Virus record (IMG/VR): IMGVR_UViG_3300024344_000001
Reading direction: 5' to 3' (one strand)
Length of the DNA: 64,000 bases
Origin: a virus
Lineage: Duplodnaviria > Heunggongvirae > Uroviricota > Caudoviricetes
The position numbers and the translations under genes were made by a program. Below are positions 1-64,000 of this stretch, one piece after another (position 1 is the first letter of the stretch; each line of letters begins with the position of its first letter). The notes beneath the pieces were generated by a model. The model worked only from the letters and a program-made list of their open reading frames with translations, did not search any database and was not told the origin of the DNA.

Positions 1-1354
1 CACCAACCTTGATTTCAAATAAACATTTTTGACCACTTGGTGTAATCACAACCGTATCTAGGGATAAACATTTGTTGAACGAGTATCTAGCTGACTTTTC
101 AATCCAACCGAAGATCTCATCAGCTTCTTCTTGATTAACTATCTTTGTAATTATACACCCGTTTTCGAACTTTACACGCACTTTTTTCATCAAATCGGCC
201 TTTTTTTTGCCAATTGCCTTACGAAGGTCATCTGCCTCCTGTAAGTTAAAGTCCGCTAGCTCTACTGAGATTGTCATCGCCTGCTCTTGGTATACAAGTA
301 CACCTTGAGTAGCAGCCAAGATAGGTTCTAGTGCAATATGAATGTATTCTAGTGGCTCTGTCCCGTTCTTACGGTCCACATACCACTGAGTCATTGACTT
401 ACCATCCATTATAGCCTTGGTACAATTATGGACAACGACGTTCCCAGCAATGAAATTATGATTTGGAGCAAGCATGGAGATATCATAGGTATCTTTTACC
501 CCTACACTCTCTTTTCCAGTAAAAGTTCCCCACACAAAACCCTTATATTGAGGCAATATAAGTTCTTTTCTGGCTCTCAATAGGCGGAATCTTGGAATTT
601 GACCTTCAGTATATTCCCTATGATGATTTGGACATAGGAAACACAAATTCTCTGCCGAGTTATCTACATATCTATTTCCATCAATATGATTAACATCTAG
701 ACTAGCTTTATTCCAGTCACAGAATAGACATTTCACCTCATAATTTTGATAGCATATCTCCTGAAAATATTTATTCCCACGCACGGGTTCAGTTAATCCA
801 TCTTTAACTGAATTAGATGAAGTTCGGTCGCCATTTTTAGCTAAAACGGCAATCCTATCTCCTACCTTTAGATCCTTTAATTCTATCCAACCATTTGGCG
901 TAAGTAGTTTGTGATCATCAGTACATTCTAGATTATACCAATTACCAGACATTCTTCGATTAATTGCATCCTGAAGATATCTAACAACATTAACCCGAAA
1001 ACACTCCTTTTTACCAGAGTAAATAACGTCTTCTACTGTATTTTCGTATAGTTTAGACGTACCATGAGTGGTATCCAAAGACATTATTGTATCATACTTA
1101 TCACTATCTTTGAATATATCTCTAATTGCCACTTTCTTATGCCCACGCTTGTCATATTTCTTCACGTACACTTTCGTGTCGCCAGAAACACAACCTGGGC
1201 GAATGATAGCAATCAAGTCAGATAGCTGTTCAAGATTTTCTGGTTCGGTCTTTTTTGACCAGTTTGACTGTCTATCTAACTGGAAAATACCTTTTGTACG
1301 CCCTTCAGCGAACAATTCGACCATTTCTTGTGTAAAACTGTATCTACCCATCAT
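1..1354 (-). CDS. dnaE: DNA polymerase III alpha (DnaE) C-terminal fragment, 3' end beyond window edge; carries an intein
   Basis: Minus-strand frame from ATG at 1354 reads MMGRYSFTQEMVELFAEGRTKGIFQLD...LIAIIRPG|C...|CTKAIMDG..VLVYQEQAM..LRKAIGKKK. This aligns with E. coli DnaE from about residue 615 (SFDMLQR..AVFQLES..ALFRPGP..YQEQVM..RAMGKKK). The frame stays open to coordinate 1. Confidence 0.75.
   Translation of the reverse strand, partial: MMGRYSFTQEMVELFAEGRTKGIFQLDRQSNWSKKTEPENLEQLSDLIAIIRPGCVSGDTKVYVKKYDKRGHKKVAIRDIFKDSDKYDTIMSLDTTHGTSKLYENTVEDVIYSGKKECFRVNVVRYLQDAINRRMSGNWYNLECTDDHKLLTPNGWIELKDLKVGDRIAVLAKNGDRTSSNSVKDGLTEPVRGNKYFQEICYQNYEVKCLFCDWNKASLDVNHIDGNRYVDNSAENLCFLCPNHHREYTEGQIPRFRLLRARKELILPQYKGFVWGTFTGKESVGVKDTYDISMLAPNHNFIAGNVVVHNCTKAIMDGKSMTQWYVDRKNGTEPLEYIHIALEPILAATQGVLVYQEQAMTISVELADFNLQEADDLRKAIGKKKADLMKKVRVKFENGCIITKIVNQEEADEIFGWIEKSARYSFNKCLSLDTVVITPSGQKCLFEIKVG
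425..1192 (-). mobile_element. Intein (256 aa) inserted after the RPG motif of DnaE, with an embedded HNH homing-endonuclease domain
   Basis: N-terminal block CVSGDTKVY directly after RPG. Block B is NLECTDDHKLLT (TxxH). C-terminal splice junction is NVVVHN|C. HNH motif present: CLFCDWNKASLDVNHIDGN...CFLCPNHH. Flanking exteins restore a contiguous DnaE alignment. Confidence 0.7.
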
Positions 1355-1607
1355 TTTTGTAACCACTCTCCATTATATCCATCGCACGATGGATAAAATC
1401 CCATCTTGCGTCTGTAGCATGTTCTACCATAAAATCGATTACTTCATTAACCGCTTCAACAAACTCGCCCTTTAGTGCTAATTCTTCAAGTGGTGTCAAT
1501 CTGTAACCGCTGGGAACAGTAATTTTATACTCACCAGACATGGTTAGAATCTCAAGTTCTTGTATACAGCCCTGTGGGTCTGTAGAAATCTTGTCATAAC
1601 TTGGCAA
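1344..1607 (-). CDS. 87-aa ORF between the exonuclease gene and dnaE-C; possibly a 5' extension of dnaE-C via +1 frameshift at an A5 run
   Basis: ORF ends ..ESGYKNDG* and overlaps dnaE-C ATG-ATG (1349-1354) in the +1 frame; a run of five A (tacAAAAAtgatg) sits at the junction. Confidence 0.3.
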   Translation of the reverse strand: MPSYDKISTDPQGCIQELEILTMSGEYKITVPSGYRLTPLEELALKGEFVEAVNEVIDFMVEHATDARWDFIHRAMDIMESGYKNDG

Positions 1608-2188
1608 GTGTGCTTAACGTCAACCAACGCATCATGAGCACCCTCGCCGTCAATCCCCATCATTTTCCTAATAGCGTCCATACTGATGGAGGTAACATCA
1701 TGGTCATTCTCCATCCACATATACAAGTTATCCATCATATCGATCTTGAATACCTGACTAAACAGGGCCTGATCATTTCTCTTACTGTCCCACGGACCAT
1801 ATTCTTTACAGATACGGCGGATAATGGGTATGTCATAGTTAATTATATTATATCCTGCTGGAACTGGATTGAAGAATGGTTTACCGCTTGGGTTCATCTT
1901 ATTAACAAACTGTTGGAACTTAGGCCATACATTCTTCAACTTAGGGGCAGCAGCTATTTCCTCCCTAGTCTGCCCTGTTACTTTAAGGGCGTCTGCTTCC
2001 AATGGAGCAAGGTTAGCTGCGACAGCCTTTTCATCATCAGTCTCGGCCCAAATCATAGACTGAAATTCGCCCATAGGTTTCAAAGTTCGCCCGTGTAAAC
2101 CTATAGCAGCAATCTGAGTAGGTTGGCAGGTATCTGGGTCTCTACCGCCAGTTTCAAGGTCAAAACAAACAATATGCCTGGTATGCAT
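1544..2188 (-). CDS. dnaQ: DnaQ-like DEDDh 3'-5' exonuclease (proofreading epsilon-like)
   Basis: Exo I motif MHTRHIVCFDLETGG; Exo III-like GAHDALVDV; lies between the two dnaE fragments. Confidence 0.75.
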   Translation of the reverse strand: MHTRHIVCFDLETGGRDPDTCQPTQIAAIGLHGRTLKPMGEFQSMIWAETDDEKAVAANLAPLEADALKVTGQTREEIAAAPKLKNVWPKFQQFVNKMNPSGKPFFNPVPAGYNIINYDIPIIRRICKEYGPWDSKRNDQALFSQVFKIDMMDNLYMWMENDHDVTSISMDAIRKMMGIDGEGAHDALVDVKHTCQVMTRFLQTHRAVYKNLRF

Positions 2189-2191
2189 AAT

Positions 2192-3856
2192 TTACTTTCC
2201 GTTGCTTAGCGGAGTTAGAACGCCGCCGTGTCTTTCTTGTACAAGTTCTTCCATCAACATTACCTTATCCAAGTGTGTTAATCCAAGAACGTCAAACTTT
2301 TCTTGCCCAAGATCACCAAGATCGCCCATTTCCAATGCCGCCTTAACGTTACCATCTTCGTCTGTAAGCATAGGGCATACATCTGCTAGACAGTCTCTAG
2401 AGATTACTACACCCGCCGCGTGCTTACCATGTGACTTAAAGGTTCCCTCAAGGTCAATAGCCTGCTGGAAATATGGGGCAAAAACACCTTCTAACTTACC
2501 ATCATAGTTAATATGACAGTAATCAATCAACTCTTTCTTGTTATGTAAGAGCGACCAACGAATAATGGATGGGTCATCCATAGATGAAAGCTGGTCAGAG
2601 ATCAAAGATTCATCAGGAATGAACTTGGTCATTTCATTCATTTCACCAAAACCACAAGCCTCATTGACTCTCAGAACTTCCTTAAGGGCAGATTTACCCT
2701 GTAGTCGTCCAAAAGTAATCACCTGACCTACCTTGTCATGGCCGTAGGTATCCTTGATGTAGTCAATAATTTCATCACGCTTGCTGGCTGGCACGTCCAT
2801 ATCAATATCTGGTAGGGAGATATGGTCACCTGTATTACGTCCAGCGTTGTAGAAACGCTCGAAGATTAAACCGTATTCAATAGGGTCAATGGTTGTCACC
2901 CCTAGTAAATACGAAATTAAACAGCCTGCCGCAGAGCCTCGTCCGGGTCCAGTAAGCCACCCGTTATCTCTACAAAATCTGATGATATCCCAAACGATTA
3001 AAAAGTAACCGAATAGGTCAGCGTCCTTAATAACGGTGAATTCATGTTCGAATCTTTTACCGTACAGGTCTCTACCTTCACCCTCAATCCTACTAGTACC
3101 ACCCAGTTCTCTCTTCCACCCCTCACGACATAGTTCCTTAAGGAATTCTTCCTCAGTCTCGCCGTTTGGTGTAGAGAAGTTAGGTAGAATAGGGCCGCTT
3201 AGAATGTTGTATTCTTCGCACTTATCAAAGATCTCCTGGAGAGAATTATGATTCTCTTCGTCCAGCATGTGCATCGCCGTTACTTGATCGTTATCTCTCA
3301 CATACCAGTCATCAAACTCAAAGAATTTGTGTAGACCATCAGGAACGGCGGTATTACCCTTCTTGATCTTAGGGAGAGTGGTTTTTAGACTAGTACATAG
3401 TAATATGCGATGTAGTTCAGCCTGTTCTTTCTCTACGTAGTATGAGGAACGCAGTAATTCCGTCTTGACATAGAAATCATCACCGGAGATTGGTGAGTCG
3501 GCCTCATAGTCTCCTACAGAAATAAGGTTTCCCCTAGCACAACGCTCACGTAGGACGTGGTTGTCTACCTTTCCATCAACAATCGACGATACGATCTTAA
3601 TTAGATCGAACCAACCATCCTTATTTTTGGCAAACAACTTGAATTTCTCAAATGAACAACCGATGATCGGTCTAATACCAGCTTTCTGACAGGCTTTGAA
3701 GAACTGCACGGAACCTGAAATAGAGTGATAGTCAGCAATACCACAGGCGGGGAATTCACATTTCGCACACTTTTTAGCAAGTTCGGCTGGTTTTGAGAAC
3801 CCTCTTAGAAGAGAGTAGTGAGTGAAGTTACATAGGGGAAACCACATATTAGTCAA
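2192..3856 (-). CDS. dnaE: DNA polymerase III alpha (DnaE) N-terminal fragment (PHP + palm/fingers), ends with TAA
   Basis: PHP-domain start MWFPLCNFTHYSLL; catalytic region GYFLIVWDIIRFCRDNGWLTGPGRGSAAGCLISYLLGVTTIDPIEYGLIFERFYN; ends ..KFDVLGLTHLDK..TPLSNGK, matching E. coli DnaE ~res 560-610. Confidence 0.85.
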   Translation of the reverse strand: MTNMWFPLCNFTHYSLLRGFSKPAELAKKCAKCEFPACGIADYHSISGSVQFFKACQKAGIRPIIGCSFEKFKLFAKNKDGWFDLIKIVSSIVDGKVDNHVLRERCARGNLISVGDYEADSPISGDDFYVKTELLRSSYYVEKEQAELHRILLCTSLKTTLPKIKKGNTAVPDGLHKFFEFDDWYVRDNDQVTAMHMLDEENHNSLQEIFDKCEEYNILSGPILPNFSTPNGETEEEFLKELCREGWKRELGGTSRIEGEGRDLYGKRFEHEFTVIKDADLFGYFLIVWDIIRFCRDNGWLTGPGRGSAAGCLISYLLGVTTIDPIEYGLIFERFYNAGRNTGDHISLPDIDMDVPASKRDEIIDYIKDTYGHDKVGQVITFGRLQGKSALKEVLRVNEACGFGEMNEMTKFIPDESLISDQLSSMDDPSIIRWSLLHNKKELIDYCHINYDGKLEGVFAPYFQQAIDLEGTFKSHGKHAAGVVISRDCLADVCPMLTDEDGNVKAALEMGDLGDLGQEKFDVLGLTHLDKVMLMEELVQERHGGVLTPLSNGK

Positions 3857-4037
3857 TCCAATTCAACTGAAATTCTTCTCGTAGTACCACTTCTCTTTGA
3901 GATATAGCCCATTCGCAGTTCACATAAATGGAATCATTAACGTTTACTTCGATCATATCATCCTCCACACTGTATTATACGGGATCTGGGCCGTTTGTCA
4001 ACCGATTTCCGCCCAGATTCCCAAAAAACGCCAACTA

Positions 4038-5060
4038 TTAACCTGGGGCCTCGTAGTAACCAATACTGTGACCAGGGGCCGTTAGATCCACAACGGTTTT
4101 ATCCATACCGTGTTCATCTAGATAGTCACCTACATACTGGCACATGTTAGTATTAGTGCCTTCCCAGTCATTCTTACAGTAGTGACAAATCCTCGTACAC
4201 TTCCAGTGACTTCTATCTCTTGATAGAGGTTTTGGGTTATCGTTCTTGACAATGTCCTTATATCGATCCTTCAAGATTCCAAGGAATCTATCTCGGTCTT
4301 CATCCTCGAAGAATAAGGTGAACGGGCCACCCTGGTCTGGTCTGATAAAGTAGATGGTCATAATCACATTTTTGTAATCAGGAAACATCTTGGAGATAGC
4401 GTAGTGATACAATAATAGCTGCGGATCATTCTGCAACTTATCATAGTCCTTAACTTCGCCGGTTACCCAGTCTTTTCTTTGGCCGGTCTTCCAGTCTACT
4501 ACCTCAATAGTGTCATCGTCAACCTTAGTTACAAGGTCGATAGTACCCTTGATGGCAAGCTGGCCCTCTAAATGATTACCCTGGGCGTCTACGAAGTCGT
4601 ATTTAGCCCAAGGTTCCTCAATAGCCATATCAAAGTGAGGCTCTGGGTAGAGTATATCACGCTTACGCGGATCAAAAACGCCGTGCTCCATCACGACGTT
4701 CACAAGTTTAGTGACTTCCTTGCGGTCGCCCTTAGTCCACTTATGCTTAGAATCCTTAGTGTAGGACTCAAAACAAAGATCTTCCAGGGTACGTAGGAAA
4801 TCGTCTGTGTAAAGTTCCTCTGCCTTGATTCTTATTTTACCAGTTACCTCGTCAGTACATTCGAGAGTCTTACGCTTAGGATTATCCTGCTCAAATTTCT
4901 TGAGGAAAGAGATAACTTCCATCACCTTATGGACAATGGTCCCTAACTCTGCCTTCTTCCCTGAATCTGTTCTATAGCCTAGTACGTAGGTCATGAAATA
5001 CTGCATTTCGCAGAACTTGTAATTGACCATACTAGAACTTCTGATATACGCACACTGCAT
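4038..5060 (-). CDS. PD-(D/E)XK Cas4/RecB-family exonuclease with C-terminal Cys cluster
   Basis: Motif IEVVDWKTG (RecB nuclease motif III); C-terminal HWKCTRICHYCKNDW..C (4 Cys, Fe-S like). Confidence 0.65.
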   Translation of the reverse strand: MQCAYIRSSSMVNYKFCEMQYFMTYVLGYRTDSGKKAELGTIVHKVMEVISFLKKFEQDNPKRKTLECTDEVTGKIRIKAEELYTDDFLRTLEDLCFESYTKDSKHKWTKGDRKEVTKLVNVVMEHGVFDPRKRDILYPEPHFDMAIEEPWAKYDFVDAQGNHLEGQLAIKGTIDLVTKVDDDTIEVVDWKTGQRKDWVTGEVKDYDKLQNDPQLLLYHYAISKMFPDYKNVIMTIYFIRPDQGGPFTLFFEDEDRDRFLGILKDRYKDIVKNDNPKPLSRDRSHWKCTRICHYCKNDWEGTNTNMCQYVGDYLDEHGMDKTVVDLTAPGHSIGYYEAPG

Positions 5061-5061
5061 A

Positions 5062-5304
5062 CTATTTCCAATCTGTTAATGGGTCATCTGTAAGAACGGT
5101 TATATCCGTGACTCCGTTCCCAGTATATCCCCTAAATTTGATTCCGCCGTCTACTTCTCTGATATATCTCAATGTTCCCGGCGGGTACTTGTGTCTACAT
5201 GACTCCGATATACCAATAATCACCTTTTTCACCTTGGGATGCTTCTCCAGTTGTGTTACACTTTTACGTAACTCTTTAGCGACCGAAGTATGCTTACCTC
5301 TCAT
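5062..5304 (-). CDS. hypothetical small protein
   Basis: ORF in minus-strand gene array. Confidence 0.35.
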   Translation of the reverse strand: MRGKHTSVAKELRKSVTQLEKHPKVKKVIIGISESCRHKYPPGTLRYIREVDGGIKFRGYTGNGVTDITVLTDDPLTDWK

Positions 5305-5305
5305 T

Positions 5306-6148
5306 TTACTGCTCCACTATAGGTAATTCGTCTACGATAGGAGTGAATAGTAGTTCAAGTTCCTTCTTGAGTTCCAGTAGACTACCATCCTTAAGTATCC
5401 TGGTGAAGATAGATTCATCAATATCATCAACGGAGGTTTCGCTGGCATGACCATCGGTGAATATATCACGCGGTAGTCTCAACACATTACCTGGTAGATT
5501 ACGAATGGCCTCAGCCTCATTGGGAAATCTTACGTCCGCTATGATAGCAATTTCACTGCCGTCATTAACGATACGTCTCATAGTATCTGCGATCCATACC
5601 GGCTCCCAGATCTTACGCATAACATCGGTACCAAAGAACTGCATAAACTCACGGGCAGTCATTGCTCCTGCGGGGTGAAACACTAAACCCTCTGTCGTTC
5701 TCTTGTAGTATTCACCCAACCGACCACTTACTGATCTACCCCTATTGCCGACTTCGGGTGGTACTTCTGTCACCACCCCCGGCATATTTTCCCACAACAG
5801 ATGTTCAATCTTTGTGTTCTTCTGTTCGTCTGTCCCGAATACGCACTCAGCCGGAACCCCAAACATATGAATACAGATATCCTTGAGGGTATCCGCAAAA
5901 CTATACAGCTTCACATACGGCCAGATAGTAGTCTCCGCATACTCAGAGAACTCTGGGTCACGGCGAGTAATATCAAATACGGGCCAGGAATCATCCATCT
6001 GCCCCTTATTCTGAATTAGTAGTTGACCCTTATCACTAATAGTCCAATCCTTAATGGCCCCGATCTTTTTCAGGACCATACCGTGAATTACATTAGCACA
6101 AGTTCCTTTACCGGACTGCTTCTTGCCCGCAAACCCAAACACTTTCAT
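5306..6148 (-). CDS. deoxynucleoside monophosphate kinase-like P-loop protein
   Basis: N-terminal P-loop MKVFGFAGKKQSGKGT resembling phage dNMP kinases. Confidence 0.55.
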   Translation of the reverse strand: MKVFGFAGKKQSGKGTCANVIHGMVLKKIGAIKDWTISDKGQLLIQNKGQMDDSWPVFDITRRDPEFSEYAETTIWPYVKLYSFADTLKDICIHMFGVPAECVFGTDEQKNTKIEHLLWENMPGVVTEVPPEVGNRGRSVSGRLGEYYKRTTEGLVFHPAGAMTAREFMQFFGTDVMRKIWEPVWIADTMRRIVNDGSEIAIIADVRFPNEAEAIRNLPGNVLRLPRDIFTDGHASETSVDDIDESIFTRILKDGSLLELKKELELLFTPIVDELPIVEQ

Positions 6149-7140
6149 AGTAATAATTCCCTTACTTTATCAATACTCATATCCCCGATGTCCTTTTTGT
6201 CCATCTTCGGAAATACCAATCTAAACATACGATTCAAGTCTCTCAAGATATTCTGCTTTGCCTCTCTACCGGGCTGATCATTATCAACCAGTACGGTAAG
6301 GGTAGTAGCCCCAGAGGATAGCAGCAATCCTTTTTGATAAGGTGAGATACTTTTTCCAAGGATACCTACACAGTTGTGGATACCCGCCTCATTCAAACGC
6401 CAGATATCACCCTGGCCCTCTGTGATATAGATGTTTCTCTCCACATGCTCAATAGCTTTGTGGTAGTTATACAGATACTTAGACTTACTAAAGCCATCCG
6501 AGTATATGTACTTCGGCTCCATGAACTCTTTTAGTCTACGTGCAATGAACGCTACCTTATTACCCTCTTCGTCGTGAATAGGTATGATAGCTCGCCTATG
6601 GTACTTACTACCATTCCAGCAATCCTCAACGCCGTATTCTCTAAGGGTGTCATGCTTAAAGCCGCGTTCGTCTTCAAAGTATTCTGACTTCCCAATAGTA
6701 TTAGGCCAGATAACAGGTGGAGGGTTACCTCTTTCTACCCGTTTACCGAATATCTTCACAATGTCGTGTAGGTCAGTCCGCTCGATGTGCTCGGTTTGGA
6801 TATGACCGCCGTCCAGATTATACAAACTTAAGAGGAAGCTAAGTGCTCCACTGAAGTCGCATTCTAAAACGCCGCTTACAAAGTCAAAAATACTAGTACC
6901 AAGATCAGAATGGCACTCATGACTCCAACATGCCCAACATCGCTTATCCAACGATATAGACAAGGACTTATCATTATCACTTCCATGAATAGGACAGCAC
7001 ATGAACACACTACCACTGTACTCTGTGTAGTCCAGGTTCAGTTCACTTAGTAGAAGATCGATGTTGTCAAGGACGACCGCTTCGACTTTTCTAAGATCCA
7101 GTGTGTTTTGTGTACTCATATACTTTTCTACACATATCAA
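6145..7140 (-). CDS. dnaG: DnaG-type DNA primase (zinc finger + Toprim)
   Basis: CHC2 zinc finger CCPIHGSDNDKSLSISLDKRCWACWSHEC; Toprim motifs ITEGQGD and VLVDNDQPG. Confidence 0.8.
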   Translation of the reverse strand: MICVEKYMSTQNTLDLRKVEAVVLDNIDLLLSELNLDYTEYSGSVFMCCPIHGSDNDKSLSISLDKRCWACWSHECHSDLGTSIFDFVSGVLECDFSGALSFLLSLYNLDGGHIQTEHIERTDLHDIVKIFGKRVERGNPPPVIWPNTIGKSEYFEDERGFKHDTLREYGVEDCWNGSKYHRRAIIPIHDEEGNKVAFIARRLKEFMEPKYIYSDGFSKSKYLYNYHKAIEHVERNIYITEGQGDIWRLNEAGIHNCVGILGKSISPYQKGLLLSSGATTLTVLVDNDQPGREAKQNILRDLNRMFRLVFPKMDKKDIGDMSIDKVRELLL

Positions 7141-7159
7141 GGAAGTAGCTTTGTTTGAA

Positions 7160-7318
7160 TTTGTTTTTCATAATATTCAAGTCTTTATGTACCCAATGCC
7201 ACTTTCGAGCGTTTATTTCTCCTGATTTTGGATAAAATGCCATAAAAGTCCGCAATTAGCAAGAGCGTAAGCCGCCCATACTAATCCATGAGGATAATCC
7301 TTACGTCTTACGCAATCA
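7160..7318 (-). CDS. possible small membrane peptide (~52 aa, below ORF-track cutoff)
   Basis: Minus-strand ORF MGIPAIIIATCCYLITAFDCVRRKDYPHGLVWAAYALANCGLLWHFIQNQEK read by eye in the 7141-7460 intergenic region; coordinates approximate. Confidence 0.2.
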
Positions 7319-7460
7319 AATGCGGTAATCAAATAGCAACATGTTGCAATTATTATTGCTGGAATACCCATATTAACACACCGTAGCAATTACGATAAAT
7401 AGGATTGACATTAATATATTGAGCCAACTGTTAGTTTGAAACAGAATTTCCTGACTTAAC

Positions 7461-7667
7461 CTAGACATCTCTTTCATCTGTTCTCTCTCCTGTGTATTCC
7501 CACCTGAATCCTAGGATTAGGCGTTGCATGAGTCTATGAAACCAGTTAGGGATTTTACGTGTCAAACTGGGTCTAAATACTAATCCGTCCGTAATATTAC
7601 AGGACCAACCAGAAGGTTTTGCCCACTGTACTTCGAACTTAGAGTCTTCAAAATTATGTGGAGACAT
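7461..7667 (-). CDS. hypothetical small protein
   Basis: ORF directly downstream of dnaB. Confidence 0.3.
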   Translation of the reverse strand: MSPHNFEDSKFEVQWAKPSGWSCNITDGLVFRPSLTRKIPNWFHRLMQRLILGFRWEYTGERTDERDV

Positions 7668-7668
7668 T

Positions 7669-9111
7669 TCATTCCTCTATCTCAATAGGGTCTTCCGCAC
7701 CTTGGATAGCCCCGGTTCTATTTCGTTCCTCAAGTAATTCATCCCTAGTATGCAATTCAGCTATTCTAGAGTATGCACCTTCCATGAATAGGTTGATGTA
7801 GTTACCATCTTCCATTCCTGGCCCGTGACGAGCTACAACTACTACCATCTTACGGTTACCGTTATCCGGCCCGTCTTCTGCTATTTCCTCATCGGCCTTA
7901 GTCTTGAATACGGTCCATGAAGTACATAGCCAGATCAAACGGTCAGAACCACTAATAGCCGAGGTAGACTCTGATGTAATACCATCGCGGTTCAACTGAG
8001 TAAGTGCAACACATGCAAAGTCATACTTTACGGCCATGTTATGCAGAGAAGTAATCTGGAAACCCAGGGCCTGGTACTCTTGTACGGAGGCACTAAGACC
8101 GTCACTACTTGTTAGCTTCAGGTAGTCATAGATGACCAAACAGTCATTGGTACGGCCATTTTCATCCACACCAACCGTTCTTACGATCCACCGTTTAATC
8201 ACATTTAAGATGTTCTCAATAGGCTCGCCCGACACATTTAAGTAATGAACTGGTAGTTCTGCGACTTCCTTAGAGGCGTCCCACAGATCCGCCAGCATTT
8301 CCTCATTCTCATCGAATCCACCAGTTGCTACCGTGTTAATAGGTACGTTGGATAGATTAGACAGATATCTGTTAAGCTGGTCTTCCTTACTCATTTCCGT
8401 ATCTAGTAGGAGCACAGGAATTCCCTGACGGCCTACATTGATAGCGGTATTAAGGGCGAATACGGACTTACCGGTCTTAGGGCGTGCTGAAATTAAGTCA
8501 ACACACTTACGGCGGAAACCTCCACCAATGGCAGCATCGTATCTAGGAAAGCCACTAGATATACCAATTTGATCACATTTGTTTGCAATAAGATAATCAA
8601 CGTATTCTTCAACGGCCTCCCCAATCAGTTCAGGATTCTTTGAAGTTGAATCCTCCCTTAGTAGTTCATTTACGGGGTTTTCAATCATGTTGATGATAGA
8701 GTCAATACTTTCATCGCCCGTTACATTTTCAATCTCCCTGATAAGGGTACCCATTGTCTTCTTAGCTTTTCGTAGAAACTCATACTTCTTGACCTGAACG
8801 GCCTGGTGAAATACGTTTGCCTTACGAATAGGGAACTGCATGAGTAGGTTAATGTACTCAAGTTCCTGTGGGGTATTGATAACATCTGTAAGCTTCAAGT
8901 GACCAGCAGCACCAAGGATGGACGGAACATCTACTTCCGCCCCATCCATAAGTACCTTTTCTACGCACTTGAATAGTACAGCATTATTACCATGTGTGAA
9001 GCACCCAGGGGTAATAAAGTCCGACACGTCGATATAGCATTCCATACCATACGACAGCAAGCCAGCTAGAACTGCTCGTTCTGCACCGGCGTCCACTAAT
9101 ACGCTATCCAC
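7669..9111 (-). CDS. dnaB: DnaB-like replicative helicase
   Basis: Walker A ISARPKTGKSVFALNTAIN; DnaB C-terminal RecA-like domain; N-terminal domain MDSVLVDAGAERAVLAGLL. Confidence 0.85.
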   Translation of the reverse strand: MDSVLVDAGAERAVLAGLLSYGMECYIDVSDFITPGCFTHGNNAVLFKCVEKVLMDGAEVDVPSILGAAGHLKLTDVINTPQELEYINLLMQFPIRKANVFHQAVQVKKYEFLRKAKKTMGTLIREIENVTGDESIDSIINMIENPVNELLREDSTSKNPELIGEAVEEYVDYLIANKCDQIGISSGFPRYDAAIGGGFRRKCVDLISARPKTGKSVFALNTAINVGRQGIPVLLLDTEMSKEDQLNRYLSNLSNVPINTVATGGFDENEEMLADLWDASKEVAELPVHYLNVSGEPIENILNVIKRWIVRTVGVDENGRTNDCLVIYDYLKLTSSDGLSASVQEYQALGFQITSLHNMAVKYDFACVALTQLNRDGITSESTSAISGSDRLIWLCTSWTVFKTKADEEIAEDGPDNGNRKMVVVVARHGPGMEDGNYINLFMEGAYSRIAELHTRDELLEERNRTGAIQGAEDPIEIEE

Positions 9112-9516
9112 TTATCTTCTTCCTCCACAATCATTACACACATTGTACTTACCGTAAATGTGGTCTGCTCTTTTTTCGAACTCGTCGTGACACAGATTAC
9201 ACCTTACGGTCTTATACGTAGGGGCGTTCCTAACTCGTGCCGCTAACTTAATCTCAGGGGTATCAAATTCTTCCCCCTTAGACTCTGCTCCGTCATCTGT
9301 CCACTGGTTTCCCTGCCAAGCTACAGCTTCGTTCTTAGCCTTAATCTTTCTACTTGGAGCGATGAATTCAGACTGGTCCCTTTTTTGAACCGTTTCTGAT
9401 ACTCGTTCCTGTTCTTCTTCTACTTGTGCTTCCTGAACCATATTCTTCAGAAGTTCCGCCCTCTGATCATCAGTTAGTGAGTCTATAAATTCAGGTGATA
9501 GGTCAGCAAATTTCAT
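9112..9516 (-). CDS. hypothetical acidic protein with C-terminal zinc ribbon
   Basis: CNLCHDEF..CNDCGG at C-terminus. Confidence 0.45.
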   Translation of the reverse strand: MKFADLSPEFIDSLTDDQRAELLKNMVQEAQVEEEQERVSETVQKRDQSEFIAPSRKIKAKNEAVAWQGNQWTDDGAESKGEEFDTPEIKLAARVRNAPTYKTVRCNLCHDEFEKRADHIYGKYNVCNDCGGRR

Positions 9517-9998
9517 AGCCGTTTCCCCTTTTCGTTTAATAAGTCTATCTTTTTTCTTAGGTTGAAGTCCTTACTTGTAAGTGACGCGATCCTGGCCTTC
9601 GCCACTTCTCTGAACTGATCTAGTTTTACGGCGACCGTATTCTCTCTAATAAGCATCTGCTCTTTAAGTTCATACGGCCCGTATACATCGGTCAGATTAT
9701 GATACTCACGGGCAACCATACGTCTAATATGGTAATCACAATAGTCTATGACCACCTGTTGTTTAGCTTTCTGGCTGGCTACATGATCGAGGTAACTCAT
9801 AAGGGTGAGAGCATAGTTAAAGCACTCGTCCTGAGATAACTCCCTTAGTTGATCCATACTTAAAGACTCAGCTTCTCTGAAGTTGTCAAGCTGAACAGGA
9901 GCCGCTAAGTCTTTGTTCTCCAGATATTCGTCTACTCGTAATAGGAAAGACTCTAATCTGTCATCAGTCTCTGTATTAAATTTGTTTTCCCCAGTCAT
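9513..9998 (-). CDS. hypothetical protein (position suggests replication accessory or helicase loader)
   Basis: ORF between dnaB and the recA-like gene; no motif recognised. Confidence 0.4.
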   Translation of the reverse strand: MTGENKFNTETDDRLESFLLRVDEYLENKDLAAPVQLDNFREAESLSMDQLRELSQDECFNYALTLMSYLDHVASQKAKQQVVIDYCDYHIRRMVAREYHNLTDVYGPYELKEQMLIRENTVAVKLDQFREVAKARIASLTSKDFNLRKKIDLLNEKGKRL

Positions 9999-10380
9999 CT
10001 TCCTCGTCCCATCTGAACACTACAAGGTGAATATCATTTAGTTCGCACCACTCCCGTTTGATTCTGTCTCGTCTCAGGGCGTCTATCCACCCTGCACGGC
10101 CCTTATGGAAGTGGGCAACAAACTCATAGTGCTGCCTGCCATTAACTTCTATAGCCAACGATAGTGTTGGTATGAAGAAGTCAAGGTATAAATTACGGGC
10201 GTTACTGTTACTAATCTTCATTTCCTCAAGAATTTGGTAACTCTTGAACTTATCCTGAAGTAAGGTTCGTGCTTTCCTATGGGGGGCAGAGCGTTTCTGT
10301 CTCCCATCATTATCCGCGATTACCCTGTACTTGTGTACATTAACAGTAAAGTCCCGCCCGTTTAGTCCTTTGAATTTCAT
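9976..10380 (-). CDS. DUF559/Vsr-like PD-(D/E)XK endonuclease (homing-endonuclease-like)
   Basis: Motif DFFIPTLSLAIEVNGRQHYE resembles the DUF559 D..EVDG core; the same motif recurs at the C-terminus of ORF 49825-50430. Confidence 0.5.
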   Translation of the reverse strand: MKFKGLNGRDFTVNVHKYRVIADNDGRQKRSAPHRKARTLLQDKFKSYQILEEMKISNSNARNLYLDFFIPTLSLAIEVNGRQHYEFVAHFHKGRAGWIDALRRDRIKREWCELNDIHLVVFRWDEEDDWGKQI

Positions 10381-11510
10381 AGTGGAATTGCCTGAATTTC
10401 ATCATATAGCAGTTCACCGATTTCCGGGTTATCATCCATCCACCTTACAAGGTTAAGGATGCCCTGGAATTGGAATAGTTTACCTACGGCGTCTTCGTCC
10501 GATGGATCTACATCGTTACGCTTACAAACCTTTTTCATTTTAGGTGTGTCTTTGTTATCGATAGCTGCTGTAATAGTGTACCATGAACCAGCGGGTTTAA
10601 TGAAACCAAGTTCTGCGGCCTGATGTACGATTTCCTTATTCTTATCGACACCAACACCCCAACGTAACCAACCTTCAGCTTTAGATCCAGGCTTACCGCC
10701 CGCACCAGAAGTCTTAATCTTCCAATACAACTGCTGACCTATTGATTCCTTACCTTGTTCCCAAGGGGAGAATCCACCTAGATCAAGGATGGTGCTAGCC
10801 TGGTATTGCAACTGGTTACCACCGTCCATAACAGTCTTTGCTGCTCGTGGGGAGATCGCACCAGTATTAGCAATCTTATGGGTAATGAAGATAAGGATTG
10901 CTCCAGTTCTCGGAACGTCTCCACTTGTTCTCTTGAGAAACGATCCAAGTAGCTTAGGTAACCCCGCTCTAATACCCGATCTGATTTCACCTGCTAGTTC
11001 TTCTGCTGGTAACATGTTAGATGTACTATCGACAATCAATACAAGGTTAGGAACCTGTCTAACCAATAGTTCCGCCGTATTAAGATACATTTCAGCGGAG
11101 ATCTCAAGTTGTTCCGGTGTAGGTCCAATGATATTCATTGACTTATGATCAAGGTTAGTTATCTGGCATAGGTGATGCTCAGTCAATCTACCTTCAGTAT
11201 CGAAGTAGTAAATATTCTTGTCATGGTATTTCTGGCAATGTGCTGCGAAACTTAGTGCGGATACTGACTTACCAGCTTTAGGTGGGCCTGAGATAACATT
11301 GACTGTTCCTTCTCTAAGACCGCCCCCAAGTAAATCATCTAGTGCTGGGGAGAACGGAATAACCTTCAATTCCTGTAACTGATCAAGAACTTCATGACCT
11401 TCACTTGCGATCTTTCCAATCTTTTGATTGATTGTGTTTAGTAGTGGGTTATCATACTTAGTCTTGACTTTGTTGATGTTTATCTTTGGTTTCTTCTTGT
11501 CGTCCGCCAT
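10377..11510 (-). CDS. RecA-superfamily recombinase/ATPase (UvsX/Sak4/RadA-like)
   Basis: Walker A VISGPPKAGKSVSAL; Walker B LVLIVDSTSNM. Confidence 0.65.
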   Translation of the reverse strand: MADDKKKPKININKVKTKYDNPLLNTINQKIGKIASEGHEVLDQLQELKVIPFSPALDDLLGGGLREGTVNVISGPPKAGKSVSALSFAAHCQKYHDKNIYYFDTEGRLTEHHLCQITNLDHKSMNIIGPTPEQLEISAEMYLNTAELLVRQVPNLVLIVDSTSNMLPAEELAGEIRSGIRAGLPKLLGSFLKRTSGDVPRTGAILIFITHKIANTGAISPRAAKTVMDGGNQLQYQASTILDLGGFSPWEQGKESIGQQLYWKIKTSGAGGKPGSKAEGWLRWGVGVDKNKEIVHQAAELGFIKPAGSWYTITAAIDNKDTPKMKKVCKRNDVDPSDEDAVGKLFQFQGILNLVRWMDDNPEIGELLYDEIQAIPL

Positions 11511-11937
11511 CTAAACCTCTCAATGTGTTAATGCCACCCTTCTTTCCGAAGGTAGACTTGCGTTGTACGGGATTTGTTTTTACATCAAGATCCTGAGTTT
11601 TCTTAGGAGCCGCATCCAGGATCTTTTTATACTTCTTGATCGCTCTCTCTACACGCTGGTTATTAAGTGAAAAAACCCCCTTCAAATCGGGGGATTGTAC
11701 GGCCTGCACTACAGGCTTTTCACCATATTTATTTATCAGTCCGAGTGCCAGCATGACTTGCTTCTTGAACTTCCAACTCCACTTTTTATGATTCCAGAAC
11801 TTGTATGGTAAGGAGCCTACATTCTCAAACTCCGCAAAGTTCATAATCATCTTCTCGGCTACAAACGCAGCACACGTACAGTAGCCACCAGTTGATACAT
11901 GCTTGTACTTACTCTTCTCCGAACGTTCTCTCTTCAT
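11458..11937 (-). CDS. hypothetical basic protein; ORF contains an internal terminator-like hairpin
   Basis: ORF; the 11670-11693 GC hairpin + U-run lies inside the coding frame. Confidence 0.35.
   Translation of the reverse strand: MKRERSEKSKYKHVSTGGYCTCAAFVAEKMIMNFAEFENVGSLPYKFWNHKKWSWKFKKQVMLALGLINKYGEKPVVQAVQSPDLKGVFSLNNQRVERAIKKYKKILDAAPKKTQDLDVKTNPVQRKSTFGKKGGINTLRGLDGGRQEETKDKHQQSQD
11670..11693 (-). terminator. terminator-like hairpin inside ORF 11458-11937
   Basis: cccccgatttgaaggggg followed by TTTTTT on the minus strand. Confidence 0.35.
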
Positions 11938-12343
11938 AGTTGATCACCATATCCTCAAAGCACTTTTCCAGTGGGTCCAGCATTGATCTTTCAACTACTA
12001 ACTCAGGAACCTGCCACCATTGTTTGGAGACTAGTCCACCACGTTTCACTCTACCAGTAACAATAAACTCGATTGTATCTCCACCAAACTGACCCTTAGC
12101 GGCCTTAGCAAGATACATTCCATGCTTACTAGTTTCTATATTCACTTCGTGTGATCTGAACTGTAGAGACATTTCCGAAATAACTGCCCCAGTCGTCTCG
12201 ACTATGTTTTTGACCTCTGTCCATTTATCCACAAGATCCACCCCAGTAAAGAAGAAATACTCTCCACTACTAAGATAGACCTTGATCCACACTTGTGACT
12301 TATCAGATCGATAAGCTTCTAACCAAGCTTCCTTCTTGTTCAT
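11909..12343 (-). CDS. hypothetical protein
   Basis: ORF in the array. Confidence 0.4.
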   Translation of the reverse strand: MNKKEAWLEAYRSDKSQVWIKVYLSSGEYFFFTGVDLVDKWTEVKNIVETTGAVISEMSLQFRSHEVNIETSKHGMYLAKAAKGQFGGDTIEFIVTGRVKRGGLVSKQWWQVPELVVERSMLDPLEKCFEDMVINYEERTFGEE

Positions 12344-12666
12344 TACTGCTTCTTACTAGGGGCAATACACTTGGACATACGATCAGTGATTTTAGGTCCG
12401 CTACCTCGCATTTCATGTAGTAAGTCACCTATCTGAGATTCACCCTCAGTCATTACAACCGGGTTGTTCTGCGTAGGAATAGGTTGCCCTACATCGAAAG
12501 ACTTTTCGTGTAATTCCTGCTCTGCATCAGCTAGAGCAAGCACATACTTGGAAATGGAAGACTTAGAGCGATCCATTTCTTTAGCCAGTTCGTCAACACT
12601 CATAGTGTCAATATGACCCTCGATGTAATATTTCTCGTACTTGTTTAGTGGTCCTGTTTTAGCCAT
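12343..12666 (-). CDS. hypothetical protein
   Basis: ORF in the array. Confidence 0.4.
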   Translation of the reverse strand: MAKTGPLNKYEKYYIEGHIDTMSVDELAKEMDRSKSSISKYVLALADAEQELHEKSFDVGQPIPTQNNPVVMTEGESQIGDLLHEMRGSGPKITDRMSKCIAPSKKQ

Positions 12667-12979
12667 TAGTTCTACCCCTTTCGGCGGATCTTAAGAATGT
12701 CTGTTTCTTCGTAGTGAGAAACAACATGTAATCATTAAAAATGTTTGGTCTAACTCTCACCATACGAATTTCTTCGGGGTGAAACTTTTTATACTTGTAG
12801 GGGCCGTTCGGATCGAAAAGCGTCCCGCCGTACTCCCTTACGTAATATACCGTGGAGCCGTTTTTTGTCGTCATTTTCGCGAAGAATTTCTCGTTTTCGC
12901 CGGAAATCACGCCGCCATCTTTGTTAAACCAGACTTCATTATTCTCTTCTAAGAGAACTTCGTCTTCTATGAATCGCAT
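12659..12979 (-). CDS. hypothetical protein
   Basis: ORF in the array. Confidence 0.4.
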   Translation of the reverse strand: MRFIEDEVLLEENNEVWFNKDGGVISGENEKFFAKMTTKNGSTVYYVREYGGTLFDPNGPYKYKKFHPEEIRMVRVRPNIFNDYMLFLTTKKQTFLRSAERGRTNG

Positions 12980-13329
12980 TAATCACCTTCCATTATGTAT
13001 TTACGTTTCTGGTCGGCATTCATTTTTGCGATTTTCTTATTGGTACCTTTATCGGCTTCCCACCACTCTTTTTTAGGTGGTGGATTAAGTTCCAATTCCC
13101 TGGCTTCTTTTTCTCTAATTCGACTCTTGTTCTTATTAAAGTTACGTTCAGCCAGTTGACCAATAGTGGTAGCATCCCCCTTTACAAAAGAGGTTAACCC
13201 ACCAAAAACTATTCTTTCTAAACTATTCTTTCCGCACTGCGGACACTTTCTCTTTACATTAGCCTTGATGGACTGCTGTATTTCGAAATTGTGTTCACAC
13301 TCGGAACACTCATACTCATAGAGAATCAA
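12979..13329 (-). CDS. FmdB-family zinc-ribbon protein
   Basis: YECSECEHNFE...CPQCGK zinc-ribbon pattern. Confidence 0.5.
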   Translation of the reverse strand: MILYEYECSECEHNFEIQQSIKANVKRKCPQCGKNSLERIVFGGLTSFVKGDATTIGQLAERNFNKNKSRIREKEARELELNPPPKKEWWEADKGTNKKIAKMNADQKRKYIMEGD

Positions 13330-14069
13330 TTACAATACTCCTTATATTTATTGTATTTTCTGTCCAGATAGATAGTAGAATCTTTGTATAAAAAATCAAG
13401 GATTCTTCTAACTTGAACATTACCACTTATAGGTAAGTGGTATGTATTCCTAGATGACCTTTGATATAACTTAACATTAATACCAAGTCTTTTCTGAATA
13501 GAAGTTAACATTTCTTTAGTTCCAATAATAGCCAGTCTAATATTGGATTTTTTCACATCAAATGTGATACATCCATCCCCATCAAAATATCCTCTAATGA
13601 AATGTTTATCAATCTCTGAGGGAATTTGTGGATATTTCAGTATCAAACTTTTCCTTGGCACACAGCCCAAGCTCATCAAATCTTGACAAAGCTTGTTAGA
13701 CACATGAGAGCTATGGCAAGATGAATTTTTGTCTAATTGACGAACCTCTAGCATCGAATTGACACATTTATGAAATTTCTCTAAATGTTTATAGTCTGAT
13801 TGCTTCAGATTTATATCTAATCTAAAAGAATCACCATAATATGAACCAACACTACCGTCAGCCATAATAAATCCAAGCCAGTATCCAGATTCTTCTGAAT
13901 CAATAGATTCAAAAAAGTTCTCATTTAGTATTGGTGGTTTTTTAACCCCCCATTTTCTCATTCTACTGTAGAGAGTATTTCTAGATACTCCCAATTTTTG
14001 GGCGATGTCTGTAATACTGACACCATCGGATAATTCTTGCTTGACCAGTTCTTGGTTTATTTCTTTCAT
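13326..14069 (-). CDS. LAGLIDADG homing endonuclease with N-terminal HTH
   Basis: Two LAGLIDADG motifs, YWLGFIMADGSV and GYFDGDGCI; HTH ITDIAQKLGVSRNTLYSRM. Start moved to the internal ATG at 14069, which has a GGAGG RBS. The annotated ATG at 14096 lies inside the -10 element of the 14088-14125 promoter. Confidence 0.65.
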   Translation of the reverse strand: MKEINQELVKQELSDGVSITDIAQKLGVSRNTLYSRMRKWGVKKPPILNENFFESIDSEESGYWLGFIMADGSVGSYYGDSFRLDINLKQSDYKHLEKFHKCVNSMLEVRQLDKNSSCHSSHVSNKLCQDLMSLGCVPRKSLILKYPQIPSEIDKHFIRGYFDGDGCITFDVKKSNIRLAIIGTKEMLTSIQKRLGINVKLYQRSSRNTYHLPISGNVQVRRILDFLYKDSTIYLDRKYNKYKEYCN

Positions 14070-14087
14070 TATTACACCTCCAGTAGT

Positions 14088-14125
14088 ATTATACACTGGA
14101 TCTGTATATGAATGCTCAATAAACT
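14088..14125 (-). promoter_or_regulatory. promoter-like (TTGAGC-N18-TGTATAAT) upstream of the LAGLIDADG gene
   Basis: rc ttgagcattcatatacagatccagtgtataatac. Confidence 0.45.
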
Positions 14126-14153
14126 GGTATTTTCTACAAAATCATACAAACAA

Positions 14154-14828
14154 TCATTCCTCACTCTCCACGGCCCGTAGGATACGCCCGATAATATCGT
14201 GACGTTGAATGTCTCTGTTACTCATACGTGTAACACCAACACCCTCAATTCCATCTACAAGTTCAATAAAACGGTTAAGCCCGCTTCTGGCTGATAGGTC
14301 AGTCTGTTTTACGTCTCCGTTTACCAGAACCTTAGACCCCTTACCGATACGGGTTACGAACATTTTAATCTGCTCGAACGTACAGTTCTGAGCTTCATCC
14401 AAGATCATATAAGTGTTATCAAAGGTGGAGCCACGCATCATTTCTACAGGGCGATACTCAATTCTCGGAGGAACGTCGTTTACGTATTCGCCGTAATATT
14501 TACCAAGGAAGTGCCTGAAATGTTCTTGCATAGGCATCAAGTAAGGGGCGATCTTATCCATGATTTCTCCTGGAAGGTGACCAATCTCTTTACCTGTCGC
14601 TACTAGCGGCCTAGCAATAACTACTCTATTGATTTTGTTGTAGAATAAATGTTCAGAGGCTATGCCAGCGGCAATATAGGATTTACCTGAACCACTCGGC
14701 CCCGTACAAAATACTACATCATTCTCCGAAATGGAGATAATGTAGTCCTTCTGATTATTAGTTTTTGCCTCTACGCTTCTAAACTTGAAGCCCTCATCTT
14801 TTTTTCTTGATGACCTTCTTTTTGTCAC
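14154..14828 (-). CDS. phoH: PhoH-like ATPase
   Basis: Walker A FCTGPSGSGKSYIAAG; PhoH core. Confidence 0.8.
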   Translation of the reverse strand: MTKRRSSRKKDEGFKFRSVEAKTNNQKDYIISISENDVVFCTGPSGSGKSYIAAGIASEHLFYNKINRVVIARPLVATGKEIGHLPGEIMDKIAPYLMPMQEHFRHFLGKYYGEYVNDVPPRIEYRPVEMMRGSTFDNTYMILDEAQNCTFEQIKMFVTRIGKGSKVLVNGDVKQTDLSARSGLNRFIELVDGIEGVGVTRMSNRDIQRHDIIGRILRAVESEE

Positions 14829-14845
14829 TTTGTTGACCTTTACGG

Positions 14846-15202
14846 TTATTCTGAACCCCCATTTTTATCCGCCCTCTCTATTGAGGCAGCGGTGGTGAAT
14901 CCATCTGGGTATCGTTTTTGTAACTTGATTTGGTTAAGTTCTGCACATTCTTGCAGATCAGTCCCTGTACATAGGCATAACGCCTTGAGATAGTACAGCA
15001 TATCGCCAATTTCTTCCTTGACGTTATCCATATCCAGTTCTCTATCATAACACTGCCACCTTTTAATGGCATCAGCTATCTCACCTGCTTCTCCGCAGAT
15101 TCCTAATGTAGCATGAAGCGAATCGAACGCCCCCCAGTTTTCTTTCAGGTTATATGTCCTTGTAACTGTCTCTTCCAAAATCTGATCTACTGGTTTGCTC
15201 AT
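14846..15202 (-). CDS. mazG: MazG-like nucleoside triphosphate pyrophosphohydrolase
   Basis: EAGEIADAI and EEIGDMLYYL MazG helices. Confidence 0.7.
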   Translation of the reverse strand: MSKPVDQILEETVTRTYNLKENWGAFDSLHATLGICGEAGEIADAIKRWQCYDRELDMDNVKEEIGDMLYYLKALCLCTGTDLQECAELNQIKLQKRYPDGFTTAASIERADKNGGSE

Positions 15203-15344
15203 TTTTCTTCCTTTCGTTTTTGATCCCCATCAGTGTTTCTATACACATTCTGGGAGGTTTTCGAGTTTAATTTCGCCCATTTTTCCTGTAATTTGGCTAA
15301 TTGAGCCTGTTTTGCACGAATATCGTGTGTTTTATCGTAATTCA

Positions 15345-15818
15345 CTAGTCGTCTCCACTAAGAATATCTACGGTGTTCTCGAACACCCTTACTAACTGTG
15401 GTGACATGTTGAACCTATCTGCATTAACCTCAATGGATTTGCGAATGTTACCATCGTTGTGCCTTTCCGATGCGGCTTTCCAGTCGCATAACATTTCCAT
15501 TAGGTCAATAAGGTTCATATCATCGATACCATTCTTATGGTGTTCAGGATGATGCCTGTTCTTAGCGTAATGATGATCTAATGCTGGAGCCAGGGCCTCT
15601 CTAAATCCATTGTATTCCTCACTGCCATAAGTACATGCGGCTAGCTTAGGGGTATACTCCGTAAATAGACTGACCTCTGGTTCTTCTAGTTTACTTTGGT
15701 CATGGGTTTCACCTCTTCTAATAAGTACATTAACACACCTATTGATAAGATTACGAACACGTTCAATATGTCTGAACGTATGAAAATTGGTTGCTTCTTC
15801 TTCTTGTTTAAGAGTCAT
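15345..15818 (-). CDS. HD-domain phosphohydrolase (5'-deoxynucleotidase-like)
   Basis: HTFRHIERV...HHYAKNRHHPEHH...D metal-binding pattern; start placed at MTLKQ (15818) because the upstream part overlaps the next ORF. Confidence 0.55.
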   Translation of the reverse strand: MTLKQEEEATNFHTFRHIERVRNLINRCVNVLIRRGETHDQSKLEEPEVSLFTEYTPKLAACTYGSEEYNGFREALAPALDHHYAKNRHHPEHHKNGIDDMNLIDLMEMLCDWKAASERHNDGNIRKSIEVNADRFNMSPQLVRVFENTVDILSGDD

Positions 15819-16026
15819 AGTTAAACCTCTCTTTTTTGAATCCACACCTTGGGCAGGTATAGATTCCCATACAAAAACAGTGTGATCCAGATGCAGACAT
15901 CCAGCATCCACACTCTTCACAGTGAATTGATCCTAAGCAGCCACCACCCTTAAGTCTCCATGAATAATCGGGTGGATTATCAAGATCAACAGTTTGACCT
16001 GTATCTCTTACATACTCTATTGGCAT
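15808..16026 (-). CDS. small zinc-ribbon protein
   Basis: CEECGCW...CPRCG. Confidence 0.4.
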   Translation of the reverse strand: MPIEYVRDTGQTVDLDNPPDYSWRLKGGGCLGSIHCEECGCWMSASGSHCFCMGIYTCPRCGFKKERFNYDS

Positions 16027-17099
16027 TATAGTAATCCTCCAAGATCCATATCGTATAAATCGTTCTTACTAGCTCCCTTCTTGTAACTAGTAATCTCATG
16101 TTCTTGTGGGGCCACTTGAACGGCTCCACTGTTCATCCAGGCATCAGTCCAACCTAATGGATTTTTACCTACACTATCGTATGGTAGACCAATAGCCTTA
16201 CGGCGACTCATACACAACCAATCAATATAGTGGTGTAGTGCAGTCTCAGACAAACCAATTATACTACCGTCTTTGAATAGATACGAGGCCCACTCTTTTT
16301 CTTCGTGTGCCGCCGTCTCAAACATCTTAACTGCCATGTCCTGGCATTCATTTGCCGTTTCAATAAATCCTTCTTCCTTCACTCCGTGAAGAATCTTAAG
16401 GATCTCTTGTGTGTTGTATAGGTGAAGGGCTTCGTCTCGCTTAATCTGCTTAACAATATCGGCGTTGCCCACCATCTTCTTATTCTCTGCAAAAGCGAAG
16501 GCACATACGAAGCTTACATAAAATCTAATAGCCTCAAGTATGTTGATACTTACAATAGTCATATAGATTTGCTTCTTAACATCCTTCTTAGAACGCCCCT
16601 GAGCAATCTTATTCAATACATCGTATTCTTTTACGGCCACGTCAGCACGCCGCATGATCTCATTGTCAGTTAGAATGTTATGGAATACATCACTGGGGTC
16701 ATTGTACACATTCTGAATAATGTACGTATAGGCATATGAGTGAATCTGCTCAAACGCCGCCCATGTATTCAAGCAGGCTTCTACTTCGTTGTTACTAACA
16801 AACTTCTGTAGTACCGGAACGCCCCTACAAATCACAGAATCCATCATAGTCTGATATTTCAGATTACTGGTAAAGATGAATTTCTCATTAGGGGTCATGA
16901 TCGCATCATCTTTGAAGTCATTACGGTCCTTCTTCAACTCGATCTCTTCAGGAAACCATACAAACTCCCACTGCTTACGGAACAGGTCCGCAAACACAGG
17001 ATACTTAGGATCGTGGTACATCTGAATACCTAGACCTTCTCCCAGGAAGATAGGCTGTTTCTTTTGATCTACAAACTCTCTGTTTAGTAGTGTGTCCAT
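16026..17099 (-). CDS. nrdB: ribonucleotide reductase class Ia small subunit
   Basis: NrdB-like di-iron carboxylate ligand arrangement; downstream of nrdA. Confidence 0.9.
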   Translation of the reverse strand: MDTLLNREFVDQKKQPIFLGEGLGIQMYHDPKYPVFADLFRKQWEFVWFPEEIELKKDRNDFKDDAIMTPNEKFIFTSNLKYQTMMDSVICRGVPVLQKFVSNNEVEACLNTWAAFEQIHSYAYTYIIQNVYNDPSDVFHNILTDNEIMRRADVAVKEYDVLNKIAQGRSKKDVKKQIYMTIVSINILEAIRFYVSFVCAFAFAENKKMVGNADIVKQIKRDEALHLYNTQEILKILHGVKEEGFIETANECQDMAVKMFETAAHEEKEWASYLFKDGSIIGLSETALHHYIDWLCMSRRKAIGLPYDSVGKNPLGWTDAWMNSGAVQVAPQEHEITSYKKGASKNDLYDMDLGGLL

Positions 17100-17903
17100 T
17101 ACTTGATACCTCTCAGAATGTGGGCGATCATATCAACGGTCCACCCATTTCCAATCATTTTATAGCGTTGTGTGTTACTCACACCTTCAGTGTAGTTATC
17201 AGGGAGAGTCTGAAGTCTTTCGCATTCCAACGGCGTCAACATACGATACTCCAGATCCTCTTTGTCTCTATCAATCTTCTCCAGGAAGACCAACTGCCGT
17301 CTACTCTTCTCAAAGTATTGTTTCAGGTTACCGCCCTTAGCATAGTTTGCGTCTATGCAGTAGGACTTGTCTCTATCTACCACACCGCCCTGGATAATAT
17401 CCTTTAGTAGAACACCCTTATCTTCAGGGGGAGTGAATGGAATGTTAGTCCAGTACAATCTATTACGGAGTTGTGCTGAGACCAGGCTGCTGTTCATCTT
17501 TACGGGCTGTACGCCAAGTGCCTTAGAGATCACGTCCTGTGACTCCTGCTTCATGTTAACGTTCTCTAACAGGAAGTATTTTGGCTCACACTCGTCCAAC
17601 AGTCTCTTGAATTCAAAGAATAGTTTACTACGGGGATCATCAAAGTTCAGTTGTCTACCAGCGAATGAGAATCCCTGACATGGACTACCGCCCATAACTA
17701 GGTCATATCTAGAAAGGAAATCTCCCTTGATAGTAGTAATGTCCCCTATCTGAAGGGTTTCTGGGTAGTTTTTTTGAGCGATCTGTATCGCGTACTTATC
17801 AATCTCAGATGAATAATACACTTCTGTATCAATTCCCGCTCGCTCAAGAGCTACCTGCCCACATGATATTCCATCAAACGTACTTAATACGCTTAAACTC
17901 ATC
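17099..17903 (-). CDS. DNA (cytosine-5)-methyltransferase (Dcm-type)
   Basis: Motif I STFDGISCG, motif IV PCQGFS, ENV, QRYKMIGNGWTV; start moved to the ATG at 17903. Confidence 0.85.
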
Positions 17904-18084
17904 GCATTAGTCCTACAAATACTCCACCAACACAAAATCCAATTAGAAAAGTGCTCAACACCAAAAGGCCCGCAATCAAACAACCTCTATCAAGGATAGG
18001 TTCTTTATATTTTGGCGGTTCGTATGGATTCTTTTCACTTTCCTCACACAAATCCAAAACATCACGTACAATGTTGATTCCCAT
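17899..18084 (-). CDS. small membrane protein
   Basis: Hydrophobic segment LLVLSTFLIGFCVGGVFVGL. Confidence 0.3.
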   Translation of the reverse strand: MGINIVRDVLDLCEESEKNPYEPPKYKEPILDRGCLIAGLLVLSTFLIGFCVGGVFVGLMR

Positions 18085-18500
18085 TAGTAACTTCCTAGTA
18101 AGGTACCTTCTTCACATTCCAAAATCATAAGTTCAATATCGTTACAGACTAAAACACCTTTACAAACATCCTCATACCATTTAAGGTACTCTTTCATGGT
18201 CTTGTGAAAGACCTCCGTTATAGGAATACCTAGAAACAATTTTAATCTTTCGTGTTTATATTCCTTGTAATCAAGGGGATTGTGAACACATTCTTGGATT
18301 AAATCGTCGTATGCAGTTTCATCAACATAGAACCTTTTTGGTGTCAATTCATTCCTATGAGCTACTTTGGTCATAAGGAAACATAATCTTTTGGTTAACC
18401 TACCTGCTAGGGCATCACAATCGTACACTAATATGTTACGATCAATCCCATCTTCTATTAAATTTAATATATCATTAGATACTACAAACTCCACCTTCAC
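18084..18500 (-). CDS. hypothetical protein
   Basis: ORF between nrdA and the MTase gene. Confidence 0.4.
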   Translation of the reverse strand: MKVEFVVSNDILNLIEDGIDRNILVYDCDALAGRLTKRLCFLMTKVAHRNELTPKRFYVDETAYDDLIQECVHNPLDYKEYKHERLKLFLGIPITEVFHKTMKEYLKWYEDVCKGVLVCNDIELMILECEEGTLLGSY

Positions 18501-18553
18501 ACCCCATTTCCTATAAACTTAATTCTTGCTTCAATAGTAATCAAAAACCTGAC

Positions 18554-20779
18554 TTAAATAGCACATGCACCACTCTCACAATTTAGATCTTTTTCCGTAT
18601 CCCCATCGGAATCAGGAGTATTACAGTAATAAAAGTTCTTCAGGCCATACTTGTATCCGTATACCTGATCCTTAACAATTGCACTTAGGGGGATATGACC
18701 GCCCTCATAGTGATTATAGTTGTAGTACAAGTTCGTACTCATACCCATATCCATGAACTTCTGGATAACTGCGGACATATGGATAATAGGCTTATTGCTC
18801 TCCATATCCCATGCCAGGTCATAATACGAGCGACGGTTATAGAAGTTCGGTACAAGTTGTTTCAGGACGCCGTTCTTCGCCTTCTTAAATGACAGCAAAG
18901 CACGAATGAGTTCGATTCCATTGGTGCTATTTTGAATTAAACTGGACGACTCACACGGCATCTGTGCTGACAGCGTAGAATGCCTCAGACCAAATTCCGC
19001 GATTCTGGCTCGCAGACCTTCCCAGTCCATTGTATACGACGGAGCCACGATTGTGTCAACGTTTTTTTCGTACCAATCAATCGGAAGTAAACCTTTTGCA
19101 TATTTGGTATCTTCAAAACCCTCACATGGACCTAGTTTTTCTGCTAATCTACAACTTTCGTTAAGTAAGTGCCACTGAATTTTTTCCATCATTTCGTGGA
19201 CCATTTCCAGTGCCTCTTGTGAAATATAGCTGACCTTGTGCTTCGCGAGGTATCCTGCTAGATTGGTTATGCCAACACCTAGAGATCTTCTTTTTTTTGT
19301 AAAATTCTCACCGGCCTTAACTGGATAATCTTGGTAGTCTATAACACTGTCTAGTGATTTAACTACAATCGCACAAGCCTTCTGAATATCCTGATCGGTA
19401 TCTAGTTCAAGTAGGTTTAGGGCGGATAGTACACAAATACCAATTTCACCGTCTGGATCTTCAATATTGTAGATAGGCTTAGTGGGCTGAGTAATCTCAA
19501 CACATAAGTTGGTCATCTTAACCGGGATATCCCAAGGCCCGTTAGTATTCACATGATCTATGTTCATCGAGTAGATGCGGCCCGTTTGTAGGCGTTCTCT
19601 AGCAAAGATCTCTACAACCTTTCTTGCAGGAACTTTCTTCTTGAACTTAATAGAGTATGCGTTTTCATACTTAAGGTAGAGTCTTTCAAACTCTTCATTG
19701 TCCCCAAAAGCGTCGTACAACCCCTTACATTCATGTGGAGAAAATAGTGTGATATCCTCATTAGCAATCAACCTATCATAGAATAGCTTACAGAACTGAA
19801 CTGTGTAATCCAGTTTTCTAACACGATTATCATCAGTGCCAGCATTATCCTTAAGGACTAGTACATCCTCAATCTCGTAATGCCAAAACGGAATGTTCAC
19901 GTTAGCGGAGCCACCACGTAAACCATTCTGAGACGTGGATTTTACGGCGGATTCAAAGTTCTTCAAATAAGGAATAAGCCCAGTATGAATTACTTCTCCA
20001 CCCCTAATGGGTGAGTTAATAGGGCGAATCCTACCAATGTTCACACCAATACCTGCTCTACGGGCAGTGTACTTACCAACGGCGTGTACGTTGGAAAAGA
20101 TACTGTCAAGTTCATCATCTACGTCTACTAATACACAGGAAGCGAACTGCTTGATGGTAGTCCTCACTCCCGCCATAATAGGGGTTGGAAGGTTCACCTT
20201 GAACGTAGAATAGGCATCATAAGCGGCCTTTACTTCTTTTGGTTCGTCAAATAAACACATAGCAATAAGCATATAGGCAGACTGCGGCGTTTCATACAAT
20301 TCGCCGTTCGACCTATTCTTAACCAGGTACTTATCTACCATCTGCTGTAGACCAGCATATGTGTACTGATCGTCTCTGTCATGAGAAATGAAGTCACCGA
20401 ACATTCTTATTTGCTCAGGCGTCCACTTCTTTAGAATCTCCCTATCATACAGGCCGTTGTCTACATTTACCTGTATAAACTGCAAAAAGTCTGGCGGGGT
20501 CATCCCTTTCCAGACTTCTTTTCGAATCGACATGTTTAGGAGTCTTGCTGCTGCATACTGATAATTAGGGGCCGCTTCCGAAATAAGATCATTAGCGGAT
20601 CTTATCAGAATCTCATGAATTTGCATAGACTCAATTTTATCATAAATAGATAGGCCCGCATTCATTTCGATATCTGATGAAGAAATACCTGCTAGACCAT
20701 CAGTTGCCCACTCAACTACTTTATGGATTTTCTCCACAGAATACGGCTCTAGCGTGCCGTTTCGCTTAGTAACTTGCAT
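18554..20779 (-). CDS. nrdA: ribonucleotide reductase class Ia large subunit
   Basis: N-terminal ATP-cone; catalytic Cys/Asn/Glu region; C-terminal CESGACAI tail. Confidence 0.9.
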   Translation of the reverse strand: MQVTKRNGTLEPYSVEKIHKVVEWATDGLAGISSSDIEMNAGLSIYDKIESMQIHEILIRSANDLISEAAPNYQYAAARLLNMSIRKEVWKGMTPPDFLQFIQVNVDNGLYDREILKKWTPEQIRMFGDFISHDRDDQYTYAGLQQMVDKYLVKNRSNGELYETPQSAYMLIAMCLFDEPKEVKAAYDAYSTFKVNLPTPIMAGVRTTIKQFASCVLVDVDDELDSIFSNVHAVGKYTARRAGIGVNIGRIRPINSPIRGGEVIHTGLIPYLKNFESAVKSTSQNGLRGGSANVNIPFWHYEIEDVLVLKDNAGTDDNRVRKLDYTVQFCKLFYDRLIANEDITLFSPHECKGLYDAFGDNEEFERLYLKYENAYSIKFKKKVPARKVVEIFARERLQTGRIYSMNIDHVNTNGPWDIPVKMTNLCVEITQPTKPIYNIEDPDGEIGICVLSALNLLELDTDQDIQKACAIVVKSLDSVIDYQDYPVKAGENFTKKRRSLGVGITNLAGYLAKHKVSYISQEALEMVHEMMEKIQWHLLNESCRLAEKLGPCEGFEDTKYAKGLLPIDWYEKNVDTIVAPSYTMDWEGLRARIAEFGLRHSTLSAQMPCESSSLIQNSTNGIELIRALLSFKKAKNGVLKQLVPNFYNRRSYYDLAWDMESNKPIIHMSAVIQKFMDMGMSTNLYYNYNHYEGGHIPLSAIVKDQVYGYKYGLKNFYYCNTPDSDGDTEKDLNCESGACAI

Positions 20780-20795
20780 AATTTCCCTATTGTAA

Positions 20796-20852
20796 CAAAA
20801 AGATCTAGGACGAAAGAAAGGAACGAATGAAAAAAAAGTTCGTCCTAGATCT
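20796..20852 (-). terminator. Rho-independent terminator-like long hairpin (14-bp perfect inverted repeat) abutting the nrdA RBS
   Basis: agatctaggacgaa (20801-20814) / ttcgtcctagatct (20839-20852), followed by a U-run on the minus strand. Confidence 0.5.
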
Positions 20853-21318
20853 TAAGAACTGTTTTGATTAGCCCCATCATAGTTGATTTATCTAAAGCCC
20901 CAATTCTTTGTAAGACTGGGTTCTCTCGATCATCGTTAGAAAAAATGAGTATGGTAGGGTAGTTAATTAAAGAATCGTTAGTCTTACGCATAAACTTACT
21001 GTACTTCTTAAAGTACGGTCTATGCTTATCAACGGTGTCGTCCAGAAGGAATAATCTAATGCGATTCTTATCTAGAAAATCCTTCATGTCGTCATTAGGA
21101 TCAATTTTCCTACCGTCCTCAGTTTCTCCATCATTTGGCCAAACATTATACTTCATTCTCATGCATGGAGCACACCACTTGGCTCCCATGTGGTATATAG
21201 TATACTTATACTTTTGCTTTGCAGTTACTGCGACCACTTCCTCACCCTCCTGTGCGTAGACCTCTACGCTACATAATGGTAGGAAACTAATCAAAAGTAG
21301 CAATACAAAAAATCTCAT
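20845..21318 (-). CDS. secreted thioredoxin-fold protein (CxxC) with signal peptide
   Basis: Signal peptide MRFFVLLLLISFLPLCSVEVYA; active site WCAPC. Confidence 0.6.
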   Translation of the reverse strand: MRFFVLLLLISFLPLCSVEVYAQEGEEVVAVTAKQKYKYTIYHMGAKWCAPCMRMKYNVWPNDGETEDGRKIDPNDDMKDFLDKNRIRLFLLDDTVDKHRPYFKKYSKFMRKTNDSLINYPTILIFSNDDRENPVLQRIGALDKSTMMGLIKTVLKI

Positions 21319-21398
21319 CGATCTCTCCTGCCAGTTAAAGAAGCGGCTCCATCAGGACGTAACGCCCTAGTGAAACCGCTTCATAAAACTCAAATTTT

Positions 21399-21620
21399 TC
21401 ACTCTTCGTCAGAATTATCTCTTAGCCATTTTACTATTCCATCAATTGCCACTGCTGCTACAGGAACAACAAGTGGACCCCACTGACCGAAATCAATTTC
21501 GGACATTACTGAACCAATCCATGTTAGGGCTGCTGCTAATCCGACAAATGCGGCAGTTCTAGCTAATTCTGGAAGATCATTGTTATCCAGCTTAAACTTT
21601 TTTGAAGTTGGTGTAGTCAT
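21399..21620 (-). CDS. small membrane protein (holin-like?)
   Basis: TM segment AAFVGLAAALTWIGSV..; charged C-terminus. Confidence 0.35.
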   Translation of the reverse strand: MTTPTSKKFKLDNNDLPELARTAAFVGLAAALTWIGSVMSEIDFGQWGPLVVPVAAVAIDGIVKWLRDNSDEE

Positions 21621-21625
21621 TTAGA

Positions 21626-22069
21626 TTACCCCCTTATCAGAATCAGACACCATGCATACAATATAGCAAGCACAATACTGAAAGATGTGACCCTCTTTAA
21701 GAAGGTGTCCTGAATGTCAGATTCCTGTTCATGCATAGTATAGCTCTTGATGTGACAAAAAGCCGCTACACTACCTAAAATCTGTCTGAATGGGATATTA
21801 GCAATTACTCCATGTTCAAAGAAGTCATCTGCCTTGGAATGCCTAATGAAGTCTAACGACCACGGGATATTCCAGTACATATTATCTAATGTCTCCCCAA
21901 GGAAACCAATTGCTACACCAATAATAAACCACTCAGCGGCGTCTTGTGGTCCTCTTTTGAAGATCTGAATAGACTTCGGACCCCAAAGAAACACAACGAC
22001 GGCTGATAGAATAATGGTTGGAGTTGTCAAGATAACGGAAATCAGTTCCGCTATTTCTAGATAGGACAT
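21626..22069 (-). CDS. integral membrane protein
   Basis: Multiple hydrophobic segments. Confidence 0.4.
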   Translation of the reverse strand: MSYLEIAELISVILTTPTIILSAVVVFLWGPKSIQIFKRGPQDAAEWFIIGVAIGFLGETLDNMYWNIPWSLDFIRHSKADDFFEHGVIANIPFRQILGSVAAFCHIKSYTMHEQESDIQDTFLKRVTSFSIVLAILYAWCLILIRG

Positions 22070-22464
22070 TATTCATCCTTTTTAAGGAGGGCAATAACAT
22101 TGTTACTTAGCTCCTTCAGGTCTTCTCTAGCTTGATTATGACCCTCCATCATTCCTTCTAGTTTACCAACTTTTTCAGACATTGCAACGGCCCATAAGTT
22201 TTGCTCGTGGTGCTTTTCTTCACACTGGTCAAGCTTGGCCGTTAGTTCTGTTTTACTCTCTATGAGTTGAGTTTGAGTATCATTCATTTGTTTATACACA
22301 GCTTTCCAGAGAACTGTTACTGCACCAGATAACGCAACGACTATTGGAGTAGCGTATTTAACGAACTGCCAAAAAACGTCTTTGTTTACCTCTTGCTCTA
22401 CGGCCTCTTTTACACTATTAACGATATCCGCATTTTCTACGGCTATTACGAGAAACTCGAACAT
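22069..22464 (-). CDS. membrane-anchored coiled-coil protein
   Basis: One TM segment plus a heptad-like C-terminal region. Confidence 0.4.
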   Translation of the reverse strand: MFEFLVIAVENADIVNSVKEAVEQEVNKDVFWQFVKYATPIVVALSGAVTVLWKAVYKQMNDTQTQLIESKTELTAKLDQCEEKHHEQNLWAVAMSEKVGKLEGMMEGHNQAREDLKELSNNVIALLKKDE

Positions 22465-22488
22465 TCCTTACTCCCCTTTCCGAACTTT

Positions 22489-22514
22489 GAAAAAGACCCC
22501 CACCGAAGTGGGGG
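22489..22514 (-). terminator. Rho-independent terminator
   Basis: cccccaccgaagtggggg hairpin followed by a U-run on the minus strand. Confidence 0.6.
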
Positions 22515-22534
22515 TTGAAATCACTTTTCAAAGA

Positions 22535-23203
22535 TTAGACAGAGTTCGCAGAATCGCGAGCCTGATACTCATCCGTAATAGGTTCAGCACTACCGTCCAT
22601 GTAGGTTAGTTCACCTGGAACTGCCGCTGTTGGGTTAGCCGCATCATCAGTAGCAGCATGAATACCGCCACCGGATGGAGCAACGTGAGTAGACAAGCTA
22701 CCTGCGTTAGAACCCTTAGTGTAGTTCGGAGTAATGTCTGTACTTGGTACAGCGTATACATCGAATGTTCCGCCACCCTCACCCAACTTGTAGGTAGATA
22801 GAGTAGACTGGATTGAACTACGAGTAGTCTGCTGACCATTAAAGTCAGTATTACCACCCTGCATAATAGTGTTTGCTACACCACCAATTGTAGTAGTATG
22901 GTTACCACCAACAATCAGCCAGTTATTAGCCGTCATAGTGTAAGCGATGGTACCTGCGGCAACAGCCTTAGTGGTACCTGCACGGTCAGTAGTAGCTGCA
23001 CCACTACCGCCGATTTCATAGACCTTAGAACCAATAGACTTAGCAGGAACGCCGTCTGTGGTCTCGGTCATCTGGAAGTTACGAGTTACTATACCCGCGT
23101 TAGTGTCAACGTTACCACCATGTAGAACGGTAGCTCCGTCATTAACTTTGTTTGCTGTGGTAGATGGAGCGTTTCCATCACCAGAAGCTGCGACAATAGC
23201 CAT
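22535..23203 (-). CDS. Gly/Thr/Ala-rich repeat protein (beta-helix/fibre-like)
   Basis: Low-complexity GGN/TT repeats; own promoter upstream and own terminator downstream. Confidence 0.4.
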   Translation of the reverse strand: MAIVAASGDGNAPSTTANKVNDGATVLHGGNVDTNAGIVTRNFQMTETTDGVPAKSIGSKVYEIGGSGAATTDRAGTTKAVAAGTIAYTMTANNWLIVGGNHTTTIGGVANTIMQGGNTDFNGQQTTRSSIQSTLSTYKLGEGGGTFDVYAVPSTDITPNYTKGSNAGSLSTHVAPSGGGIHAATDDAANPTAAVPGELTYMDGSAEPITDEYQARDSANSV

Positions 23204-23275
23204 AATTAAATCTCCAACGTCAAATTGGCTTTGTCCCGATTATCCCGAAAATTTGTGATCCTATATTCCTAGGGT

Positions 23276-23310
23276 ATTATACACTAGACTGGAGTCGTCT
23301 TTTCAGTAAA
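23276..23310 (-). promoter_or_regulatory. promoter-like TGTGTATAAT upstream of the repeat-protein gene 22535-23203
   Basis: rc tagtgtataatac. Confidence 0.4.
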
Positions 23311-23765
23311 TTAAGGTTTTTTCCTATTTTTTGAGCAACATTTTGACGGCGGTAGCCGTTTTTTTCAGCAATTTCTTGTAAAGTCATGCTGTTGTAGAAT
23401 CTGTCAAACATAATCTCTGGATCTGGGACAGTTTCTAGTTCGTCCAGCATATCTACTCGATCATCCGTGAGATAGTCAGAGTCAATATGTCTACTAATGT
23501 TACCTCGCTCTTGTGGGAATTCCTTACTCATTACGGTCCTTTGTCGATAGTTTAGGCATTCCAACTTGACAACGGTATACAAGTAAGTAGTGAATTCACA
23601 GTCACCTTGTTTTTCATCATACTTATCTAAAGCTCTCCAAATGGCATGTAGAATGCAGTTATAAATTTCGTCCTCAGAAAGCCTCCCAGCGAACTTTAAG
23701 CCCGCTGAGAAGGCAATCTGCATACACTTCTTATTGTCCAACACTTCCTGAATTTCCTGATTCAA
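23277..23765 (-). CDS. sigma-70 family (ECF-like) sigma factor
   Basis: Region-2-like FTTYLYTVVKLECLNYRQR; region-4 HTH MTLQEIAEKNGYRRQNVAQKIGKNLNLLKRRL. Confidence 0.55.
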   Translation of the reverse strand: MNQEIQEVLDNKKCMQIAFSAGLKFAGRLSEDEIYNCILHAIWRALDKYDEKQGDCEFTTYLYTVVKLECLNYRQRTVMSKEFPQERGNISRHIDSDYLTDDRVDMLDELETVPDPEIMFDRFYNSMTLQEIAEKNGYRRQNVAQKIGKNLNLLKRRLQSSV

Positions 23766-24225
23766 AGTTCTCGCCCTTTCCTAGAGTTTCTTCAATTCCT
23801 TTTCTTACGTCACTAAACTCGAAGGCACGTCCTGCCCCTACAAAGAATCTGTATCGCGTAATGATCTTCAGGGCCTCGACGCCGTGAACCTTATTGATTT
23901 GCATCATCATCTTCTCTGTAATATCGAAGTTAGCGTGTCCTACCCAACAATCATAACTTGATGATAGATATATCTCGTTACTGATATCATTAGGCATTGC
24001 CAACATAGGCTTGGTGGTTATGCGTTCCCTTTCCATTTCTTCAAACTCGTTAGATAGGAAGTCATCATTAGGTGACATTTCTTGTTCTAGTAGTTTTTGA
24101 ACTTCGTTATTATGATGATCTGTAATCATCTTAACTATAGGAGACTTGAATTGTTCTTCGATTAGATCTTCGAATTTCTGCCATAGGATTTTCTTTTGCA
24201 TAGTGGTATCCTCATAGCACGTCAA
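23731..24225 (-). CDS. hypothetical acidic protein
   Basis: ORF. Confidence 0.4.
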   Translation of the reverse strand: MTCYEDTTMQKKILWQKFEDLIEEQFKSPIVKMITDHHNNEVQKLLEQEMSPNDDFLSNEFEEMERERITTKPMLAMPNDISNEIYLSSSYDCWVGHANFDITEKMMMQINKVHGVEALKIITRYRFFVGAGRAFEFSDVRKGIEETLGKGENFESGNSGSVGQ

Positions 24226-24571
24226 TGGGTCTGATTAGCGGCCCGTCAGATGGTCCCCCTGGTGACTTTGCTATATCTTTTTGTTTGCGTCTTAAAAAAC
24301 TGATAATGAACTTGTTATAGTCATCCCCTTTACCATTTCCTTCAAGACCTTCTTTTACAGTCTCTACTGTCGTTCTTACACCATCAGGTGAACTTATGAA
24401 GTGGATAAATTCCGCAAGAGTATCCAAATCAAAATTTTCTTCTGAGGCATCAACGGAGACTATGATTTGTTTGTTAACAAGTGCATATCTCACAAGAAAG
24501 TCAGGACTACCGTCAATTAGGTTGTCTAGTTCTTCTTTGGTACCGTCCAGGTCTTCATCACTCTGATACAT
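24212..24571 (-). CDS. hypothetical protein
   Basis: ORF. Confidence 0.4.
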   Translation of the reverse strand: MYQSDEDLDGTKEELDNLIDGSPDFLVRYALVNKQIIVSVDASEENFDLDTLAEFIHFISSPDGVRTTVETVKEGLEGNGKGDDYNKFIISFLRRKQKDIAKSPGGPSDGPLIRPIDVL

Positions 24572-25625
24572 GTTTTATTATCTCCCGTGCTGCATTGTCC
24601 CATGTAAACTTCTCGGCTGTTTCTACACCCTTATCGTTATACACGGGCCACTCAGCAAAACTAACCATTTCTTTCACAAATTGTTCTATCTCTTGATCAT
24701 CTATCTTAGCCCAGTTTCCGCTACCAAAGAACCACTTTCCATCGAAGGCGGCTTCTTTATTCGGGGTTTCTATCAAAGTTGCATTATCAGGGCTACAGAA
24801 CTCTGTATGTGCTGCATAGTTGGTAGTAATACACCACTTGCCTGCTGCCATTAACTCTAGTAGTTCGAGATTCCACCCCTCGCCACGCGAAGGGAAAATA
24901 CCACAACCCACTTGAGACATTATATTATACACCTCTTCGTGCGTTTCCACCCTGGGAATTAACCTAATGTTGCCTCTTTGGTAAGTTTTAGTCCATAATC
25001 TCTCTTCTTGAGGCGAATTGAACGGATTACCACACATCATCCACAACTGGAAGTCATGGTTGGGTAATTCTTCACAGAACCTATCCCACATTTGTATCAG
25101 CACGTCATGGCCTTTACGGACCTCCCATTTACCGCAATTAAAAAAGACTTTAGGGATCACGGCGTCTCGGTCGTACTGCTTAAATATGTTTAGATCCACG
25201 CCCAGAGGAACCACCTTACACGGAACTTCTATACCGTTTTTACGTACCATGTCCACAGCCCACTGGCTCGGAACGAACAGGCGATCCGTAGACTTTAGGT
25301 GATACAGTTCAACTTCTGAGAAGGTATCTAGCTCAAAAATGGGAAAACCAATCTTGAGTCCCGTAAGATGACCCGGGAGAGTCATATCATGCTGGTGCCA
25401 TATTTTAATGCATGGGGCCTGTAGATCTGCCGTCGCGTTATTGTTAATCGCAGACTCAATGATCTTAGAATCTTCAGGACTTGCCGCTTGTGGCGTCCCG
25501 ATAGGCCATAGGCTTACTTCAGCACAATTAGAAAGAGCTTTAAGAATGTTTAATGAAGTGTACCCATAACCTAAAGAGTTGATTGGGGCCACCAAGTTCA
25601 ATTTCTGCATGATACCTCTTTGCAT
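24558..25625 (-). CDS. GT-B (GT4-like) glycosyltransferase
   Basis: EX7E motif EGWNLELLELMAAG; Rossmann-like C-terminal half. Confidence 0.6.
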   Translation of the reverse strand: MQRGIMQKLNLVAPINSLGYGYTSLNILKALSNCAEVSLWPIGTPQAASPEDSKIIESAINNNATADLQAPCIKIWHQHDMTLPGHLTGLKIGFPIFELDTFSEVELYHLKSTDRLFVPSQWAVDMVRKNGIEVPCKVVPLGVDLNIFKQYDRDAVIPKVFFNCGKWEVRKGHDVLIQMWDRFCEELPNHDFQLWMMCGNPFNSPQEERLWTKTYQRGNIRLIPRVETHEEVYNIMSQVGCGIFPSRGEGWNLELLELMAAGKWCITTNYAAHTEFCSPDNATLIETPNKEAAFDGKWFFGSGNWAKIDDQEIEQFVKEMVSFAEWPVYNDKGVETAEKFTWDNAAREIIKHVSE

Positions 25626-25649
25626 AGATTGATAAATTTCTCTTGCGTA

Positions 25650-26045
25650 TTACCTTTTCCTGAATATTTCAGTGAGGAATTTCTCCACACTGTCTGTATC
25701 AGGGTTAGACTTTAGAAAAACACTAGCAGCCCTCCTGGCGTCTATGTTAGAGTGACCAATCGCTCTAAGGGCTAGAACACAATCGTGGAACAGTGAATGC
25801 ACCGGTTTCTTTGCTTGTTTCTTCTTTGGCTTTGGTTTGTCTACTACAGATACCAGACCTATATCCTCATGTCCTTCTGGAAAGATAGGAGTTGACCTAG
25901 CAATCTCAAAAGTATCCATGTCTCGGAATGCTGCACCCAAATCGACCTTACCCAGGACTACGGCAATTAGCCAACCTAGTACCAAGAGAATAACACCGAA
26001 ATGGATAATTGCAGCGAAGGCCGTAGAGGACTGCTCGTGAATCAT
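25650..26045 (-). CDS. membrane-anchored protein
   Basis: TM segment AIIHFGVILLVLGWLIAVVLG. Confidence 0.4.
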   Translation of the reverse strand: MIHEQSSTAFAAIIHFGVILLVLGWLIAVVLGKVDLGAAFRDMDTFEIARSTPIFPEGHEDIGLVSVVDKPKPKKKQAKKPVHSLFHDCVLALRAIGHSNIDARRAASVFLKSNPDTDSVEKFLTEIFRKR

Positions 26046-26159
26046 CTAGTTAACCCAAAATAGAGTTGCATGTAAAATGAAATACCTACCGCCAACGTGA
26101 CGAGTAGAGAAAAAAAGGCAGCAACCTTAAATATAGCTGCTACCCTATAGAATAATTCG

Positions 26160-26363
26160 TTAATCATCAGACTCGGTGCTCTCAGTTAGACTTTCATCAT
26201 AAGTCTGAATAGCAGCAACGCCGTCATTAAATTCTTCTGTTAGTTGACCAATTCTAGTCTCGATCTCTGCTCTCTGGTTCGCAAGTTGCTGAATAGCCTC
26301 TTGTACTGACCCCAGACGAGCCTCCGCTAGATTACGTAGTTTGGTTACTGTTTCCTGGTCCAT
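26160..26363 (-). CDS. small coiled-coil protein
   Basis: ORF. Confidence 0.35.
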   Translation of the reverse strand: MDQETVTKLRNLAEARLGSVQEAIQQLANQRAEIETRIGQLTEEFNDGVAAIQTYDESLTESTESDD

Positions 26364-26465
26364 ATCTTACCTTTCAGTTTTATTAAAACGCCTACGAAGG
26401 TCACCCATAAACCTAATATGAGGACTGCTATACCTTCCATTAGGGCGATAAAGCCCCATGCTATG

Positions 26466-26921
26466 TCAATTGGTTTCCACATTAGCTTCTCTCACATTCT
26501 GTAGAATGATATCGTTGGTTATTTTCAATGAGAAGAGTGTGGTATGAATGTTCTTTATCATGGTTAGTAGTTCGTCTGAGTTCTCAAGAACTGTCTCCAT
26601 TGTATCTGGAAATTCTTCAGGGGGCAGTTCTTCTGCAATATCAATCCCATCCTGAGTTGTTACCTGGGGAGCACCTGCACATTCTGGACATAACTTACGC
26701 CCCTTACCATGATTCTTATTAATGTAGTGACCGACACGCCACAAGTCATCCTGTATAGCATATATACGGGAGTTTACGGCGATTACTGTATCCATAATCT
26801 CTGCGTTCTTTTCGAGCGTGTAGTCAATTGCATCTTGAGATCTCATTTTCTCAATACCGATACCCATACCTACGCCACAGATAGCTCCAACTAGTAATAG
26901 TGGAATTATATTCGTTTTCAT
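26466..26921 (-). CDS. membrane-anchored protein
   Basis: N-terminal TM segment IIPLLLVGAICGVGMGIGI. Confidence 0.4.
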   Translation of the reverse strand: MKTNIIPLLLVGAICGVGMGIGIEKMRSQDAIDYTLEKNAEIMDTVIAVNSRIYAIQDDLWRVGHYINKNHGKGRKLCPECAGAPQVTTQDGIDIAEELPPEEFPDTMETVLENSDELLTMIKNIHTTLFSLKITNDIILQNVREANVETN

Positions 26922-27442
26922 GTCAGTCTTTCAATATTACCGAGAGATTCATCAAACCCCTCTGGGACGTTAAGGATGTATGAGTCGTCTACTACAATTC
27001 CGGCTTTGATGAATTCATCGATACTACCCTGAATACTCTCTTCCCATCTTTCCACGGTGTTCTTAAGAGACACTACGCGAATGATACCGGAGTTGAGGTA
27101 CTTGATAGCACAAGGCTTACATGGGAGAAACGGGTAAGTATAAAGAGTACACCCTGTTAGATCTCGACCAGCCTTCTCAGCGAATCTCTTAGCATTGATT
27201 TCGCCGTGAACCATTAAACCCAGTTTAGTATCTCTGTCTTCGTACCATTCTGGGCGGTCGTCAACATCTTCTGGAAAACCATTGTAACCAACGGCGACGA
27301 TCTCTTTGAAGTCCGTAATAACCGCTCCAACTTGTGTGCTGGGGTCTTTGGACCATGTTGATACGTGGCTGGCAAGGTTTAGAAACCTTAGATCCCACTT
27401 AATCTGCTGTTCTTCATTAGTATTCATTGTCCCACCAGTCAT
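26918..27442 (-). CDS. dCMP deaminase
   Basis: Zinc motifs HGEINA and PCKPCAIK. Confidence 0.8.
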   Translation of the reverse strand: MTGGTMNTNEEQQIKWDLRFLNLASHVSTWSKDPSTQVGAVITDFKEIVAVGYNGFPEDVDDRPEWYEDRDTKLGLMVHGEINAKRFAEKAGRDLTGCTLYTYPFLPCKPCAIKYLNSGIIRVVSLKNTVERWEESIQGSIDEFIKAGIVVDDSYILNVPEGFDESLGNIERLT

Positions 27443-27662
27443 AAAACTTATCTATTAACTTATCATAGATGTTCCCATACTTGATATCACTGTTTATTAG
27501 TTCTCGGAGTTCTTTGGGGAATGAGACATAGCCCAGTTCCTCAAAACGTTCAACCTTAATAGGTCGTCTATCTTTTTTATTGAGAGCAACGACAATAGAG
27601 GCAGGGGACGGTCTGACTCGAAGCCTTACCGTCCACTGCCCGAAAGTGCTTTTAACTGCCAC
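27417..27662 (-). CDS. hypothetical protein
   Basis: ORF. Confidence 0.35.
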   Translation of the reverse strand: MAVKSTFGQWTVRLRVRPSPASIVVALNKKDRRPIKVERFEELGYVSFPKELRELINSDIKYGNIYDKLIDKFYDWWDNEY

Positions 27663-27867
27663 CTAAATCCCTTTCAATGGTTTCTTCCCAATCCTTATTA
27701 CGGCGATCCAATTCTTCAGCGATGATACGTAGCTCATATGAGCTAATACCGCCACCACCACATGGACCCCAATAGTAGAAACCATCATCCATCGGAAAGA
27801 TATCCTTTTCAGCGTGTTTGAGAATTCTTTCTCTCATATTCCACTCTGTCATAAGAATTCTCTCCAT
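27652..27867 (-). CDS. hypothetical protein
   Basis: ORF. Confidence 0.35.
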   Translation of the reverse strand: MERILMTEWNMRERILKHAEKDIFPMDDGFYYWGPCGGGGISSYELRIIAEELDRRNKDWEETIERDLGGS

Positions 27868-28373
27868 TCTTTAGGGGCGTTTGCAGGATGCTCGAAGTAA
27901 ACCGGCTTACCTGGCTGACTCCGAAGAGGCATTCCTGCCTGATCTGGAGTACGATTAGCTTTGGTATGGTTACAAGTCTTACATGCTGCTACCATGTTAT
28001 CCCATGTGTTAGCGTAACTCTTCTTCTTGAAGAAACTAACGGGCTTAACGTGGTCAATAGTCTTAGTGCTATTAGTCAACGGAGCCAGGCAGTATTGACA
28101 GGTCATTCCGTCCCTGTTGTAAATACTACTTCTACTTGGAGTAGACTTAGGGCTGATCTTCACATACTTTCTGTAGTGAAAAACCGCTGGCACTTCAAAC
28201 ATTTCATCTTCACTTTCAATTACCTTATCATAGTATTTTACTACTGTGATACGATCAGTTTTGAAAGAGAGTTTAATAATCTTCCGTAGACCAAACTGAA
28301 TGCCTAGCGGAGTGTAGTCAAGGTTTAGAACTAGTGCTCTCATCGTCTTGCCACTCTTTCCATTCAGTGTCAT
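27849..28373 (-). CDS. HNH endonuclease
   Basis: CQYCLAPL...IDHVKPVS...CKTCNHTKANR. Confidence 0.7.
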   Translation of the reverse strand: MTLNGKSGKTMRALVLNLDYTPLGIQFGLRKIIKLSFKTDRITVVKYYDKVIESEDEMFEVPAVFHYRKYVKISPKSTPSRSSIYNRDGMTCQYCLAPLTNSTKTIDHVKPVSFFKKKSYANTWDNMVAACKTCNHTKANRTPDQAGMPLRSQPGKPVYFEHPANAPKEWREFL

Positions 28374-28536
28374 CTTCGGGTTCTACAAAACAGATCTTGT
28401 ATTCATCGACAAATTCCTTCCATCTTTCTTCAGGAATACAAATAACCCTACTTCTGTTAGTAGTCATAGGGTTAACAAGTTGCATAAATGAGGACTTTTG
28501 CATTGCCTCAAATGCTCGCTTCAAATCTCCGAACAT
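28318..28536 (-). CDS. hypothetical protein
   Basis: ORF. Confidence 0.35.
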   Translation of the reverse strand: MFGDLKRAFEAMQKSSFMQLVNPMTTNRSRVICIPEERWKEFVDEYKICFVEPEDDTEWKEWQDDESTSSKP

Positions 28537-28622
28537 TACATGCTTTCAAAAGGGTTTAAGTTGTGTGTTTCACAACTCCATTATAGCACGCTTATTCAAA
28601 ATTTCAAGGGAAAACCGCGAAG

Positions 28623-28695
28623 ATTTCCAAAATACCCGACGTGGAATCGAACCACGGTCTCCAGGGTCAGAGCCTAGCGTAATAGACCATTATAC
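28623..28695 (-). tRNA. tRNA-Gln (anticodon CUG)
   Basis: Cloverleaf folded by eye: acceptor 7 bp, T-arm cgugg-UUCGAUU-ccacg, anticodon loop CUCUGAC. Confidence 0.65.
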
Positions 28696-28823
28696 GACCG
28701 GGTAATAAAATGTAAGTAGGTTGTGCTACTACGCCAAATGCTTACAGGTAAGGCACACCTGCATGTGCCCCACAGTGCCTTTCTTCCCGGGAGGCGACTT
28801 TTAATCTACCACGACTTCTAAAG

Positions 28824-28894
28824 TACCCCTTGATGGAATCGAACCACCTTCTACTCGTTCAAAGCGAGTTATAATACCAATATACCAAAAGGGC
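28824..28894 (-). tRNA. tRNA-Gln (anticodon UUG), tentative
   Basis: T-loop signature ggaatcgaacc; anticodon stem actcg/cgagt with loop codon CAA. Confidence 0.5.
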
Positions 28895-28932
28895 GTGTTG
28901 TCAGACATTACCAATATGTTAATGGGTAATAT

Positions 28933-29163
28933 TTAGTCCTTTTTCAGTCTATCAAAGACCTCATCCATTGTGTAGATATGATTCATTTTTACATCTGCCA
29001 GACTCATATAGAAAGAGTGATATTCCCCCAAAGATATTTGTCTTTCATGGTCTGGTTGACGAAACCACCACCATATACATGAAACGTAGTAGTAAGGTTT
29101 CCATCGCAACCACCGATACATTCGTATCGGTAAGATTTGATTTTGATACCTATCATCTTTCAT
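28933..29163 (-). CDS. hypothetical protein
   Basis: ORF between tRNA genes. Confidence 0.3.
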   Translation of the reverse strand: MKDDRYQNQILPIRMYRWLRWKPYYYVSCIWWWFRQPDHERQISLGEYHSFYMSLADVKMNHIYTMDEVFDRLKKD

Positions 29164-29183
29164 ATCATTCTCACGTTATGTAG

Positions 29184-29252
29184 AGGTCACACGAGGAATC
29201 GAACCCCTTTGACTGAGTTGCAATCAGACTGCTCTCCATCTGCTCTGCGACC
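29184..29252 (-). tRNA. tRNA, isotype unresolved (possibly Cys GCA)
   Basis: Acceptor ggtcaca/tgcgacc; T-loop aatcgaa. Confidence 0.4.
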
Positions 29253-29325
29253 TTATTCGTGAACCAAATCATTCTCTCTCACTTTCTAAACTTTCTTTCC
29301 ACGTTTCACGACACACCAATACAAG

Positions 29326-29415
29326 CGGAAGCATAGGGATTCGAACCCTAAAACCGACGTTCCCGCCGATTTACAAAGTTAGCAACTTTGCCCCTCATCC
29401 AACCGGATTACTTCC
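29326..29415 (-). tRNA. tRNA-Ser (GCU), type II
   Basis: T-arm taggg-attcgaa-cccta; long variable arm; anticodon stem caaag/ctttg, loop codon AGC. Confidence 0.6.
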
Positions 29416-29590
29416 GTATCACATGATTTATATACCCATATGAGCGGCCTTATGTTGTTCCATCGCCCGTTGAGCATTCTCTTCTGCGATATGTGCAGAA
29501 ATTACCTCAAAGGAACTTTCGTATTTACACGGACAAAATTCTGCTATGAAAATTGTTTGCATCACGAGAAATCTCCGATTTTGATGTAAG

Positions 29591-29690
29591 TGGACCCGAC
29601 AGGAGTCGAACCTGTATGAGATTATGCAATCTCTGCTTCGTCAAGCATCCCCGGGAGCAGCTACTCTCCCAGTTCGTGTATACCACAAGA
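29591..29690 (-). tRNA. tRNA-like, long/atypical, unresolved
   Basis: T-arm acagg-agtcgaa-cctgt present; no clean 5' acceptor found by eye. Confidence 0.3.
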
Positions 29691-29765
29691 TTCTCCTAGA
29701 GAATCTTTATTCCACCACGGGACCATATTATACTATGTCCTAACTGTCATACAGTTGAACACAAG

Positions 29766-29848
29766 TAGCGGTGACAGGAGTCGAACCTGCATAGCCGAAG
29801 CCACATGTTCCTAAGACATGCGTGTATCCCTAATTCCACCACACCGCC
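29766..29848 (-). tRNA. tRNA-Leu (UAG), type II
   Basis: Acceptor agcggtg/caccgcc; variable hairpin; anticodon stem catgt/acatg, loop codon CTA. Confidence 0.6.
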
Positions 29849-29881
29849 ATAACGGGAGCAGATTTGTTCTCTGCTACCCGT

Positions 29882-29909
29882 ATTATACACCATTTACTCC
29901 GTTTGTCAA
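29882..29909 (-). promoter_or_regulatory. sigma70-like promoter (TTGACA-N16-TGTGTATAAT) upstream of a tRNA block
   Basis: rc: gttgacaa...gtgtataata. Confidence 0.55.
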
Positions 29910-30018
29910 CCAAAAAACGCATCTAATACGAAAGTTGATGCAAAAACAGCGATAATCACCCAAATCCACGCTTTACTTTCCTCACCCTCTTGGGCGGTTT
30001 TTCTGGGATAGTCTTGCA

Positions 30019-30684
30019 TTACTTAGTTGCCTTTTTACGATCTGAATCGCTGTAATCGATTTGCTCGTAAATCTCTACGGGTCCACGTTCAAATGTCTGG
30101 TTACGGAGACATTCTACACCGGAAGACATTGAGTTATACGCATGAGCAAGGTTTGAGTTTTTAGATACCGACAGTGAGGAACTCTTAGCGAATCCTCTGG
30201 CACCACCTTCTGTAACGGCGTTCTGGTTGGCACCAATAAAGGTAAACTTCCAGTTGTAGGTATTAGTCTGTAGATCAATCATTTCCTTGAGGCGTTCATT
30301 ACCTCTGTCATATCCTGGGAATTCCTTACTAGCATTCTCGCCGCCGTCAGTTACCACACAGAACATAACAAGTCCTGGGCGTTCTTCTTCTGGTAGTTCG
30401 GCCAGTCTCTGACCAGTCTTGTTGATAGCCATAGCAATGGCATCATTTAGGGCCGTCATACCCCTAGGTTCAAGAGTATACCCAGTTGTGTCCTTAATGT
30501 TTACGGCGTCATACACATAATTGAATTCATCATCAAACTCCAGTAGACTAATATTACATTCGCCCTTAGCCTGTTTTTGCTTGTTAAAGAATTCATCCAG
30601 GCCCTCTTGAGCCTGCTTCAGACCTCTATGCATACTTCCGCTGCGGTCAATAACCATCGTTAGGTCTGTAAGATCCTGTCTCAT
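30019..30684 (-). CDS. von Willebrand factor A (vWA) domain protein with MIDAS motif
   Basis: DRSGSM (DxSxS) MIDAS; start moved to the ATG at 30684, which has a GGAGG RBS. Confidence 0.65.
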   Translation of the reverse strand: MRQDLTDLTMVIDRSGSMHRGLKQAQEGLDEFFNKQKQAKGECNISLLEFDDEFNYVYDAVNIKDTTGYTLEPRGMTALNDAIAMAINKTGQRLAELPEEERPGLVMFCVVTDGGENASKEFPGYDRGNERLKEMIDLQTNTYNWKFTFIGANQNAVTEGGARGFAKSSSLSVSKNSNLAHAYNSMSSGVECLRNQTFERGPVEIYEQIDYSDSDRKKATK

Positions 30685-31106
30685 TTTTCCTCCATTTGGG
30701 AATCGGGGTTTTCCTCTTCTCTCATCTTTCTCATATGTTCCATCATTTCTTCGTGTTCTTCTTCTGTGGCCGCATTCAGGCCATCTTCTGGAATACACAT
30801 TAGTGATTGAGTAGGTACGTTATCATACTCCCACTCAAGGAACTCTTTTTTGATTTGCGGGTTCTGTTCTTCGAATTCGTGTCGTGATACAATCTTCTTA
30901 GGCTCCGTATACTTCACATAGTAGACGGCCTTATCTTTCCAATCAGGAAAGTCAATATCCCATTGCATACGAATACTCTTAGTATTCGAGTGCATAGCGA
31001 CATAGAAGTTTGGTTCTACAATACCAACGATCACCCCAAGATCTGACACTAAGGATCTTAGTGGGTAAATTGGGTCATCTTCGTAAGTCATTTTTTCTTC
31101 CATCAT
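30681..31106 (-). CDS. hypothetical acidic protein, translationally coupled to the vWA gene
   Basis: Stop overlaps the downstream ATG (ATGA). Confidence 0.45.
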   Translation of the reverse strand: MMEEKMTYEDDPIYPLRSLVSDLGVIVGIVEPNFYVAMHSNTKSIRMQWDIDFPDWKDKAVYYVKYTEPKKIVSRHEFEEQNPQIKKEFLEWEYDNVPTQSLMCIPEDGLNAATEEEHEEMMEHMRKMREEENPDSQMEEK

Positions 31107-31201
31107 TTCTTAGGTTTATGATCTGGTAAGTACCATATTAAATCTTCTTCGTTTGTATCAGTCCAATGCTGACGTTTGGATATCTGCATCCTTTGCAGAT
31201 T

Positions 31202-32782
31202 TTACTCATTGCTCTCAGTGACTTCCTTTACCTTTACTTTTTGCTTTTGCATTTGCTGTAGCATACCAGCCATTACCGCTGGGTCAAGGCTTGCACCTTC
31301 GCCCATAACAAGCACTTCTGGTCCTACACCTTCAAGTTCAGGTAGGTTGTTAATAAGGTTGTCAAGAATATAGAATCCGATACCGCCGTAGGCAGAAATC
31401 TTCTCTCTAACAGCTTCCGCTTCACCCTTAGCTCTACGGGCTTCAGCCTGACCCTCATTCTCTTCAGCTTCAATCTTGATCTTAGATTCTGTAAGGCGAG
31501 CCTGTTCCTTAGCGGCAGTACGGGCCTCAACAGTATCCTTCTCTACTTCCGCAGCAAGCTTCTGTTCCTCAAAAGCTTTAATCTGCTGTTTAGCAAGTTC
31601 CTGGTCAGTCTGAGTGGTAAGTAGTTCCTTACCTTCAGGTGTGCTATCAAGTCCAATATCAGCGATACGAACAGCGATAACATCTACCTTAAACTCAGCA
31701 ATAGCTTCACGTAGTTGTTCAGTAGCCTCAGTTTCTACTGTAGAACGAGAATTCAGGTAATCTAGGGCACTGGTATGTTCAGCGTTATTTCTGAAGATAC
31801 TTCGTACTGCGGGTAGAATTACCTTTGTTTCCAAAGTATCAAACCCATCCTTATCTAGATCTACGTCTGGTTCACCAATTTCTGATACAAGGTGAGGGGC
31901 ATTATCCTGCCTTACGGTTACCTCAACCCTAATATCAACGGGAAACTTATAACCATCGACGGTCTTAACTCCAATGGAGTGGTCAACTGTAGGGCGGTCA
32001 CTAGCACCCAACTGGGATGTACTGGTATAAGAGTAAACTCTCTTAGTAGTATTTACCTTAATCGGGTAGTAAGCCTCAGTATTGATATAATGAGTACCTG
32101 GGCCATACGGTGTATCCCAAATACCTACCTGACCAACTGGAACTAACTTACTAGTCGATACCGCTTCACCTTCGGCCTTAGTGCCGTGGTGAGACTGAAT
32201 AACCACACACTCATTCTGCTTGATAATAAGTGCTGGTTTTACCTCAACGGTGAATAGGTTAGGATTGTATGCGACAGTTTTACCAGCGGGAATAACTGTA
32301 ATCTGTGGACCTGCAAAACCTTTTGCTCCAAAGGTAGCACCATCCAACATGTCTTCTACAGAATCCCATTCATCAGCATAAGCCTGACCACTAAGTGCCT
32401 TACCGTCCTTAGCAGTTACCAATCCCATACTACCAGCAGGAATAGGCATGTTTGGGTTTTGTGATAGTTCATACTGCCACGGCCATAGACCAAAGTTCCA
32501 ACCTGGTCCCAATGTCGCAGCTTGCGGACCACGTTCGCCGTTAAAGGCTACTACGTGACCGCCTTGTAGTGGAGACCCAAACTTTGTTGAGACAATTCCA
32601 CGAGAGTCACCATCCACATAAAGGGCGGTCTGCCAACCGGTAAGTACGATAAACAAACCCGTAAACAAAAAGAGACCAAATCTACCAGGGCCAAGAATCT
32701 GTTTTGTAATGGGTACGAATGGTAGAACCAACGTAACCAATGCTAGAAACATAAAAGCCGCAAAAAACACTGTTGACATCAA
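31202..32782 (-). CDS. SPFH/band-7 (flotillin/prohibitin-like) membrane protein with coiled-coil tail
   Basis: N-terminal TM segments; SPFH core; long Ala/Glu/Lys/Gln-rich heptad C-terminus. Confidence 0.65.
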   Translation of the reverse strand: MMSTVFFAAFMFLALVTLVLPFVPITKQILGPGRFGLFLFTGLFIVLTGWQTALYVDGDSRGIVSTKFGSPLQGGHVVAFNGERGPQAATLGPGWNFGLWPWQYELSQNPNMPIPAGSMGLVTAKDGKALSGQAYADEWDSVEDMLDGATFGAKGFAGPQITVIPAGKTVAYNPNLFTVEVKPALIIKQNECVVIQSHHGTKAEGEAVSTSKLVPVGQVGIWDTPYGPGTHYINTEAYYPIKVNTTKRVYSYTSTSQLGASDRPTVDHSIGVKTVDGYKFPVDIRVEVTVRQDNAPHLVSEIGEPDVDLDKDGFDTLETKVILPAVRSIFRNNAEHTSALDYLNSRSTVETEATEQLREAIAEFKVDVIAVRIADIGLDSTPEGKELLTTQTDQELAKQQIKAFEEQKLAAEVEKDTVEARTAAKEQARLTESKIKIEAEENEGQAEARRAKGEAEAVREKISAYGGIGFYILDNLINNLPELEGVGPEVLVMGEGASLDPAVMAGMLQQMQKQKVKVKEVTESNE

Positions 32783-32838
32783 AATTTTCCTTTCAGTCTA
32801 TCCTAGTAAAAGTGGGACCGAACATCGGCCCCACCTAT

Positions 32839-33951
32839 TCAACCCTTAATGTTGATAATTGGTTTAACGTGATGGGTAACGTCTACCAATTCCTTCTGTT
32901 GTTCCATGACAGCAAAAATATCCTTGTAGGCGAACGGCGATTCGTCCAGGGTATCCTTATCTACCTTAGCACGAACACCCTCCATAGTCTTCTTGAAATC
33001 CTGAACATCTAATTCTCTCTTAGCGGCCTTACGTCCTAGGACGCGACCAGCACCGTGAGAAGAAGAGTGCATGGATTCTTCGTTCCCTTTACCTACTACT
33101 ATGAACGAACCGTCTCTCATGTTACCAGGAATTACGCCTTTCATCCCTTTTTCAGCATGAGTGGCACCCTTACGGTGAATCCAGCGGCCATCTTTCAATT
33201 CCGCATGATTATGATTACGGTTGATAAACGAATTCGAATCTGAAGACACACCTCCCAATCTACGGTCTAATACCGCTACTACAGCTTCAATCATAGCTGC
33301 ACGGTTAGCCAAGGCATAAGTAAGAGCATAGTTTAGGTCCACGATGTAATCCTGACCCAACTGTGAGTCTACATCAAGAGCACCATCTAGCCCCTCACCC
33401 TTAGCGATTTTCATATACTCACCCGCAATACCATGACCTAGGCCACGAGATCCTGAGTGAATAACGATCCAAATTTTATCATGCTCGTCATAGCCGATTT
33501 CAATGAAGTGGTTTCCACCACCCAATGTACCTAACTGTCTACGGGCATTACGGCGACCGTACATTTCTTCAGCAATCGCCGTATGTGGAAGTTTTTCGTC
33601 TACCCACACCTTGTCTTCCTTATGAGTATTAAAACCAACTGGAATATCACGGTAGATGTTCTGAAATAGGTAGTCGGCTCTTGCTTCAACGTCAGTTCTA
33701 TCGGCGTCTGTGCATATGCTGCTCATCCCGCAGCCTATATCGAAACCAACCCAAGCGGGGTATATTACCTCTCTTGTTGCGAATACTGAGCCAATAGGTG
33801 CATCATATCCAGTATGGGCGTCAGGCATCATAGCCCCTTGCTCAACAAATGGAGAATCCATACAATTATCAAACTGCTCCATAGCGGAGTCTTCAACAAC
33901 TTCTGCAAATATCTTTGATGGTTTCATTTCTCTCTTCTCCCTCTTATTCAC
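32839..33951 (-). CDS. rtcB: RtcB RNA 3'-phosphate/5'-OH ligase
   Basis: Motifs MPDAHTGYD, NRNHNHAE, HSSSHGAGR. Confidence 0.85.
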   Translation of the reverse strand: MNKREKREMKPSKIFAEVVEDSAMEQFDNCMDSPFVEQGAMMPDAHTGYDAPIGSVFATREVIYPAWVGFDIGCGMSSICTDADRTDVEARADYLFQNIYRDIPVGFNTHKEDKVWVDEKLPHTAIAEEMYGRRNARRQLGTLGGGNHFIEIGYDEHDKIWIVIHSGSRGLGHGIAGEYMKIAKGEGLDGALDVDSQLGQDYIVDLNYALTYALANRAAMIEAVVAVLDRRLGGVSSDSNSFINRNHNHAELKDGRWIHRKGATHAEKGMKGVIPGNMRDGSFIVVGKGNEESMHSSSHGAGRVLGRKAAKRELDVQDFKKTMEGVRAKVDKDTLDESPFAYKDIFAVMEQQKELVDVTHHVKPIINIKG

Positions 33952-33957
33952 GACATG

Positions 33958-34152
33958 TTACCATTCACTGTAATCAGTTACATCTTCTTCTTCTTTACTA
34001 ATATTACAGCGAATTACAGTTACCGTTCCTAGTGTAGTGGGCGTGTAAATCCACGAGAACTGTCCACCACTAGCACCAGTATATTCACGGCGATGTTTGT
34101 TCATAAATGCCGTAATTCTTTCTTGTTCTTTATCAGTTCTTGACGGTCTCAT
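33958..34152 (-). CDS. hypothetical small protein
   Basis: ORF. Confidence 0.3.
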   Translation of the reverse strand: MRPSRTDKEQERITAFMNKHRREYTGASGGQFSWIYTPTTLGTVTVIRCNISKEEEDVTDYSEW

Positions 34153-34448
34153 AGATTCCTCTCACCTTCCCAGTCGTAGATACAGTCGTCATCAATATCA
34201 ACCAATTTGATACCGTAATGATCGGCTGCGGCAATTACTTCTTGCCTCAACTCTGCAATTTCTTCCTTGTCTGATCCATCGTACCAAAATGTACGCCATT
34301 CACTTTCCCACAACTGAGTGCCGCACCTATCTTTTACTGTTGCATAGATAGCAACATAGTATGCACCACAGCATTCAGGACCACATGACCATACATCTAA
34401 ATAGAGACGCTCAGCCCATTCTGAGATTGGTTGGTATTCTTCAGTCAT
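34149..34448 (-). CDS. hypothetical protein
   Basis: ORF. Confidence 0.4.
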   Translation of the reverse strand: MTEEYQPISEWAERLYLDVWSCGPECCGAYYVAIYATVKDRCGTQLWESEWRTFWYDGSDKEEIAELRQEVIAAADHYGIKLVDIDDDCIYDWEGERNL

Positions 34449-34506
34449 TTTTCCTTATTTCCCATGTAAACTGCATATGTGCCGCTGGTTCCCACCCAAA
34501 TGGAAT

Positions 34507-34531
34507 TGGAGACGACGGGATTCGAACCCGT
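34507..34531 (-). pseudogene. tRNA 3'-fragment (acceptor 3' strand + T-arm) with no matching 5' half
   Basis: ggagacg + acggg-attcgaa-cccgt; no complementary 5' acceptor found within 150 nt. Confidence 0.3.
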
Positions 34532-34847
34532 GTGTTGATTAGCAATCATAATAACTTCTACGTGTGTAGGTATGTGCCACATACCAGAGGATAGTCTTCG
34601 CCAGGCGGGTCTATCATACCTTGTCCCTCATGGGCACGGCGATTAAGTCGCTACTCTCGTCTGTTATCCGATATATTCTACGATTGGGTAAAAAGGCTCG
34701 CAGAGAAGCCCGCAGCTTACGCTGCCATTAGTACAGATGTTTTTGCATCTATTGTTCGATCTATTTTTTAACTGGCCCTTAGATCAACCAGTACACGCGA
34801 TCATTACTCTCTACTATCAGTCGATTCCAAAACGTCCCCGTTATTTT

Positions 34848-35219
34848 CTAATGATCCAAATCTTTCACTACCGAAGGTAGTTCTTCTATCCTCTTAGCTT
34901 TATCATCTATTACCAAGTCAAAATGCGGTTTCTCGTCTCCACACTTAAGGTTATGGAACTTACAACCCCACTCACTTAGTTGTTTTAAGGTGTGAGTCTT
35001 GTAGTCTTTCCCACTCACTGACCCACGGGCAGTCCAGTATGTGATATGCCATCCCTCGTCATACAGCTTATTGATCTTAGCTATGTTATCGAAGTGAGGC
35101 TCAGACAGGTCATAACGGCGTTCGCCGCTGTAGAAGCAGATAGTCTCGTCAATATCTACGAAAGCCCGTTTCTGCTGACCTTCTGGGGTTAGTCTGTTGG
35201 CTATATGAAAGTCGGTCAT
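34848..35219 (-). CDS. HAD-superfamily phosphatase (DxDxT)
   Basis: Motif I VDIDETICF. Confidence 0.5.
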   Translation of the reverse strand: MTDFHIANRLTPEGQQKRAFVDIDETICFYSGERRYDLSEPHFDNIAKINKLYDEGWHITYWTARGSVSGKDYKTHTLKQLSEWGCKFHNLKCGDEKPHFDLVIDDKAKRIEELPSVVKDLDH

Positions 35220-35402
35220 TTACCGGCCTTCTTTCTATTACTAAGCCACTGACGAAGTCCCTTTTTAGATTCTACCATCATTTCCTCCAGCTTTCTACGT
35301 GTGATATCTACTATCTTCTGAGCGTATGGACCTAGTTCACATGGTTCATCATACACCATCAACGCTTTGTCTACGTTCATTGTAGCACCGTTTTACGAAA
35401 TG

Positions 35403-35744
35403 TCAAGGACAAATCCAGCCGATTGACAAAATAAACCGAGATCCTTCCAAAACGGTCGTTACGGAATGCTCTTGAACGTCTGGTCTAAACAGCTTTATAC
35501 GGGGCGTGTTGATAAGTGCGTTCAAGCATATAAACTCTCCACCCTTCTTACACTTACGCAGTACAATGTTCAGTCTAAAGTGTCTTCCTCTTGGAACTGT
35601 ATCAATGTGAGTATTGATATTAGATCCCTCTGGGAAACGTATTAGGTATACATCAAAGAAGAGAAGGCTACATAAGCATAATTTCTCATACCCAGTACCC
35701 AATCTACCTTTTACCCATTTGAACATTACTCTATCACATTTCAC
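35403..35744 (-). CDS. small 2OG-Fe(II) oxygenase-like protein
   Basis: HxD...H...R pattern: THIDTV ... EHSVTTVLEGSRFILS. Confidence 0.4.
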   Translation of the reverse strand: MKCDRVMFKWVKGRLGTGYEKLCLCSLLFFDVYLIRFPEGSNINTHIDTVPRGRHFRLNIVLRKCKKGGEFICLNALINTPRIKLFRPDVQEHSVTTVLEGSRFILSIGWICP

Positions 35745-35784
35745 TACACGTAAAAAAAACCCGCCCCAAAAGGACGGGCTAAGG

Positions 35785-35874
35785 GCAGCTAAACGAGAAT
35801 CGAACCCGCATAACCCCGTTAGGGGTCTCCTGATTCACAGTCAGGCCCAGCAAACCAATATCTGGCTTTAACTG
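35785..35874 (-). tRNA. tRNA, type-II-like; anticodon loop reads GUG
   Basis: Acceptor cagctaa/ttaactg; extra hairpin cccc-gtta-gggg; anticodon stem cctga/tcagg, loop codon CAC; D stem ccag/ctgg. Confidence 0.4.
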
Positions 35875-35914
35875 CATACTATATCCCATAAAATTGGGAA
35901 TTCAGTGAAATAAA

Positions 35915-35944
35915 TCGAACCTCAGTTACTAAATTGGTGTATAA
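35915..35944 (+). promoter_or_regulatory. plus-strand promoter-like element (extended -10 TGTGTATAAT) ahead of an HNH gene
   Basis: ggtgtataat at 35936-35944. Confidence 0.35.
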
Positions 35945-35964
35945 TATACCAACGGTTCATTAAA

Positions 35965-36035
35965 TGCGGCATGACTGAATCGAACAGACATTTTTTGTGT
36001 GGAAAACAAAAGTAATACCATTATACCAATGCCGC
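35965..36035 (-). tRNA. tRNA-Gly (UCC)
   Basis: Acceptor gcggcat/atgccgc perfect; T-arm gactg-aatcgaa-cagac; anticodon stem tttgt/acaaa, loop codon GGA. Confidence 0.55.
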
Positions 36036-36048
36036 AAAAGAGAGAATG

Positions 36049-36689
36049 TTATGAATACTAAAAGATGTAATCATTGTTTCGAAGAACTACCAGCGTCACA
36101 ATTTTACAAAAAGGGTAATGGGTTGTGGGCCTATTGTAAGTCGTGCGAATCTATTCGTAAAAAACAACAGCTTGTGAATTTCAAGAAACAGTGCTTAGGA
36201 TATAAACAACAGTTTTCTTGTACGAAATGCGGTTATGATCATAATATAGTCGCACTTGATTTTCACCACACGGACCCAACACAGAAAGATTTTAACATTT
36301 CTAAATGCAGAAACCTTGTTTTGAATGATAGAATCAAGGCAGAACTTGATAAGTGTGTAGTAATATGCTCTAATTGCCATAGAGAAGAACACTCGTTGGA
36401 GTGTGGATTGTTTACCCCTAAAATCCTAAAACCTAGATCGCCATCGTTATGTACTGAATGTGGATCAGAATGTTCTCATGGTGTACAGAGATGTAAATCT
36501 TGCTATATTAAAGAACAAAAGAAAAATATTCCTTCAAGAGAGGATCTGATATTGGATATCAAATCTCTCAAGTATGCCACTTCTATTGCTAATAAGTATA
36601 AAGTAACTGGGAACGCAGTGAAGAAATGGATGAAAGGATATAAGCTTTTTGATTTTTATAAATCTAACAAAAGTGCTAGATACCATTAG
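36049..36689 (+). CDS. HNH homing endonuclease with N-terminal zinc ribbons
   Basis: CNHCFE..CKSCE; CTKCG..LDFHHTDP..CSNCHREEH. Start moved to the internal ATG (MNTKRCNHC) because the annotated ATG at 35997 lies inside the antisense tRNA-Gly. Confidence 0.65.
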
Positions 36690-36701
36690 ATCACACTCAC
36701 G

Positions 36702-36905
36702 TTACTTCTTATTACAATACTCATAATAGATATCACAAGCATTTGCGAATTCAGTTCCACACCTGATATGATCAAACCAAGCACTGAACTTTTTAATTGG
36801 TCTAAAGTGTGAAGTTGATTTATATCTATTAAGAGAGTCTTCCCACATTTTACCTGCTAGGTTAACTCTTTCAGCAAATACTCGTTCTATATTCACTTTT
36901 TGCAT
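36702..36905 (-). CDS. hypothetical small protein
   Basis: ORF. Confidence 0.3.
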   Translation of the reverse strand: MQKVNIERVFAERVNLAGKMWEDSLNRYKSTSHFRPIKKFSAWFDHIRCGTEFANACDIYYEYCNKK

Positions 36906-36944
36906 ACTTTTTCGGTTTCCTACTGTTAGGCAACCCCTTTAGAT

Positions 36945-36985
36945 TGCCAAGCGGAAGCTGAAGGAATCGAAAATTGATTTTTATT
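36945..36985 (-). repeat. duplicated tRNA-Ser 3' fragment (acceptor + T-arm), near-identical to 49712-49745
   Basis: ccaagcggaag..ggaatcgaaa shared with the start of the tRNA-Ser(GGA) copy at 49712. Confidence 0.45.
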
Positions 36986-37010
36986 CCATTTCCGTATATA
37001 ATATATAGAG

Positions 37011-37093
37011 CAGAGGGTGGAATAATCGAAATCCGAACGAACTAACGCTCCCCGAGGGTTCAAACCTCGTTTGCCACCTTGACGGCACCCTCT
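37011..37093 (-). tRNA. tRNA-Ser (UGA), type II; paralog of the tRNA at 49717-49799
   Basis: Acceptor agagggt/accctct; anticodon stem cgagg/cctcg, loop codon TCA; aligns position-by-position with the 49717 copy. Confidence 0.5.
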
Positions 37094-37446
37094 GTATTAA
37101 CAATCATAAATAGGAGTACTCATATGAAAGTTAAGTGTTTAACTTGTGAGCAAAGTGTTGAAATACATCGTCATCTTTGTATTCAGTTTCGTTACCATGA
37201 TCGTCCATAGTTTTATCCTAATATATCGTAAAGAAAGTGACTCACCCTATCTACTACATACAGGGTGACTTTTCGGGGAATTATTAACCGGCCCCCAGTA
37301 GTGGATACTCCCAACAGGTTCAAGAATGTAAACAGGTTCGCCTCTTAAGCTCCCTATCACATTTATGCCCTAGGAGCGACCTAGTGCATTTCCCCGAAGG
37401 TTTCTGAGTCACATGATCTAAAATAGGTATTAGAACAACCCATTGA

Positions 37447-37533
37447 TCAGAGAGAAGGGAATCGAACCCTCATACAGTCTTACGACACTCCTGCTTCCAA
37501 GGCAGGCGGCATACCAATATTGCCCACTCTCTG
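37447..37533 (-). tRNA. tRNA with Pro (UGG) anticodon arm and ~18-nt extra segment between T and anticodon arms
   Basis: Acceptor cagagag/ctctctg perfect; D stem ggca/tgcc; anticodon stem cctgc/gcagg, loop codon CCA; extra acagtcttacgacact. Confidence 0.45.
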
Positions 37534-37536
37534 TGG

Positions 37537-37607
37537 TCAGGGTAGAAGGGATCAAACCTTCTCCTCTGGTATCCAAGACCAGAACGCTATCATTACGCCA
37601 TACCCTG
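37537..37607 (-). tRNA. tRNA-Pro (UGG)
   Basis: Acceptor cagggta/taccctg perfect; T-arm gaagg-gatcaaa-ccttc; loop codon CCA. Confidence 0.55.
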
Positions 37608-37611
37608 TTGG

Positions 37612-37681
37612 TCGCCCCTGAAGGAATTAAACCCCCGCCTCTTCCACCGAAGGAAGTGTGCTTACATTACACTATAGGGCG
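37612..37681 (-). tRNA. tRNA, isotype unresolved
   Basis: Acceptor cgcccct/tagggcg; T-loop aattaaa. Confidence 0.35.
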
Positions 37682-37942
37682 TTAGGAATTTAGTGCAAGC
37701 ACCTCATTCCGAATTTCTGTTTTTACCATTCTGATATTTTCTCGAAGAAATTGCTCAAGAGCTTCTTTCCTAGCCGCTACTCGAAGAAGCACTTCATATG
37801 TACTATCAGGCATTTCACCTTCGAGTTCTTCTATTCCGTCTATGATTTCCAGAACATCATATAAAGAAACCATATTACAACAATTTGTTGGAAGATCACC
37901 AGATCCACAAATGCATCCCTTTTGAACCATTATATCTCCCAC
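37682..37942 (-). CDS. hypothetical Cys-rich protein
   Basis: ORF. Confidence 0.35.
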   Translation of the reverse strand: MGDIMVQKGCICGSGDLPTNCCNMVSLYDVLEIIDGIEELEGEMPDSTYEVLLRVAARKEALEQFLRENIRMVKTEIRNEVLALNS

Positions 37943-38130
37943 CCTTCTCTATACCACAGGCGAAGGAAGAATTCTCCCTCACCAGTATGGTGAGTTTCCA
38001 CATTAACTGGAAGTAAGGGTCTTTCACCCTCATTGATGAACTTATTCATCTTCTCAACCAGTTGCTTCATGTTCTGACGATCCTTGTAACCGTCATCACG
38101 AACGAAGTCTTTGTATCCTACAGGTTTCAC
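37930..38130 (-). CDS. hypothetical protein
   Basis: ORF. Confidence 0.35.
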   Translation of the reverse strand: MKPVGYKDFVRDDGYKDRQNMKQLVEKMNKFINEGERPLLPVNVETHHTGEGEFFLRLWYREGWEI

Positions 38131-38147
38131 GTTGCGTTATCCTAAAG

Positions 38148-38218
38148 AGGTTCCACAGGGAATCGAACCCTGATCTCCTGATTACAAAACAGGAATAATA
38201 CCATTATACCACAGAACC
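38148..38218 (-). tRNA. tRNA-Thr (UGU), tentative
   Basis: T-arm caggg-aatcgaa-ccctg; loop codon ACA. Confidence 0.5.
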
Positions 38219-38222
38219 ATAA

Positions 38223-38426
38223 TTACCCGTTAGGGTTATAGTATTTCGGACTACCTTGAACTGCATAAGAGCAGACCGATCTACGTTTTTGATTGCCTTC
38301 CCAGACAATATCACATTGACTACAGTGGTGCTTGCATGAATGTGTCATACCATTATAGTCATTTCGTTTAGTTACGAACAATGTATCATTACACTTAGGG
38401 CAGATTGGTAATACTAAGTTGTTCAT
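38223..38426 (-). CDS. small Cys-rich (zinc-binding) protein
   Basis: CPKC..C..C..CSQC. Confidence 0.35.
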   Translation of the reverse strand: MNNLVLPICPKCNDTLFVTKRNDYNGMTHSCKHHCSQCDIVWEGNQKRRSVCSYAVQGSPKYYNPNG

Positions 38427-38746
38427 TTACTTGTTCCATCTGGATTGACTTCGGTGAATTCACCAATCGGATGACCGTATCCACCACACTCCAAACAGTC
38501 TTCTAGTCCCCTTGCATCATCACCCATAGGAACTAGCCCACTACCCTCACAAACATCACACCCTCGAATTCTAGTCATACTCGAACCCTCATAAGGATCT
38601 TCGTAAACTCTCAGCCAGACGTTCTTGAAGCCTGACTTGATATAGTGTATTGTAAAGGGGATTCATCCTCTGTCAAGACCCAATGTTCTTGTTTTTTCCA
38701 CCTCAGTGTCATTTCCGCCCCGTCACCACTGGCTATCGCCAGATTG

Positions 38747-38941
38747 CTAAAGATCCTCACCCATTGCCTGTTCCCAAGCATCATACAGTCTCTCTTCAAG
38801 ATCCTCTATTTTAGATTCCAGCTTATCAATCTTGGATTGTGCATGTTCATGCCTTACCCATTCACCTTCATCATCTGGTCTCGCAACGACACCAGCATGA
38901 GTATCCCAAAAAAGTGTATATCTTTTGTCTTCATAACTCAT
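38747..38941 (-). CDS. hypothetical acidic protein
   Basis: ORF. Confidence 0.35.
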   Translation of the reverse strand: MSYEDKRYTLFWDTHAGVVARPDDEGEWVRHEHAQSKIDKLESKIEDLEERLYDAWEQAMGEDL

Positions 38942-39183
38942 AATAGTGAGTATCTCCTAAGCAGTTTCCTCTTATCCCCATGCAGTGGCTGAGTAGCCAC
39001 CGCAGTGATCTCATCACTGAAGATATCATCCCGCCACACTACGAAATCAATTTCGTTATCGATCAGTTCCCTGATGACCTTTCGAAGTTTCGCCTCATTC
39101 TTTACCCGAAGGTAAACCAAAGATGGATGATTGTCCTCTTTGAATTTTCGTGCAGATTCTAATGCTGCATGACCGCCCTGCAC
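38938..39183 (-). CDS. Pth2-family peptidyl-tRNA hydrolase-like protein
   Basis: GGHAAL ~ Pth2 CSHAAL; VYLRVKNEAKL..VIREL..FVVWRDD ~ Pth2 VVLKV..EEL..ALIRDAG. Confidence 0.5.
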   Translation of the reverse strand: MQGGHAALESARKFKEDNHPSLVYLRVKNEAKLRKVIRELIDNEIDFVVWRDDIFSDEITAVATQPLHGDKRKLLRRYSLL

Positions 39184-39234
39184 AGCCTTCTGGGAGTCAG
39201 GGATATCATTCCGAACAAAGACATAGGTATGACC

Positions 39235-39669
39235 CTATGGATCGTTCAGTCTCTCACAAAATTTCTTTCCACGCCTGTTGACTTGTTTGTACTTGATCTT
39301 GAAGCTGGTTGATTCAATACCGCCGAACATTTCTGCATTCGCATGAAGTTCAGCTAGTGATGCAAGTAGTAGGGTTGAAAGTTGTTCGTTGGTCAGTGTT
39401 GACTCTTCAACATCTTTCGCTTTGCAGGTATGGAAGAACATATCGTTTCTGATAAGTTCACCAACCTCTTCACTACCACCATTCTCTAACCAGTAGTTCG
39501 CAGAAGCATTTACATGATCTGGATAATGGACTTTTTCTTCGTCATCATAGTATCTTACGAGGTGTTTACCGCAATCGTGATATACAGTATACTGCCTCAG
39601 TGTTTCAATGTCTGGTAAGTTTGAGACCAGTTGCGAGTGATACTCCAACAACCAATCCGGGATCTTCAT
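39235..39669 (-). CDS. HD-domain protein (putative phosphohydrolase)
   Basis: TVYHDCGKH ... HYPDH. Confidence 0.4.
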   Translation of the reverse strand: MKIPDWLLEYHSQLVSNLPDIETLRQYTVYHDCGKHLVRYYDDEEKVHYPDHVNASANYWLENGGSEEVGELIRNDMFFHTCKAKDVEESTLTNEQLSTLLLASLAELHANAEMFGGIESTSFKIKYKQVNRRGKKFCERLNDP

Positions 39670-39800
39670 CCCTTCCCAATCCCCACTTATGATTCTTTGC
39701 AGGTATTCCCAAACAAGTTCGCCGTGTTTCAGAAATTCGTCGTGAGTCTACAACATCAAAATTTTCCTTTGTAAAATTTCTCGAAAGTACTTAGTAACCA

Positions 39801-39873
39801 AGAAGACAATGGGACTCGAACCCATGACACACGAGGTTAGAACTCGCTGCTCTGCCAACTGAGCTATGTCTTC
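39801..39873 (-). tRNA. amber suppressor tRNA (anticodon CUA)
   Basis: Acceptor gaagaca/tgtcttc 7/7; T-arm atggg-actcgaa-cccat; D stem gctc/gagc; anticodon stem acgag/ctcgc; plus-strand loop gtTAGaa gives RNA loop UUCUAAC. Confidence 0.6.
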
Positions 39874-39892
39874 ATAACGGCGTTAGCCGAAG

Positions 39893-39968
39893 TAGCGACG
39901 GTGGGAGTCGAACCCACAAACAAATAGTTTTAAGCTATTCAGGTATACCGAGTTCCCGTCACGTCGCC
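39893..39968 (-). tRNA. tRNA, anticodon UAA (Leu-like) in a short-variable-arm scaffold
   Basis: T-arm gtggg-agtcgaa-cccac; anticodon stem aatag/ctatt, loop codon TTA. Confidence 0.45.
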
Positions 39969-40259
39969 ATATTTTTATCTAATTGAATAGTACATCCAAC
40001 TTCGGACGAAGTTTAGTATTCCATGTCCTAGAACACAAAAACCTAAAAAGTAGATAGAGTCTTCCATCATTCCACCATATTCTAAAATAGATTACCCTGA
40101 GAGTCTATCATTCCTTCATACCCACACCAATTACACTTTGCATGTACTGAACATCCGTCATCCCCAGTATATGTTCTTGTTCCATGCCATCCTATTTTAC
40201 ATATAATTCTCTTGAGAAGTTTGATCATGTATTGTTCTTTTTCGAGATCCTAGATTGAG

Positions 40260-40336
40260 TAGCGATAGTGGGGATCGAACCCACAAAACACCTATTTTTG
40301 AAACAGGTAGGTATGCCAAGTTCCACTCATATCGCC
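40260..40336 (-). tRNA. tRNA, anticodon CAA (Leu-like)
   Basis: T-arm gtggg-gatcgaa-cccac; anticodon stem cctat/acagg (wobble), loop codon TTG. Confidence 0.45.
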
Positions 40337-40339
40337 ATG

Positions 40340-40522
40340 CTATTCGTCATTCATAAACACTGGAGGCTTCCAACCTTTAGGGGCATTAGCCCAAGGTTCA
40401 CGATGCTTACTTGTAGCAGAGTTAACTCTACCACGCATTTCTCGGTTCTGTGAAGTGTGGTGTCTACCTTCTTCATGATTCTTACCACGAATTCTAAAAC
40501 CACAACTTGTATACCTAGCCAT
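40340..40522 (-). CDS. hypothetical basic protein
   Basis: ORF. Confidence 0.3.
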   Translation of the reverse strand: MARYTSCGFRIRGKNHEEGRHHTSQNREMRGRVNSATSKHREPWANAPKGWKPPVFMNDE

Positions 40523-40722
40523 TATTCTTCCTTTTTAACCCACTTAGAAACACTTGTCATTTCACTTGGAACACGCTCAACTACTTTCTTGTAACCAAGC
40601 TCGTGCATCTTTTGAATATGCTGTCTATTTGTCGCTTCAGAATAGCAACAACCACCAATCACCGTAGATGAAAAAACTAGAACAGCAGTTCCAAATACGC
40701 AAAACCATGAACCTTCAGTCAT
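40522..40722 (-). CDS. small membrane protein
   Basis: TM segment WFCVFGTAVLVFSSTVIGG. Confidence 0.35.
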   Translation of the reverse strand: MTEGSWFCVFGTAVLVFSSTVIGGCCYSEATNRQHIQKMHELGYKKVVERVPSEMTSVSKWVKKEE

Positions 40723-40757
40723 TTTACTATCCTTTTCCTAGTTGTCAAGCCTTAAAG

Positions 40758-40830
40758 TGGAACTATCTGGAGTTGAACCAGACCCCGCAGGACTTCAATC
40801 TTCTGTGCGTACCTCCTACACCATAGTTCC
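40758..40830 (-). tRNA. tRNA, isotype unresolved
   Basis: Acceptor ggaacta/tagttcc perfect; T-arm tctgg-agttgaa-ccaga. Confidence 0.5.
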
Positions 40831-40858
40831 AGTATTTTCGCGGTTTTAGTGTATAATA
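40830..40858 (+). promoter_or_regulatory. plus-strand promoter-like element (TGTATAAT) ahead of an HNH gene
   Basis: agtgtataat at 40850-40858; RBS ggag before the ATG at 40898. Confidence 0.35.
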
Positions 40859-40897
40859 TAATGAACTTCGAATCATTTCATCAACACGGAGACTACT

Positions 40898-41581
40898 ATG
40901 TCAAAAACCGCTATTTTGTGTGACTTTTGCAGCAAAACCTTTGAAAAAAGGAATGTTGATATTTCCAGAACAGTCAGTCACTTTTGTTCTAAAGAATGTT
41001 TTAAGAAGGGAAAACGTAAACGGATCATTACTAAGTGTGATTACTGTAGTAAAGATGTTGAAAAAGTACCGTCAGAGATTTCCGATCATAATTTTTGTAA
41101 TAAATCTTGTTCTGCCTCTTATAATAATTCAGTATCCCCTAAGAGGGAGAAAGGGGTTCATTATGAAAATGATAATAATGGAAATACATATAAGGTAAAA
41201 AGACGAGAAAAGAAATGTATGACTTGTATGCGATCTATGAGTCATAAACATAAGAAATTTTGCTCTCATTCCTGTTATAGTCAAGATAGGCGAAATAAGG
41301 CATTAGCACAAATTAAATCTTCTGGACTACTTACCAATAATAATACACATAGATGTTCACCTTCTATGAAGTCTTGTCTAGCCGAACTAAATGGCTCAAA
41401 CTGTTCTATCTGTAACCAAGAACCATTTTGGAATGGTAAACCAATGATAATGATTTTAGATCATATCAATGGTATTTCGAACGACTGGCGTTTAGAAAAC
41501 GTGAGACTTGTTTGTCCTAACTGTGATACACAGCTTGATACCTTTAAGTCCCGTAATAAAAACGGTAATCGTCCAAGATAA
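40898..41581 (+). CDS. HNH-family homing endonuclease with multiple zinc ribbons
   Basis: Repeated CxxC..C..C modules; C-terminal CSICN...DHINGISND..CPNCD. Confidence 0.6.
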   Translation: MSKTAILCDFCSKTFEKRNVDISRTVSHFCSKECFKKGKRKRIITKCDYCSKDVEKVPSEISDHNFCNKSCSASYNNSVSPKREKGVHYENDNNGNTYKVKRREKKCMTCMRSMSHKHKKFCSHSCYSQDRRNKALAQIKSSGLLTNNNTHRCSPSMKSCLAELNGSNCSICNQEPFWNGKPMIMILDHINGISNDWRLENVRLVCPNCDTQLDTFKSRNKNGNRPR

Positions 41582-41582
41582 G

Positions 41583-41655
41583 CACCACCTACGAGATTCG
41601 AACTCGCAACGACTACTTCGACAGAGTAGTATCCCTCCCAGGGGGTCCAGATGGT
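41583..41655 (-). tRNA. tRNA-Asp (GUC)
   Basis: T-arm acgag-attcgaa-ctcgc; anticodon stem ctact/agtag, loop codon GAC. Confidence 0.55.
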
Positions 41656-41905
41656 ATGTTGTATGTACGAAAGTGGGTAGGATTACCAGTATAAGCTATT
41701 ACGCCCCTTGCAGCAGGGTTAATATACTGACCTACATCATCCGATTAGTCAGATCGAATGGAAGAGTGACTAATTCTTCTTCTGCCCCTAAACACTTCGA
41801 TAGGTCTTACTAATTGCCTGTCTTACGCACCAAGACTAACTAACTGCTTGACACTTGTATAAAGGAACAGTGCTCTTTTCAGCCACCACTTTGTAATAAG
41901 CACCC

Positions 41906-41990
41906 CAGGGAGGATTCGAACCTCCACCCCCCGACTAAGGGGAGACTCTTAGTTAACAGCTAAGTACAATACCATTCTGTCACCGAGGTA
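41906..41990 (-). tRNA. tRNA-like, unresolved
   Basis: T-arm ggagg-attcgaa-cctcc; no clean acceptor pairing found. Confidence 0.3.
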
Positions 41991-42090
41991 TATCCCAGTT
42001 CTTTATGCGACTTCTGGAAAAGTCGTAGCACACCACCGAGGTTACGATCCCCGTTCTTCTGGTTTGGAATCAGATGTTCTTCCGATTGAA

Positions 42091-42501
42091 CTAGTGGCGT
42101 TCATTGTAGTGATGCTTAAAGTGGCAGTTTGCACACAATACATCACACTTATCTATTTCTTCTAAGATTCGCTTCTTCCCCCAACCACTTTGCATCGCTG
42201 ATGAAATTGCTAGATCTTTTTGGGATGGATCTCTATGATGAAACTGAAGACATGCTGGATGATTTTCTGGGCAGTTTTTACATTTTAACCCAGACTTTAA
42301 GTTCTCAAACCAGTCTTTCATTTCAATTTTACGTTTTGCCGCATTCTGAATATAAACTGATTTAGTTGCCTCATAATGCTTTTTTGTACCAGCAGCCTGA
42401 CAAGTCTTGCAATAATATTGGAAACCGTCCTTCTTAGTCTTATTTTTGTTGAATTGAGAAGTGAGCTTCACTTCTTTACATCTTGAACACTGCTTTGGCA
42501 T
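42091..42501 (-). CDS. HNH homing endonuclease
   Basis: CSRC..CKTC; CKNCPENHPACLQFHHRDP...CANCH. Confidence 0.7.
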   Translation of the reverse strand: MPKQCSRCKEVKLTSQFNKNKTKKDGFQYYCKTCQAAGTKKHYEATKSVYIQNAAKRKIEMKDWFENLKSGLKCKNCPENHPACLQFHHRDPSQKDLAISSAMQSGWGKKRILEEIDKCDVLCANCHFKHHYNERH

Positions 42502-42510
42502 AGTGTGTGG

Positions 42511-42576
42511 GCCGCTGTAAGGGATTTGAACCCCTATCTCCTCGTGTACCAGGGATCTTGTTTAGACGAACAGCGG
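42511..42576 (-). tRNA. tRNA, isotype unresolved
   Basis: Acceptor ccgctgt/acagcgg perfect; T-arm aaggg-atttgaa-cccct. Confidence 0.4.
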
Positions 42577-42602
42577 ATAATCGAGAAGTCAAAGACTTCG
42601 AG

Positions 42603-42695
42603 TGGCCGAGGCGGGAATCGAACCCACATCCCTGTTTCCAGGGGGTAGCTTATGAGACTACTAAGGAAAGCCATTATCCTCATCACGGCGGCATT
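42603..42695 (-). tRNA. tRNA-like, long, unresolved
   Basis: T-arm gcggg-aatcgaa-cccac; internal hairpins; end coordinate approximate. Confidence 0.3.
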
Positions 42696-42867
42696 AAAAA
42701 ACGGGTAGGAATCCTATAAGGTAGTCAACATGGATGTACGGTCCACTATTCTACTGCCAGTCACCTACTACTTTACTATGCAGCTTTCTCTTGTAAAGAG
42801 TAGCACTCTCAGAAGGTCGTTCGACCCTTGCACGTCTTGTTCTATTGTAACAGCGATTCGCTCACTG

Positions 42868-43116
42868 TCAAGGGTTTACTGGGTATTTTTCATCAGATTC
42901 GATGAATCTTTTCGCCAAACCCACAACTTCCCTTTGTGACATTCCCGCAAACGGCCCCTTAATAAATATCTGAGTTAGAGAGTCGTTGTTCTTATATTTG
43001 TCTAGAATGAACTCTGCCCATTCTAAAGTTTTATCTGTTAGATCTGACATTATCTTTTCCAAGTGGGCGAGGTGGGACTCGAACCCACGTACTCTTCCGT
43101 GTAAAAGAAGCTCCAT
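42868..43116 (-). CDS. hypothetical protein
   Basis: ORF. Confidence 0.35.
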   Translation of the reverse strand: MELLLHGRVRGFESHLAHLEKIMSDLTDKTLEWAEFILDKYKNNDSLTQIFIKGPFAGMSQREVVGLAKRFIESDEKYPVNP

Positions 43117-43138
43117 AGCCGCTAGGATCTACACGCCC
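43064..43138 (-). tRNA. tRNA-Val (UAC), tentative
   Basis: T-arm gtggg-actcgaa-cccac; anticodon stem cttcc/agaag, loop codon GTA. Confidence 0.45.
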
Positions 43139-43163
43139 GTATTTATCTAACTTTCGTTAGAAA

Positions 43164-43238
43164 GTAGCTAATGCAGGAGTCGAACCTGTAAAGCACTGAC
43201 TTATGAAATCAGTTGAATAACCCTATTCGCCACTAGCT
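43164..43238 (-). tRNA. tRNA-Met/Ile (CAU)
   Basis: Acceptor agctaat/actagct; anticodon stem ctgac/atcag, loop codon ATG. Confidence 0.55.
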
Positions 43239-43265
43239 ATGTGAACAGCGTTAGCCGTTATGTGG

Positions 43266-43334
43266 TGCCGGGGGTAGGACTTGAACCTACAACCTCTCCT
43301 CGAAGGGGAGTGCTCTAATTGGAGCTACCCCGGC
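43266..43334 (-). tRNA. tRNA-Arg (UCG), tentative
   Basis: Acceptor gccgggg/ccccggc perfect; T-arm gtagg-acttgaa-cctac; loop codon CGA. Confidence 0.45.
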
Positions 43335-43352
43335 ATATATTACTCTACTACT

Positions 43353-43380
43353 ATTATACACGACATTTGGCTTTTGTCAA
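43353..43380 (-). promoter_or_regulatory. sigma70 consensus promoter (TTGACA-N16-TGTGTATAAT)
   Basis: rc: cttgacaaaagccaaatgtcgtgtataatag. Confidence 0.65.
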
Positions 43381-43423
43381 GCGATTTTTCGCCGGTTTTC
43401 GCAAATTTCCGTCGTTCAGCGAC

Positions 43424-43684
43424 TTATTTGCTCAGTTGCTCGAAATTATCCAGTTCGTCGTGCAATTCTGAAACTTCTTGTTCCAGTTCTTCTACTCTGT
43501 CTTCTAGTTCGTAACAGCGATCTTCCTGGTACTCATACTGACGCTGAGCATCCTCAAGATCATACTCCATATCCTGGAGTGCATCCTCAAGTTCATCTAC
43601 TTGACTTTTAAGGTCAGCAATAGTCTTAAGGTGTTCTGGTTCTCTAAGTTCTGGATAATCTGGATAATCTGGTTCAAATGCCAT
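43424..43684 (-). CDS. acidic coiled-coil protein
   Basis: Repetitive Glu/Leu/Asp heptads. Confidence 0.4.
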   Translation of the reverse strand: MAFEPDYPDYPELREPEHLKTIADLKSQVDELEDALQDMEYDLEDAQRQYEYQEDRCYELEDRVEELEQEVSELHDELDNFEQLSK

Positions 43685-43946
43685 CGCCGTCTACCCCTTC
43701 ATAATTGATATCAGCCAAGTCCACGTACTCAATACCGTTCTCTATGCTTCTCAGAGATCCTGCCACGGGCTTAAAATCTCTATGAAGTTCTGCTTCATCA
43801 CGCCATATCCAACTGGCAGCATTATTCTCATAGCCATCATCAAGACACTTAAGTGCGGCCCATAAGTGGGGACCGTAGTATGATCGCGTAGGAGTACCTT
43901 CAGGTATCTTAGCTTCTGTTATCCACTGGTAGTTCTTAGCAACCAT
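43674..43946 (-). CDS. hypothetical protein
   Basis: ORF. Confidence 0.4.
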   Translation of the reverse strand: MVAKNYQWITEAKIPEGTPTRSYYGPHLWAALKCLDDGYENNAASWIWRDEAELHRDFKPVAGSLRSIENGIEYVDLADINYEGVDGDGI

Positions 43947-43949
43947 TAC

Positions 43950-44165
43950 TTATCCTTCTCTCAGGTAAACATAAACCGAATCTCTAAAGACCGTATCTGA
44001 TAGTCCCCATGAATATGCTGTGCCTATCATGTCGTCTGGTAACGAGAGAAAGATGTCTCTTAGTTCGTCGTCCGTATGTGAAACCTGATTGACCTCATAT
44101 ACACAGTCATGAAAAGAGCCTACGTCATGCTTGAGTTTTTTCCAAATTAACTCTTTATCTGTCAT
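43950..44165 (-). CDS. hypothetical protein
   Basis: ORF. Confidence 0.35.
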   Translation of the reverse strand: MTDKELIWKKLKHDVGSFHDCVYEVNQVSHTDDELRDIFLSLPDDMIGTAYSWGLSDTVFRDSVYVYLREG

Positions 44166-44170
44166 TGAAG

Positions 44171-44241
44171 TACCCTCACCAGGACTCGAACCCGGAATGT
44201 CACGTTAAGAGCGTGAGTGTTACCCGTTACACCATGAAGGC
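44171..44241 (-). tRNA. tRNA-Lys (CUU)
   Basis: Anticodon stem tcacg/cgtga perfect, loop codon AAG. Confidence 0.55.
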
Positions 44242-44340
44242 ATGTCGCCCATATGGGCGTTATTTTAGTGAATCATTCATCTTAGCCAAGTGTTATTAGC
44301 ATTCCTACAAGCCAAATCATTAAGTATATCATACTGAAAG

Positions 44341-44412
44341 TACCCCCACGAGGACTCGAACCCCGTCCGAAATGTTAAAAGCATCATGTGCTACCCGTTA
44401 CACCATGAGGGC
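44341..44412 (-). tRNA. tRNA-Lys (UUU)
   Basis: T-arm cgagg-actcgaa-ccccg; loop codon AAA. Confidence 0.5.
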
Positions 44413-44899
44413 GTCGTTTATGTACCATCCACTTGGGATCGTACTCTTCCTCACAGGGAAGAAGACCCTCAGTGTTTAGCTTTCCAGCATGAATCTTTCG
44501 GTGACAGTTTGTACATACTACTACACATTTATTGATTTCGTCAATCATCCTTTGATAGTTTTTGTGGGCTGCGAGCCAAGATACTTCTTTGTCTTTATCT
44601 GATGGGTCAAGATGATGGAAGTCTAAGCAACAAGGATCTTTCTCTGGACACTTTTGACATCCATGTTTATCTTTTATTGTATTACAGATTTCATACATCG
44701 CCCTTTTCTTTTCTAGGGCCTGTTGTTTTAATTCAGCTTTACGCTCTGGGGTTTGTCTTCTGTATGCGGCCTTAGCTTTCTCAATAGAGCATGTTTTGCA
44801 ATACGAATGCCTACCGTCTTTACTAGATTTCTTACCGTCTTTGTGAAAGTCGTCCAACGACTTCGTCTCTCCGCAATTGCGGCACTGTTTAGTCTTCAT
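44384..44899 (-). CDS. HNH homing endonuclease
   Basis: CRNCGE..CKTC; CQKCPEKDPCCLDFHHLDP..CTNCHRKIH; overlaps the 3' end of tRNA-Lys by ~28 nt. Confidence 0.65.
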   Translation of the reverse strand: MKTKQCRNCGETKSLDDFHKDGKKSSKDGRHSYCKTCSIEKAKAAYRRQTPERKAELKQQALEKKRAMYEICNTIKDKHGCQKCPEKDPCCLDFHHLDPSDKDKEVSWLAAHKNYQRMIDEINKCVVVCTNCHRKIHAGKLNTEGLLPCEEEYDPKWMVHKRRPHGVTGST

Positions 44900-44915
44900 A
44901 GCTCACCTCCAGTGT

Positions 44916-44945
44916 ATTATACACCAGTAACGGTTAAAATCAGAC
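44916..44945 (-). promoter_or_regulatory. promoter-like TGTGTATAAT upstream of the HNH gene
   Basis: rc gtgtataatac; weak -35. Confidence 0.4.
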
Positions 44946-44994
44946 TAAAATCTTTAATCTTTTTCCATTTTGCGGAAAATTGTTGCCCGAAGGG

Positions 44995-45288
44995 CTATAG
45001 TCCTAACTCGTCCAGTTTTTTCAAAACTAAGCAAAAAGCGAAATCGTGACCAGCACTGGTAGCTCCATCAATCCTATCATTCAGCCAATCTCTCAGATCT
45101 TGGATCTGTAGTCCCTTAGTTGCCCTAATACGCTCATTCTCTTCAGCAAAGGACAAACGATTGCGATTTTCAGGACAGTAGATATACTCTTTATGTGGGA
45201 TATCATTATTTCCGGTCTCTTCCCACCATACGGTATAGAAACCGTCTTTATCCCAATATACTGCACTGTCCCTACTGTGTTGATCCAT
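44995..45288 (-). CDS. hypothetical protein
   Basis: ORF. Confidence 0.4.
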   Translation of the reverse strand: MDQHSRDSAVYWDKDGFYTVWWEETGNNDIPHKEYIYCPENRNRLSFAEENERIRATKGLQIQDLRDWLNDRIDGATSAGHDFAFCLVLKKLDELGL

Positions 45289-45359
45289 TTCGGTTCCCTA
45301 GTCTTCACCAAAGATTGCTTTTCCTAGTAACCAAATAGGCTTCACGTTCGTTCCTCACG

Positions 45360-45605
45360 CTATCCTGAATGAGCCGCCTTGTAACCATGAAAGTATGCGT
45401 CTGCATAATAGTTGTCAATAGTCCATTCTCTTGGAATCTCATGAATACATGTTCTGTACCCATCACCAGCAACACCCCAGTCTACAAATTATTCATAGAC
45501 AATAACAGGGAATTTTGTTTTGTCCAATTCTTGTATATCAGTAAGCGGACCTCCGTAAAAGTCCTTACTGATTTCGTATTCTTCTAAGTCCCAAACGATT
45601 TTCAT
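45360..45605 (-). CDS. small ORF interrupted by an in-frame TAA (38 aa + 42 aa in one frame)
   Basis: MKIVWDLEEYEISKDFYGGPLTDIQELDKTKFPVIVYE*FVDWGVAGDGYRTCIHEIPREWTIDNYYADAYFHGYKAAHSG*; the downstream part has no start codon. Confidence 0.3.
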
Positions 45606-45610
45606 GAGAG

Positions 45611-45682
45611 TGCTCCAGCACGGAATCGAACCGAGATTTCTTCGTTGGCAACGAAACGTAATAGCCATTATACCACAAGAGC
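45611..45682 (-). tRNA. tRNA-Gly (GCC)
   Basis: Anticodon stem cttcg/cgaaa, loop codon GGC. Confidence 0.5.
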
Positions 45683-45689
45683 ATGTAAA

Positions 45690-45761
45690 ATCCGCAACCG
45701 AGAATCGAACTCGGATCTCTTCTCTACCAAAGAAGTGTCATACCATTAGAACCATCGCGGA
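45690..45761 (-). tRNA. tRNA-Thr (GGU)
   Basis: T-arm ccgag-aatcgaa-ctcgg; anticodon stem cttct/agaag perfect, loop codon ACC. Confidence 0.55.
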
Positions 45762-45811
45762 GTGTCGTGGTGACTATCACCACTCACAAAATTGTAGTTG
45801 GCGGCACCTCT

Positions 45812-45894
45812 ACCAAGGAATTATGGAATCGAACCTACCGCCGTATGAAGCAACCCGCCACCCAGCACTAGCTATATTGCTTGGATATTGGAAT
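45812..45894 (-). tRNA. tRNA-like, atypical T region, unresolved
   Basis: Acceptor ccaagga/tgcttgg; ggaatcgaacc present with an irregular stem. Confidence 0.35.
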
Positions 45895-46016
45895 ACTTCA
45901 TACTGTTTTATGGCGGTCGCTAAACCGCCCGCTAGTCAGAGGCTTTACCCGCTGTCCTCTGTATCTGCTCGTACCTATCGGGACTAGACGTTAGCACATC
46001 CTAGCTTAAACATGAG

Positions 46017-46085
46017 TGGACCTGTAGGTACTCGAAACCTAAAAACTTCCGTGCAAGGGAAGTTCCTACCCCTGTAGACAAGCCC
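46017..46085 (-). tRNA. tRNA-Ala (UGC), tentative
   Basis: T-arm taggt-actcgaa-accta; anticodon stem cttcc/ggaag perfect, loop codon GCA. Confidence 0.5.
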
Positions 46086-46248
46086 TATAGAAGTATAACC
46101 TTGTTGGCGTTTCTGCTCAATCTAGTTGCAAAGTCAGTGACTTCTTTCTTTAAGAGTGCAGAGCAGCGACTTTCTAGGAGTAAGGTCGCAGTATACCTAG
46201 AACTAACCTTTTATGATACACTGTATACTGAGTAACCCAACCAGGCTG

Positions 46249-46320
46249 TTCATAGAGACGGGACTCGAACCCGACATTACTCTGATTTCTGTATGTTTCT
46301 TATAACTATTCTCTCATTCC
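46249..46320 (-). pseudogene. tRNA-like fragment (T-arm acggg-actcgaa-cccga) without a convincing 5' half
   Basis: No complementary acceptor found. Confidence 0.25.
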
Positions 46321-46607
46321 TATAGTCAACCAGTACTCGGTCTTAGCTCATGGTAGGCTGAGACTACACCTATCAGCGATAATCTTTAGTTACCGTACCA
46401 TCCTGTTTGCATACGTCTGAAGGTTTATTCTTACGACACTCCATATCACAATACGCGGAGACCCCATGTTGTGTTAATGACCTTAGTTTTGACTTGGCAA
46501 GCAGCAGCGGTTACGCTATCCTCTATATAAACTCTACACTACTTATCGCGAAATATTCGTGTAAAGTCCGGTAACATGCACCAAAACCCTAGCTTCTAAG
46601 TTTAGGT

Positions 46608-46782
46608 CATAAAACCATTGATGAAGCTTCGGTACATCCTTTATGGGCGATATTGGTACATTTTGTACCGTCCCTAAGTCTGTTGGAGCATTCTCTATGA
46701 TGCCTTTCACAAACTCCATCAATTAAGGCTTCATTTTTACATGGTCCGATATATGGTTCATCATATCCACATTTCATGTTCA
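46608..46782 (-). CDS. 58-aa Cys-rich small protein (below ORF-track cutoff)
   Basis: MNMKCGYDEPYIGPCKNEALIDGVCERHHRECSNRLRDGTKCTNIAHKGCTEASSMVL read by eye. Confidence 0.3.
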
Positions 46783-46800
46783 TATCCTCACGCCATGTAA

Positions 46801-46890
46801 GTAGGAGTGCAGGGAATCGAACCCTGTTCTCGGATTTATCAGATCCTAAACCGCTTATAAAACGGCTGCCGCACCATTTGGCCTCACTCC
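46801..46890 (-). tRNA. tRNA, type-II length; anticodon loop reads UAU (or Ile GAU if the first hairpin is the anticodon arm)
   Basis: Acceptor aggagtg/cactccc; T-arm caggg-aatcgaa-ccctg; hairpin ggat-ttatcag-atcc; second stem accgc/acggc with loop ttataaa. Confidence 0.4.
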
Positions 46891-46904
46891 CGTCTCATGT
46901 ATTG

Positions 46905-46932
46905 TATTATACTCGATCACGGCGTTTTGTCA
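46905..46932 (-). promoter_or_regulatory. sigma70 consensus promoter (TTGACA-N16-TGTATAAT), first of a tandem pair
   Basis: rc: cttgacaaaacgccgtgatcgagtataatac. Confidence 0.65.
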
Positions 46933-46996
46933 AGCGATTCTTCCGAAGATTCCAAAAAAAATCCGCCGATCCGCTTTTCTCGTCTCCACGTCATGT

Positions 46997-47024
46997 ATTA
47001 TACACGAAGTGGCCCGTTTGTCAA
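46997..47024 (-). promoter_or_regulatory. sigma70 consensus promoter (TTGACA-N16-TGTGTATAAT), second of the tandem pair
   Basis: rc: cttgacaaacgggccacttcgtgtataatac. Confidence 0.7.
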
Positions 47025-47063
47025 GCGATTTTCGGCGGCTTTTTCAGAATTTTTCTGGAATTG

Positions 47064-47546
47064 CTATTGAGGCGGAATCACTTTGGTTTCTACCTTATAG
47101 TCAAATTCTCGAAGTTCAATCTGTGGAGCCGCTGGTTCTGGTGCTGCGGGGGCAGGTTGCATAGCTTGCAATACACCCCATAAGATGCCACCACCCACGG
47201 CCATCGCCCCTACTGTCTGTAGAAGTCCACCACCATTCTTGATCTCTGTTCTCGTTATATCATCAGCAATTATCATGCCGTCTGAGTCCTCTATATCAGA
47301 GGTTGGACCTTCTTTTTTCACGCCAAACACCTTTTCATCTTGGTAACGCTGGTTAGTTTTCCTTTCATGGTCCAGCAGTTTATACATATCATCAGTAAAA
47401 GCAGCTTCGTATCCAGTATGAAGCTTGCTACTCTTATCCAATCTCTGTTTTGCGGCCTCACCAACAGGTGTTTCCGAGTCCTTCCTCAATTGTCTTCGAA
47501 CAAATTTGGGTAACAGGTTTCTCATGTTTCTCTTTTTTAGTTTCAT
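47064..47546 (-). CDS. hypothetical protein with C-terminal hydrophobic/Ala-Pro-rich segment
   Basis: LLQTVGAMAVGGGILWGVLQAM TM-like segment; PAPAAPEPAAP. Confidence 0.4.
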   Translation of the reverse strand: MKLKKRNMRNLLPKFVRRQLRKDSETPVGEAAKQRLDKSSKLHTGYEAAFTDDMYKLLDHERKTNQRYQDEKVFGVKKEGPTSDIEDSDGMIIADDITRTEIKNGGGLLQTVGAMAVGGGILWGVLQAMQPAPAAPEPAAPQIELREFDYKVETKVIPPQ

Positions 47547-47845
47547 TCTTGAGCCACCTCATCATCCTTTGGGCATTCCTTGTCCGGGTGTATGGAGTCA
47601 TATCCGTATTTAAGAAATTCCGCTTGACGTTGTTCCAGTAGAGAACGGTAGTCGTTGTTGTCTTCTGGTACAGACCTAACAACCATGTTCATATTCTCAA
47701 CTTCCAGCCTTACTTCATCATACTCTACTACCTGACCATCTTTGATTAGAGAGATACTCCCCACTTCCATCTTGTTCTGGCCACCAACAGCTAAGAGGAT
47801 TTCTACATGTTCCTCTTTACTAAGTGTAATTGTTTGTCTTGGCAT
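47543..47845 (-). CDS. hypothetical protein
   Basis: ORF overlapping neighbours by 4 nt (operon). Confidence 0.4.
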   Translation of the reverse strand: MPRQTITLSKEEHVEILLAVGGQNKMEVGSISLIKDGQVVEYDEVRLEVENMNMVVRSVPEDNNDYRSLLEQRQAEFLKYGYDSIHPDKECPKDDEVAQE

Positions 47846-47865
47846 ACTTTCCTATCCTCGTATAT

Positions 47866-47895
47866 GAAAAAAGGGGGCGGCGTAAGCCACCCCCC
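47866..47895 (-). terminator. Rho-independent terminator
   Basis: gggggcgg-cgtaag-ccaccccc hairpin followed by a U-run on the minus strand. Confidence 0.55.
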
Positions 47896-47924
47896 TAAAC
47901 TGGTAAATATTACTTTACCGTTTC

Positions 47925-48137
47925 TTAGGTAGGTGTTCCACCCTGGCCTGCGGCCTGCTGTGAACGTGTCTGCCCACCACCGGATTCACCGATAATGCGA
48001 TGAGTAAGACCTTCACGGTATCCAACCTTACCTTCTAGCATACCTAGTCTACCCTGTTCCATTGCGAATGCATGACCCTGAGTAGAAGTAACGATAACAT
48101 GTTCCATTGCCTCTGCGGCTCTTTCACTTGCTGCCAT
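47925..48137 (-). CDS. small Gly/Gln-rich protein
   Basis: ORF with RBS; C-terminus GESGGGQTRSQQAAGQGG. Confidence 0.4.
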   Translation of the reverse strand: MAASERAAEAMEHVIVTSTQGHAFAMEQGRLGMLEGKVGYREGLTHRIIGESGGGQTRSQQAAGQGGTPT

Positions 48138-48155
48138 TTTAATTCTCCTGTTTAA

Positions 48156-49478
48156 TTATTTGGAGGTACGTACCACCTCATATCTCTCAAGTTCTACAAC
48201 CACTGTAGACCCGGATACAAGGTCATTATATGAATCATCAGGCGTAGATTCATTCTTTCTTTGAATAATAACATTGACTGTGCCTGGTGGACCTACTGGT
48301 CCTACGCCGCCTGTGGCACCATCTACACCGTCTTCGCCATGTTCTCCGTCCTCTCCCTTAAGTTGAGTACCGAAGTTTTTGACGATAGTTGCTGCTAGCT
48401 TATCAATATCGATTGATAGCTGACCTGAATTCCCATCTTCACATTTACATCCAGAATCGCCGTCACACTTACAGTCGGCATCATTACCATGAAGACCATC
48501 TAAACCGTCTTCTCCATCGACGCCATCTTTACCATCTTCACCTTTGAATTCATCAGCGTTCTCAGTAAAGTATCTTCTTACTTCTGCCTGTACGGCCTGT
48601 TCGACTTCTGACCTAACAATATTCTGGACAACTGTGTCATTCTTAAGAATGTTCCTAATAATGACTGTCACCTGATCTTTATCTACATCAGGAGTAGGTT
48701 GAGGTTTAGGTCTTCTCTCAGGTCTAGGAACAGGATCTGGTCCACGCTCTCTGTATCTTTCGATATTAGGTGGTCTAAATAGACCCGGTGGAGTATAGCG
48801 TTCATATTCCCTGTATTGACCTGGTGGAATGTTTCTTTGTGGTAATTGTTGTGGGCAAGATCCGCCAGGACAGATCTGAGTATACGTTTGACAGTATTGA
48901 CTATTACGACCATACACTCTTCTTAGAAGCTGGCAACAATCTGCTGTTGACACAAATCTAGTATTGTTGCTATCATCATAAGCGTAAATGATACCAGCTA
49001 CGTAATTCTTCTTTTCGCCCTCAACAACAATAGCTCCACCACTATCGCCCTGAATGACGTGTTGTTTGTTTTTTGCTACGACAACGTCTTCGTAAAACAC
49101 AGCATCAAAACAGAAGTTACGGCGATCTGAATAACCACAGACTTCTACAGGTACCCTATTTGGTACATCTTCTACAAGTCTTGTAGTTTTCCAATTACCC
49201 TTCTTAACTTCAAAAGAGATAAGATCTGACTTATCACTACGTTCTACATTTATTGCTCTATGCCAATCATTGCCATCATGAATGTATAAAGCAGATGTAT
49301 TCTCTATAACATGCTTATTGGATAAGAAGACATAAGAGTCATTTTGAAGAGTTCCAACACATGTGCCGCTTGCCTTATTTCTGAACCCGTCCCCAATAGC
49401 CTGAACGGGGTATGTCTCCGCTATAGCTACTGACGGTACCAGAGCGAGCAAGAGCAATGCTAGTAATTGTCTAAACAT
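48156..49478 (-). CDS. secreted trypsin-like serine protease with C-terminal collagen-like (G-x-y) repeats
   Basis: Signal peptide MFRQLLALLLLALVPSVAIA; active-site GDSGG; SNKHV His region; PRPERRPKPQP linker; GEDGKDGVDGEDGLDGLHG...GEDGEHGEDGVDGATGGVGPVGPPG. Start placed at 49478 because the upstream ATG at 49598 lies inside the promoter. Confidence 0.6.
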   Translation of the reverse strand: MFRQLLALLLLALVPSVAIAETYPVQAIGDGFRNKASGTCVGTLQNDSYVFLSNKHVIENTSALYIHDGNDWHRAINVERSDKSDLISFEVKKGNWKTTRLVEDVPNRVPVEVCGYSDRRNFCFDAVFYEDVVVAKNKQHVIQGDSGGAIVVEGEKKNYVAGIIYAYDDSNNTRFVSTADCCQLLRRVYGRNSQYCQTYTQICPGGSCPQQLPQRNIPPGQYREYERYTPPGLFRPPNIERYRERGPDPVPRPERRPKPQPTPDVDKDQVTVIIRNILKNDTVVQNIVRSEVEQAVQAEVRRYFTENADEFKGEDGKDGVDGEDGLDGLHGNDADCKCDGDSGCKCEDGNSGQLSIDIDKLAATIVKNFGTQLKGEDGEHGEDGVDGATGGVGPVGPPGTVNVIIQRKNESTPDDSYNDLVSGSTVVVELERYEVVRTSK

Positions 49479-49602
49479 ATTTTCTGGATATCCGATAGAA
49501 GTTAACCCTAAAAAGGAATCGTGCCTCCTAGCCGACGCCAGTAACATACTAGCAACGCATAAAAAAGCCCGCTTTTCGTGCATTTCTAGCGTTTCCACTA
49601 GT

Positions 49603-49635
49603 ATTATACACTAAAACGGGCGTGAGATCAGAAAA
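49603..49635 (-). promoter_or_regulatory. promoter-like TGTGTATAAT upstream of the protease operon
   Basis: rc tagtgtataatac. Confidence 0.4.
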
Positions 49636-49679
49636 AAAACGAATTTTTTGAGCGGAAGGAAGGTATATTTACCGAAAAT

Positions 49680-49708
49680 GTATTTTTGTTGAAATTATTG
49701 TGTATAAT
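49680..49708 (+). promoter_or_regulatory. plus-strand promoter-like element (TGTGTATAAT)
   Basis: attgtgtataatat at 49698-49710. Confidence 0.35.
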
Positions 49709-49716
49709 ATACCAAG

Positions 49717-49799
49717 CGGAAGGTGGAGTAATCGAAACTCTGACGTGTTAACGCCCCCCGAATATTCCAAATTCGTTTGCCACCTTGGCGGCACCTTCC
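49717..49799 (-). tRNA. tRNA-Ser (GGA), type II
   Basis: Acceptor ggaaggt/accttcc perfect; T-arm ggagt-aatcgaa-actct; anticodon stem cgaat/attcg, loop codon TCC. Confidence 0.55.
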
Positions 49800-49824
49800 A
49801 GACTATAACCAATAGGAGACCTCA

Positions 49825-50430
49825 ATGAAAGTAAAATGTTTACACTGCGAAACTATCTTTTCTAAAAAACCTTATGAAATAAAGCGGAGTCCAAATCACT
49901 ATTGTTCAAGAAAGTGTTGGAATTCATATGAGTCTTGTCACAAGACAAATAAAATTATTGTTATATGTGCAGAATGTGGGGCTACGACTAAAAGAAGACC
50001 GAAATCAGTACAGGATGCTGATAACAACTTCTGTTCCAGATCATGTTCCGTATCTTACAACAATAAAAACAAATCTAAAGGAACGAAGCGGTCCAAACTA
50101 GAGTATTGGATAGAAAACCAGCTTACATCAAGATATCCAACTATAGATATTCACTTCAATCAGAAGGATGCTATTGATTCGGAACTTGATATATATGTAC
50201 CTTCATTAAAACTCGCATTTGAACTCAACGGTATCTTTCATTATGAGCCAATCTTCGGCAAAGATAAACTATCTCAGATTCAAAATAATGATAACCGTAA
50301 ATTTCAAGCCTGCTTAGATCAGGAAATTGAGTTGTGTATCATTGATACCTCACAACAAAAATACTTCAAACCTAAATCTTCACAAAGGTTTTTAGATATT
50401 ATTTGCAATATCATCGATACAAAACTTTAA
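49825..50430 (+). CDS. zinc-ribbon + DUF559/Vsr-like endonuclease (free-standing homing endonuclease candidate)
   Basis: CLHCET..CSRKC; CAECG; C-terminal ELDIYVPSLKLAFELNGIFHYE resembles 9976-10380. Confidence 0.5.
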   Translation: MKVKCLHCETIFSKKPYEIKRSPNHYCSRKCWNSYESCHKTNKIIVICAECGATTKRRPKSVQDADNNFCSRSCSVSYNNKNKSKGTKRSKLEYWIENQLTSRYPTIDIHFNQKDAIDSELDIYVPSLKLAFELNGIFHYEPIFGKDKLSQIQNNDNRKFQACLDQEIELCIIDTSQQKYFKPKSSQRFLDIICNIIDTKL

Positions 50431-50501
50431 TACCCCGAGAAGGAATCGAACCTTCTTTTTCCGCTTATCAGACGGATGCCTTTCCATTAGACGACCGGGG
50501 T
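50431..50501 (-). tRNA. tRNA-Ile (GAU)
   Basis: T-arm gaagg-aatcgaa-ccttc perfect; anticodon stem tccgc/acgga, loop codon ATC. Confidence 0.6.
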
Positions 50502-50569
50502 GTATGGGAGTTAGTGATATACTGGCATGTAGCCCCTCTATCTACCTTTTAGCTCACTCCCAGAGCAAT

Positions 50570-50908
50570 TTATCTATCTAGTAGTTCTTTCACCTTAGCT
50601 TCAGCGGCATCCTTACGGATCTTAAAGGCGTCATACCAAGTGTCTTGTTCTCTCTTCAGGCAATCAATATTCTTGTATGCGTCCAGTAGAGGATCATCTG
50701 TGTTGAGATTACATTTATTGCAATACCAACCATCATTACTTCCGACCACATGTACTCCATGTGAGTATCCTACACCAACGCCGCCGTTCTTTTCACAGTT
50801 CCAGCAAACATCTTTACCGCAACATAGACACTTATGATAACAGTTTTCCTCATTATCAGTACAGAAATCACAAACGTTTATTTCAATAGTGGATGTTTTA
50901 GTTGTCAT
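50570..50908 (-). CDS. Cys-rich (multi CxxC) protein
   Basis: CDFC..C..C.CCGKDVCWNCE...CNKCN. Confidence 0.4.
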   Translation of the reverse strand: MTTKTSTIEINVCDFCTDNEENCYHKCLCCGKDVCWNCEKNGGVGVGYSHGVHVVGSNDGWYCNKCNLNTDDPLLDAYKNIDCLKREQDTWYDAFKIRKDAAEAKVKELLDR

Positions 50909-50920
50909 TTTCCGCCCTCT

Positions 50921-51133
50921 CTAAATTAGGCTTGACCCACATTGTTCTGTAAAATGAAAATGACAGTAAGGCTTACCTTCTCCTGTACCAGTAGGTTGGC
51001 CCTTACATCCTTCGATAGAACACGTTTGTGTCTTTAACCAAATCGACCAATCGTCCATCTTCTTCTGAAATTCTTTGTATTCATCAGACTTTAGATATTC
51101 GCCGTATTCTTCTTCATATTCTTCGTTAGTCAT
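50921..51133 (-). CDS. small Cys-containing acidic protein
   Basis: ORF. Confidence 0.35.
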   Translation of the reverse strand: MTNEEYEEEYGEYLKSDEYKEFQKKMDDWSIWLKTQTCSIEGCKGQPTGTGEGKPYCHFHFTEQCGSSLI

Positions 51134-51150
51134 CTTTTCCTCACGTAAAG

Positions 51151-51221
51151 TAACCCATACGAGAATCGAACTCGTCTCTCCTGACTGAGAATCAGGTATC
51201 CTGCCAATAGAAGAATGGGCT
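51151..51221 (-). tRNA. tRNA-Glu (CUC)
   Basis: T-arm acgag-aatcgaa-ctcgt perfect; anticodon stem cctga/tcagg perfect, loop codon GAG. Confidence 0.6.
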
Positions 51222-51376
51222 ATGTTGGGGCCGTTAAGTCTGCTAAGGATATCCTAATCACAGACCTCAGTAGGATTTCAACAGGTCTCACCTACCTTAA
51301 CACGGGACAACCAGCCCGCCCTGTTATATCTTGAGTATGGATACTGTCTTGACTGCCGCCGCAAGTACCCGCATAC

Positions 51377-51604
51377 CTAGACTTTTTTCTTCCACGTTGG
51401 AAAACCTTTGTTTGAGTGAAGATCTGCCAGTCTATTAGTACCAAAACAGCCTTCACATACATCAAACTTTCGATCAATGGGAATAAGAGTGCCAGCAGGT
51501 ATTCTTAACGTAACCTTTACCCAATTATTAGCAATATACAACCCATTTTCAGGAGATATCTTGCCACATCCGTCACATCCGTCACATTGTTTAACATCAG
51601 CCAT
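51377..51604 (-). CDS. small Cys-rich protein
   Basis: CDGCDGCG...CEGC. Confidence 0.35.
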   Translation of the reverse strand: MADVKQCDGCDGCGKISPENGLYIANNWVKVTLRIPAGTLIPIDRKFDVCEGCFGTNRLADLHSNKGFPTWKKKV

Positions 51605-51613
51605 GTTTGTTTC

Positions 51614-52333
51614 CTAAGTATAACGCCTTGGCGTAAAACCACCCTGAGTACATCCTGGAATAGGAAGCATCAAGTCTCCACCTTGGTCACACTCGTCACC
51701 AAAGTAATTCTGTACTTCAACATACCAGTTTTTATCATTTGAAATTACCTTACTAGGCTCAATCAAAACATGACAACCACCGCGAGTCTCAAAGATAGTA
51801 GTAGCATAGCTACCCAGCAACCAATGCATAGACTTGCGAATGTTTACTAGCCTTTCCTCACGAGATATTTCCGCAGGAAAATCGATGTCAAAGTGTACGT
51901 GACATGTTCGACTCTTACACTTGTGGACTTGCCTATCCGCCCACCTGGCTGGGTTAAACCTATAGTTAGGATCGCCCCATCCCTTTTGCATGTGGTCAAC
52001 TAGATCCTTAACTGTAGCAGAAGTCGCCGCTTTAGTATCACGAGGATTAGTTGTGATATAGACGACGAGTCCCTCGTCGTTAACTACTTGACCCTTTTTA
52101 GTCTTATAGCATCCAATAGGACATTCTAGCTGATGTAGTTTCTCTAACATTCTTTCCTTATTAGTAGTAAAACGGCGAATCTCCACCGTGTCACTAGAAC
52201 TTAGCTCAGGCATATACTTCTTGCGGGCCTGTAGAACAATGTAGAACGTTTCATGATCTTCATTGATCTCTGGAAGCCACGCAATGAAGTTTTGAAGTTC
52301 CATTGAGTCACGAATTATTTTGTGGTGGCTCAT
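51614..52333 (-). CDS. archaeo-eukaryotic primase (AEP)/PrimPol-like protein, tentative
   Basis: Motif I CHVHFDIDF (hhDhD); motif II TRGGCHVLIE (sGxGxH); motif III GDLMLPIPGCT (D..h.hPGs). Confidence 0.4.
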   Translation of the reverse strand: MSHHKIIRDSMELQNFIAWLPEINEDHETFYIVLQARKKYMPELSSSDTVEIRRFTTNKERMLEKLHQLECPIGCYKTKKGQVVNDEGLVVYITTNPRDTKAATSATVKDLVDHMQKGWGDPNYRFNPARWADRQVHKCKSRTCHVHFDIDFPAEISREERLVNIRKSMHWLLGSYATTIFETRGGCHVLIEPSKVISNDKNWYVEVQNYFGDECDQGGDLMLPIPGCTQGGFTPRRYT

Positions 52334-52520
52334 AATCTTCTCCTACTGCGATGAATTCATCCATCGTACAGAGTTCCTCGTCCCTATTTCCATTTCTTGT
52401 ACCAGCAACTAAAACCTGTAAGGTAGGATTACCATTGATATCATAAACGGTACAGTGCTCGCTTAAAATAGATACTTCAGTCAATTTATCGAACCATGTT
52501 CCATCAGAAATAAATTTCAC
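52308..52520 (-). CDS. hypothetical protein
   Basis: ORF. Confidence 0.3.
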   Translation of the reverse strand: MKFISDGTWFDKLTEVSILSEHCTVYDINGNPTLQVLVAGTRNGNRDEELCTMDEFIAVGEDYEPPQNNS

Positions 52521-52711
52521 GTTACGTTATCCCGATCTTTGATCGTAAGTACCCACCAAGGGAGTTGCACCCCGTGACTCTCCCCTCCTGTTTAACGTCG
52601 CTCGGTTAGAAGCCGAGTGGAGGAATGGCGGGCAAGTTTATTTAGCACGTCTATAATCCAAATGATAGTGTAGCTTACTATGACAGTTATGGCACAGTAC
52701 GTTACACTTCT

Positions 52712-52909
52712 TCATTTCCTATCGACGTATTCCTGATATTCACCGTGGACATACATTCCAGCTAAAGTTTTATTTTCTCTAGCCGCCCATTCTTCAGTAA
52801 GGTCTACTATAATATCTGAAAAAGTGTCTCCATAAAATGGGTGACCAGCAAACCACGCCAAACAGTCAGCGGCCTTTTCCGTTATCTCAATAGTTACCTT
52901 ATCCATCAC
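52712..52909 (-). CDS. hypothetical protein
   Basis: ORF. Confidence 0.35.
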   Translation of the reverse strand: MMDKVTIEITEKAADCLAWFAGHPFYGDTFSDIIVDLTEEWAARENKTLAGMYVHGEYQEYVDRK

Positions 52910-52927
52910 TTTTCTTCCTTAAAAGTA

Positions 52928-52997
52928 GCCCGTGAGGGAATCGAACCCAATCCCAGCCGAGTTTCGTAGACTCAGTGCCCCAATCCAGAGGACAGGC
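52928..52997 (-). tRNA. tRNA-like, unresolved
   Basis: gaggg-aatcgaa-ccc; acceptor agcccgt/acaggcc with wobbles; no clean anticodon arm. Confidence 0.3.
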
Positions 52998-53035
52998 CAA
53001 GTTATTCCCAGCGATTAGGCCAGGTTTTTCTATAG

Positions 53036-53107
53036 TGACACCACGGGGAGTTGAACCCACGTCCTCCAGGTTGAAAGCCTAGTATTCTACCAGTAAAATA
53101 TGGTGCC
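53036..53107 (-). tRNA. tRNA-Glu (UUC)
   Basis: Acceptor gacacca/tggtgcc; anticodon stem ccagg/cctag, loop codon GAA. Confidence 0.55.
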
Positions 53108-53121
53108 ATGTTTTTTTTGAG

Positions 53122-53193
53122 AGGGACGGGTGAGACTCGAACTCACGCACTGTTGCTTAACGGGCAACTGCTCTGCCGCTGAGCTACCGACCC
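53122..53193 (-). tRNA. tRNA-Asn (GUU)-like, with C at position 33 by eye
   Basis: T-arm gtgag-actcgaa-ctcac perfect; anticodon stem gttgc/gcaac, loop ttaacgg. Confidence 0.45.
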
Positions 53194-53492
53194 TAACATT
53201 CGTCATCTTCAACTAATCTAAAATCAGCAGTATGACGCATTGTTTCTATTTGTTGAGTCTCCATGTTAATCAAAACACAGTGACCCACTTGGGGACTATG
53301 CTCGCACAGGAATGTGAATAGCAACGGCCTATCCGTATTAGTCCTACCGTAGCCAAGAGGACCGTAATATGTAATACGATTCACTTCAGATAGATTATCC
53401 CAATACTCAAGATTGAAATTATCTGGCTCAAAAACTACAGTATCACCCATTTTGAATGGACAAGTCATGTCAATCTTCCTTAAAAGATACAA
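53193..53492 (-). CDS. hypothetical protein
   Basis: ORF. Confidence 0.4.
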   Translation of the reverse strand: MYLLRKIDMTCPFKMGDTVVFEPDNFNLEYWDNLSEVNRITYYGPLGYGRTNTDRPLLFTFLCEHSPQVGHCVLINMETQQIETMRHTADFRLVEDDEC

Positions 53493-53730
53493 CTACCTTT
53501 TTAACTTCGGGCGGTCCTGGAATCCAATCATGAATATCAGCACCTTGACAGCCTTCACCGTCACCAATAACAAACTCAACATTTTGTAATTCTTCACCGA
53601 AATGACCAAATCCATGTTGCTTTGCAACCGCATCAGCAATGATACTTGTGATTTCTGCCATATCATACTCAAGAGTTGTAATCGTTTCGCTTTTAGGCAT
53701 GATTTCTTCCTTTCGTGAGTTATTATACAC
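53470..53730 (-). CDS. hypothetical acidic protein
   Basis: ORF directly downstream of the promoter at 53722-53750. Confidence 0.4.
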   Translation of the reverse strand: MYNNSRKEEIMPKSETITTLEYDMAEITSIIADAVAKQHGFGHFGEELQNVEFVIGDGEGCQGADIHDWIPGPPEVKKVVVSFKED

Positions 53731-53750
53731 GATCTCCCCCGAAATGTCAA
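53722..53750 (-). promoter_or_regulatory. sigma70 consensus promoter (TTGACA-N17-TGTATAAT) with -35 inside a 10-bp inverted repeat
   Basis: tcccccgaaa-TGTCAAGTGT-tttcggggga at 53731-53760 (TTGACA of the minus-strand -35 sits in the hairpin loop); -10 attata at 53722-53727. Confidence 0.7.
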
Positions 53751-53784
53751 GTGTTTTCGGGGGATTTTTCGCGATTTTCTGAAA

Positions 53785-55245
53785 TTAGTGCGTTCTTGAG
53801 AAACGAGAAGGATCAGCCAGTCCAGTGTCCAGTCTATCCGCATGGGTTACATACTCCCCACGGTCATCCTTACAGACTACAACGCCCCCATTATTAAGCA
53901 AACGACTCCCCTTTGCTTCATTACATGATTTGCATAACATTTGCAAATTATTGTACTCGGTACTACCGCCCAAACTATGAGGATGAATATGATCTCCCGC
54001 CATTTCATGGAAATCAAACGTTTGATTGCAAGATGGACAGATTTTATCTTGTTCGTGATACCTCATCTGCTTATCGTATTCAGAAAAGTATCTATGAGGA
54101 TCTTTTACTTCAAGAGAGACAGAACCACTAGCGTTAGGATGTGAAGTAATGAAGTCAAACAATATGGAATGTCTAATTCTTCTAAAGTTCTGACCATTAG
54201 CCGCATGGTGAGCATGACCGCTATAACGATAGAACTCATCTACAAATCCATGCTCTGTGATTTTATCCATCTGAGGCAGACTTTGAGTAAAGTAGACTAG
54301 GGCTTCAGAAAACTCTGTTGTATGAATTTCATAGCCTCTCTCATATAGATCCGCAATTAGACATAATATGCTTAAAAGGGCGTTCTTTTTCTTGAAATGT
54401 AAAGACCTAAGACCGCCACAGAGGGAGGCCACTTCTCTAAGAGTTTGAAAAATTCTATCAACCTTTTTGGCAATCTCATACCATTTAATTGTGGTGTCAT
54501 TAGCGTAGTTTTGGAAAAATGGCTCTAATTCATAATTGTTTGGATGATCGTGCTTAATCATAAAACTAATTAAGCAACCCAAAATCTTACCATCATCCTG
54601 TTGTCTAATTCCCTTTTTACCGACTGTAGACTCCGAGAAGATATCTGCATACTTACCATCTAAGGTAGTAAACGGCATAATTACTTCCTGCACCAAAGGT
54701 GATCTTCTAAATTGAGATCTTAGTAGTTCCTGTGGATTTACTTTGCAGCTAAGATTCAAGGACTGAAACAAATAGTCTTTTAGTTCGTCAATATCATCTT
54801 CACTTAAACCTGCTGTTTCATAAATAACAGTGCATAGTTCATAACGTCTAAACACATTTTTCTCGCTAGATGTGAGATCTTCCCATTTTTTACCATCAAG
54901 ATGACTATCAAACAAATACGGTATAGCCGCTTTGTTTTGCTTCAATCTAAGTTCATTATTTATGAACTTTTTTAGAGTCTCAGATCTTTGCTGACCATCA
55001 ATAGACTCATACCATACTTTTACTTCTACTCCATTAGCATCTTCTTCTGATCTTTCAAGCATATAGATTTTAGGAATATCTACTCCTAGATAGACAGAGT
55101 TTATGAAACTAACCTCATAGGCATATGACCACACAAAATCCCTTTGGTGTTTACCCCCTAACTGGATCTCTCCCTCATTTATTTGCCTAACAATATCACT
55201 AACAGACACAACCTTTGTCTTAGAATTCCATCTTTTTGTATTCAT
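53785..55245 (-). CDS. DUF262 (ParB/GmrS-like) + C-terminal HNH nuclease fusion (GmrSD/BrxU-type architecture)
   Basis: DUF262 motifs LGGKHQRDFVWSYAYEVSFINSVYLGVDIPKIYM and IDGQQRSETL; C-terminal HNH CPSCNQTFDFHEMAGDHIHPHSLGGSTEYNNLQMLCKSCN. Confidence 0.7.
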   Translation of the reverse strand: MNTKRWNSKTKVVSVSDIVRQINEGEIQLGGKHQRDFVWSYAYEVSFINSVYLGVDIPKIYMLERSEEDANGVEVKVWYESIDGQQRSETLKKFINNELRLKQNKAAIPYLFDSHLDGKKWEDLTSSEKNVFRRYELCTVIYETAGLSEDDIDELKDYLFQSLNLSCKVNPQELLRSQFRRSPLVQEVIMPFTTLDGKYADIFSESTVGKKGIRQQDDGKILGCLISFMIKHDHPNNYELEPFFQNYANDTTIKWYEIAKKVDRIFQTLREVASLCGGLRSLHFKKKNALLSILCLIADLYERGYEIHTTEFSEALVYFTQSLPQMDKITEHGFVDEFYRYSGHAHHAANGQNFRRIRHSILFDFITSHPNASGSVSLEVKDPHRYFSEYDKQMRYHEQDKICPSCNQTFDFHEMAGDHIHPHSLGGSTEYNNLQMLCKSCNEAKGSRLLNNGGVVVCKDDRGEYVTHADRLDTGLADPSRFSRTH

Positions 55246-55816
55246 TATACACCTTTACTATAGTAGGTTTTAGCCACTGATTCTTAGGAGAGATAATATC
55301 GGTCTCCGTTACCCGAATAAACAAACGGCGTTCTGATACATTACTTACGGAAGCACGATGTACCAGTCGCCCATAAGTAATAAAACGTGATGGTGGAATG
55401 ATAGCTACTTCCTGACCATTGCAGAAGTTGTTGAACTTCGTAAGGTATCCACTCTCAGGAATATCAACGACTAAGTCGTTAGCTAAAAACGAAGTCAAAC
55501 ACTTACCAAAACAGATAAGGTGGTTAACTTCTTCACGGCGATCATCGCATGGATGGTTTACGGAGTCAATATGCCAGTTAGGCAACGCCGGTACCACACT
55601 AGGCTCAAGATCATGAACTTTGATATCGATCACAACGTGCTTATGATTACCCACTAACGGGGCCTTATCTACCAATCCGCATATCTCTGGTGAGAAGTGC
55701 TTGCCCACAAAGCTGCGTGAAGCATACTTTACGGACTTCTCAGGGTAACCACTAGCAGGAAAATCCTGGAAGTTACCTATTGTGGCGTGATTAAAGCCCC
55801 TTAGTGTGTATTTCAT
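55220..55816 (-). CDS. putative 2OG-Fe(II) oxygenase-like protein (HxD...H...R), overlapping the DUF262-HNH gene
   Basis: NWHIDSVNH (HxD) ... RLVHRASVSNVSERR (distal His + Arg ~10 aa later); 26-nt overlap with the downstream gene. Confidence 0.35.
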   Translation of the reverse strand: MKYTLRGFNHATIGNFQDFPASGYPEKSVKYASRSFVGKHFSPEICGLVDKAPLVGNHKHVVIDIKVHDLEPSVVPALPNWHIDSVNHPCDDRREEVNHLICFGKCLTSFLANDLVVDIPESGYLTKFNNFCNGQEVAIIPPSRFITYGRLVHRASVSNVSERRLFIRVTETDIISPKNQWLKPTIVKVYNEYKKMEF

Positions 55817-56178
55817 TAGTTCATTTCCAGTTCAGTAACCTGGTGAAGAATAATTCCGTACTTATCGAAGAACTCTACACGTTCCTGTAGAGAGACCTTC
55901 TTAAAGTCAAAGTTAGAACCCCATTCCCACTCGCCGCCGAAGTATTTATCGATATCTTCAGCATCTGGTTGTTTCCAACCAAATACATCAGAGACCGTCA
56001 TATCGAATGAGCCAATGTCGTTACTAATGAATTCCCCTACTTTGGATTCATCACTGGTAACAAAACAGGCTGGCTCCCATCCTGACTCGTCATAGGTTTC
56101 GTCGTTGTACTGATAGTGACGACGATGCACTACATAGACTTTAGTACCCACATTCATACCAATCTTTCTGAATACCAT
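55816..56178 (-). CDS. small acidic protein (member of a tandem array)
   Basis: ORF; acidic; start/stop overlaps with neighbours. Confidence 0.4.
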   Translation of the reverse strand: MVFRKIGMNVGTKVYVVHRRHYQYNDETYDESGWEPACFVTSDESKVGEFISNDIGSFDMTVSDVFGWKQPDAEDIDKYFGGEWEWGSNFDFKKVSLQERVEFFDKYGIILHQVTELEMN

Positions 56179-56521
56179 TTTTAGTAATGATCAGACGAAA
56201 GTCTGTATCCCAGATAGCCTGCTCAATCACAGTAGGAATAGAGCGGAACAACTTAGAAATCTTGTTGTTGTTATTATTCCACTGTTTTCCATCATGAATT
56301 TCAAAGTCACCATTCGCAACCCAGTCATAATCTATACCAGAGGTATGCTCACAGGGATCGCCGTCATTAAAACCAGGGGTCCATCCGATATATGAATACG
56401 AATGATCCTCATGATCGTCAGCCAAAATCTCACGGACTTCAGCTTCAACCTTATCCTTAACTTCGTTCTTGGCTTTAGCAAAAGCTTCATTAAAGTCCGC
56501 TACAGCAGTTTCAACAGACAT
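56141..56521 (-). CDS. small acidic protein, paralog of 56531-56956
   Basis: Shared motif GFNDGDPCEH vs YFNDGDACEY. Confidence 0.4.
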   Translation of the reverse strand: MSVETAVADFNEAFAKAKNEVKDKVEAEVREILADDHEDHSYSYIGWTPGFNDGDPCEHTSGIDYDWVANGDFEIHDGKQWNNNNNKISKLFRSIPTVIEQAIWDTDFRLIITKNGIQKDWYECGY

Positions 56522-56530
56522 AATTACCCC

Positions 56531-56956
56531 CTAGTCGTGGTTGTGATATTCTTCAACGGTAAATCCATCTTTGGAAAGATAGAATTTTGTATGAGAACCG
56601 AAAGTGTCTTCCAACACATCTTCTGGAATAGAATAGATTAGTTCTTCAACCTTCTTGAACCAAGGCTTGTCATAGAAACTAACCCATTCGCCAGTCTCTT
56701 CATCTTCAGCCTCTTCAATAACATAGACACTGTATTCACAAGCATCGCCGTCATTGAAATAAGGGACGTAAGCATTAACCTCAACCGTAAGGTTAATATC
56801 TTCCTGTTCAAACAGTTCTTTAATGGCTGGACTTAGAAGCCTACTAACCTCTTCGCCCAGAATCTTCTTCTGCTTCTCATAAGCTTCGGTAATAGGACCG
56901 ATCTTATCCTTATATGTCTGTACTGCGTCATTGACACTCATTACCGTACTCCACAA
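56531..56956 (-). CDS. small acidic protein, paralog of 56141-56521
   Basis: Shared NDGD.CE motif. Confidence 0.4.
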   Translation of the reverse strand: MWSTVMSVNDAVQTYKDKIGPITEAYEKQKKILGEEVSRLLSPAIKELFEQEDINLTVEVNAYVPYFNDGDACEYSVYVIEEAEDEETGEWVSFYDKPWFKKVEELIYSIPEDVLEDTFGSHTKFYLSKDGFTVEEYHNHD

Positions 56957-57146
56957 TTCTAGCTAGACATTCTAGCTCAAAGGCTGACATACCCCACGGC
57001 ACGTCATAGGATTCAAACGTATCCGTTAGTTTAGGATCATCGTAACGATAGATGCACCCAATATAACGGTTATTCATAAACACTGATTCAATATGATTCC
57101 CCTGTTCGCGTACAGTGAACAGGTTAGGAACCGAAGAACAAATCAT
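56928..57146 (-). CDS. small protein
   Basis: ORF. Confidence 0.35.
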   Translation of the reverse strand: MICSSVPNLFTVREQGNHIESVFMNNRYIGCIYRYDDPKLTDTFESYDVPWGMSAFELECLARIVEYGNECQ

Positions 57147-57666
57147 AAACTATGTACCCTCTATGAGTATGTTTCTTGTGCATTATCCAATCCTCAAGAA
57201 AAACATGATCTGTAATATCGGAATTTACATGATCAGAGGCAAACTGCATAATATCTCGACAGGTAGGATTAGTCAATACTTTGTAGTGAACTATTTCCTG
57301 TTCAGACCCATCGTCATCATATCCCCAAGTGACCAATCGTAGGGCAACCTCGTCCTCAATCATCGCCTTATCAGTCCATAGATCGTCCTCATGACCTGCT
57401 GACCATTGAACATCGCCATCAAACTCTTCAGTAAACTTATACTCTAAAATCATACGGCGTTCAATTTCAGTATTTTTCATATCTTGAAACACTTTTTCTT
57501 CTGGACTTAATACATAATCCCAAGCAGTAACACGAATACCTGCCCCATGAATTTCAGACAGCATATCCTCAAGTCGGTTTGGAATTTTTGATATTTCGCC
57601 GTCTGGAATATCCATCTTTTGAACACCAGAGAACTCTTTAACAAACTGGAATGTTACTTTAGCCAT
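57124..57666 (-). CDS. acidic protein
   Basis: ORF. Confidence 0.4.
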   Translation of the reverse strand: MAKVTFQFVKEFSGVQKMDIPDGEISKIPNRLEDMLSEIHGAGIRVTAWDYVLSPEEKVFQDMKNTEIERRMILEYKFTEEFDGDVQWSAGHEDDLWTDKAMIEDEVALRLVTWGYDDDGSEQEIVHYKVLTNPTCRDIMQFASDHVNSDITDHVFLEDWIMHKKHTHRGYIVYDLFFGS

Positions 57667-57868
57667 GCTGGCTTACCTCTCTGTAATAGTGAATGTTACC
57701 TTCGGAATCAAGACCACCGTTGTAGCCCCAATAAAATTCCCTAGCAAAACCAAATTTACTATCTTCTTTCCTAAAGCCACAAATCTCAACATATGTATTT
57801 GGTGATACGGGCATAGACCAATGAAGTCGTTCTTTCCATTCTGGTTTATCGGCCATCACACCCTCCAA
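57659..57868 (-). CDS. small protein
   Basis: ORF. Confidence 0.35.
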   Translation of the reverse strand: MEGVMADKPEWKERLHWSMPVSPNTYVEICGFRKEDSKFGFAREFYWGYNGGLDSEGNIHYYREVSQHG

Positions 57869-58122
57869 GGATTAGGTACCATGTGATCGTCAATACTATG
57901 TTCATCAATGAAACGCTGAAAGTAGTTTAGGTCTGGGCCGCGAAGTTTTACTTCCCTATGACAAGGGACGTGTCCTTCTTTAAGTTGCCTGTAATAGACC
58001 AACTCTAAGTCTAGCTCATTACGCTCAATGAAGTCAAGAATGTATCCTTCAATGATATGATGCTCGTTCTCAGTCAAGTCAAGACAGAAGTATGATTCAT
58101 CCCTCATGTTCCGTAACCCCAT
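57856..58122 (-). CDS. small protein, first gene after the promoter at 58159-58186
   Basis: ORF. Confidence 0.4.
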   Translation of the reverse strand: MGLRNMRDESYFCLDLTENEHHIIEGYILDFIERNELDLELVYYRQLKEGHVPCHREVKLRGPDLNYFQRFIDEHSIDDHMVPNPWRV

Positions 58123-58158
58123 GCCTTCAATGAATACTCAAATGGTTTACCTAGATGG

Positions 58159-58186
58159 ATTATACCACGCCGTCCGCCGTTGTCAA
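58159..58186 (-). promoter_or_regulatory. sigma70 consensus promoter (TTGACA-N16-TGGTATAAT)
   Basis: rc: cttgacaacggcggacggcgtggtataatcc. Confidence 0.7.
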
Positions 58187-58363
58187 GTGCTTTTGGGCGA
58201 TTTTTCGGACCAAATCCAGAAATTGGTCGCTGGTCAGCCCTACAAACTCCCCCGTAGATTCAGTCCAGGACTTATCTTCAGGGGGAGTGCTAGGAGCGTG
58301 TGGAGTGCTAGGAGCCTTACGAATATAAGTTTGCCTTGGAGGCTCTGGTTTCTCAGCAGTCAT
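58160..58363 (-). CDS. Pro/Ser/Thr-rich small protein
   Basis: ORF; its 3' end overlaps the promoter. Confidence 0.3.
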   Translation of the reverse strand: MTAEKPEPPRQTYIRKAPSTPHAPSTPPEDKSWTESTGEFVGLTSDQFLDLVRKIAQKHLTTADGVV

Positions 58364-58651
58364 CCAAGAAAAATCAGCCTCGTTAACTCCAGCCGCAGCT
58401 ATAATAACAACTACTGCTAGACAAAGCTAGGCTAATACCTTATGCCTGGTTGTACTCATATCTAAATACTTCCGAGCTATCCTTCTAACGTCCATACCTA
58501 ATCCTTTCCCATGCCCTCTGTGGACAGTATATTACTAGATACAACACTATTAGCACAGATACGGCTAACAACGCAACAGAGTAGTTTCTAACTTCCTTGA
58601 AAGAGAAAGCTAGTCCAAGTAACCCTAATATAATCATGACTGCCCAAACGT

Positions 58652-58948
58652 TCATGGGTCGCCCTTTCTAAAACGGTACTGTCTGTAATAAACATACGTA
58701 GAATTAAAGTGCTTCTTAATGATACTGGCTAATGCCTGATCTCTAGCACTCTCTGTTGAATATTTCCTGTATAACTTCCAAGTATGACCATCACGACCAA
58801 ACCCAAACTGAGAGTCAGGGTTTGGGTGACGCATGTACTCAATAGTGAACTTCTTCTTTTTCTTCTTCTTCTTCTTCGAAGGCTTTACACATTCGCTCTC
58901 ATTGATCTGTGGACCCTTATCGCGGGGTGCATTCCAATCACTGCCCAT
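58652..58948 (-). CDS. hypothetical protein with an 11-residue poly-Lys tract
   Basis: KKKKKKKKKKK encoded by (ctt)n at 58850-58882. Confidence 0.4.
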   Translation of the reverse strand: MGSDWNAPRDKGPQINESECVKPSKKKKKKKKKFTIEYMRHPNPDSQFGFGRDGHTWKLYRKYSTESARDQALASIIKKHFNSTYVYYRQYRFRKGDP

Positions 58949-59555
58949 GCCAATCTTCCTCAGTGAACCAATTACTAAACTGATCAGAGTCTAAGATAAA
59001 ACCCATCTTATCACCCATATAGGGGATAGGATAGCAATTATCTACATACTTATCATACAGTCTCTTAACAGTATCATTACACATGATACCCCATCGCAAA
59101 GCTTTATGTTCAATAGCATCTTCAATGTTCTCAACATGACTCTCCCAGTCATGATTCTTTGGCTTACGGAGATTTCTAATACTGGAGTTACTGTTATAGA
59201 CAAACAGAATACCAGCATTCTCATTCACGTAAGCTTTAAGGTCAGCAATCTTCAGGGTGAACTTACCAGCAGTAGGAACCCACTTGACCTCAAGGGGCAT
59301 ACCTTCGTACACATGACCGGCGTATTTCATAGTAACCCGGTAGTCTGCACCAAAGGTACTCTTACCAGTCTCAATGTACTCGCCGTCGTTATTAACGCCG
59401 TTGTCGGACCAGTGAGTAACGTTGATGTTACTATACAGTTCCGTTTCTTTCAACCAACCTTGAAAAAAGTAAGACTCCAGCTTAGTACCGAACTTAATGT
59501 CTTTCTTAAACTGGGCCTTACTTCTATTATCGAATCTGCGATCAGACATGCTCAT
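58938..59555 (-). CDS. hypothetical protein (possible PD-(D/E)XK fold)
   Basis: GADYRV...LEVKWV resembles the D..ExK pattern. Confidence 0.4.
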   Translation of the reverse strand: MSMSDRRFDNRSKAQFKKDIKFGTKLESYFFQGWLKETELYSNINVTHWSDNGVNNDGEYIETGKSTFGADYRVTMKYAGHVYEGMPLEVKWVPTAGKFTLKIADLKAYVNENAGILFVYNSNSSIRNLRKPKNHDWESHVENIEDAIEHKALRWGIMCNDTVKRLYDKYVDNCYPIPYMGDKMGFILDSDQFSNWFTEEDWHGQ

Positions 59556-59557
59556 TC

Positions 59558-60289
59558 CTAAACATCAAAAGTTAAGGGAGGATTGACCGTCACATAAACG
59601 ATCTTCTTCAGTCCTTGGTCATACTTGTGAATAGTGTTTGAGGCATTCACAAACATAGGACCGTTACCGCATTTGATACCATGATTAGTAACGCCCGTTC
59701 TATTGTGAATGTGACCAAAGATGTGAGCGGACAGATTATCTAACTGATCTACTCTCCACCTAAGAGAACCACAACCACACTGAACGTAACCACCATTCTT
59801 ATCTTCCTTATCAACAGAAATGTCAAGATAACCCTGCGGTGGACCGTGAGTAATCAAAACATTCGTATCATCAGGAATACCATTCCAGACATGACCGATT
59901 CTATGACGCTTCATATTCCACGCCCAACCACTTCCGTAATTAGGAGTGTACGGCGAGCCAAAGAATCTAACCCCATCAATCATAATGGGGCGGTTAATCA
60001 AAATCTCAAGGTTGTACCACTCGTCATCATCCCATCTGATTAGACCAGCACACATAGACGTATCATGGTTACCAGGGACAAAGATTTTGTGTTCCCAGTT
60101 AGGAATAGCACTAAACCAATTCAGAAAGTCAATCAGTTCCTTTTCATTTAGGATAGGATTCTTTTGATTAGCACCATCACCCGCATGAACGAGAACTTCG
60201 CCGCCTGTTTTCAAAATATCTGTGAGATCGTCGTGTCTGCCGTGTGTATCACTAATAGCCGTGATCTTCATTGGACTGTTGTAAATCAT
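59558..60289 (-). CDS. calcineurin-like metallophosphoesterase (lambda PPase/ApaH-like)
   Basis: Motifs ISDTHG, GDG, GNHD, THGPP. Confidence 0.7.
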   Translation of the reverse strand: MIYNSPMKITAISDTHGRHDDLTDILKTGGEVLVHAGDGANQKNPILNEKELIDFLNWFSAIPNWEHKIFVPGNHDTSMCAGLIRWDDDEWYNLEILINRPIMIDGVRFFGSPYTPNYGSGWAWNMKRHRIGHVWNGIPDDTNVLITHGPPQGYLDISVDKEDKNGGYVQCGCGSLRWRVDQLDNLSAHIFGHIHNRTGVTNHGIKCGNGPMFVNASNTIHKYDQGLKKIVYVTVNPPLTFDV

Positions 60290-61001
60290 AATCCACTATC
60301 ACAATTTCTTTGGACGAATACTGAATGAGATATGTCCCACTCTCTACCCAATCCCCGCAGTTGTAATAGTCTATACCATTTACCCTTTTCTTCTCTGCAA
60401 TGTGCGTATGTCCGCATACGATGGTACCGCAATTTAGCCTCTTAGCGGTTGATGCGGCGTTCTCATAAAATCCGTTCAAATGACTGAATATCTTCTTACC
60501 AGTCTGTTTAATCAATTTAGATGGGGCGAAGGGATCGCGTATCACCTTAGACAGAGGGAACCTTAACCAGCGGTTCATTCTCTGAATCATGTTATACGCG
60601 AAGTCACCCAAATGGTAGATGATTCTCTGTTCTTCGGACAGATTATCAAAAGAATCGCCGTGAATAAAGAGAGTGTCATCTGCAACGTAGTGATTCATGA
60701 TCTCAATACCAAAGGCTTTATGCCCGTCAAATATCTTCAGGTATTCGTCATGATTACCAGGAATGTATATTACCCTGGTTGTTTTTGCAATATCAAGTAT
60801 GGTTTCTATTAGCTCAGAATACTTCTCGCCGTCCCACTTGATCTTATACTTCATTCTCCAGAAGTCTAGAATATCCCCGCATAGAATCAGTTCCCTACAC
60901 TTGTACGTGTTTAGTACATCGAGTAAACCTTTGATTCTAGTGTATCCACCCCCTAGATGTATGTCAGAGATACAAAGTCTCTTGACTGGGATTTTATACA
61001 T
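60252..61001 (-). CDS. LpxH-like metallophosphoesterase (UDP-2,3-diacylglucosamine hydrolase family)
   Basis: CISDIHLG, ILCGDILDFW, IPGNHDE, FIHGDSF, CGHTH - these match the LpxH motif order. Confidence 0.65.
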   Translation of the reverse strand: MYKIPVKRLCISDIHLGGGYTRIKGLLDVLNTYKCRELILCGDILDFWRMKYKIKWDGEKYSELIETILDIAKTTRVIYIPGNHDEYLKIFDGHKAFGIEIMNHYVADDTLFIHGDSFDNLSEEQRIIYHLGDFAYNMIQRMNRWLRFPLSKVIRDPFAPSKLIKQTGKKIFSHLNGFYENAASTAKRLNCGTIVCGHTHIAEKKRVNGIDYYNCGDWVESGTYLIQYSSKEIVIVDYDLQQSNEDHGY

Positions 61002-61022
61002 AACCGGTTCTGACTTCTTGTC

Positions 61023-61481
61023 TTACCAGCCGCAATAGAACCTAATAGCCTCGGTGATAGGTGTGTTAGATATTCTGTTACTGAAGTTAAACAATGACCC
61101 CTCTGCATAGAAGGATAGATAGCAGAATAACAGTAGTTGAAAAAACAATACTGCGATCAAGGCTATCCTATATCTACTGTAAGCTACCCGTATAGCAAGA
61201 AAACATGCTAACAGAGTTGTAAAGGCTTTAACAGTTACGAGTAATGATACTCCACCGTATTCGATGAACCACTTGGCAATTGGATTTTCCTCGTGCTCTA
61301 ACAGATTGTCTCCGTATATGACATTCAGGGTGTTATCGTACACTGAAATCATACACACAATAAAGACAATTGCTAAATACAGGAGGTTGCGACGAGTTTC
61401 TTGTGGAAGCGTTGGCATGGGTAAGACAAGGTTAGAGTCTTGTGAGCTTACCCTATTATACACTAATCCATCAGATAACAT
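61023..61481 (-). CDS. integral membrane protein
   Basis: 3-4 hydrophobic helices. Confidence 0.45.
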   Translation of the reverse strand: MLSDGLVYNRVSSQDSNLVLPMPTLPQETRRNLLYLAIVFIVCMISVYDNTLNVIYGDNLLEHEENPIAKWFIEYGGVSLLVTVKAFTTLLACFLAIRVAYSRYRIALIAVLFFQLLLFCYLSFYAEGSLFNFSNRISNTPITEAIRFYCGW

Positions 61482-61485
61482 AAGA
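61455..61485 (-). promoter_or_regulatory. promoter-like TGTGTATAAT
   Basis: rc tagtgtataatag. Confidence 0.35.
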
Positions 61486-61776
61486 TTATTTCTCTTGTCG
61501 GAGAGTTCTATCGTATGCTACGCCGTCTTCAATCTCTAAGAAGAAGCTATGAGTAATACAAAAAGTAGGAACAACACTATCATGGGTCATTTTTTTAATC
61601 CAGATGTTTACTCTATAGAAGTTGTCGAATACATGTTTGGTATCTACCTTGTGTATCTTTGTAGAATCACCTAGTGTTAGGTGTGTTTCAAGAAAAGCCT
61701 GTATAGCCTTTTCAGACGACGGTTCTTCTTTTTTATCAACCATCTGAGCCTTAGTTTCTTGGGTGACCGTGTTCAT
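61486..61776 (-). CDS. hypothetical protein
   Basis: ORF. Confidence 0.4.
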   Translation of the reverse strand: MNTVTQETKAQMVDKKEEPSSEKAIQAFLETHLTLGDSTKIHKVDTKHVFDNFYRVNIWIKKMTHDSVVPTFCITHSFFLEIEDGVAYDRTLRQEK

Positions 61777-61780
61777 TGTC

Positions 61781-62152
61781 TTACCTCGAAAAGTCTGCGA
61801 AATCTATCTCGCCATCCAGAAACTTATCCAGATTAGCGGTTTTACCCGACCTATGATCCTTCACGGTACCACGCTTGAAGTGGTATGTGCGAACAGTCTG
61901 AGTATTTTTGATTTTGTAATCACGTCTCTGCTTTTTCTTTGCAGCACGTTCCTCTCTTTCAGCTTCCTTCAGTAGACTCTGAATCTTTTTCAGGGCCTTC
62001 TTCTCGTTCCTGTGATAGTTACGACCACAGACCTTGGTACTGATACCAGTAGGTAAATGTGTAACTCTACATCCAGACTCGGTCTTGTTGATATGCTGAC
62101 CGCCTGGACCTTGACATTTTACTTTTTCAATTTTGAGATCTTTTTTGTTCAC
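61781..62152 (-). CDS. arfB: ArfB/YaeJ-like GGQ-motif peptidyl-tRNA hydrolase (alternative ribosome rescue factor)
   Basis: CQGPGGQHINKTESGCRVTHLPTGI; basic C-terminal tail rich in K/R. Confidence 0.7.
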   Translation of the reverse strand: MNKKDLKIEKVKCQGPGGQHINKTESGCRVTHLPTGISTKVCGRNYHRNEKKALKKIQSLLKEAEREERAAKKKQRRDYKIKNTQTVRTYHFKRGTVKDHRSGKTANLDKFLDGEIDFADFSR

Positions 62153-62350
62153 CGTTCCACTCTTAGTTAATAACCACGACGGGGATTACTTCATCCTCGT
62201 CATCTAATTCAGTTTGAGTATCTTCTTCACATAAGAGATCTGGACGATACTCGTCTTTATCCTGTTCTAGCACATACATCTTACTACCACCTACTAAAGT
62301 CCAGTAAGCATAAATGACCAGCAGGCACAGAATGAACTACCCTGCATCCG

Positions 62351-62378
62351 ATTGTAGCACGCCTTTCGCCTTTGTCAA
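62351..62378 (-). promoter_or_regulatory. sigma70 consensus promoter (TTGACA-N16-TACAAT) upstream of arfB-like gene
   Basis: rc: cttgacaaaggcgaaaggcgtgctacaatcg. Confidence 0.6.
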
Positions 62379-62956
62379 GCGTTTTCTTCCGCGAAATCTT
62401 CTTCGTCGTACGTTAGTTCATTTAACTCTGTGGTAAATGTATCATTGTCTGGGAGATTATCCAGATCATAAGACTTCAGAAGTTTGATTGGGTAGTATTG
62501 CTCACCAACACTATAATCACGCAGTTCTTCTGAATAGAATCTTTCTGTCTCTGCGATTGGTTCTGTCTGGAACCCAGTATACACTTCGAGTGTAGTATTA
62601 TCGAAGTCAATGATGTATGCCCACTCACAGAATAGTGAGTATTTCGCAAACTCGATAGAGTTTACAAGGCCGAGAGGCTCGTCCAGAACCATATTGAGAA
62701 TGTCTGCCCCATGATCTCTGGATAGTTGAGGATATGTTTGCATCCAATCGTCACCTAAGTCATCGATCTCTTTTTCTGTGTAGAAATAGCACGCATGTAG
62801 GTTATTGAGGAATTGCTCAAATGATTCTTCACTCAAGCTATTGAGGAAGTTAATCACTGTAGCACCCTGGCCTTCAGGATAACCATCCCACTGCCCGTAC
62901 TGAGCTACTTTTAATTCACCATTAGAGTATACAGCAGTAAGATTACGAGTTCCCAT
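62375..62956 (-). CDS. hypothetical acidic protein
   Basis: ORF. Confidence 0.4.
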   Translation of the reverse strand: MGTRNLTAVYSNGELKVAQYGQWDGYPEGQGATVINFLNSLSEESFEQFLNNLHACYFYTEKEIDDLGDDWMQTYPQLSRDHGADILNMVLDEPLGLVNSIEFAKYSLFCEWAYIIDFDNTTLEVYTGFQTEPIAETERFYSEELRDYSVGEQYYPIKLLKSYDLDNLPDNDTFTTELNELTYDEEDFAEENA

Positions 62957-62958
62957 GA

Positions 62959-63216
62959 TTATTCCTTCTTAGGTCGCTTCCAGGAAAGCATTTTGTTAAG
63001 CCACTGTTTGCGGCGAGTACAGTTACATTCTTCCAGGTTAAACCATTCCTTGTAACGCTCCTGAGTAACACCCATGTTTGTTAGGATGGTTTCCATAGCA
63101 TCCCCTAAGCCTACTTCGTCGTATTCTTGGGGGGTTTCGTGCATTTTGATACCGCGATTGTTCAGCTTATTGATCGCGGTTTCGATCTCTTTTTGGATTT
63201 TCTCTTTATCAGCCAT
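62959..63216 (-). CDS. hypothetical protein
   Basis: ORF. Confidence 0.4.
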   Translation of the reverse strand: MADKEKIQKEIETAINKLNNRGIKMHETPQEYDEVGLGDAMETILTNMGVTQERYKEWFNLEECNCTRRKQWLNKMLSWKRPKKE

Positions 63217-63251
63217 GACAACTCCCGTGTAAAAAAACTGCTAGACACAGT

Positions 63252-63282
63252 ATTATACACGGAATTGCCTATTATTTTAGGA
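63252..63282 (-). promoter_or_regulatory. promoter-like TGTGTATAAT
   Basis: rc cgtgtataatac. Confidence 0.35.
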
Positions 63283-63643
63283 AATCAGGCAGATCTGGAT
63301 CATCCAAAGGTTTGTTCTTCTTGTTATTTATGATGAATTTACCCTTTTCTGACCAATTCTCATAATTCTGGTCAAAAATCTCTAACGCCCGCAGAATACA
63401 CTCGAAGGCTTCGAGCATTTCTTCTGCTTCTTCTACGGACAGTTCAATACCATCTTCCCTTACTGAACCCATAATAGACTTCATCATAAGGGCCTTTAGG
63501 GATTCGTCATCACCCGCTAGTTCCTTACTCTTCATGATAAAGGGTCGGATCATAGCAATCTGCATAACCAACTCTCGGAGAGCCTTGCAGCATTGAATGT
63601 CTCTATCGACACTATTGAATAGATTCTCAAGATCATCAAACAT
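63272..63643 (-). CDS. hypothetical protein
   Basis: ORF. Confidence 0.4.
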   Translation of the reverse strand: MFDDLENLFNSVDRDIQCCKALRELVMQIAMIRPFIMKSKELAGDDESLKALMMKSIMGSVREDGIELSVEEAEEMLEAFECILRALEIFDQNYENWSEKGKFIINNKKNKPLDDPDLPDFLK

Positions 63644-63965
63644 CTATATCACCTTCTTGTTCTTGTAGTTTTTCAAGAGCTACATCTAGCGTTACACAAC
63701 ACTTTTTAGCCTTGAGATTCGATCCGCACAAACATGGTTTGTTTCTTGATAGCTTACGATTCATACTTCTGCCATCATCACGTCCGATGACTCTCCTAAG
63801 CTTAGATTTTTCCAGTCCCTTCTGAATACGCTGATCGGCTTCCTTCATCATCTTAGCCGCCATTTGGTTATTCATCATGTTCTGAATTATCAGTTTTCTT
63901 TCTTCCTTTTTTCTAACACTCTTCATTATTTCTTCTTGAGCGTTCTCTAAATCTTTTGACTTCAT
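63636..63965 (-). CDS. SEC-C motif-containing protein
   Basis: C-terminal KPCLCGSNLKAKKCC. Confidence 0.45.
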   Translation of the reverse strand: MKSKDLENAQEEIMKSVRKKEERKLIIQNMMNNQMAAKMMKEADQRIQKGLEKSKLRRVIGRDDGRSMNRKLSRNKPCLCGSNLKAKKCCVTLDVALEKLQEQEGDIDV

Positions 63966-64000
63966 ATCAATACCTCGAATGTTGTGGAACTGGTTGTTCC

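What the first reader, a model, noticed from the sequence alone, without database searches (positions are those of the whole stretch)
28600..53200. A ~25-kb tRNA island with 35 or more tRNA genes interleaved with antisense homing-endonuclease genes, tRNA fragments and duplicates
A T-loop signature (ggaatcgaacc on the plus strand) recurs about 39 times, and most copies can be folded into minus-strand tRNAs covering most amino acids (Gln x2, Ser x3, Leu, Pro, Thr x2, Gly x2, Lys x2, Glu x2, Asp, Asn, Ile, Met, Val, Arg, Ala and more). Five HNH ORFs are interspersed (27849-28373, 36049-36689, 40898-41581, 42091-42501, 44384-44899), along with a zinc-ribbon/DUF559 endonuclease ORF (49825-50430); three of these sit on the opposite strand with their own TGTGTATAAT promoters, so they are transcribed antisense to tRNAs. 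Orphan tRNA 3' fragments lie at 34507-34531, 36945-36985 and 46249-46320. Two tRNA-Ser paralogs flank HNH genes. This pattern fits endonuclease-driven remodelling of the tRNA repertoire.
Basis: partly seen in the sequence, partly recalled or inferred. Interest (0 to 1): 0.55.

Follow-up and report, generated by a model that had tools for sequence, protein, structure and literature searches.

The report
Phage tRNA island with amber-gated gene
This is the tRNA gene island of an uncultured large phage, dotted with selfish homing-endonuclease genes (a known arrangement), but it also holds an amber-suppressor tRNA sitting next to a tRNA-end hydrolase gene that carries in-frame amber stop codons, a pairing conserved across many jumbo phages and apparently undescribed.

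Summary
The island is real but somewhat over-counted. ARAGORN finds 29 tRNAs plus a tmRNA, all on the minus strand. Rfam and relaxed settings raise this to about 34, and four more degenerate tRNA-like elements exist. All five HNH ORFs are supported. The 'DUF559' call is not. One 'orphan fragment' is the 3' end of the tmRNA. The three plus-strand endonuclease genes do carry their own GTGTATAAT promoter motif, and most endonuclease ORFs abut or overlap a tRNA gene. This matches known phage biology (T4 SegB, jumbo-phage tRNA arrays). 'Remodelling' could not be tested, because the nearest relatives share only about 60-69% protein identity.

- The tRNA(CUA) at 39801-39873 lies 44 nt upstream of an HD-PTH2 gene (38938-39756) with two in-frame TAGs. 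In 54 of 66 related loci, including cultured phages XacN1 and RsoM2USA, the homolog has ATG, 1-9 codons, then TAG, followed by a purine. GAP32 has an internal TAG. A tRNA(CUA) is usually nearby.
- Five tRNAs (His, Pro, Asn, Ile, Met) have long variable arms but identity elements matching their anticodons. This recurs in related phages.
- Two Leu tRNAs lack the long arm.

The parts
28632..28704 (-). tRNA-Gln(CUG)
   Evidence: ARAGORN; Rfam 51.6 bits
28823..28894 (-). tRNA-Gln(UUG)
   Evidence: ARAGORN; Rfam 57.9 bits
29183..29252 (-). tRNA-Cys(GCA), low confidence, U73
   Evidence: Found only with relaxed ARAGORN
29325..29415 (-). tRNA-Ser(GCU), 91 nt, G73
   Evidence: ARAGORN; Rfam 28.3 bits, just under the gathering score
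29590..29658 (-). Degenerate tRNA-like element with a 6-nt anticodon loop; its T arm is identical to that of tRNA-Leu(UAG)
   Evidence: T-loop motif; ARAGORN at -ps80; sequence
29765..29848 (-). tRNA-Leu(UAG), 84 nt
   Evidence: ARAGORN; Rfam 50.6 bits
30019..30798 (-). vWA-domain protein
   Evidence: Pfam VWA_2 24.5 bits; phrog_7371 8.5e-47
31202..32782 (-). SPFH/Band-7 membrane protein
   Evidence: Pfam Band_7 4e-12
32839..33951 (-). RtcB RNA ligase (tRNA repair)
   Evidence: Pfam RtcB 299 bits; blastn hits to phage RtcB genes
34507..34839 (-). tmRNA, tag peptide AKTSVLMAA
   Evidence: ARAGORN; Rfam RF00023 76.1 bits against gathering score 47
34848..35219 (-). HAD-like phosphatase (polynucleotide-kinase-phosphatase-like)
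   Evidence: phrog_1238 1e-22 and phrog_415 1.6e-6; no Pfam hit
35783..35874 (-). tRNA-His(GUG) with long variable arm, 92 nt, G-1:C73
   Evidence: ARAGORN; Rfam tRNA-Sec 40 bits, below threshold; G-1 read from sequence; long-arm His also in L039 and L098
35937..35945 (+). GTGTATAAT promoter motif for the antisense HNH gene; tRNA-Gly lies between it and the ATG
35964..36036 (-). tRNA-Gly(UCC)
   Evidence: ARAGORN; Rfam 60.7 bits
36048..36689 (+). HNH homing endonuclease (phrog_2255 type), antisense to the island
   Evidence: PHROG 2.9e-31; HH..N..H motif; 44% identical homolog beside Gly(UCC) in L001
37124..37210 (+). Truncated remnant of a zinc-finger endonuclease gene (MKVKCLTCEQ...)
   Evidence: Read from sequence; compare the N-terminus of 49825-50430
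37447..37533 (-). tRNA-Pro(UGG) with long variable arm, 87 nt, C1-G72, A73
   Evidence: ARAGORN; Rfam 53.4 bits
37534..37607 (-). tRNA-Pro(UGG), normal size
   Evidence: ARAGORN; Rfam 57.6 bits
37612..37681 (-). tRNA-like gene with a 6-nt anticodon loop (CUUCC-UUCGGU-GGAAG)
   Evidence: Rfam tRNA 38.5 bits; ARAGORN -ps80 'tRNA-???'
38147..38218 (-). tRNA-Thr(UGU)
   Evidence: ARAGORN; Rfam 58 bits
38938..39756 (-). HD-PTH2 gene with two in-frame TAG codons (39750-39748, codon 3; 39237-39235, at the domain junction). The HD part resembles the HD domain of a tRNA nucleotidyltransferase. The C-terminal part is a PTH2 peptidyl-tRNA hydrolase.
   Evidence: Translations; sequence; Pfam PTH2 29.4 bits; continuous homologs; conserved N-terminal TAG; fold
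39801..39873 (-). Amber suppressor tRNA(CUA), U73, 44 nt upstream of the HD-PTH2 start codon
   Evidence: ARAGORN; best Rfam tRNA score in the window, 65.2 bits
39892..39968 (-). tRNA-Leu(UAA), short (77 nt, no long variable arm)
   Evidence: ARAGORN; Rfam 46.5 bits
40259..40336 (-). tRNA-Leu(CAA), short (78 nt)
   Evidence: ARAGORN; Rfam 37.7 bits
40757..40830 (-). tRNA-Phe(GAA)
   Evidence: ARAGORN; Rfam 37.8 bits
40849..40857 (+). GTGTATAAT promoter motif for the antisense endonuclease gene
40898..41581 (+). Zinc-finger plus HNH_3-like (H-N-N) endonuclease, antisense; its stop codon abuts tRNA-Asp
   Evidence: PHROG HNH 4e-19; Pfam HNH_3 16.8 bits, below threshold
41582..41655 (-). tRNA-Asp(GUC)
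   Evidence: ARAGORN; Rfam 30.9 bits
41900..41989 (-). tRNA-Asn(GUU) with long variable arm, 90 nt, G73
   Evidence: ARAGORN; Rfam 54.4 bits; homologs and covariation
42028..42100 (-). tRNA-Trp(CCA)
   Evidence: ARAGORN; Rfam 44.9 bits
42091..42501 (-). HNH homing endonuclease (phrog_2255 type); its 3' end overlaps tRNA-Trp by 10 nt
   Evidence: PHROG 2e-32; motif
42508..42576 (-). Degenerate tRNA-like element with good acceptor and T arms and an encoded CCA; 7 nt upstream of the HNH gene
42602..42690 (-). tRNA-Met(CAU)-like with long variable arm, 89 nt, low confidence (two acceptor-stem mismatches)
   Evidence: Found only with relaxed ARAGORN
43063..43138 (-). tRNA-Val(UAC)
   Evidence: ARAGORN; Rfam 37.6 bits; 87% identical to the L001 Val tRNA
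43164..43238 (-). tRNA-Met(CAU)
   Evidence: ARAGORN; Rfam 25.5 bits, below threshold
43263..43334 (-). tRNA-Arg(UCG), CCA encoded
   Evidence: ARAGORN; Rfam 49 bits
43353..43380 (-). Perfect sigma-70 promoter (TTGACA-16-TATAAT) ahead of the Arg-Met-Val tRNA run
44170..44241 (-). tRNA-Lys(CUU)
   Evidence: ARAGORN; Rfam 50.2 bits
44340..44412 (-). tRNA-Lys(UUU)
   Evidence: ARAGORN; Rfam 49.2 bits
44384..44899 (-). HNH homing endonuclease (phrog_2255 type); its last 9 codons lie inside tRNA-Lys(UUU); GTGTATAAT motif at 44916-44924
   Evidence: PHROG 7.6e-32; motif; promoter
45610..45682 (-). tRNA-Gly(GCC)
   Evidence: ARAGORN; Rfam 54.3 bits
45690..45761 (-). tRNA-Thr(GGU)
   Evidence: ARAGORN; Rfam 47.7 bits
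45813..45883 (-). Degenerate tRNA-like element (T-loop motif only)
46016..46085 (-). tRNA-Ala(UGC)
   Evidence: ARAGORN only; no Rfam hit
46251..46336 (-).
46801..46891 (-). tRNA-Ile(UAU) with long variable arm, 91 nt, A73
   Evidence: ARAGORN; Rfam 46.7 bits; long Ile(UAU) also in L069 and L081
46906..47024 (-). Two perfect sigma-70 promoters (46906-46933 and 46997-47024) ahead of tRNA-Ile(UAU)
49700..49708 (+). GTGTATAAT promoter motif for the antisense endonuclease gene; tRNA-Ser(GGA) lies between it and the ATG
49716..49799 (-). tRNA-Ser(GGA), low confidence; ARAGORN draws an 8-bp acceptor stem and 4-bp T stem; G73
   Evidence: Relaxed ARAGORN; compare the 8/4 phage tRNA-Ser in PMC5389517
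49825..50430 (+). Zinc-finger endonuclease of homing type, antisense; its stop codon abuts tRNA-Ile(GAU)
   Evidence: PHROGs 559, 3339, 9084; no DUF559
50431..50501 (-). tRNA-Ile(GAU)
   Evidence: ARAGORN; Rfam 57.6 bits
51150..51221 (-). tRNA-Glu(CUC)
   Evidence: ARAGORN; Rfam 46.4 bits
52925..52998 (-). tRNA-Arg(ACG), low confidence
   Evidence: Found only with relaxed ARAGORN
53035..53107 (-). tRNA-Glu(UUC)
   Evidence: ARAGORN; Rfam 46.8 bits
53121..53193 (-). tRNA-Asn(GUU), normal size
   Evidence: ARAGORN; Rfam 61.4 bits
53722..53750 (-). Perfect sigma-70 promoter at the upstream edge of the island
27849..28373 (-). HNH endonuclease just downstream of the last tRNA
   Evidence: Pfam HNH 1e-10; PHROG 3.5e-25
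53785..55245 (-). GmrSD_N (DUF262) plus HNH nuclease flanking the island; GTGTATAAT motif at 55244-55252
   Evidence: Pfam; motif

Best explanation
The region is the translation-support island of an uncultured large phage; its longest contig is about 180 kb. Strong host-type promoters drive runs of minus-strand tRNA genes covering 19 amino acids (Cys only by a weak call; no Tyr was found), plus a tmRNA.

Interleaved with the tRNAs are enzymes that act on tRNA: an RtcB ligase, an HD-PTH2 hydrolase and a HAD-like phosphatase. There are also at least six freestanding homing-endonuclease genes. These endonuclease genes are selfish passengers. They sit at the edges of tRNA genes, which are conserved sequences that make good homing targets and that the element must not disrupt. 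Most carry their own promoter, which lacks a -35 box and reads GTGTATAAT. Their likely effect is biased inheritance of the neighbouring tRNA genes in mixed infections, as shown for T4 SegB. That step is inferred here, not shown.

Inside the island is a small amber-suppression circuit. The tRNA(CUA) gene lies 44 nt upstream of a gene that starts ATG-TTG-TAG. It then continues in frame through an HD domain resembling that of tRNA nucleotidyltransferases, crosses a second TAG, and ends in a PTH2 peptidyl-tRNA hydrolase domain. I infer that the phage tRNA(CUA) decodes these TAGs, so the tRNA-end hydrolase is made only when, and in proportion as, the suppressor is active.

The conserved anatomy is shown by comparative genomics. 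Decoding, the amino acid inserted and the purpose of the circuit are inferred. Possible purposes are feedback control of the suppressor, or cleaning up the peptidyl-tRNAs and stalled ribosomes that readthrough creates; the latter would fit the linked tmRNA.

The five long-arm tRNAs are most likely cognate His, Pro, Asn, Ile and Met tRNAs with an added variable-arm hairpin. What the hairpin is for is unknown.
For: Island and phage origin:
- tRNA and tmRNA calls come from two independent predictors.
- Perfect TTGACA-N16/17-TATAAT promoters lie on the tRNA strand.
- Phage identity is supported by UvsX-like recombinase, Pol III alpha-like polymerase, dNMP kinase and exonuclease PHROG hits. Homologs of the HD gene occur in jumbo phages and IMG/VR contigs of 110-450 kb. 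The cluster of the exact protein has a longest contig of 179,771 bp.

Endonucleases:
- HMM hits and catalytic motifs.
- Paralogy among three of them, and homologs inside the tRNA islands of nine other contigs, including a syntenic antisense copy beside Gly(UCC) in L001.
- ORF ends lie 0-12 nt from, or overlap, tRNA genes (coordinates).
- GTGTATAAT without a -35 box lies upstream of six nuclease genes.

Amber circuit:
- In-frame TAGs in the window.
- The PTH2 half scores above the Pfam cut-off, and its first strand lies upstream of any possible start codon.
- Ten fused homologs are continuous across the junction.
- In 54 of 66 distinct loci the nearest in-frame stop upstream of the HD domain is TAG (TGA 8, TAA 4). 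An ATG lies 1-10 codons before it in 52 of the 54. The next base is A in 38, G in 14, C in 2 and T in 0. Binomial p is about 4e-18.
- Nine loci have no ATG, GTG or TTG between the TAG and the conserved domain, and the amino-acid sequence just after the TAG is conserved.
- Other homologs keep an amber codon at a different position (GAP32, L056).
- A tRNA(CUA) lies within 3 kb in 17 of 26 amber-containing loci and 0 of 5 amber-less loci (Fisher p=0.012). It makes up 16 of the 54 tRNAs found within 3 kb of the gene.
- XacN1, RsoM2USA and a 635-kb phage have the same start.

Long-arm tRNAs:
- Discriminator and acceptor features fit the anticodon.
- The long tRNA-Asn cloverleaf covaries at 14 of 20 pairs across five lineages.
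- 17 of 224 distinct tRNAs in loci not selected for this trait show it.
Against: - No experiment shows that TAG is read.
- In many homologs a conserved Met lies 5-13 codons after the TAG, so the short ATG...TAG stretch could be a leader mini-ORF with the real start downstream.
- The second TAG (domain junction) is unique to this phage and could be a recent nonsense mutation.
- TAG is used as an ordinary stop elsewhere in the window: 13 of 70 long ORFs, with no excess of TAG junctions over TAA junctions.
- About 12 of 66 homologs have no amber codon, and 9 of 26 amber-containing loci show no tRNA(CUA) within 3 kb.
- The suppressor's amino-acid identity is unresolved; discriminator bases vary.
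- Homing activity and any effect on the tRNA repertoire are untested.
- Five of the roughly 34 tRNA calls rest on relaxed thresholds.
Confidence: 0.72

Rival explanations
1. The short ATG-x-TAG stretch is only a leader mini-ORF that ends at a real stop. The HD protein starts at a downstream start codon. The tRNA(CUA) lies nearby for unrelated reasons.
For: Many homologs have a nearly invariant Met 5-13 codons after the TAG, which gene callers use as the start. Annotators of XacN1 did the same.
Against: - The stop is TAG in 54 of 66 loci, and a purine follows it in 52 of 54. A plain leader ORF needs neither.
- Nine loci, including this window, have no ATG, GTG or TTG before the conserved HG..V helix, which holds the first metal-binding His.
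- The peptide sequence between the TAG and the Met is conserved within clades.
- GAP32, L056 and this window have amber codons deep inside the gene.
- Amber presence tracks tRNA(CUA) proximity.
Confidence: 0.15
2. The phage uses a recoded genetic code in which TAG is a sense codon throughout (code 15). The HD gene is just one of many such genes.
For: Phages with TAG recoding and Sup-CUA tRNAs are well known (PMC13037316; Borges et al. 2022, from my own knowledge). The late structural genes, where recoding tends to concentrate, are not in this window.
Against: - TAG ends 13 of 70 ORFs of 100 codons or more, a normal share.
- Same-frame junctions across TAG (5 of 32) are no more frequent than across TAA (9 of 62).
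- The four other TAG junctions look like separate genes.
- The XacN1 authors found nothing beyond its 18 amber stops.
- HD and PTH2 genes in relatives rarely or never end in TAG.
Confidence: 0.08
3. The long-variable-arm tRNAs are Ser-, Leu- or Tyr-type tRNAs with mutated anticodons that mistranslate Asn, His, Pro, Ile and Met codons, like allo-tRNAs.
For: SerRS recognises a long variable arm together with G73, and the long tRNA-Asn has G73 (PMC5389517). Each anticodon is one base away from a Ser, Leu or Tyr anticodon.
Against: - Every one carries the discriminator and acceptor features of the amino acid its anticodon names: His has G-1:C73; Pro has C1-G72 and A73; Met and Ile have A73; Asn has G73.
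- The acceptor stems do not resemble the island's own tRNA-Ser (GGAAG...).
- The structure is the canonical 7/5, not 8/4 or 9/3.
Confidence: 0.1
4. The region is a bacterial tRNA array or an integrated element rather than a lytic phage genome.
For: Long tRNA arrays exist in bacteria (PMC8421152, PMC5966550). No capsid or tail gene was identified in the window.
Against: - Nearly all genes are co-directional and tightly packed, with phage-type replication and recombination genes.
- Relatives are IMG/VR viral contigs and cultured jumbo phages.
- The contig is about 180 kb and recurs identically in three datasets.
Confidence: 0.03

Closest known systems
T4 tRNA gene region with the SegB homing endonuclease (PMC2330249); from my own knowledge, also the HNH endonucleases in the T5 tRNA region
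   Same: A freestanding endonuclease gene is embedded among phage tRNA genes. It is expected to cut endonuclease-free relatives nearby and drag the flanking tRNA genes along.
   Different: - The enzymes here are HNH and zinc-finger types, not GIY-YIG.
- There are at least six copies, half of them antisense, and they share a promoter motif.
- No cleavage or inheritance data exist.
Jumbo-phage tRNA arrays, e.g. Xanthomonas phage XacN1 (56 tRNA genes including two Sup-CUA; PMC5852040)
   Same: A large tRNA complement covers nearly all amino acids and includes CUA suppressor tRNAs in a standard-code genome. XacN1 also has the same HD-PTH2 gene (ORF364).
   Different: The XacN1 authors found no target for their suppressors. 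Here the target is evident, and re-reading XacN1 shows ATG-AAG-TAG with a good ribosome-binding site 7 codons upstream of the annotated start. In XacN1 the suppressor genes lie in the terminal repeats, not beside the gene.
Stop-codon recoding in phages (code 15; PMC13037316, PMC10607447; Borges et al. 2022 from my own knowledge)
   Same: A phage-encoded tRNA(CUA) licenses translation of phage genes that contain in-frame TAG.
   Different: Known cases recode many, mostly late, genes. Here TAG remains a normal stop, and a single conserved gene family carries one or two amber codons, mostly at codons 3-10.
Synthetic amber-gated circuits (suppressor-tRNA feed-forward loop, PMC7969014)
   Same: An early in-frame amber codon makes output depend on a suppressor tRNA.
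   Different: Those circuits are engineered. This would be a natural, evolutionarily conserved version whose output is itself a tRNA-directed enzyme.
HD domain of class II tRNA nucleotidyltransferases (Aquifex enzyme, PDB 3WFO/3WFR; from my own knowledge, the phosphohydrolase activities of the E. coli CCA-adding enzyme HD domain, Yakunin 2004)
   Same: This is the best structural and profile match. The H, HD, H and D metal-ligand residues are invariant.
   Different: The phage protein has no nucleotidyltransferase head domain, so it is not a CCA-adding enzyme. It is instead fused or adjacent to PTH2.
allo-tRNAs and 8/4 phage tRNA-Ser/His (Mukai et al., PMC5389517); nov-tRNAs of nematodes (cited there)
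   Same: These are tRNAs with long variable arms and non-Ser/Leu/Tyr anticodons. An 8/4-looking tRNA-Ser(GGA) is present here.
   Different: The five long-arm tRNAs here are canonical 7/5 and carry cognate identity elements. They recur together with short-arm tRNA-Leu in phage islands.

Membership tests
Phage tRNA gene island | Many tRNA genes called by independent predictors, clustered and co-oriented | tested here: met
   29 by ARAGORN and 24+5 by Rfam, all on the minus strand within 24.6 kb
Phage tRNA gene island | Phage genomic context | tested here: met
   PHROG replication and recombination hits; relatives are viral contigs and jumbo phages
tmRNA | Covariance-model score above threshold, plus a tag reading frame | tested here: met
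   RF00023 76.1 bits against 47; tag AKTSVLMAA
HNH homing endonuclease | HNH catalytic motif | tested here: met
   Pfam HNH for 27849-28373. PHROG HNH families for all five. HH..N..H is visible in three, and an H-N-N variant in 40898-41581.
HNH homing endonuclease | Freestanding gene beside a conserved target gene | tested here: met
   ORF ends lie 0-12 nt from, or overlap, tRNA genes
HNH homing endonuclease | Presence/absence polymorphism among close relatives | tested here: inconclusive
   Only 100% identical copies or relatives at <=69% protein identity were found
HNH homing endonuclease | Site-specific cleavage and biased inheritance | not testable with these tools
   Needs biochemistry and co-infection experiments
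DUF559 / Vsr-like endonuclease (49825-50430) | Match to the family profile | tested here: not met
   No Pfam hit for the C-terminal 119 residues at E<=5
Amber suppressor tRNA | Canonical cloverleaf with a CUA anticodon | tested here: met
   ARAGORN; Rfam 65.2 bits, the best in the window
Amber suppressor tRNA | In-frame TAG in a conserved gene that needs readthrough | tested here: met
   HD-PTH2 gene, two TAGs; conserved in 54 of 66 loci
Amber suppressor tRNA | Decoding of UAG in vivo, and which amino acid is inserted | not testable with these tools
   Sequence comparison gives no consistent identity
Genome-wide TAG recoding (code 15) | TAG avoided as a stop, with many genes broken by TAG | tested here: not met
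   Normal TAG stop usage and no junction excess in this window. Late genes were not available.
PTH2 peptidyl-tRNA hydrolase | Pfam PF01981 above the curated cut-off | tested here: met
   29.4 bits against 23 for residues after the second TAG
HD phosphohydrolase superfamily | H...HD...H...D metal ligands and the all-helical fold | tested here: met
Class II tRNA nucleotidyltransferase (CCA-adding enzyme) | Nucleotidyltransferase head domain | tested here: not met
   The protein is only 170-250 aa. The match covers chain residues 282-376 of the Aquifex enzyme only.
allo-tRNA (8/4 or 9/3) | Acceptor stem of 8-9 bp with a T stem of 3-4 bp | tested here: not met
   The His, Pro, Asn and Ile long-arm tRNAs fold as 7/5, and the weak long Met is drawn 7/5 with two acceptor mismatches. 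Only the weak Ser(GGA) call is drawn as 8/4.
RtcB RNA ligase | Full-length Pfam RtcB match | tested here: met
   299 bits, profile positions 1-426

The most novel reading that the evidence does not exclude
Jumbo phages carry a natural amber-gated circuit. Their own tRNA(CUA) licenses translation of a conserved tRNA 3'-end hydrolase (an HD domain of tRNA-nucleotidyltransferase type, fused or adjacent to PTH2) through an amber codon placed at codons 3-10. This would tie production of a tRNA-recycling or tRNA-deacylating enzyme to suppressor activity. It would also give the long-unexplained Sup-CUA tRNAs of standard-code jumbo phages (XacN1, GAP32, RsoM2USA) their first identified target. A second, independent novelty is a recurrent class of phage tRNAs with class-II-like long variable arms on His, Asn, Pro, Ile, Met and Thr identities, possibly to escape host tRNA-targeting defences.
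Probability: 0.6. Interest if true: 0.8.

Novelty: new variant of a known kind. Interest (0 to 1): 0.66.

Why it matters

What matters is the hidden circuit. Suppressor tRNAs are common in jumbo phages that otherwise use the standard code, and their purpose has been an open question; the XacN1 study looked for targets and found none. A conserved amber codon at the very start of one gene family, genetically linked to the suppressor and present in cultured phages, makes that question directly testable with reporters, deletions and proteomics. It also suggests a natural counterpart of the amber-gated switches used in synthetic biology.

The finding also flags a systematic annotation error: these genes are called truncated or fragmented.

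The long-arm tRNAs, if functional, would broaden what a bacterial translation system will accept. They may also bear on phage evasion of tRNA-cleaving defences.

Tried and rejected
- Megablast of the whole island against GenBank phages gave no match. A distant blastn of 30000-34000 hit only RtcB genes.
- A search for relatives with the SPFH protein found nothing.
- Searches for close relatives, to compare endonuclease presence/absence, gave only identical copies or relatives at <=69% identity. The 'remodelling' test therefore failed for lack of material.
- Genome-wide TAG recoding was rejected for this window.
- Four other same-frame TAG junctions (50921, 51614, 53493, 56531) look like separate genes: each has its own start, and one pair is tandem paralogs.
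- TAG is not enriched as the terminal stop of HD or PTH2 genes.
- DUF559 for 49825-50430 is not supported.
- 36945-36985 as a tRNA fragment was rejected.
- A PDB sequence search with the fused-protein profile gave only noise. The HD-only profile then hit the Aquifex tRNA nucleotidyltransferase.
- The suppressor's amino-acid identity could not be inferred from discriminator bases or from similarity to sister tRNAs.
- An initiator-like tRNA(CUA) was considered and rejected: it has a G1-C72 pair and no GGG/CCC run in the anticodon stem (sequence).
- blastn of the long tRNA-Asn against GenBank phages was uninformative.
- Literature searches for long-variable-arm phage tRNAs, and for suppressor tRNA with PTH2 or amber-gated phage genes, found no prior description. 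The library does not cover most subscription journals.

Full report
**What the window is.** Nearly all genes lie on the minus strand and GC content is about 42%. The long ORFs include a Pol III alpha-like polymerase, DnaB helicase, primase, a UvsX-like recombinase, ribonucleotide reductase, PhoH, dNMP kinase and an exonuclease. Megablast against GenBank phages finds nothing. Exact-protein look-ups recover the same DNA, 100% identical, from three independent datasets: ENA ERZ27251151, JGI 3300011013 and Logan SRR6056610. The cluster of one island protein has a longest contig of 179,771 bp. Relatives of that protein sit in IMG/VR contigs of 110-450 kb and in cultured jumbo phages such as GAP32, XacN1, RsoM2USA, CBB and pT24. 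I conclude that this is an uncultured large phage.

**Checking the observation: tRNA genes.** ARAGORN finds 29 tRNAs and one tmRNA between 28632 and 53193, all on the minus strand. Rfam finds 24 tRNAs above the gathering score, and the tmRNA at 76 bits. In E-value mode it finds five more tRNA matches below the gathering score. One tRNA-like gene, 37612-37681, was missed by ARAGORN. Relaxed ARAGORN adds Cys(GCA), a long Met(CAU), Ser(GGA) and Arg(ACG). Four further places carry a T-arm and acceptor-like stem but have aberrant anticodon arms: 29590, 42508, 45813 and 46251. The T-loop 11-mer with up to one mismatch occurs 25 times in the island on the plus strand, against 0.9 expected in the whole window. 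The island is therefore real and far beyond chance, but '35 or more tRNAs' is generous. The count is 29-30 firm, about 34 with weak calls, and about 38 tRNA-shaped elements plus the tmRNA.

**Checking the observation: 'orphan fragments'.** The 'fragment' at 34507-34531 is the 3' end of the tmRNA. The one at 36945-36985 is not tRNA-like. The one at 46249-46320 is a degenerate tRNA-like element.

**Checking the observation: endonuclease genes.** Pfam supports HNH only for 27849-28373. PHROG profiles call all five HNH endonucleases.
- Three of them (36048-36689, 42091-42501, 44384-44899) are 34-39% identical paralogs with a clear DFHH...C.NCH...H motif.
- 40898-41581 combines zinc fingers with an H-N-N variant.
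- 49825-50430 shares the zinc-finger N-terminus and hits 'homing endonuclease' PHROGs, but shows no DUF559 signal in Pfam.
- A LAGLIDADG gene (13326-14096) and a GmrSD_N+HNH gene (53785-55245) lie outside the stated range.
- A 28-codon remnant resembling the start of the zinc-finger gene lies at 37124-37210.

**How the endonuclease genes sit.**
- The ATG of 36048-36689 is 12 nt from tRNA-Gly(UCC).
- The stops of 40898-41581 and 49825-50430 abut tRNA-Asp and tRNA-Ile(GAU) with no gap.
- 42091-42501 overlaps tRNA-Trp by 10 nt.
- The last nine codons of 44384-44899 are encoded by the tRNA-Lys(UUU) gene itself.

**Promoters.** The motif GTGTATAAT occurs 23 times with up to one mismatch, against 6.4 expected. 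It falls into two classes.
- With a perfect TTGACA -35 box, it sits ahead of tRNA runs (53750, 47024, 43380, 29890).
- Without any -35 box, it sits directly ahead of six nuclease genes, among other genes. These include the three plus-strand genes.
In two of those plus-strand cases a whole minus-strand tRNA lies between promoter and ATG, so the transcript is antisense to the tRNA.

**Endonucleases in related islands.** Homologous HNH genes occur inside the tRNA islands of nine other contigs. In the closest viral-contig relative, L001, a 44% identical copy lies antisense beside tRNA-Gly(UCC) and the tmRNA, just as here. This is the pattern established for T4 SegB (PMC2330249). I could not test 'remodelling' because no relative closer than 69% protein identity exists in the collections searched.

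**The suppressor tRNA and its neighbour gene.** ARAGORN's 'tRNA-Pyl' at 39801-39873 is a standard 73-nt tRNA with a CUA anticodon, and it has the best Rfam tRNA score in the window. The ORF downstream, called as 144 aa (39235-39669), ends in TAG and continues in the same frame into 98 codons. Those codons score above the Pfam cut-off for PTH2 peptidyl-tRNA hydrolase. No ATG, GTG or TTG lies between that TAG and the first conserved strand of the PTH2 domain. In ten relatives, including XacN1 ORF364, the two halves form one continuous ORF.

Reading upstream shows a second amber codon. A ribosome-binding site (AGGA, 8 nt spacing) precedes ATG-TTG-TAG at 39756-39748. The frame then runs on through THDEFLKHGELVW, which aligns with the first-histidine helix of the HD domain in more distant homologs. 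The 144-aa ORF as called would lack that histidine.

**Conservation of the amber codon.** I examined every distinct homologous locus held.
- In 54 of 66 loci the nearest in-frame stop upstream of the HD domain is TAG (TGA 8, TAA 4).
- In 52 of the 54 an ATG lies 1-10 codons before it.
- The base after the TAG is A in 38, G in 14, C in 2 and T in none. From my own knowledge, a 3' purine is the context classically associated with efficient amber suppression in E. coli.
- Against a generous 30% expectation for TAG, the binomial p is about 4e-18.
- Nine loci have no canonical start between the TAG and the conserved domain.
- Within clades the residues just after the TAG are conserved as protein.
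- Where the N-terminal amber is missing, an internal one can appear: GAP32 at about codon 46, where the annotation is fragmented into three ORFs and a Sup-tRNA is annotated 2.3 kb away; and L056, at a conserved Lys/Arg position.
- XacN1 (ATG-AAG-TAG, with an AGAGGA ribosome-binding site), RsoM2USA and the 635-kb phage LR745206 show the same start.

**Linkage to tRNA(CUA).**
- A tRNA(CUA) lies within 3 kb of the gene in 15 of 28 loci with full flanks, and in ten of these CUA is the only tRNA type within 3 kb.
- CUA accounts for 16 of the 54 tRNAs in that range.
- It lies within 3 kb in 17 of 26 amber-containing loci and in 0 of 5 amber-less loci (p=0.012).
- A tmRNA lies within 5 kb in nine loci. 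In L103 it is immediately adjacent to the tRNA(CUA).

**Interpretation of the circuit.** Shown:
- the conserved anatomy (SD, ATG, a few codons, TAG followed by a purine, then the HD domain, with or without PTH2);
- its linkage to tRNA(CUA);
- the tRNA-end character of the enzyme.

Inferred:
- the phage tRNA(CUA) decodes the amber codon, so enzyme output follows suppressor activity;
- the purpose is either feedback on the suppressor (deacylation or 3'-end trimming) or clearing the peptidyl-tRNAs and stalled ribosomes that readthrough of amber stops would create. The second option would explain the company of a tmRNA.

Genome-wide recoding is unlikely for this window. TAG ends 13 of 70 long ORFs. 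TAG junctions are no more common than TAA junctions. The four other TAG junctions are separate genes. The junction TAG is unique to this phage and could be a suppressed nonsense mutation. The codon-3 TAG is the conserved one.

The XacN1 paper states that no target could be found for its two Sup-CUA tRNAs, because it searched only downstream of amber stops. My literature searches found no description of this arrangement.

**Unusual tRNA shapes.** Five tRNAs have a class-II-like variable-arm hairpin but anticodons of class I amino acids: His 92 nt, Pro 87 nt, Asn 90 nt, Ile(UAU) 91 nt and a weak Met 89 nt. Each carries the identity features expected from its anticodon:
- His has G-1 paired to C73.
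- Pro has C1-G72 and A73.
- Asn has G73.
- Ile and Met have A73.

They are therefore better read as cognate tRNAs with an added arm than as Ser- or Leu-derived missense suppressors.

Normal-sized Pro, Asn and Met tRNAs are also present. A pattern search found long-arm tRNA-Asn in several other viral contigs. Across five lineages the cloverleaf shows compensatory changes at 14 of 20 pairs, while the arm sequences are unrelated hairpins. In loci chosen only for the HD gene, 17 of 224 distinct tRNAs are of this kind (His, Thr, Asn, Ile, Met, Gly, Glu, Lys, Val). Seven of 21 Leu tRNAs lack the long arm, as do Leu(UAA) and Leu(CAA) here. The weak Ser(GGA) call is drawn with an 8/4 acceptor/T-stem arrangement, which Mukai et al. 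reported for phage tRNA-Ser. The function of the extra arms is unknown. Evasion of tRNA-targeting host nucleases is a guess.

**Verdict.** As a tRNA island with homing endonucleases it is a new member of a known kind, and the remodelling idea remains untested. The region earns a higher score because it exposes a conserved amber-codon/suppressor-tRNA/tRNA-hydrolase module that appears to be undescribed and is testable in cultured phages. It also shows a recurrent set of non-canonical tRNA shapes.

Noticed in passing
window 35783-35874, 37447-37533, 41900-41989, 42602-42690, 46801-46891; also L001 12153-12244, L020, L023, L039, L069, L081, L098: tRNAs with class-II-like long variable arms but His, Pro, Asn, Met, Ile (elsewhere Thr, Gly, Glu, Lys, Val) anticodons and cognate identity elements. 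They recur across phage tRNA islands.
   Followed up: partly
window 39892-39968, 40259-40336; L001, L005, L020: tRNA-Leu genes of only 76-79 nt that lack the long variable arm expected of bacterial tRNA-Leu. Seven of 21 Leu tRNAs in related loci are like this.
   Followed up: partly
window 37612-37681, 29590-29658, 42508-42576; 'tRNA-???' calls in L005, L011, L023: tRNA-like genes with good acceptor and T arms but 6-nt anticodon loops; one has a UUCG-type hairpin and one an encoded CCA. They could be pseudogenes or non-decoding tRNA mimics.
   Followed up: partly
window 14088-14096, 35937-35945, 40849-40857, 44916-44924, 49700-49708, 55244-55252: A GTGTATAAT(A) promoter-like motif with no -35 box lies directly upstream of six nuclease or homing-endonuclease genes. 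The same motif paired with a perfect TTGACA -35 box drives tRNA runs.
   Followed up: partly
window 34507-34839; L001 8044-8341; L103 3124-3419: A phage-encoded tmRNA is conserved in the relatives. In L103 it lies immediately upstream of the tRNA(CUA) and the HD-PTH2 gene.
   Followed up: partly
L104 (GAP32 290461-291027), L033 (XacN1 ORF364), L106 (RsoM2USA_91): In cultured jumbo phages the HD gene is annotated as truncated, or in GAP32 as three fragments, because of the in-frame TAG.
   Followed up: yes
window 13326-14096 and 53785-55245: A LAGLIDADG homing endonuclease with an HTH domain sits beside the PhoH gene. A GmrSD_N(DUF262)+HNH nuclease lies at the upstream edge of the island.
   Followed up: partly
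window 56141-56962: Two tandem paralogous genes, each starting MSV... and sharing an FNDGD.CE motif, lie in the same frame separated by a TAG. No function is known.
   Followed up: no
window 30019-33951: A vWA protein, an SPFH/Band-7 membrane protein and the RtcB ligase lie together inside the tRNA island. L103 also has a Band_7 gene near its HD-PTH2 gene.
   Followed up: no
window 2192-3856 and 1544-2188: The Pol III alpha-like ORF covers only profile positions 246-620 of 1190. It is followed in the same frame, across a TAA, by a DnaQ-like exonuclease ORF, so the polymerase may be split or otherwise unusual.
   Followed up: no
window 17099-17983: An ORF with cytosine-5 DNA methyltransferase motifs (GGSPCQGFS, ENV) lies next to the ribonucleotide reductase genes. 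This was read by eye only.
   Followed up: no

What the first reader, a model, noticed from the sequence alone, without database searches (positions are those of the whole stretch)
32839..39183. tRNA/translation repair and rescue toolkit: RtcB ligase, HAD phosphatase, Pth2-like hydrolase, and further away an ArfB-like GGQ factor
RtcB (HNHAE, SSHGAGR motifs) is embedded in the tRNA island next to a DxDxT phosphatase. A Pth2-like peptidyl-tRNA hydrolase lies at 38938-39183, and an ArfB/YaeJ-like GGQ protein sits at 61781-62152 with its own consensus promoter. Together these could counter host anticodon nucleases (PrrC/RloC/colicin-type) and translation-arrest defences by re-ligating cleaved tRNAs and releasing stalled ribosomes.
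Basis: partly seen in the sequence, partly recalled or inferred. Interest (0 to 1): 0.65.

Follow-up and report, generated by a model that had tools for sequence, protein, structure and literature searches.

The report
Suppressor tRNA gates phage hydrolase gene
Beside ordinary RNA-repair and ribosome-rescue genes, this large phage has a gene for a tRNA-end-cleaning enzyme that carries stop codons in its reading frame and lies next to the phage's own stop-codon-reading tRNA; the same pairing recurs in about a hundred other phages and I found no description of it in the literature I could search.

Summary
The listed genes exist, but two are mislabelled. RtcB (32839-33951) is solid, with all catalytic residues aligned. 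The DxDxT protein is a small HAD of unknown substrate. The "ArfB-like" protein is an isolated RF1/RF2-type GGQ domain without an ArfB tail. A tmRNA (34504-34839) was missed.

The 81-aa "Pth2" ORF is the C-terminal domain of a 272-codon gene (39756 to 38938, minus strand): SD, ATG TTG TAG, an HD phosphohydrolase domain, a second TAG, then a Pth2-fold domain. It starts about 45 nt downstream of a canonical tRNA(CUA).

About 100 non-redundant relatives, including cultured phages such as CBB, GAP32, BF, ME3, XacN1, RsoM2USA and Arash, show the same design. A 1-4 codon leader ends in TAG, usually with no start codon after it. A tRNA(CUA) lies on the same strand in 55 loci. All three TGA-leader lineages carry tRNA(UCA) instead.

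TAG still terminates 19% of the window's genes, so the genome is not recoded. I conclude that this tRNA-3'-end enzyme module is the dedicated client of the suppressor tRNAs of standard-code phages. Read-through itself, the inserted amino acid and the physiological purpose remain untested. The anti-nuclease "toolkit" reading is plausible but unproven.

The parts
28632..53193 (-). tRNA island: 29 tRNA genes plus one tmRNA, all on the minus strand, interspersed with small ORFs and homing-endonuclease-like genes
   Evidence: ARAGORN; Rfam tRNA and tmRNA matches
32839..33951 (-). RtcB RNA ligase (370 aa)
   Evidence: PF01139 299 bits; phrog_1075 388 bits; catalytic residues aligned with PDB 1uc2 and 2epg; 54% identical to Salmonella phage Arash gp120c
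34504..34839 (-). tmRNA, tag peptide AKTSVLMAA
   Evidence: ARAGORN; Rfam RF00023 76 bits against a gathering score of 47
34848..35219 (-). small HAD-type phosphatase (DIDET motif), substrate unknown
   Evidence: Motif read in the translation; phrog_1238 E=1e-22, phrog_415 E=1.6e-6; Pfam HAD_PNKP only E=0.083
39801..39873 (-). amber suppressor tRNA, anticodon CUA; canonical cloverleaf, U73 discriminator, no encoded CCA
   Evidence: ARAGORN; best-scoring tRNA of the window in Rfam, 65.2 bits
39748..39770 (-). translation start of the gated gene: Shine-Dalgarno AAAGGA (39770-39765), ATG (39756-39754), TTG, and in-frame TAG no. 1 (39750-39748) followed by A
   Evidence: Sequence read; translation; identical in two independent assemblies
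39238..39747 (-). HD phosphohydrolase domain (170 codons). It is most like the HD/body domain of class II tRNA nucleotidyltransferases. The first canonical start codon after TAG no. 1 is 27 codons in, beyond the invariant His8-Gly9.
39235..39237 (-). in-frame TAG no. 2 between the two domains. Relatives have sense codons here (fused ORF). It lies in a small hairpin at 39239-39222.
38938..39234 (-). Pth2-fold hydrolase domain (98 codons) plus the TGA stop.
61781..62152 (-). stand-alone GGQ (RF-1) domain protein, 123 aa, derived from class I release factors; not ArfB-type
   Evidence: PF00472 85 bits; RF1 model 97.5 bits, PrfH 72, ArfB 29.6; PDB RF1 2fvo residues 195-314; family of 115-140 aa homologues in metagenomes
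62351..62378 (-). sigma-70-like promoter match TTGACA-16-TG-TACAAT upstream of the GGQ gene
   Evidence: It is a consensus match only; 1 site found against 1.2 expected in shuffles.

Best explanation
The window is the early and tRNA-island region of a roughly 180-kb virulent phage. It encodes an RtcB ligase, a tmRNA, a small HAD phosphatase and an isolated release-factor GGQ domain.

The item called 'Pth2-like' is one 272-codon gene (39756 to 38938, minus strand) for a two-domain enzyme aimed at tRNA 3' ends. The N-terminal domain is an HD phosphohydrolase of the kind found in CCA-adding enzymes. The C-terminal domain is a Pth2-fold ester hydrolase. The reading frame contains two UAG codons, at codon 3 and between the domains. 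The gene begins about 45 nt downstream of a tRNA with anticodon CUA.

Shown: the gene anatomy, the conservation of the leader stop, the covariation between stop codon and anticodon, and the two folds.

Inferred: the protein is made only when the phage's own suppressor tRNA decodes the leader stop, so the stop codon acts as a translational gate. Termination at the second UAG would give an HD-only product and read-through the HD-Pth2 fusion.

More speculative: the gate couples the dose or timing of a tRNA-end hydrolase to the activity of the suppressor and of the phage tRNA set. One option is to recycle the peptidyl-tRNAs and non-stop products that read-through creates, together with the phage tmRNA and GGQ protein. 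Another is to feed back on the suppressor itself.
For: Anatomy of the gene:
- Searches give the sequence and translation.
- Both TAGs are identical in two independent assemblies, ENA ERZ27251151 and SRR6056610, with 0 mismatches over 943 nt.

Homology across the stops:
- tblastn of the frame after TAG no. 2 aligns from residue 2-4.
- In RAS14, XacN1, P0081, P0058 and P0114 the two domains form one uninterrupted ORF.
- The 26 codons between TAG no. 1 and the first ATG are conserved. They contain the invariant His-Gly and helix 1, modelled at pLDDT about 98.

Conservation of the gate:
- Among 36 non-redundant Pth2-type genes, 34 have a TAG leader and 2 a TGA leader. The leader is 2-3 codons long in 29, and the next base is a purine in all 36.
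- Among 66 non-redundant HD-type genes, 53 have a TAG leader and 1 a TGA leader.
- In the same loci TAG is the upstream in-frame stop in 26% of ORFs, and the leader pattern occurs in at most 1.7% of ORFs.

Link to the suppressor tRNA:
- A cognate tRNA lies on the same strand in 27 of 36 and 28 of 53 fetched loci, often 40-60 nt upstream.
- All three TGA-leader lineages (L033, L037, L130) carry tRNA(UCA) and no tRNA(CUA), although their sister loci use TAG with CUA. Hypergeometric P is about 1e-4.

Extra in-frame TAGs occur only in this module:
- L008 and L056 have internal TAGs.
- The HD gene of CBB, GAP32 and BF has a conserved TAG at codon 47.
- RsoM2USA has a TAG leader on both genes.

No genome-wide recoding:
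- Stop-codon use in the window is TAA 52, TGA 30, TAG 19.
- No other gated gene was found in the 64 kb.

Literature: the XacN1 paper says targets of its suppressor tRNAs could not be identified; the RsoM2USA paper names no specific target; the abstract of the Summit genome announcement says possible targets were not identified.
Against: - No experiment shows read-through, and the inserted amino acid is unknown. An apparent Gln in database proteins turned out to be an artefact of code-15 translation.
- In 9 of 36 and 24 of 53 loci no suppressor tRNA lies within the fetched flanks. XacN1 and RsoM2USA are known to have one elsewhere in the genome.
- One locus (L056) has TAG codons but only a tRNA(UCA) nearby.
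- Twelve HD genes have no leader stop, and some of them still lie near a tRNA(CUA).
- In many HD-only genes a Met follows 5-13 codons after the TAG, so initiation there is possible.
- The residue aligned with what I recall as the catalytic Lys of archaeal Pth2 is Gln in this family, so the chemistry or the substrate may differ.
- The loci are phylogenetically related, so the counts overstate the number of independent events.
- The physiological purpose of the gate is inference only.
Confidence: 0.7

Rival explanations
1. RtcB, the HAD phosphatase, the Pth2-like hydrolase and the GGQ protein form one counter-defence toolkit. It re-ligates tRNAs cut by anticodon nucleases and frees ribosomes arrested by host defences. 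The amber codons are incidental.
For: RtcB is catalytically intact and sits in the tRNA island. A tmRNA, a GGQ protein and a Pth2-fold domain are all present. Established knowledge supports the idea in general: T4 Pnkp/Rnl1 reverse PrrC damage, and RtcB seals 2',3'-cyclic-P to 5'-OH breaks. The RtcB homologue of phage Arash was detected in virions (PMC10585845).
Against: The genes are dispersed over 29 kb with no operon structure. RtcB needs no phosphatase. The HAD protein has no significant RNA-repair family match. The GGQ protein is not ArfB-like. The model does not explain the conserved leader stop or its covariation with the suppressor anticodon. Phage Arash has RtcB and the gated module but gave no tblastn match to the GGQ protein.
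Confidence: 0.3
2. The ATG-x-TAG leader is a mini upstream ORF. The ribosome terminates there and re-initiates just downstream (translational coupling) without any suppression. The nearby suppressor tRNA is coincidental, because the gene lies in a tRNA island.
For: The codon after the stop is sometimes ATT, ATA, ATC, GTT or ATG, which can act as weak starts. Many HD-only genes have a Met 5-13 codons after the TAG.
Against: In most Pth2-type genes the following codons are AAT, AAC, ACT or ACC, with no near-cognate start before conserved residues. Internal TAGs in the window, L008, L056 and the CBB-group HD gene cannot be bypassed by re-initiation without losing conserved domain parts. The model gives no reason why the stop should be TAG in 87 of 90 leaders. 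It also does not explain why it switches to TGA exactly where the tRNA is UCA.
Confidence: 0.07
3. The phage as a whole uses an alternative genetic code in which TAG is a sense codon (code 15), as crAss-like and Lak phages do. The gene is just one of many recoded genes.
For: A tRNA(CUA) is present. The protein database itself translated several of these contigs with TAG as Gln.
Against: TAG ends 19 of 101 ORFs in the window, often with a back-up stop 0-25 codons later. No other ORF in the 64 kb has a leader-type or homology-spanning in-frame TAG. For XacN1, in-silico read-through of 18 amber stops found nothing (PMC5852040).
Confidence: 0.03
4. The gene is a decaying pseudogene, or the in-frame stops are sequencing errors.
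For: Annotators of CBB, BF, Arash and others left the gene uncalled or truncated.
Against: The sequence is identical in independent assemblies. About 90 lineages keep the stop while the flanking codons change. Both domains keep invariant catalytic-type residues and give an AlphaFold model with pLDDT 96.
Confidence: 0.02

Closest known systems
Stop-codon recoding in phages with suppressor tRNAs (code 15 and code 4; crAss-like, Lak and jumbo phages; Borges et al., bioRxiv 10.1101/2021.08.26.457843)
   Same: A phage-encoded tRNA(CUA) or tRNA(UCA) decodes in-frame stop codons in phage genes. A regulatory use of recoding has been proposed.
   Different: Here the genome keeps the standard code and TAG still terminates about 19% of genes. 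Only one enzyme module carries the in-frame stops, and the stop sits at codon 2-5 as a gate. In the recoded phages the stops are scattered through structural and lysis genes. That paper contains no occurrence of the word 'hydrolase'.
prfB (RF2) autoregulation through an in-frame UGA early in its own mRNA
   Same: A translation-termination-related gene carries a conserved early in-frame stop. The fate of that stop, termination versus recoding, sets the gene's output.
   Different: prfB uses a +1 frameshift and senses its own product. Here recoding is by a dedicated suppressor tRNA, and feedback by the product is only a hypothesis.
Programmed read-through that yields two products (Q-beta A1 protein, MuLV gag-pol)
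   Same: TAG no. 2 of the window would give an HD-only product or an HD-Pth2 fusion, depending on read-through.
   Different: Those cases rely on host near-cognate tRNAs and RNA context. Here the phage supplies a cognate suppressor tRNA.
Archaeal and eukaryotic peptidyl-tRNA hydrolase Pth2 (PF01981; PDB 1wn2, 2zv3)
   Different: Identity is only about 21% and the Pfam score is at threshold. The GKGK loop is shortened, and the position I recall as the catalytic Lys is Gln. The domain is always fused or adjacent to an HD domain.
HD domain of class II CCA-adding enzymes (E. coli Cca: 2',3'-cyclic phosphodiesterase, 2'-nucleotidase and phosphatase activities, from memory)
   Different: There is no nucleotidyltransferase head domain. 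Sequence-level HD and HDIG scores are below threshold. The activity is untested.
ArfB (YaeJ) and the PrfH-RtcB2 ribosome rescue and repair pair
   Same: The window's GGQ protein shares the catalytic GGQ domain. RtcB is present in the same genome.
   Different: ArfB model 29.6 bits against a cutoff of 100, with no basic C-terminal tail. PrfH model 72 bits against a cutoff of 167, and the N-terminal half is missing. The GGQ gene and rtcB are 28 kb apart.
Synthetic suppressor-tRNA gates (for example PMC7969014, a suppressor-tRNA feed-forward loop)
   Same: An amber codon near the start of a gene makes its expression depend on a co-expressed suppressor tRNA.
   Different: Those circuits are engineered. 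This would be a natural, widely conserved counterpart.

Membership tests
RtcB RNA ligase (PF01139) | Full-length profile match above the curated cutoff | tested here: met
   299 bits against a cutoff of 27, profile positions 1-426
RtcB RNA ligase (PF01139) | Metal ligands (Asp, Cys, 3 His) and the guanylylated His in the HGAGR motif | tested here: met
   GFDIGCG, GGGNHF, HSGSRGLGH, HNHAE and SSSHGAGR align with the corresponding P. horikoshii motifs. The residue roles are from memory.
RtcB RNA ligase (PF01139) | Ligation of 3'-P or 2',3'-cyclic-P ends to 5'-OH RNA ends | not testable with these tools
   Needs an enzyme assay
Pth2 peptidyl-tRNA hydrolase (PF01981) | Profile match above the gathering score | tested here: met
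   25.7 bits against a cutoff of 23 once the full domain is used, so marginal. NCBIfam Pth2 equivalog models are far below cutoff on the XacN1 homologue, the only relative on which they scored (19 against 126); they gave no hit on the window's protein.
Pth2 peptidyl-tRNA hydrolase (PF01981) | Pth2 fold | tested here: met
Pth2 peptidyl-tRNA hydrolase (PF01981) | Catalytic Lys in the GKGK loop and Asp in the DAG motif (S. solfataricus K18 and D86, recalled from memory) | tested here: inconclusive
   The Lys position aligns with a conserved Gln. The Asp position is mostly Asp (EPD or RDD) but Ser in ME3. I could not confirm the residue roles in the papers available to me.
Pth2 peptidyl-tRNA hydrolase (PF01981) | Hydrolysis of peptidyl-tRNA | not testable with these tools
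   Needs an enzyme assay
ArfB (YaeJ) ribosome rescue factor | GGQ catalytic domain | tested here: met
   GPGGQHINK motif; PF00472 85 bits
ArfB (YaeJ) ribosome rescue factor | Match to the ArfB equivalog model, including the C-terminal basic tail that probes the empty mRNA channel | tested here: not met
   NF006718 scores 29.6 bits against a cutoff of 100 and matches residues 2-28 only. The C-terminus aligns with RF1/RF2 residues instead.
Class I release factor RF1/RF2 | Codon-reading domains 2/4 (PxT or SPF motif) in addition to GGQ domain 3 | tested here: not met
   Only RF1 positions 212-332 of 347 are matched. The ORF has a stop 11 codons upstream of its start.
PrfH-RtcB2 pair | A PrfH-type factor adjacent to rtcB | tested here: not met
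   PrfH model 72 bits against a cutoff of 167, C-terminal half only. The genes are 28 kb apart.
HAD phosphatase superfamily | DxDxT nucleophile motif and downstream Thr/Ser, Lys and DD motifs | tested here: inconclusive
   DIDET, WTAR and VIDDK can be read in the translation. Curated models are below threshold (HAD_PNKP 13.5 bits against 27.6). The protein belongs to phage family phrog_1238, E=1e-22.
HD phosphohydrolase superfamily | H...HD...H...D metal-binding motif on the HD fold | tested here: met
Genome-wide stop-codon reassignment (code 15) | TAG no longer used as a terminator; in-frame TAG in many genes | tested here: not met
   19 of 101 ORFs end in TAG. Only one gene has homology-spanning in-frame TAGs.
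Suppressor-dependent (gated) gene | A conserved in-frame stop with no alternative start, and a cognate suppressor tRNA whose anticodon covaries with the stop | tested here: met
   87 TAG and 3 TGA leaders; 55 TAG-leader loci hold a CUA tRNA; all 3 TGA-leader loci hold a UCA tRNA; one non-cognate case (L056).
Suppressor-dependent (gated) gene | Demonstrated read-through in vivo | not testable with these tools
   Needs proteomics or a reporter assay
tmRNA (RF00023) | Covariance-model match above the gathering score, with a tag reading frame | tested here: met
   76.1 bits against 47; tag AKTSVLMAA*

The most novel reading that the evidence does not exclude
The suppressor tRNA and the stop-gated HD/Pth2 module together form a natural translational sensor-effector circuit. 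The leader stop measures how much functional phage suppressor tRNA is present, and by proxy how well the phage's own tRNA set is expressed, processed and charged. Only then does it release an enzyme that rewrites tRNA 3' ends. The circuit could act as negative feedback that holds read-through at a set level, analogous to prfB. It could also act as a checkpoint before the phage strips or resets the host tRNA pool. Either way it would explain why standard-code, tRNA-rich phages carry suppressor tRNAs at all.
Probability: 0.3. Interest if true: 0.9.

Novelty: new variant of a known kind. Interest (0 to 1): 0.78.

Why it matters
Suppressor tRNAs are repeatedly annotated in phages that use the standard code, and their targets are reported as unknown. 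Examples are XacN1, RsoM2USA and, from its abstract, Summit. This analysis supplies a conserved and specific client gene for them.

It also explains why that gene is missing or truncated in the GenBank annotation of CBB, BF and Arash, and apparently of many of their relatives.

The question becomes directly testable in cultured systems on Salmonella, Cronobacter, Pectobacterium, Serratia, Yersinia, Acinetobacter and Xanthomonas.

If read-through is confirmed, it would be a natural example of single-gene control by a dedicated suppressor tRNA. That design was so far familiar to me mainly from synthetic biology. It may also be an evolutionary stepping stone towards full stop-codon reassignment.

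In addition, it defines a new two-domain enzyme family (HD plus Pth2 fold) that probably acts on tRNA 3' ends.

Tried and rejected
1. Megablast of 32839-39700 against phage records found no match. The phage is known only from metagenomes; the HD ORF is 100% identical on contigs of up to 179,771 bp.
2. A blastn search with the tRNA(CUA) returned only generic tRNA similarity.
3. Scanning IMG/VR with the 8-sequence alignment failed for lack of a conserved stretch. Scanning with the single window protein found no relatives. Narrower alignments worked.
4. 'TAG is decoded as Gln because homologues have Q there' is retracted. The contigs behind P0001 and P0045 have TAG, and the database had translated it as Q.
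5. Inferring the identity of the suppressor from its closest paralogous tRNA was inconclusive. The closest was Gln in L009 and L020 and Trp for the UCA tRNA of L033, but other types elsewhere.
6. Pyrrolysine is rejected. The 'Pyl' label from ARAGORN only reflects the anticodon, and the tRNA is fully canonical.
7. A search for other gated or read-through genes in the window found none with an SD and no nearby start. The four or five same-frame ORF pairs across a TAG are what chance predicts, and each has a start 0-4 codons after the TAG.
8. PrfH-RtcB2-type pairing of the GGQ protein with RtcB is rejected on model scores and on distance.
9. No SmpB, CCA-adding enzyme or aminoacyl-tRNA synthetase appeared among the roughly 50 ORFs scanned with Pfam. 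Not every small ORF was scanned.
10. Literature searches (9 used) found no paper that links a phage suppressor tRNA to a Pth2 or HD gene. The library excludes most subscription journals.

Full report
**Setting**

All long ORFs of the window lie on the minus strand. The left part encodes replication and nucleotide-metabolism proteins: a Pol III alpha-like protein, primase, DnaB, a RecA-like protein, PhoH, ribonucleotide reductase, a C5-methylase and dCMP deaminase. From 28.6 to 53.2 kb there is an island of 29 tRNA genes and one tmRNA.

No cultured phage is similar at the DNA level. The HD ORF recurs 100% identical on metagenomic contigs of up to 179,771 bp. The nearest cultured relative by RtcB (54% identity) is the 181-kb Salmonella phage Arash.

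**Checking the four listed genes**

RtcB (32839-33951) is unambiguous. It scores 299 bits on PF01139 and 388 bits on phrog_1075. Its motifs GFDIGCG, GGGNHF, HSGSRGLGH, HNHAE and SSSHGAGR align with the metal-binding and guanylylation motifs of P. horikoshii RtcB.

The DxDxT protein (34848-35219) is a real small HAD-like protein. It belongs to a phage family (phrog_1238, E=1e-22). Its similarity to the phosphatase domain of polynucleotide kinase is weak (phrog_415 E=1.6e-6; Pfam HAD_PNKP E=0.083). RtcB chemistry needs no phosphatase, so the two are not evident partners.

The 'ArfB-like' protein (61781-62152) has a genuine RF-1/GGQ domain (85 bits). It aligns with the C-terminal half of RF1/RF2 (NCBIfam 97 bits; PDB 2fvo residues 195-314). 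The ArfB model scores only 29.6 bits and covers the GGQ loop alone. The PrfH model scores 72 bits, below its cutoff. The protein is therefore an isolated release-factor domain 3. It has neither codon-reading domains nor an ArfB tail. About twenty stand-alone homologues of 115-140 aa and 43-52% identity exist in metagenomes.

**The Pth2-like ORF is mis-delimited**

The 81-aa ORF matches the Pfam PTH2 model only from profile position 21. Its frame stays open upstream, without any ATG, GTG or TTG, up to a TAG at 39237-39235. That TAG ends an HD-like ORF in the same frame. tblastn with the extended frame aligns from residue 2-4 with jumbo-phage sequences. In Stenotrophomonas phage RAS14, in Xanthomonas phage XacN1 and in the closest metagenomic relatives (68%, 58% and 55% identity), the HD and Pth2 parts form one uninterrupted ORF.

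The HD part also continues upstream of its annotated ATG, through 26 conserved codons, to AAAGGA-N8-ATG TTG TAG (39770-39748). The first canonical start after this TAG is 27 codons downstream. Starting there would delete an invariant His-Gly and the first helix.

The gene is thus 272 codons long, with UAG at codon 3 and again between the two domains. Its start codon lies 44 nt (its SD about 30 nt) downstream of a tRNA with anticodon CUA (39873-39801). That tRNA is the best-scoring canonical tRNA of the window (65 bits). The whole 943-nt segment is identical in two independent assemblies, so the stops are not sequencing errors.

**Comparative evidence**

The same design appears in every cultured relative I examined:

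| Phage | Gene | Leader |
|---|---|---|
| Acinetobacter ME3 | Pth2-like | ATG ACT TAG |
| Pectobacterium CBB, Cronobacter GAP32 | Pth2-like | ATG GCA CAA TAG |
| Serratia BF | Pth2-like | ATG ACG CAC TAG |
| Ralstonia RsoM2USA | Pth2-like | ATG TTG TAG |
| Ralstonia RsoM2USA | HD | ATG AAA TCG TAG |
| XacN1 and RAS14 | HD-Pth2 fusion | ATG AAG TAG |
| Salmonella Arash | Pth2-like | ATG CTG TAG |

In the GenBank records examined the gene is either not annotated or truncated.

Two IMG/VR scans added 32 and 80 loci. After removing duplicates the counts are as follows.

- Pth2-type genes (36): 34 have a TAG leader and 2 a TGA leader. The leader is 2-3 codons long in 29. The base after the stop is a purine in all 36 (A in 31). 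From memory (Bossi 1983; Miller and Albertini 1983), this is the context most favourable for nonsense suppression in E. coli.
- HD-type genes (66): 53 have a TAG leader, 1 a TGA leader and 12 no leader.
- Background in the same loci: TAG is the upstream in-frame stop in 26% of ORFs, and the leader pattern occurs in at most 1.7% of ORFs.

A cognate suppressor tRNA, always on the same strand, lies within the fetched flanks in 27 of 36 and 28 of 53 loci. It is often 40-60 nt upstream of the gene. XacN1 and RsoM2USA are reported to carry theirs elsewhere in the genome.

The most telling result is covariation. The three lineages whose leader stop is TGA (L033, L037, L130) carry tRNA(UCA) and no tRNA(CUA), while their sister loci use TAG with CUA. 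Under a simple hypergeometric model P is about 1e-4. One locus is an exception: L056 has two in-frame TAGs but only a tRNA(UCA) within 10 kb.

Additional in-frame TAGs occur inside this module and nowhere else that I could find. Examples are the window's TAG no. 2, internal TAGs in L008 and L056, and a conserved TAG at codon 47 of the HD gene in CBB, GAP32 and BF.

The two domains are always together. They are fused as HD-Pth2, fused in reverse order as Pth2-HD, split by a TAG, or encoded as adjacent genes.

**Not a recoded genome**

In the window TAG terminates 19 of 101 ORFs, often with a back-up stop shortly after. No other ORF has a leader-type TAG with an SD and no nearby start. The XacN1 authors read through 18 amber stops in silico and found no extension with homology. 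They could not have found this target, because the stop lies at the beginning of the gene and not at its end.

**What the protein is**

An AlphaFold model of a full-length homologue (54% identical in the HD part) has pLDDT 96.4.

The HD metal-ligand pattern (H8, H57-D58, H74, H78, D102, H106, H135) and a basic S-x-S-F-K-x-K-x-K strip are invariant across the family, including the window's protein. In the Pth2-like domain R8, Q19, H22, E26, T77 and R89 are conserved. The position I recall as the catalytic Lys of archaeal Pth2 is Gln, so the substrate or the chemistry may differ.

Both folds belong to enzymes that work on the 3' end of tRNA. From memory, the HD domain of E. coli Cca has 2',3'-cyclic phosphodiesterase and phosphatase activities, and Pth2 cleaves the ester bond at A76. 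The inference is a bifunctional enzyme that unblocks tRNA 3' ends.

**How it most likely works**

Shown:
- the anatomy of the gene;
- the conservation of the leader stop;
- the covariation between stop codon and anticodon;
- the fold assignments.

Inferred, with good support:
- Synthesis of the protein requires decoding of the leader stop by the phage's suppressor tRNA, so the stop acts as a translational gate.
- In the window, the second UAG would additionally split the output into an HD-only product and an HD-Pth2 fusion.

Inferred, weakly: the reason for the gate. I see three readings.
- Feed-forward compensation. Suppressor tRNAs are known to drive ribosomes to mRNA 3' ends and to raise the load on tmRNA (Ueda et al. 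2002, from memory). Tying a peptidyl-tRNA-type hydrolase to suppressor activity would match the demand, and the phage also brings a tmRNA and a GGQ protein.
- Negative feedback. The enzyme deacylates or otherwise disables the suppressor and so holds read-through at a set point, by analogy with prfB.
- A checkpoint or timer. The enzyme is made only after the phage tRNA set is functional.

I cannot discriminate among these with sequence data.

**Rivals**

Termination followed by re-initiation after a mini-ORF fails on three counts:
- the non-start codons that follow most leaders;
- the internal TAGs;
- the anticodon covariation.

Genome-wide recoding, pseudogenisation and sequencing error are each contradicted by the data cited above.

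The RtcB homologue of Arash, gp120, was reported in virion proteomics (PMC10585845). The idea is untested, however, and does not account for the gate.

**Prior knowledge**

Nine full-text searches found no paper that connects phage suppressor tRNAs with a Pth2 or HD gene. The XacN1 paper says targets of its suppressor tRNAs could not be identified, and the abstract of the Summit genome announcement says possible targets were not identified. The RsoM2USA paper names no specific target and only suggests there are several potential ones. The searchable library omits most subscription journals, so a prior description cannot be fully excluded.

**Verdict**

The real feature is a conserved gene module for a tRNA-end enzyme, gated by a suppressor tRNA. 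It is a new variant of phage stop-codon recoding. It is directly testable in several cultured phages.

Noticed in passing
window 35783-35874, 41900-41989, 46801-46891, 37447-37533 (all minus strand): Four tRNAs have long, type-II-like variable arms but carry anticodons of families that normally have short arms: His GUG (92 nt), Asn GUU (90 nt), Ile UAU (91 nt) and Pro UGG (87 nt). No tRNA-Tyr or tRNA-Cys was found in the window. These may be Ser/Leu/Tyr-type bodies with changed anticodons, or nuclease-evading variants.
   Followed up: partly
window 39222-39239 (minus strand): A 6-bp hairpin (CATAGG-GTCATA-CCTATG) contains the inter-domain TAG and is followed by a T-rich stretch. It could modulate read-through or termination at TAG no. 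2.
   Followed up: no
L004 3444, L012 10462, L005 1944 (CBB, GAP32, BF): In the CBB group the HD gene follows the Pth2-like gene. It starts with a normal ATG but has a conserved internal TAG at codon 47 (GAC ACT GGA TAG GGC). GenBank splits it into two or three 'hypothetical proteins'.
   Followed up: partly
L070, L076, L096, L107, L125: Fusions in the reverse order (Pth2-like domain first, HD second, about 300 aa) that still have a TAG leader (M-K-N-T-TAG or M-T-TAG).
   Followed up: partly
L056 9959 and 10079: An HD gene with two in-frame TAGs in a locus whose only detectable suppressor within 10 kb is a tRNA(UCA). This is the single non-cognate case. The gene ends in TGA TAG.
   Followed up: partly
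L043 5307-5381 (Salmonella phage Arash, record 49176-49247): The tRNA annotated in GenBank as tRNA-Phe has anticodon CUA according to ARAGORN, so it is an unrecognised amber suppressor. The adjacent 'peptidyl-tRNA hydrolase' CDS is truncated to 50 aa.
   Followed up: yes
window 53785-55245 (minus strand): A 486-aa protein with a GmrSD N-terminal (DUF262-type) domain plus an HNH nuclease domain, inside the tRNA island. It resembles modification-dependent restriction enzymes.
   Followed up: no
window 59558-60289 and 60252-61001 (minus strand): Two adjacent calcineurin-like metallophosphoesterase paralogues just downstream of the GGQ gene region. Both end in TAG with an immediate back-up stop.
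   Followed up: no
window 35997-36689 and 40898-41581 (plus strand): Two Cys-rich zinc-finger/HNH-like ORFs on the opposite strand, inserted between tRNA genes. They are probably homing endonucleases. One overlaps tRNA-Gly 35964-36036.
   Followed up: no
window 2192-3856 and 13326-14096 (minus strand): A Pol III alpha-like protein of only 554 aa (PHP plus NTPase domains), possibly a split polymerase, and a LAGLIDADG homing endonuclease in the replication module.
   Followed up: no
window 35403-35744 (minus strand): A 113-aa ORF between the HAD gene and tRNA-His with a weak 2OG-Fe(II) oxygenase match (E=0.0097). It belongs to phage family phrog_13746 (E=2e-34), function unknown.
   Followed up: no
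protein database used by the search for homologous proteins (P0001, P0045, P0130): Some database proteins were predicted with TAG translated as Gln, so they show a 'Q' where the contig has TAG. This can mislead inference about the decoded amino acid.
   Followed up: yes
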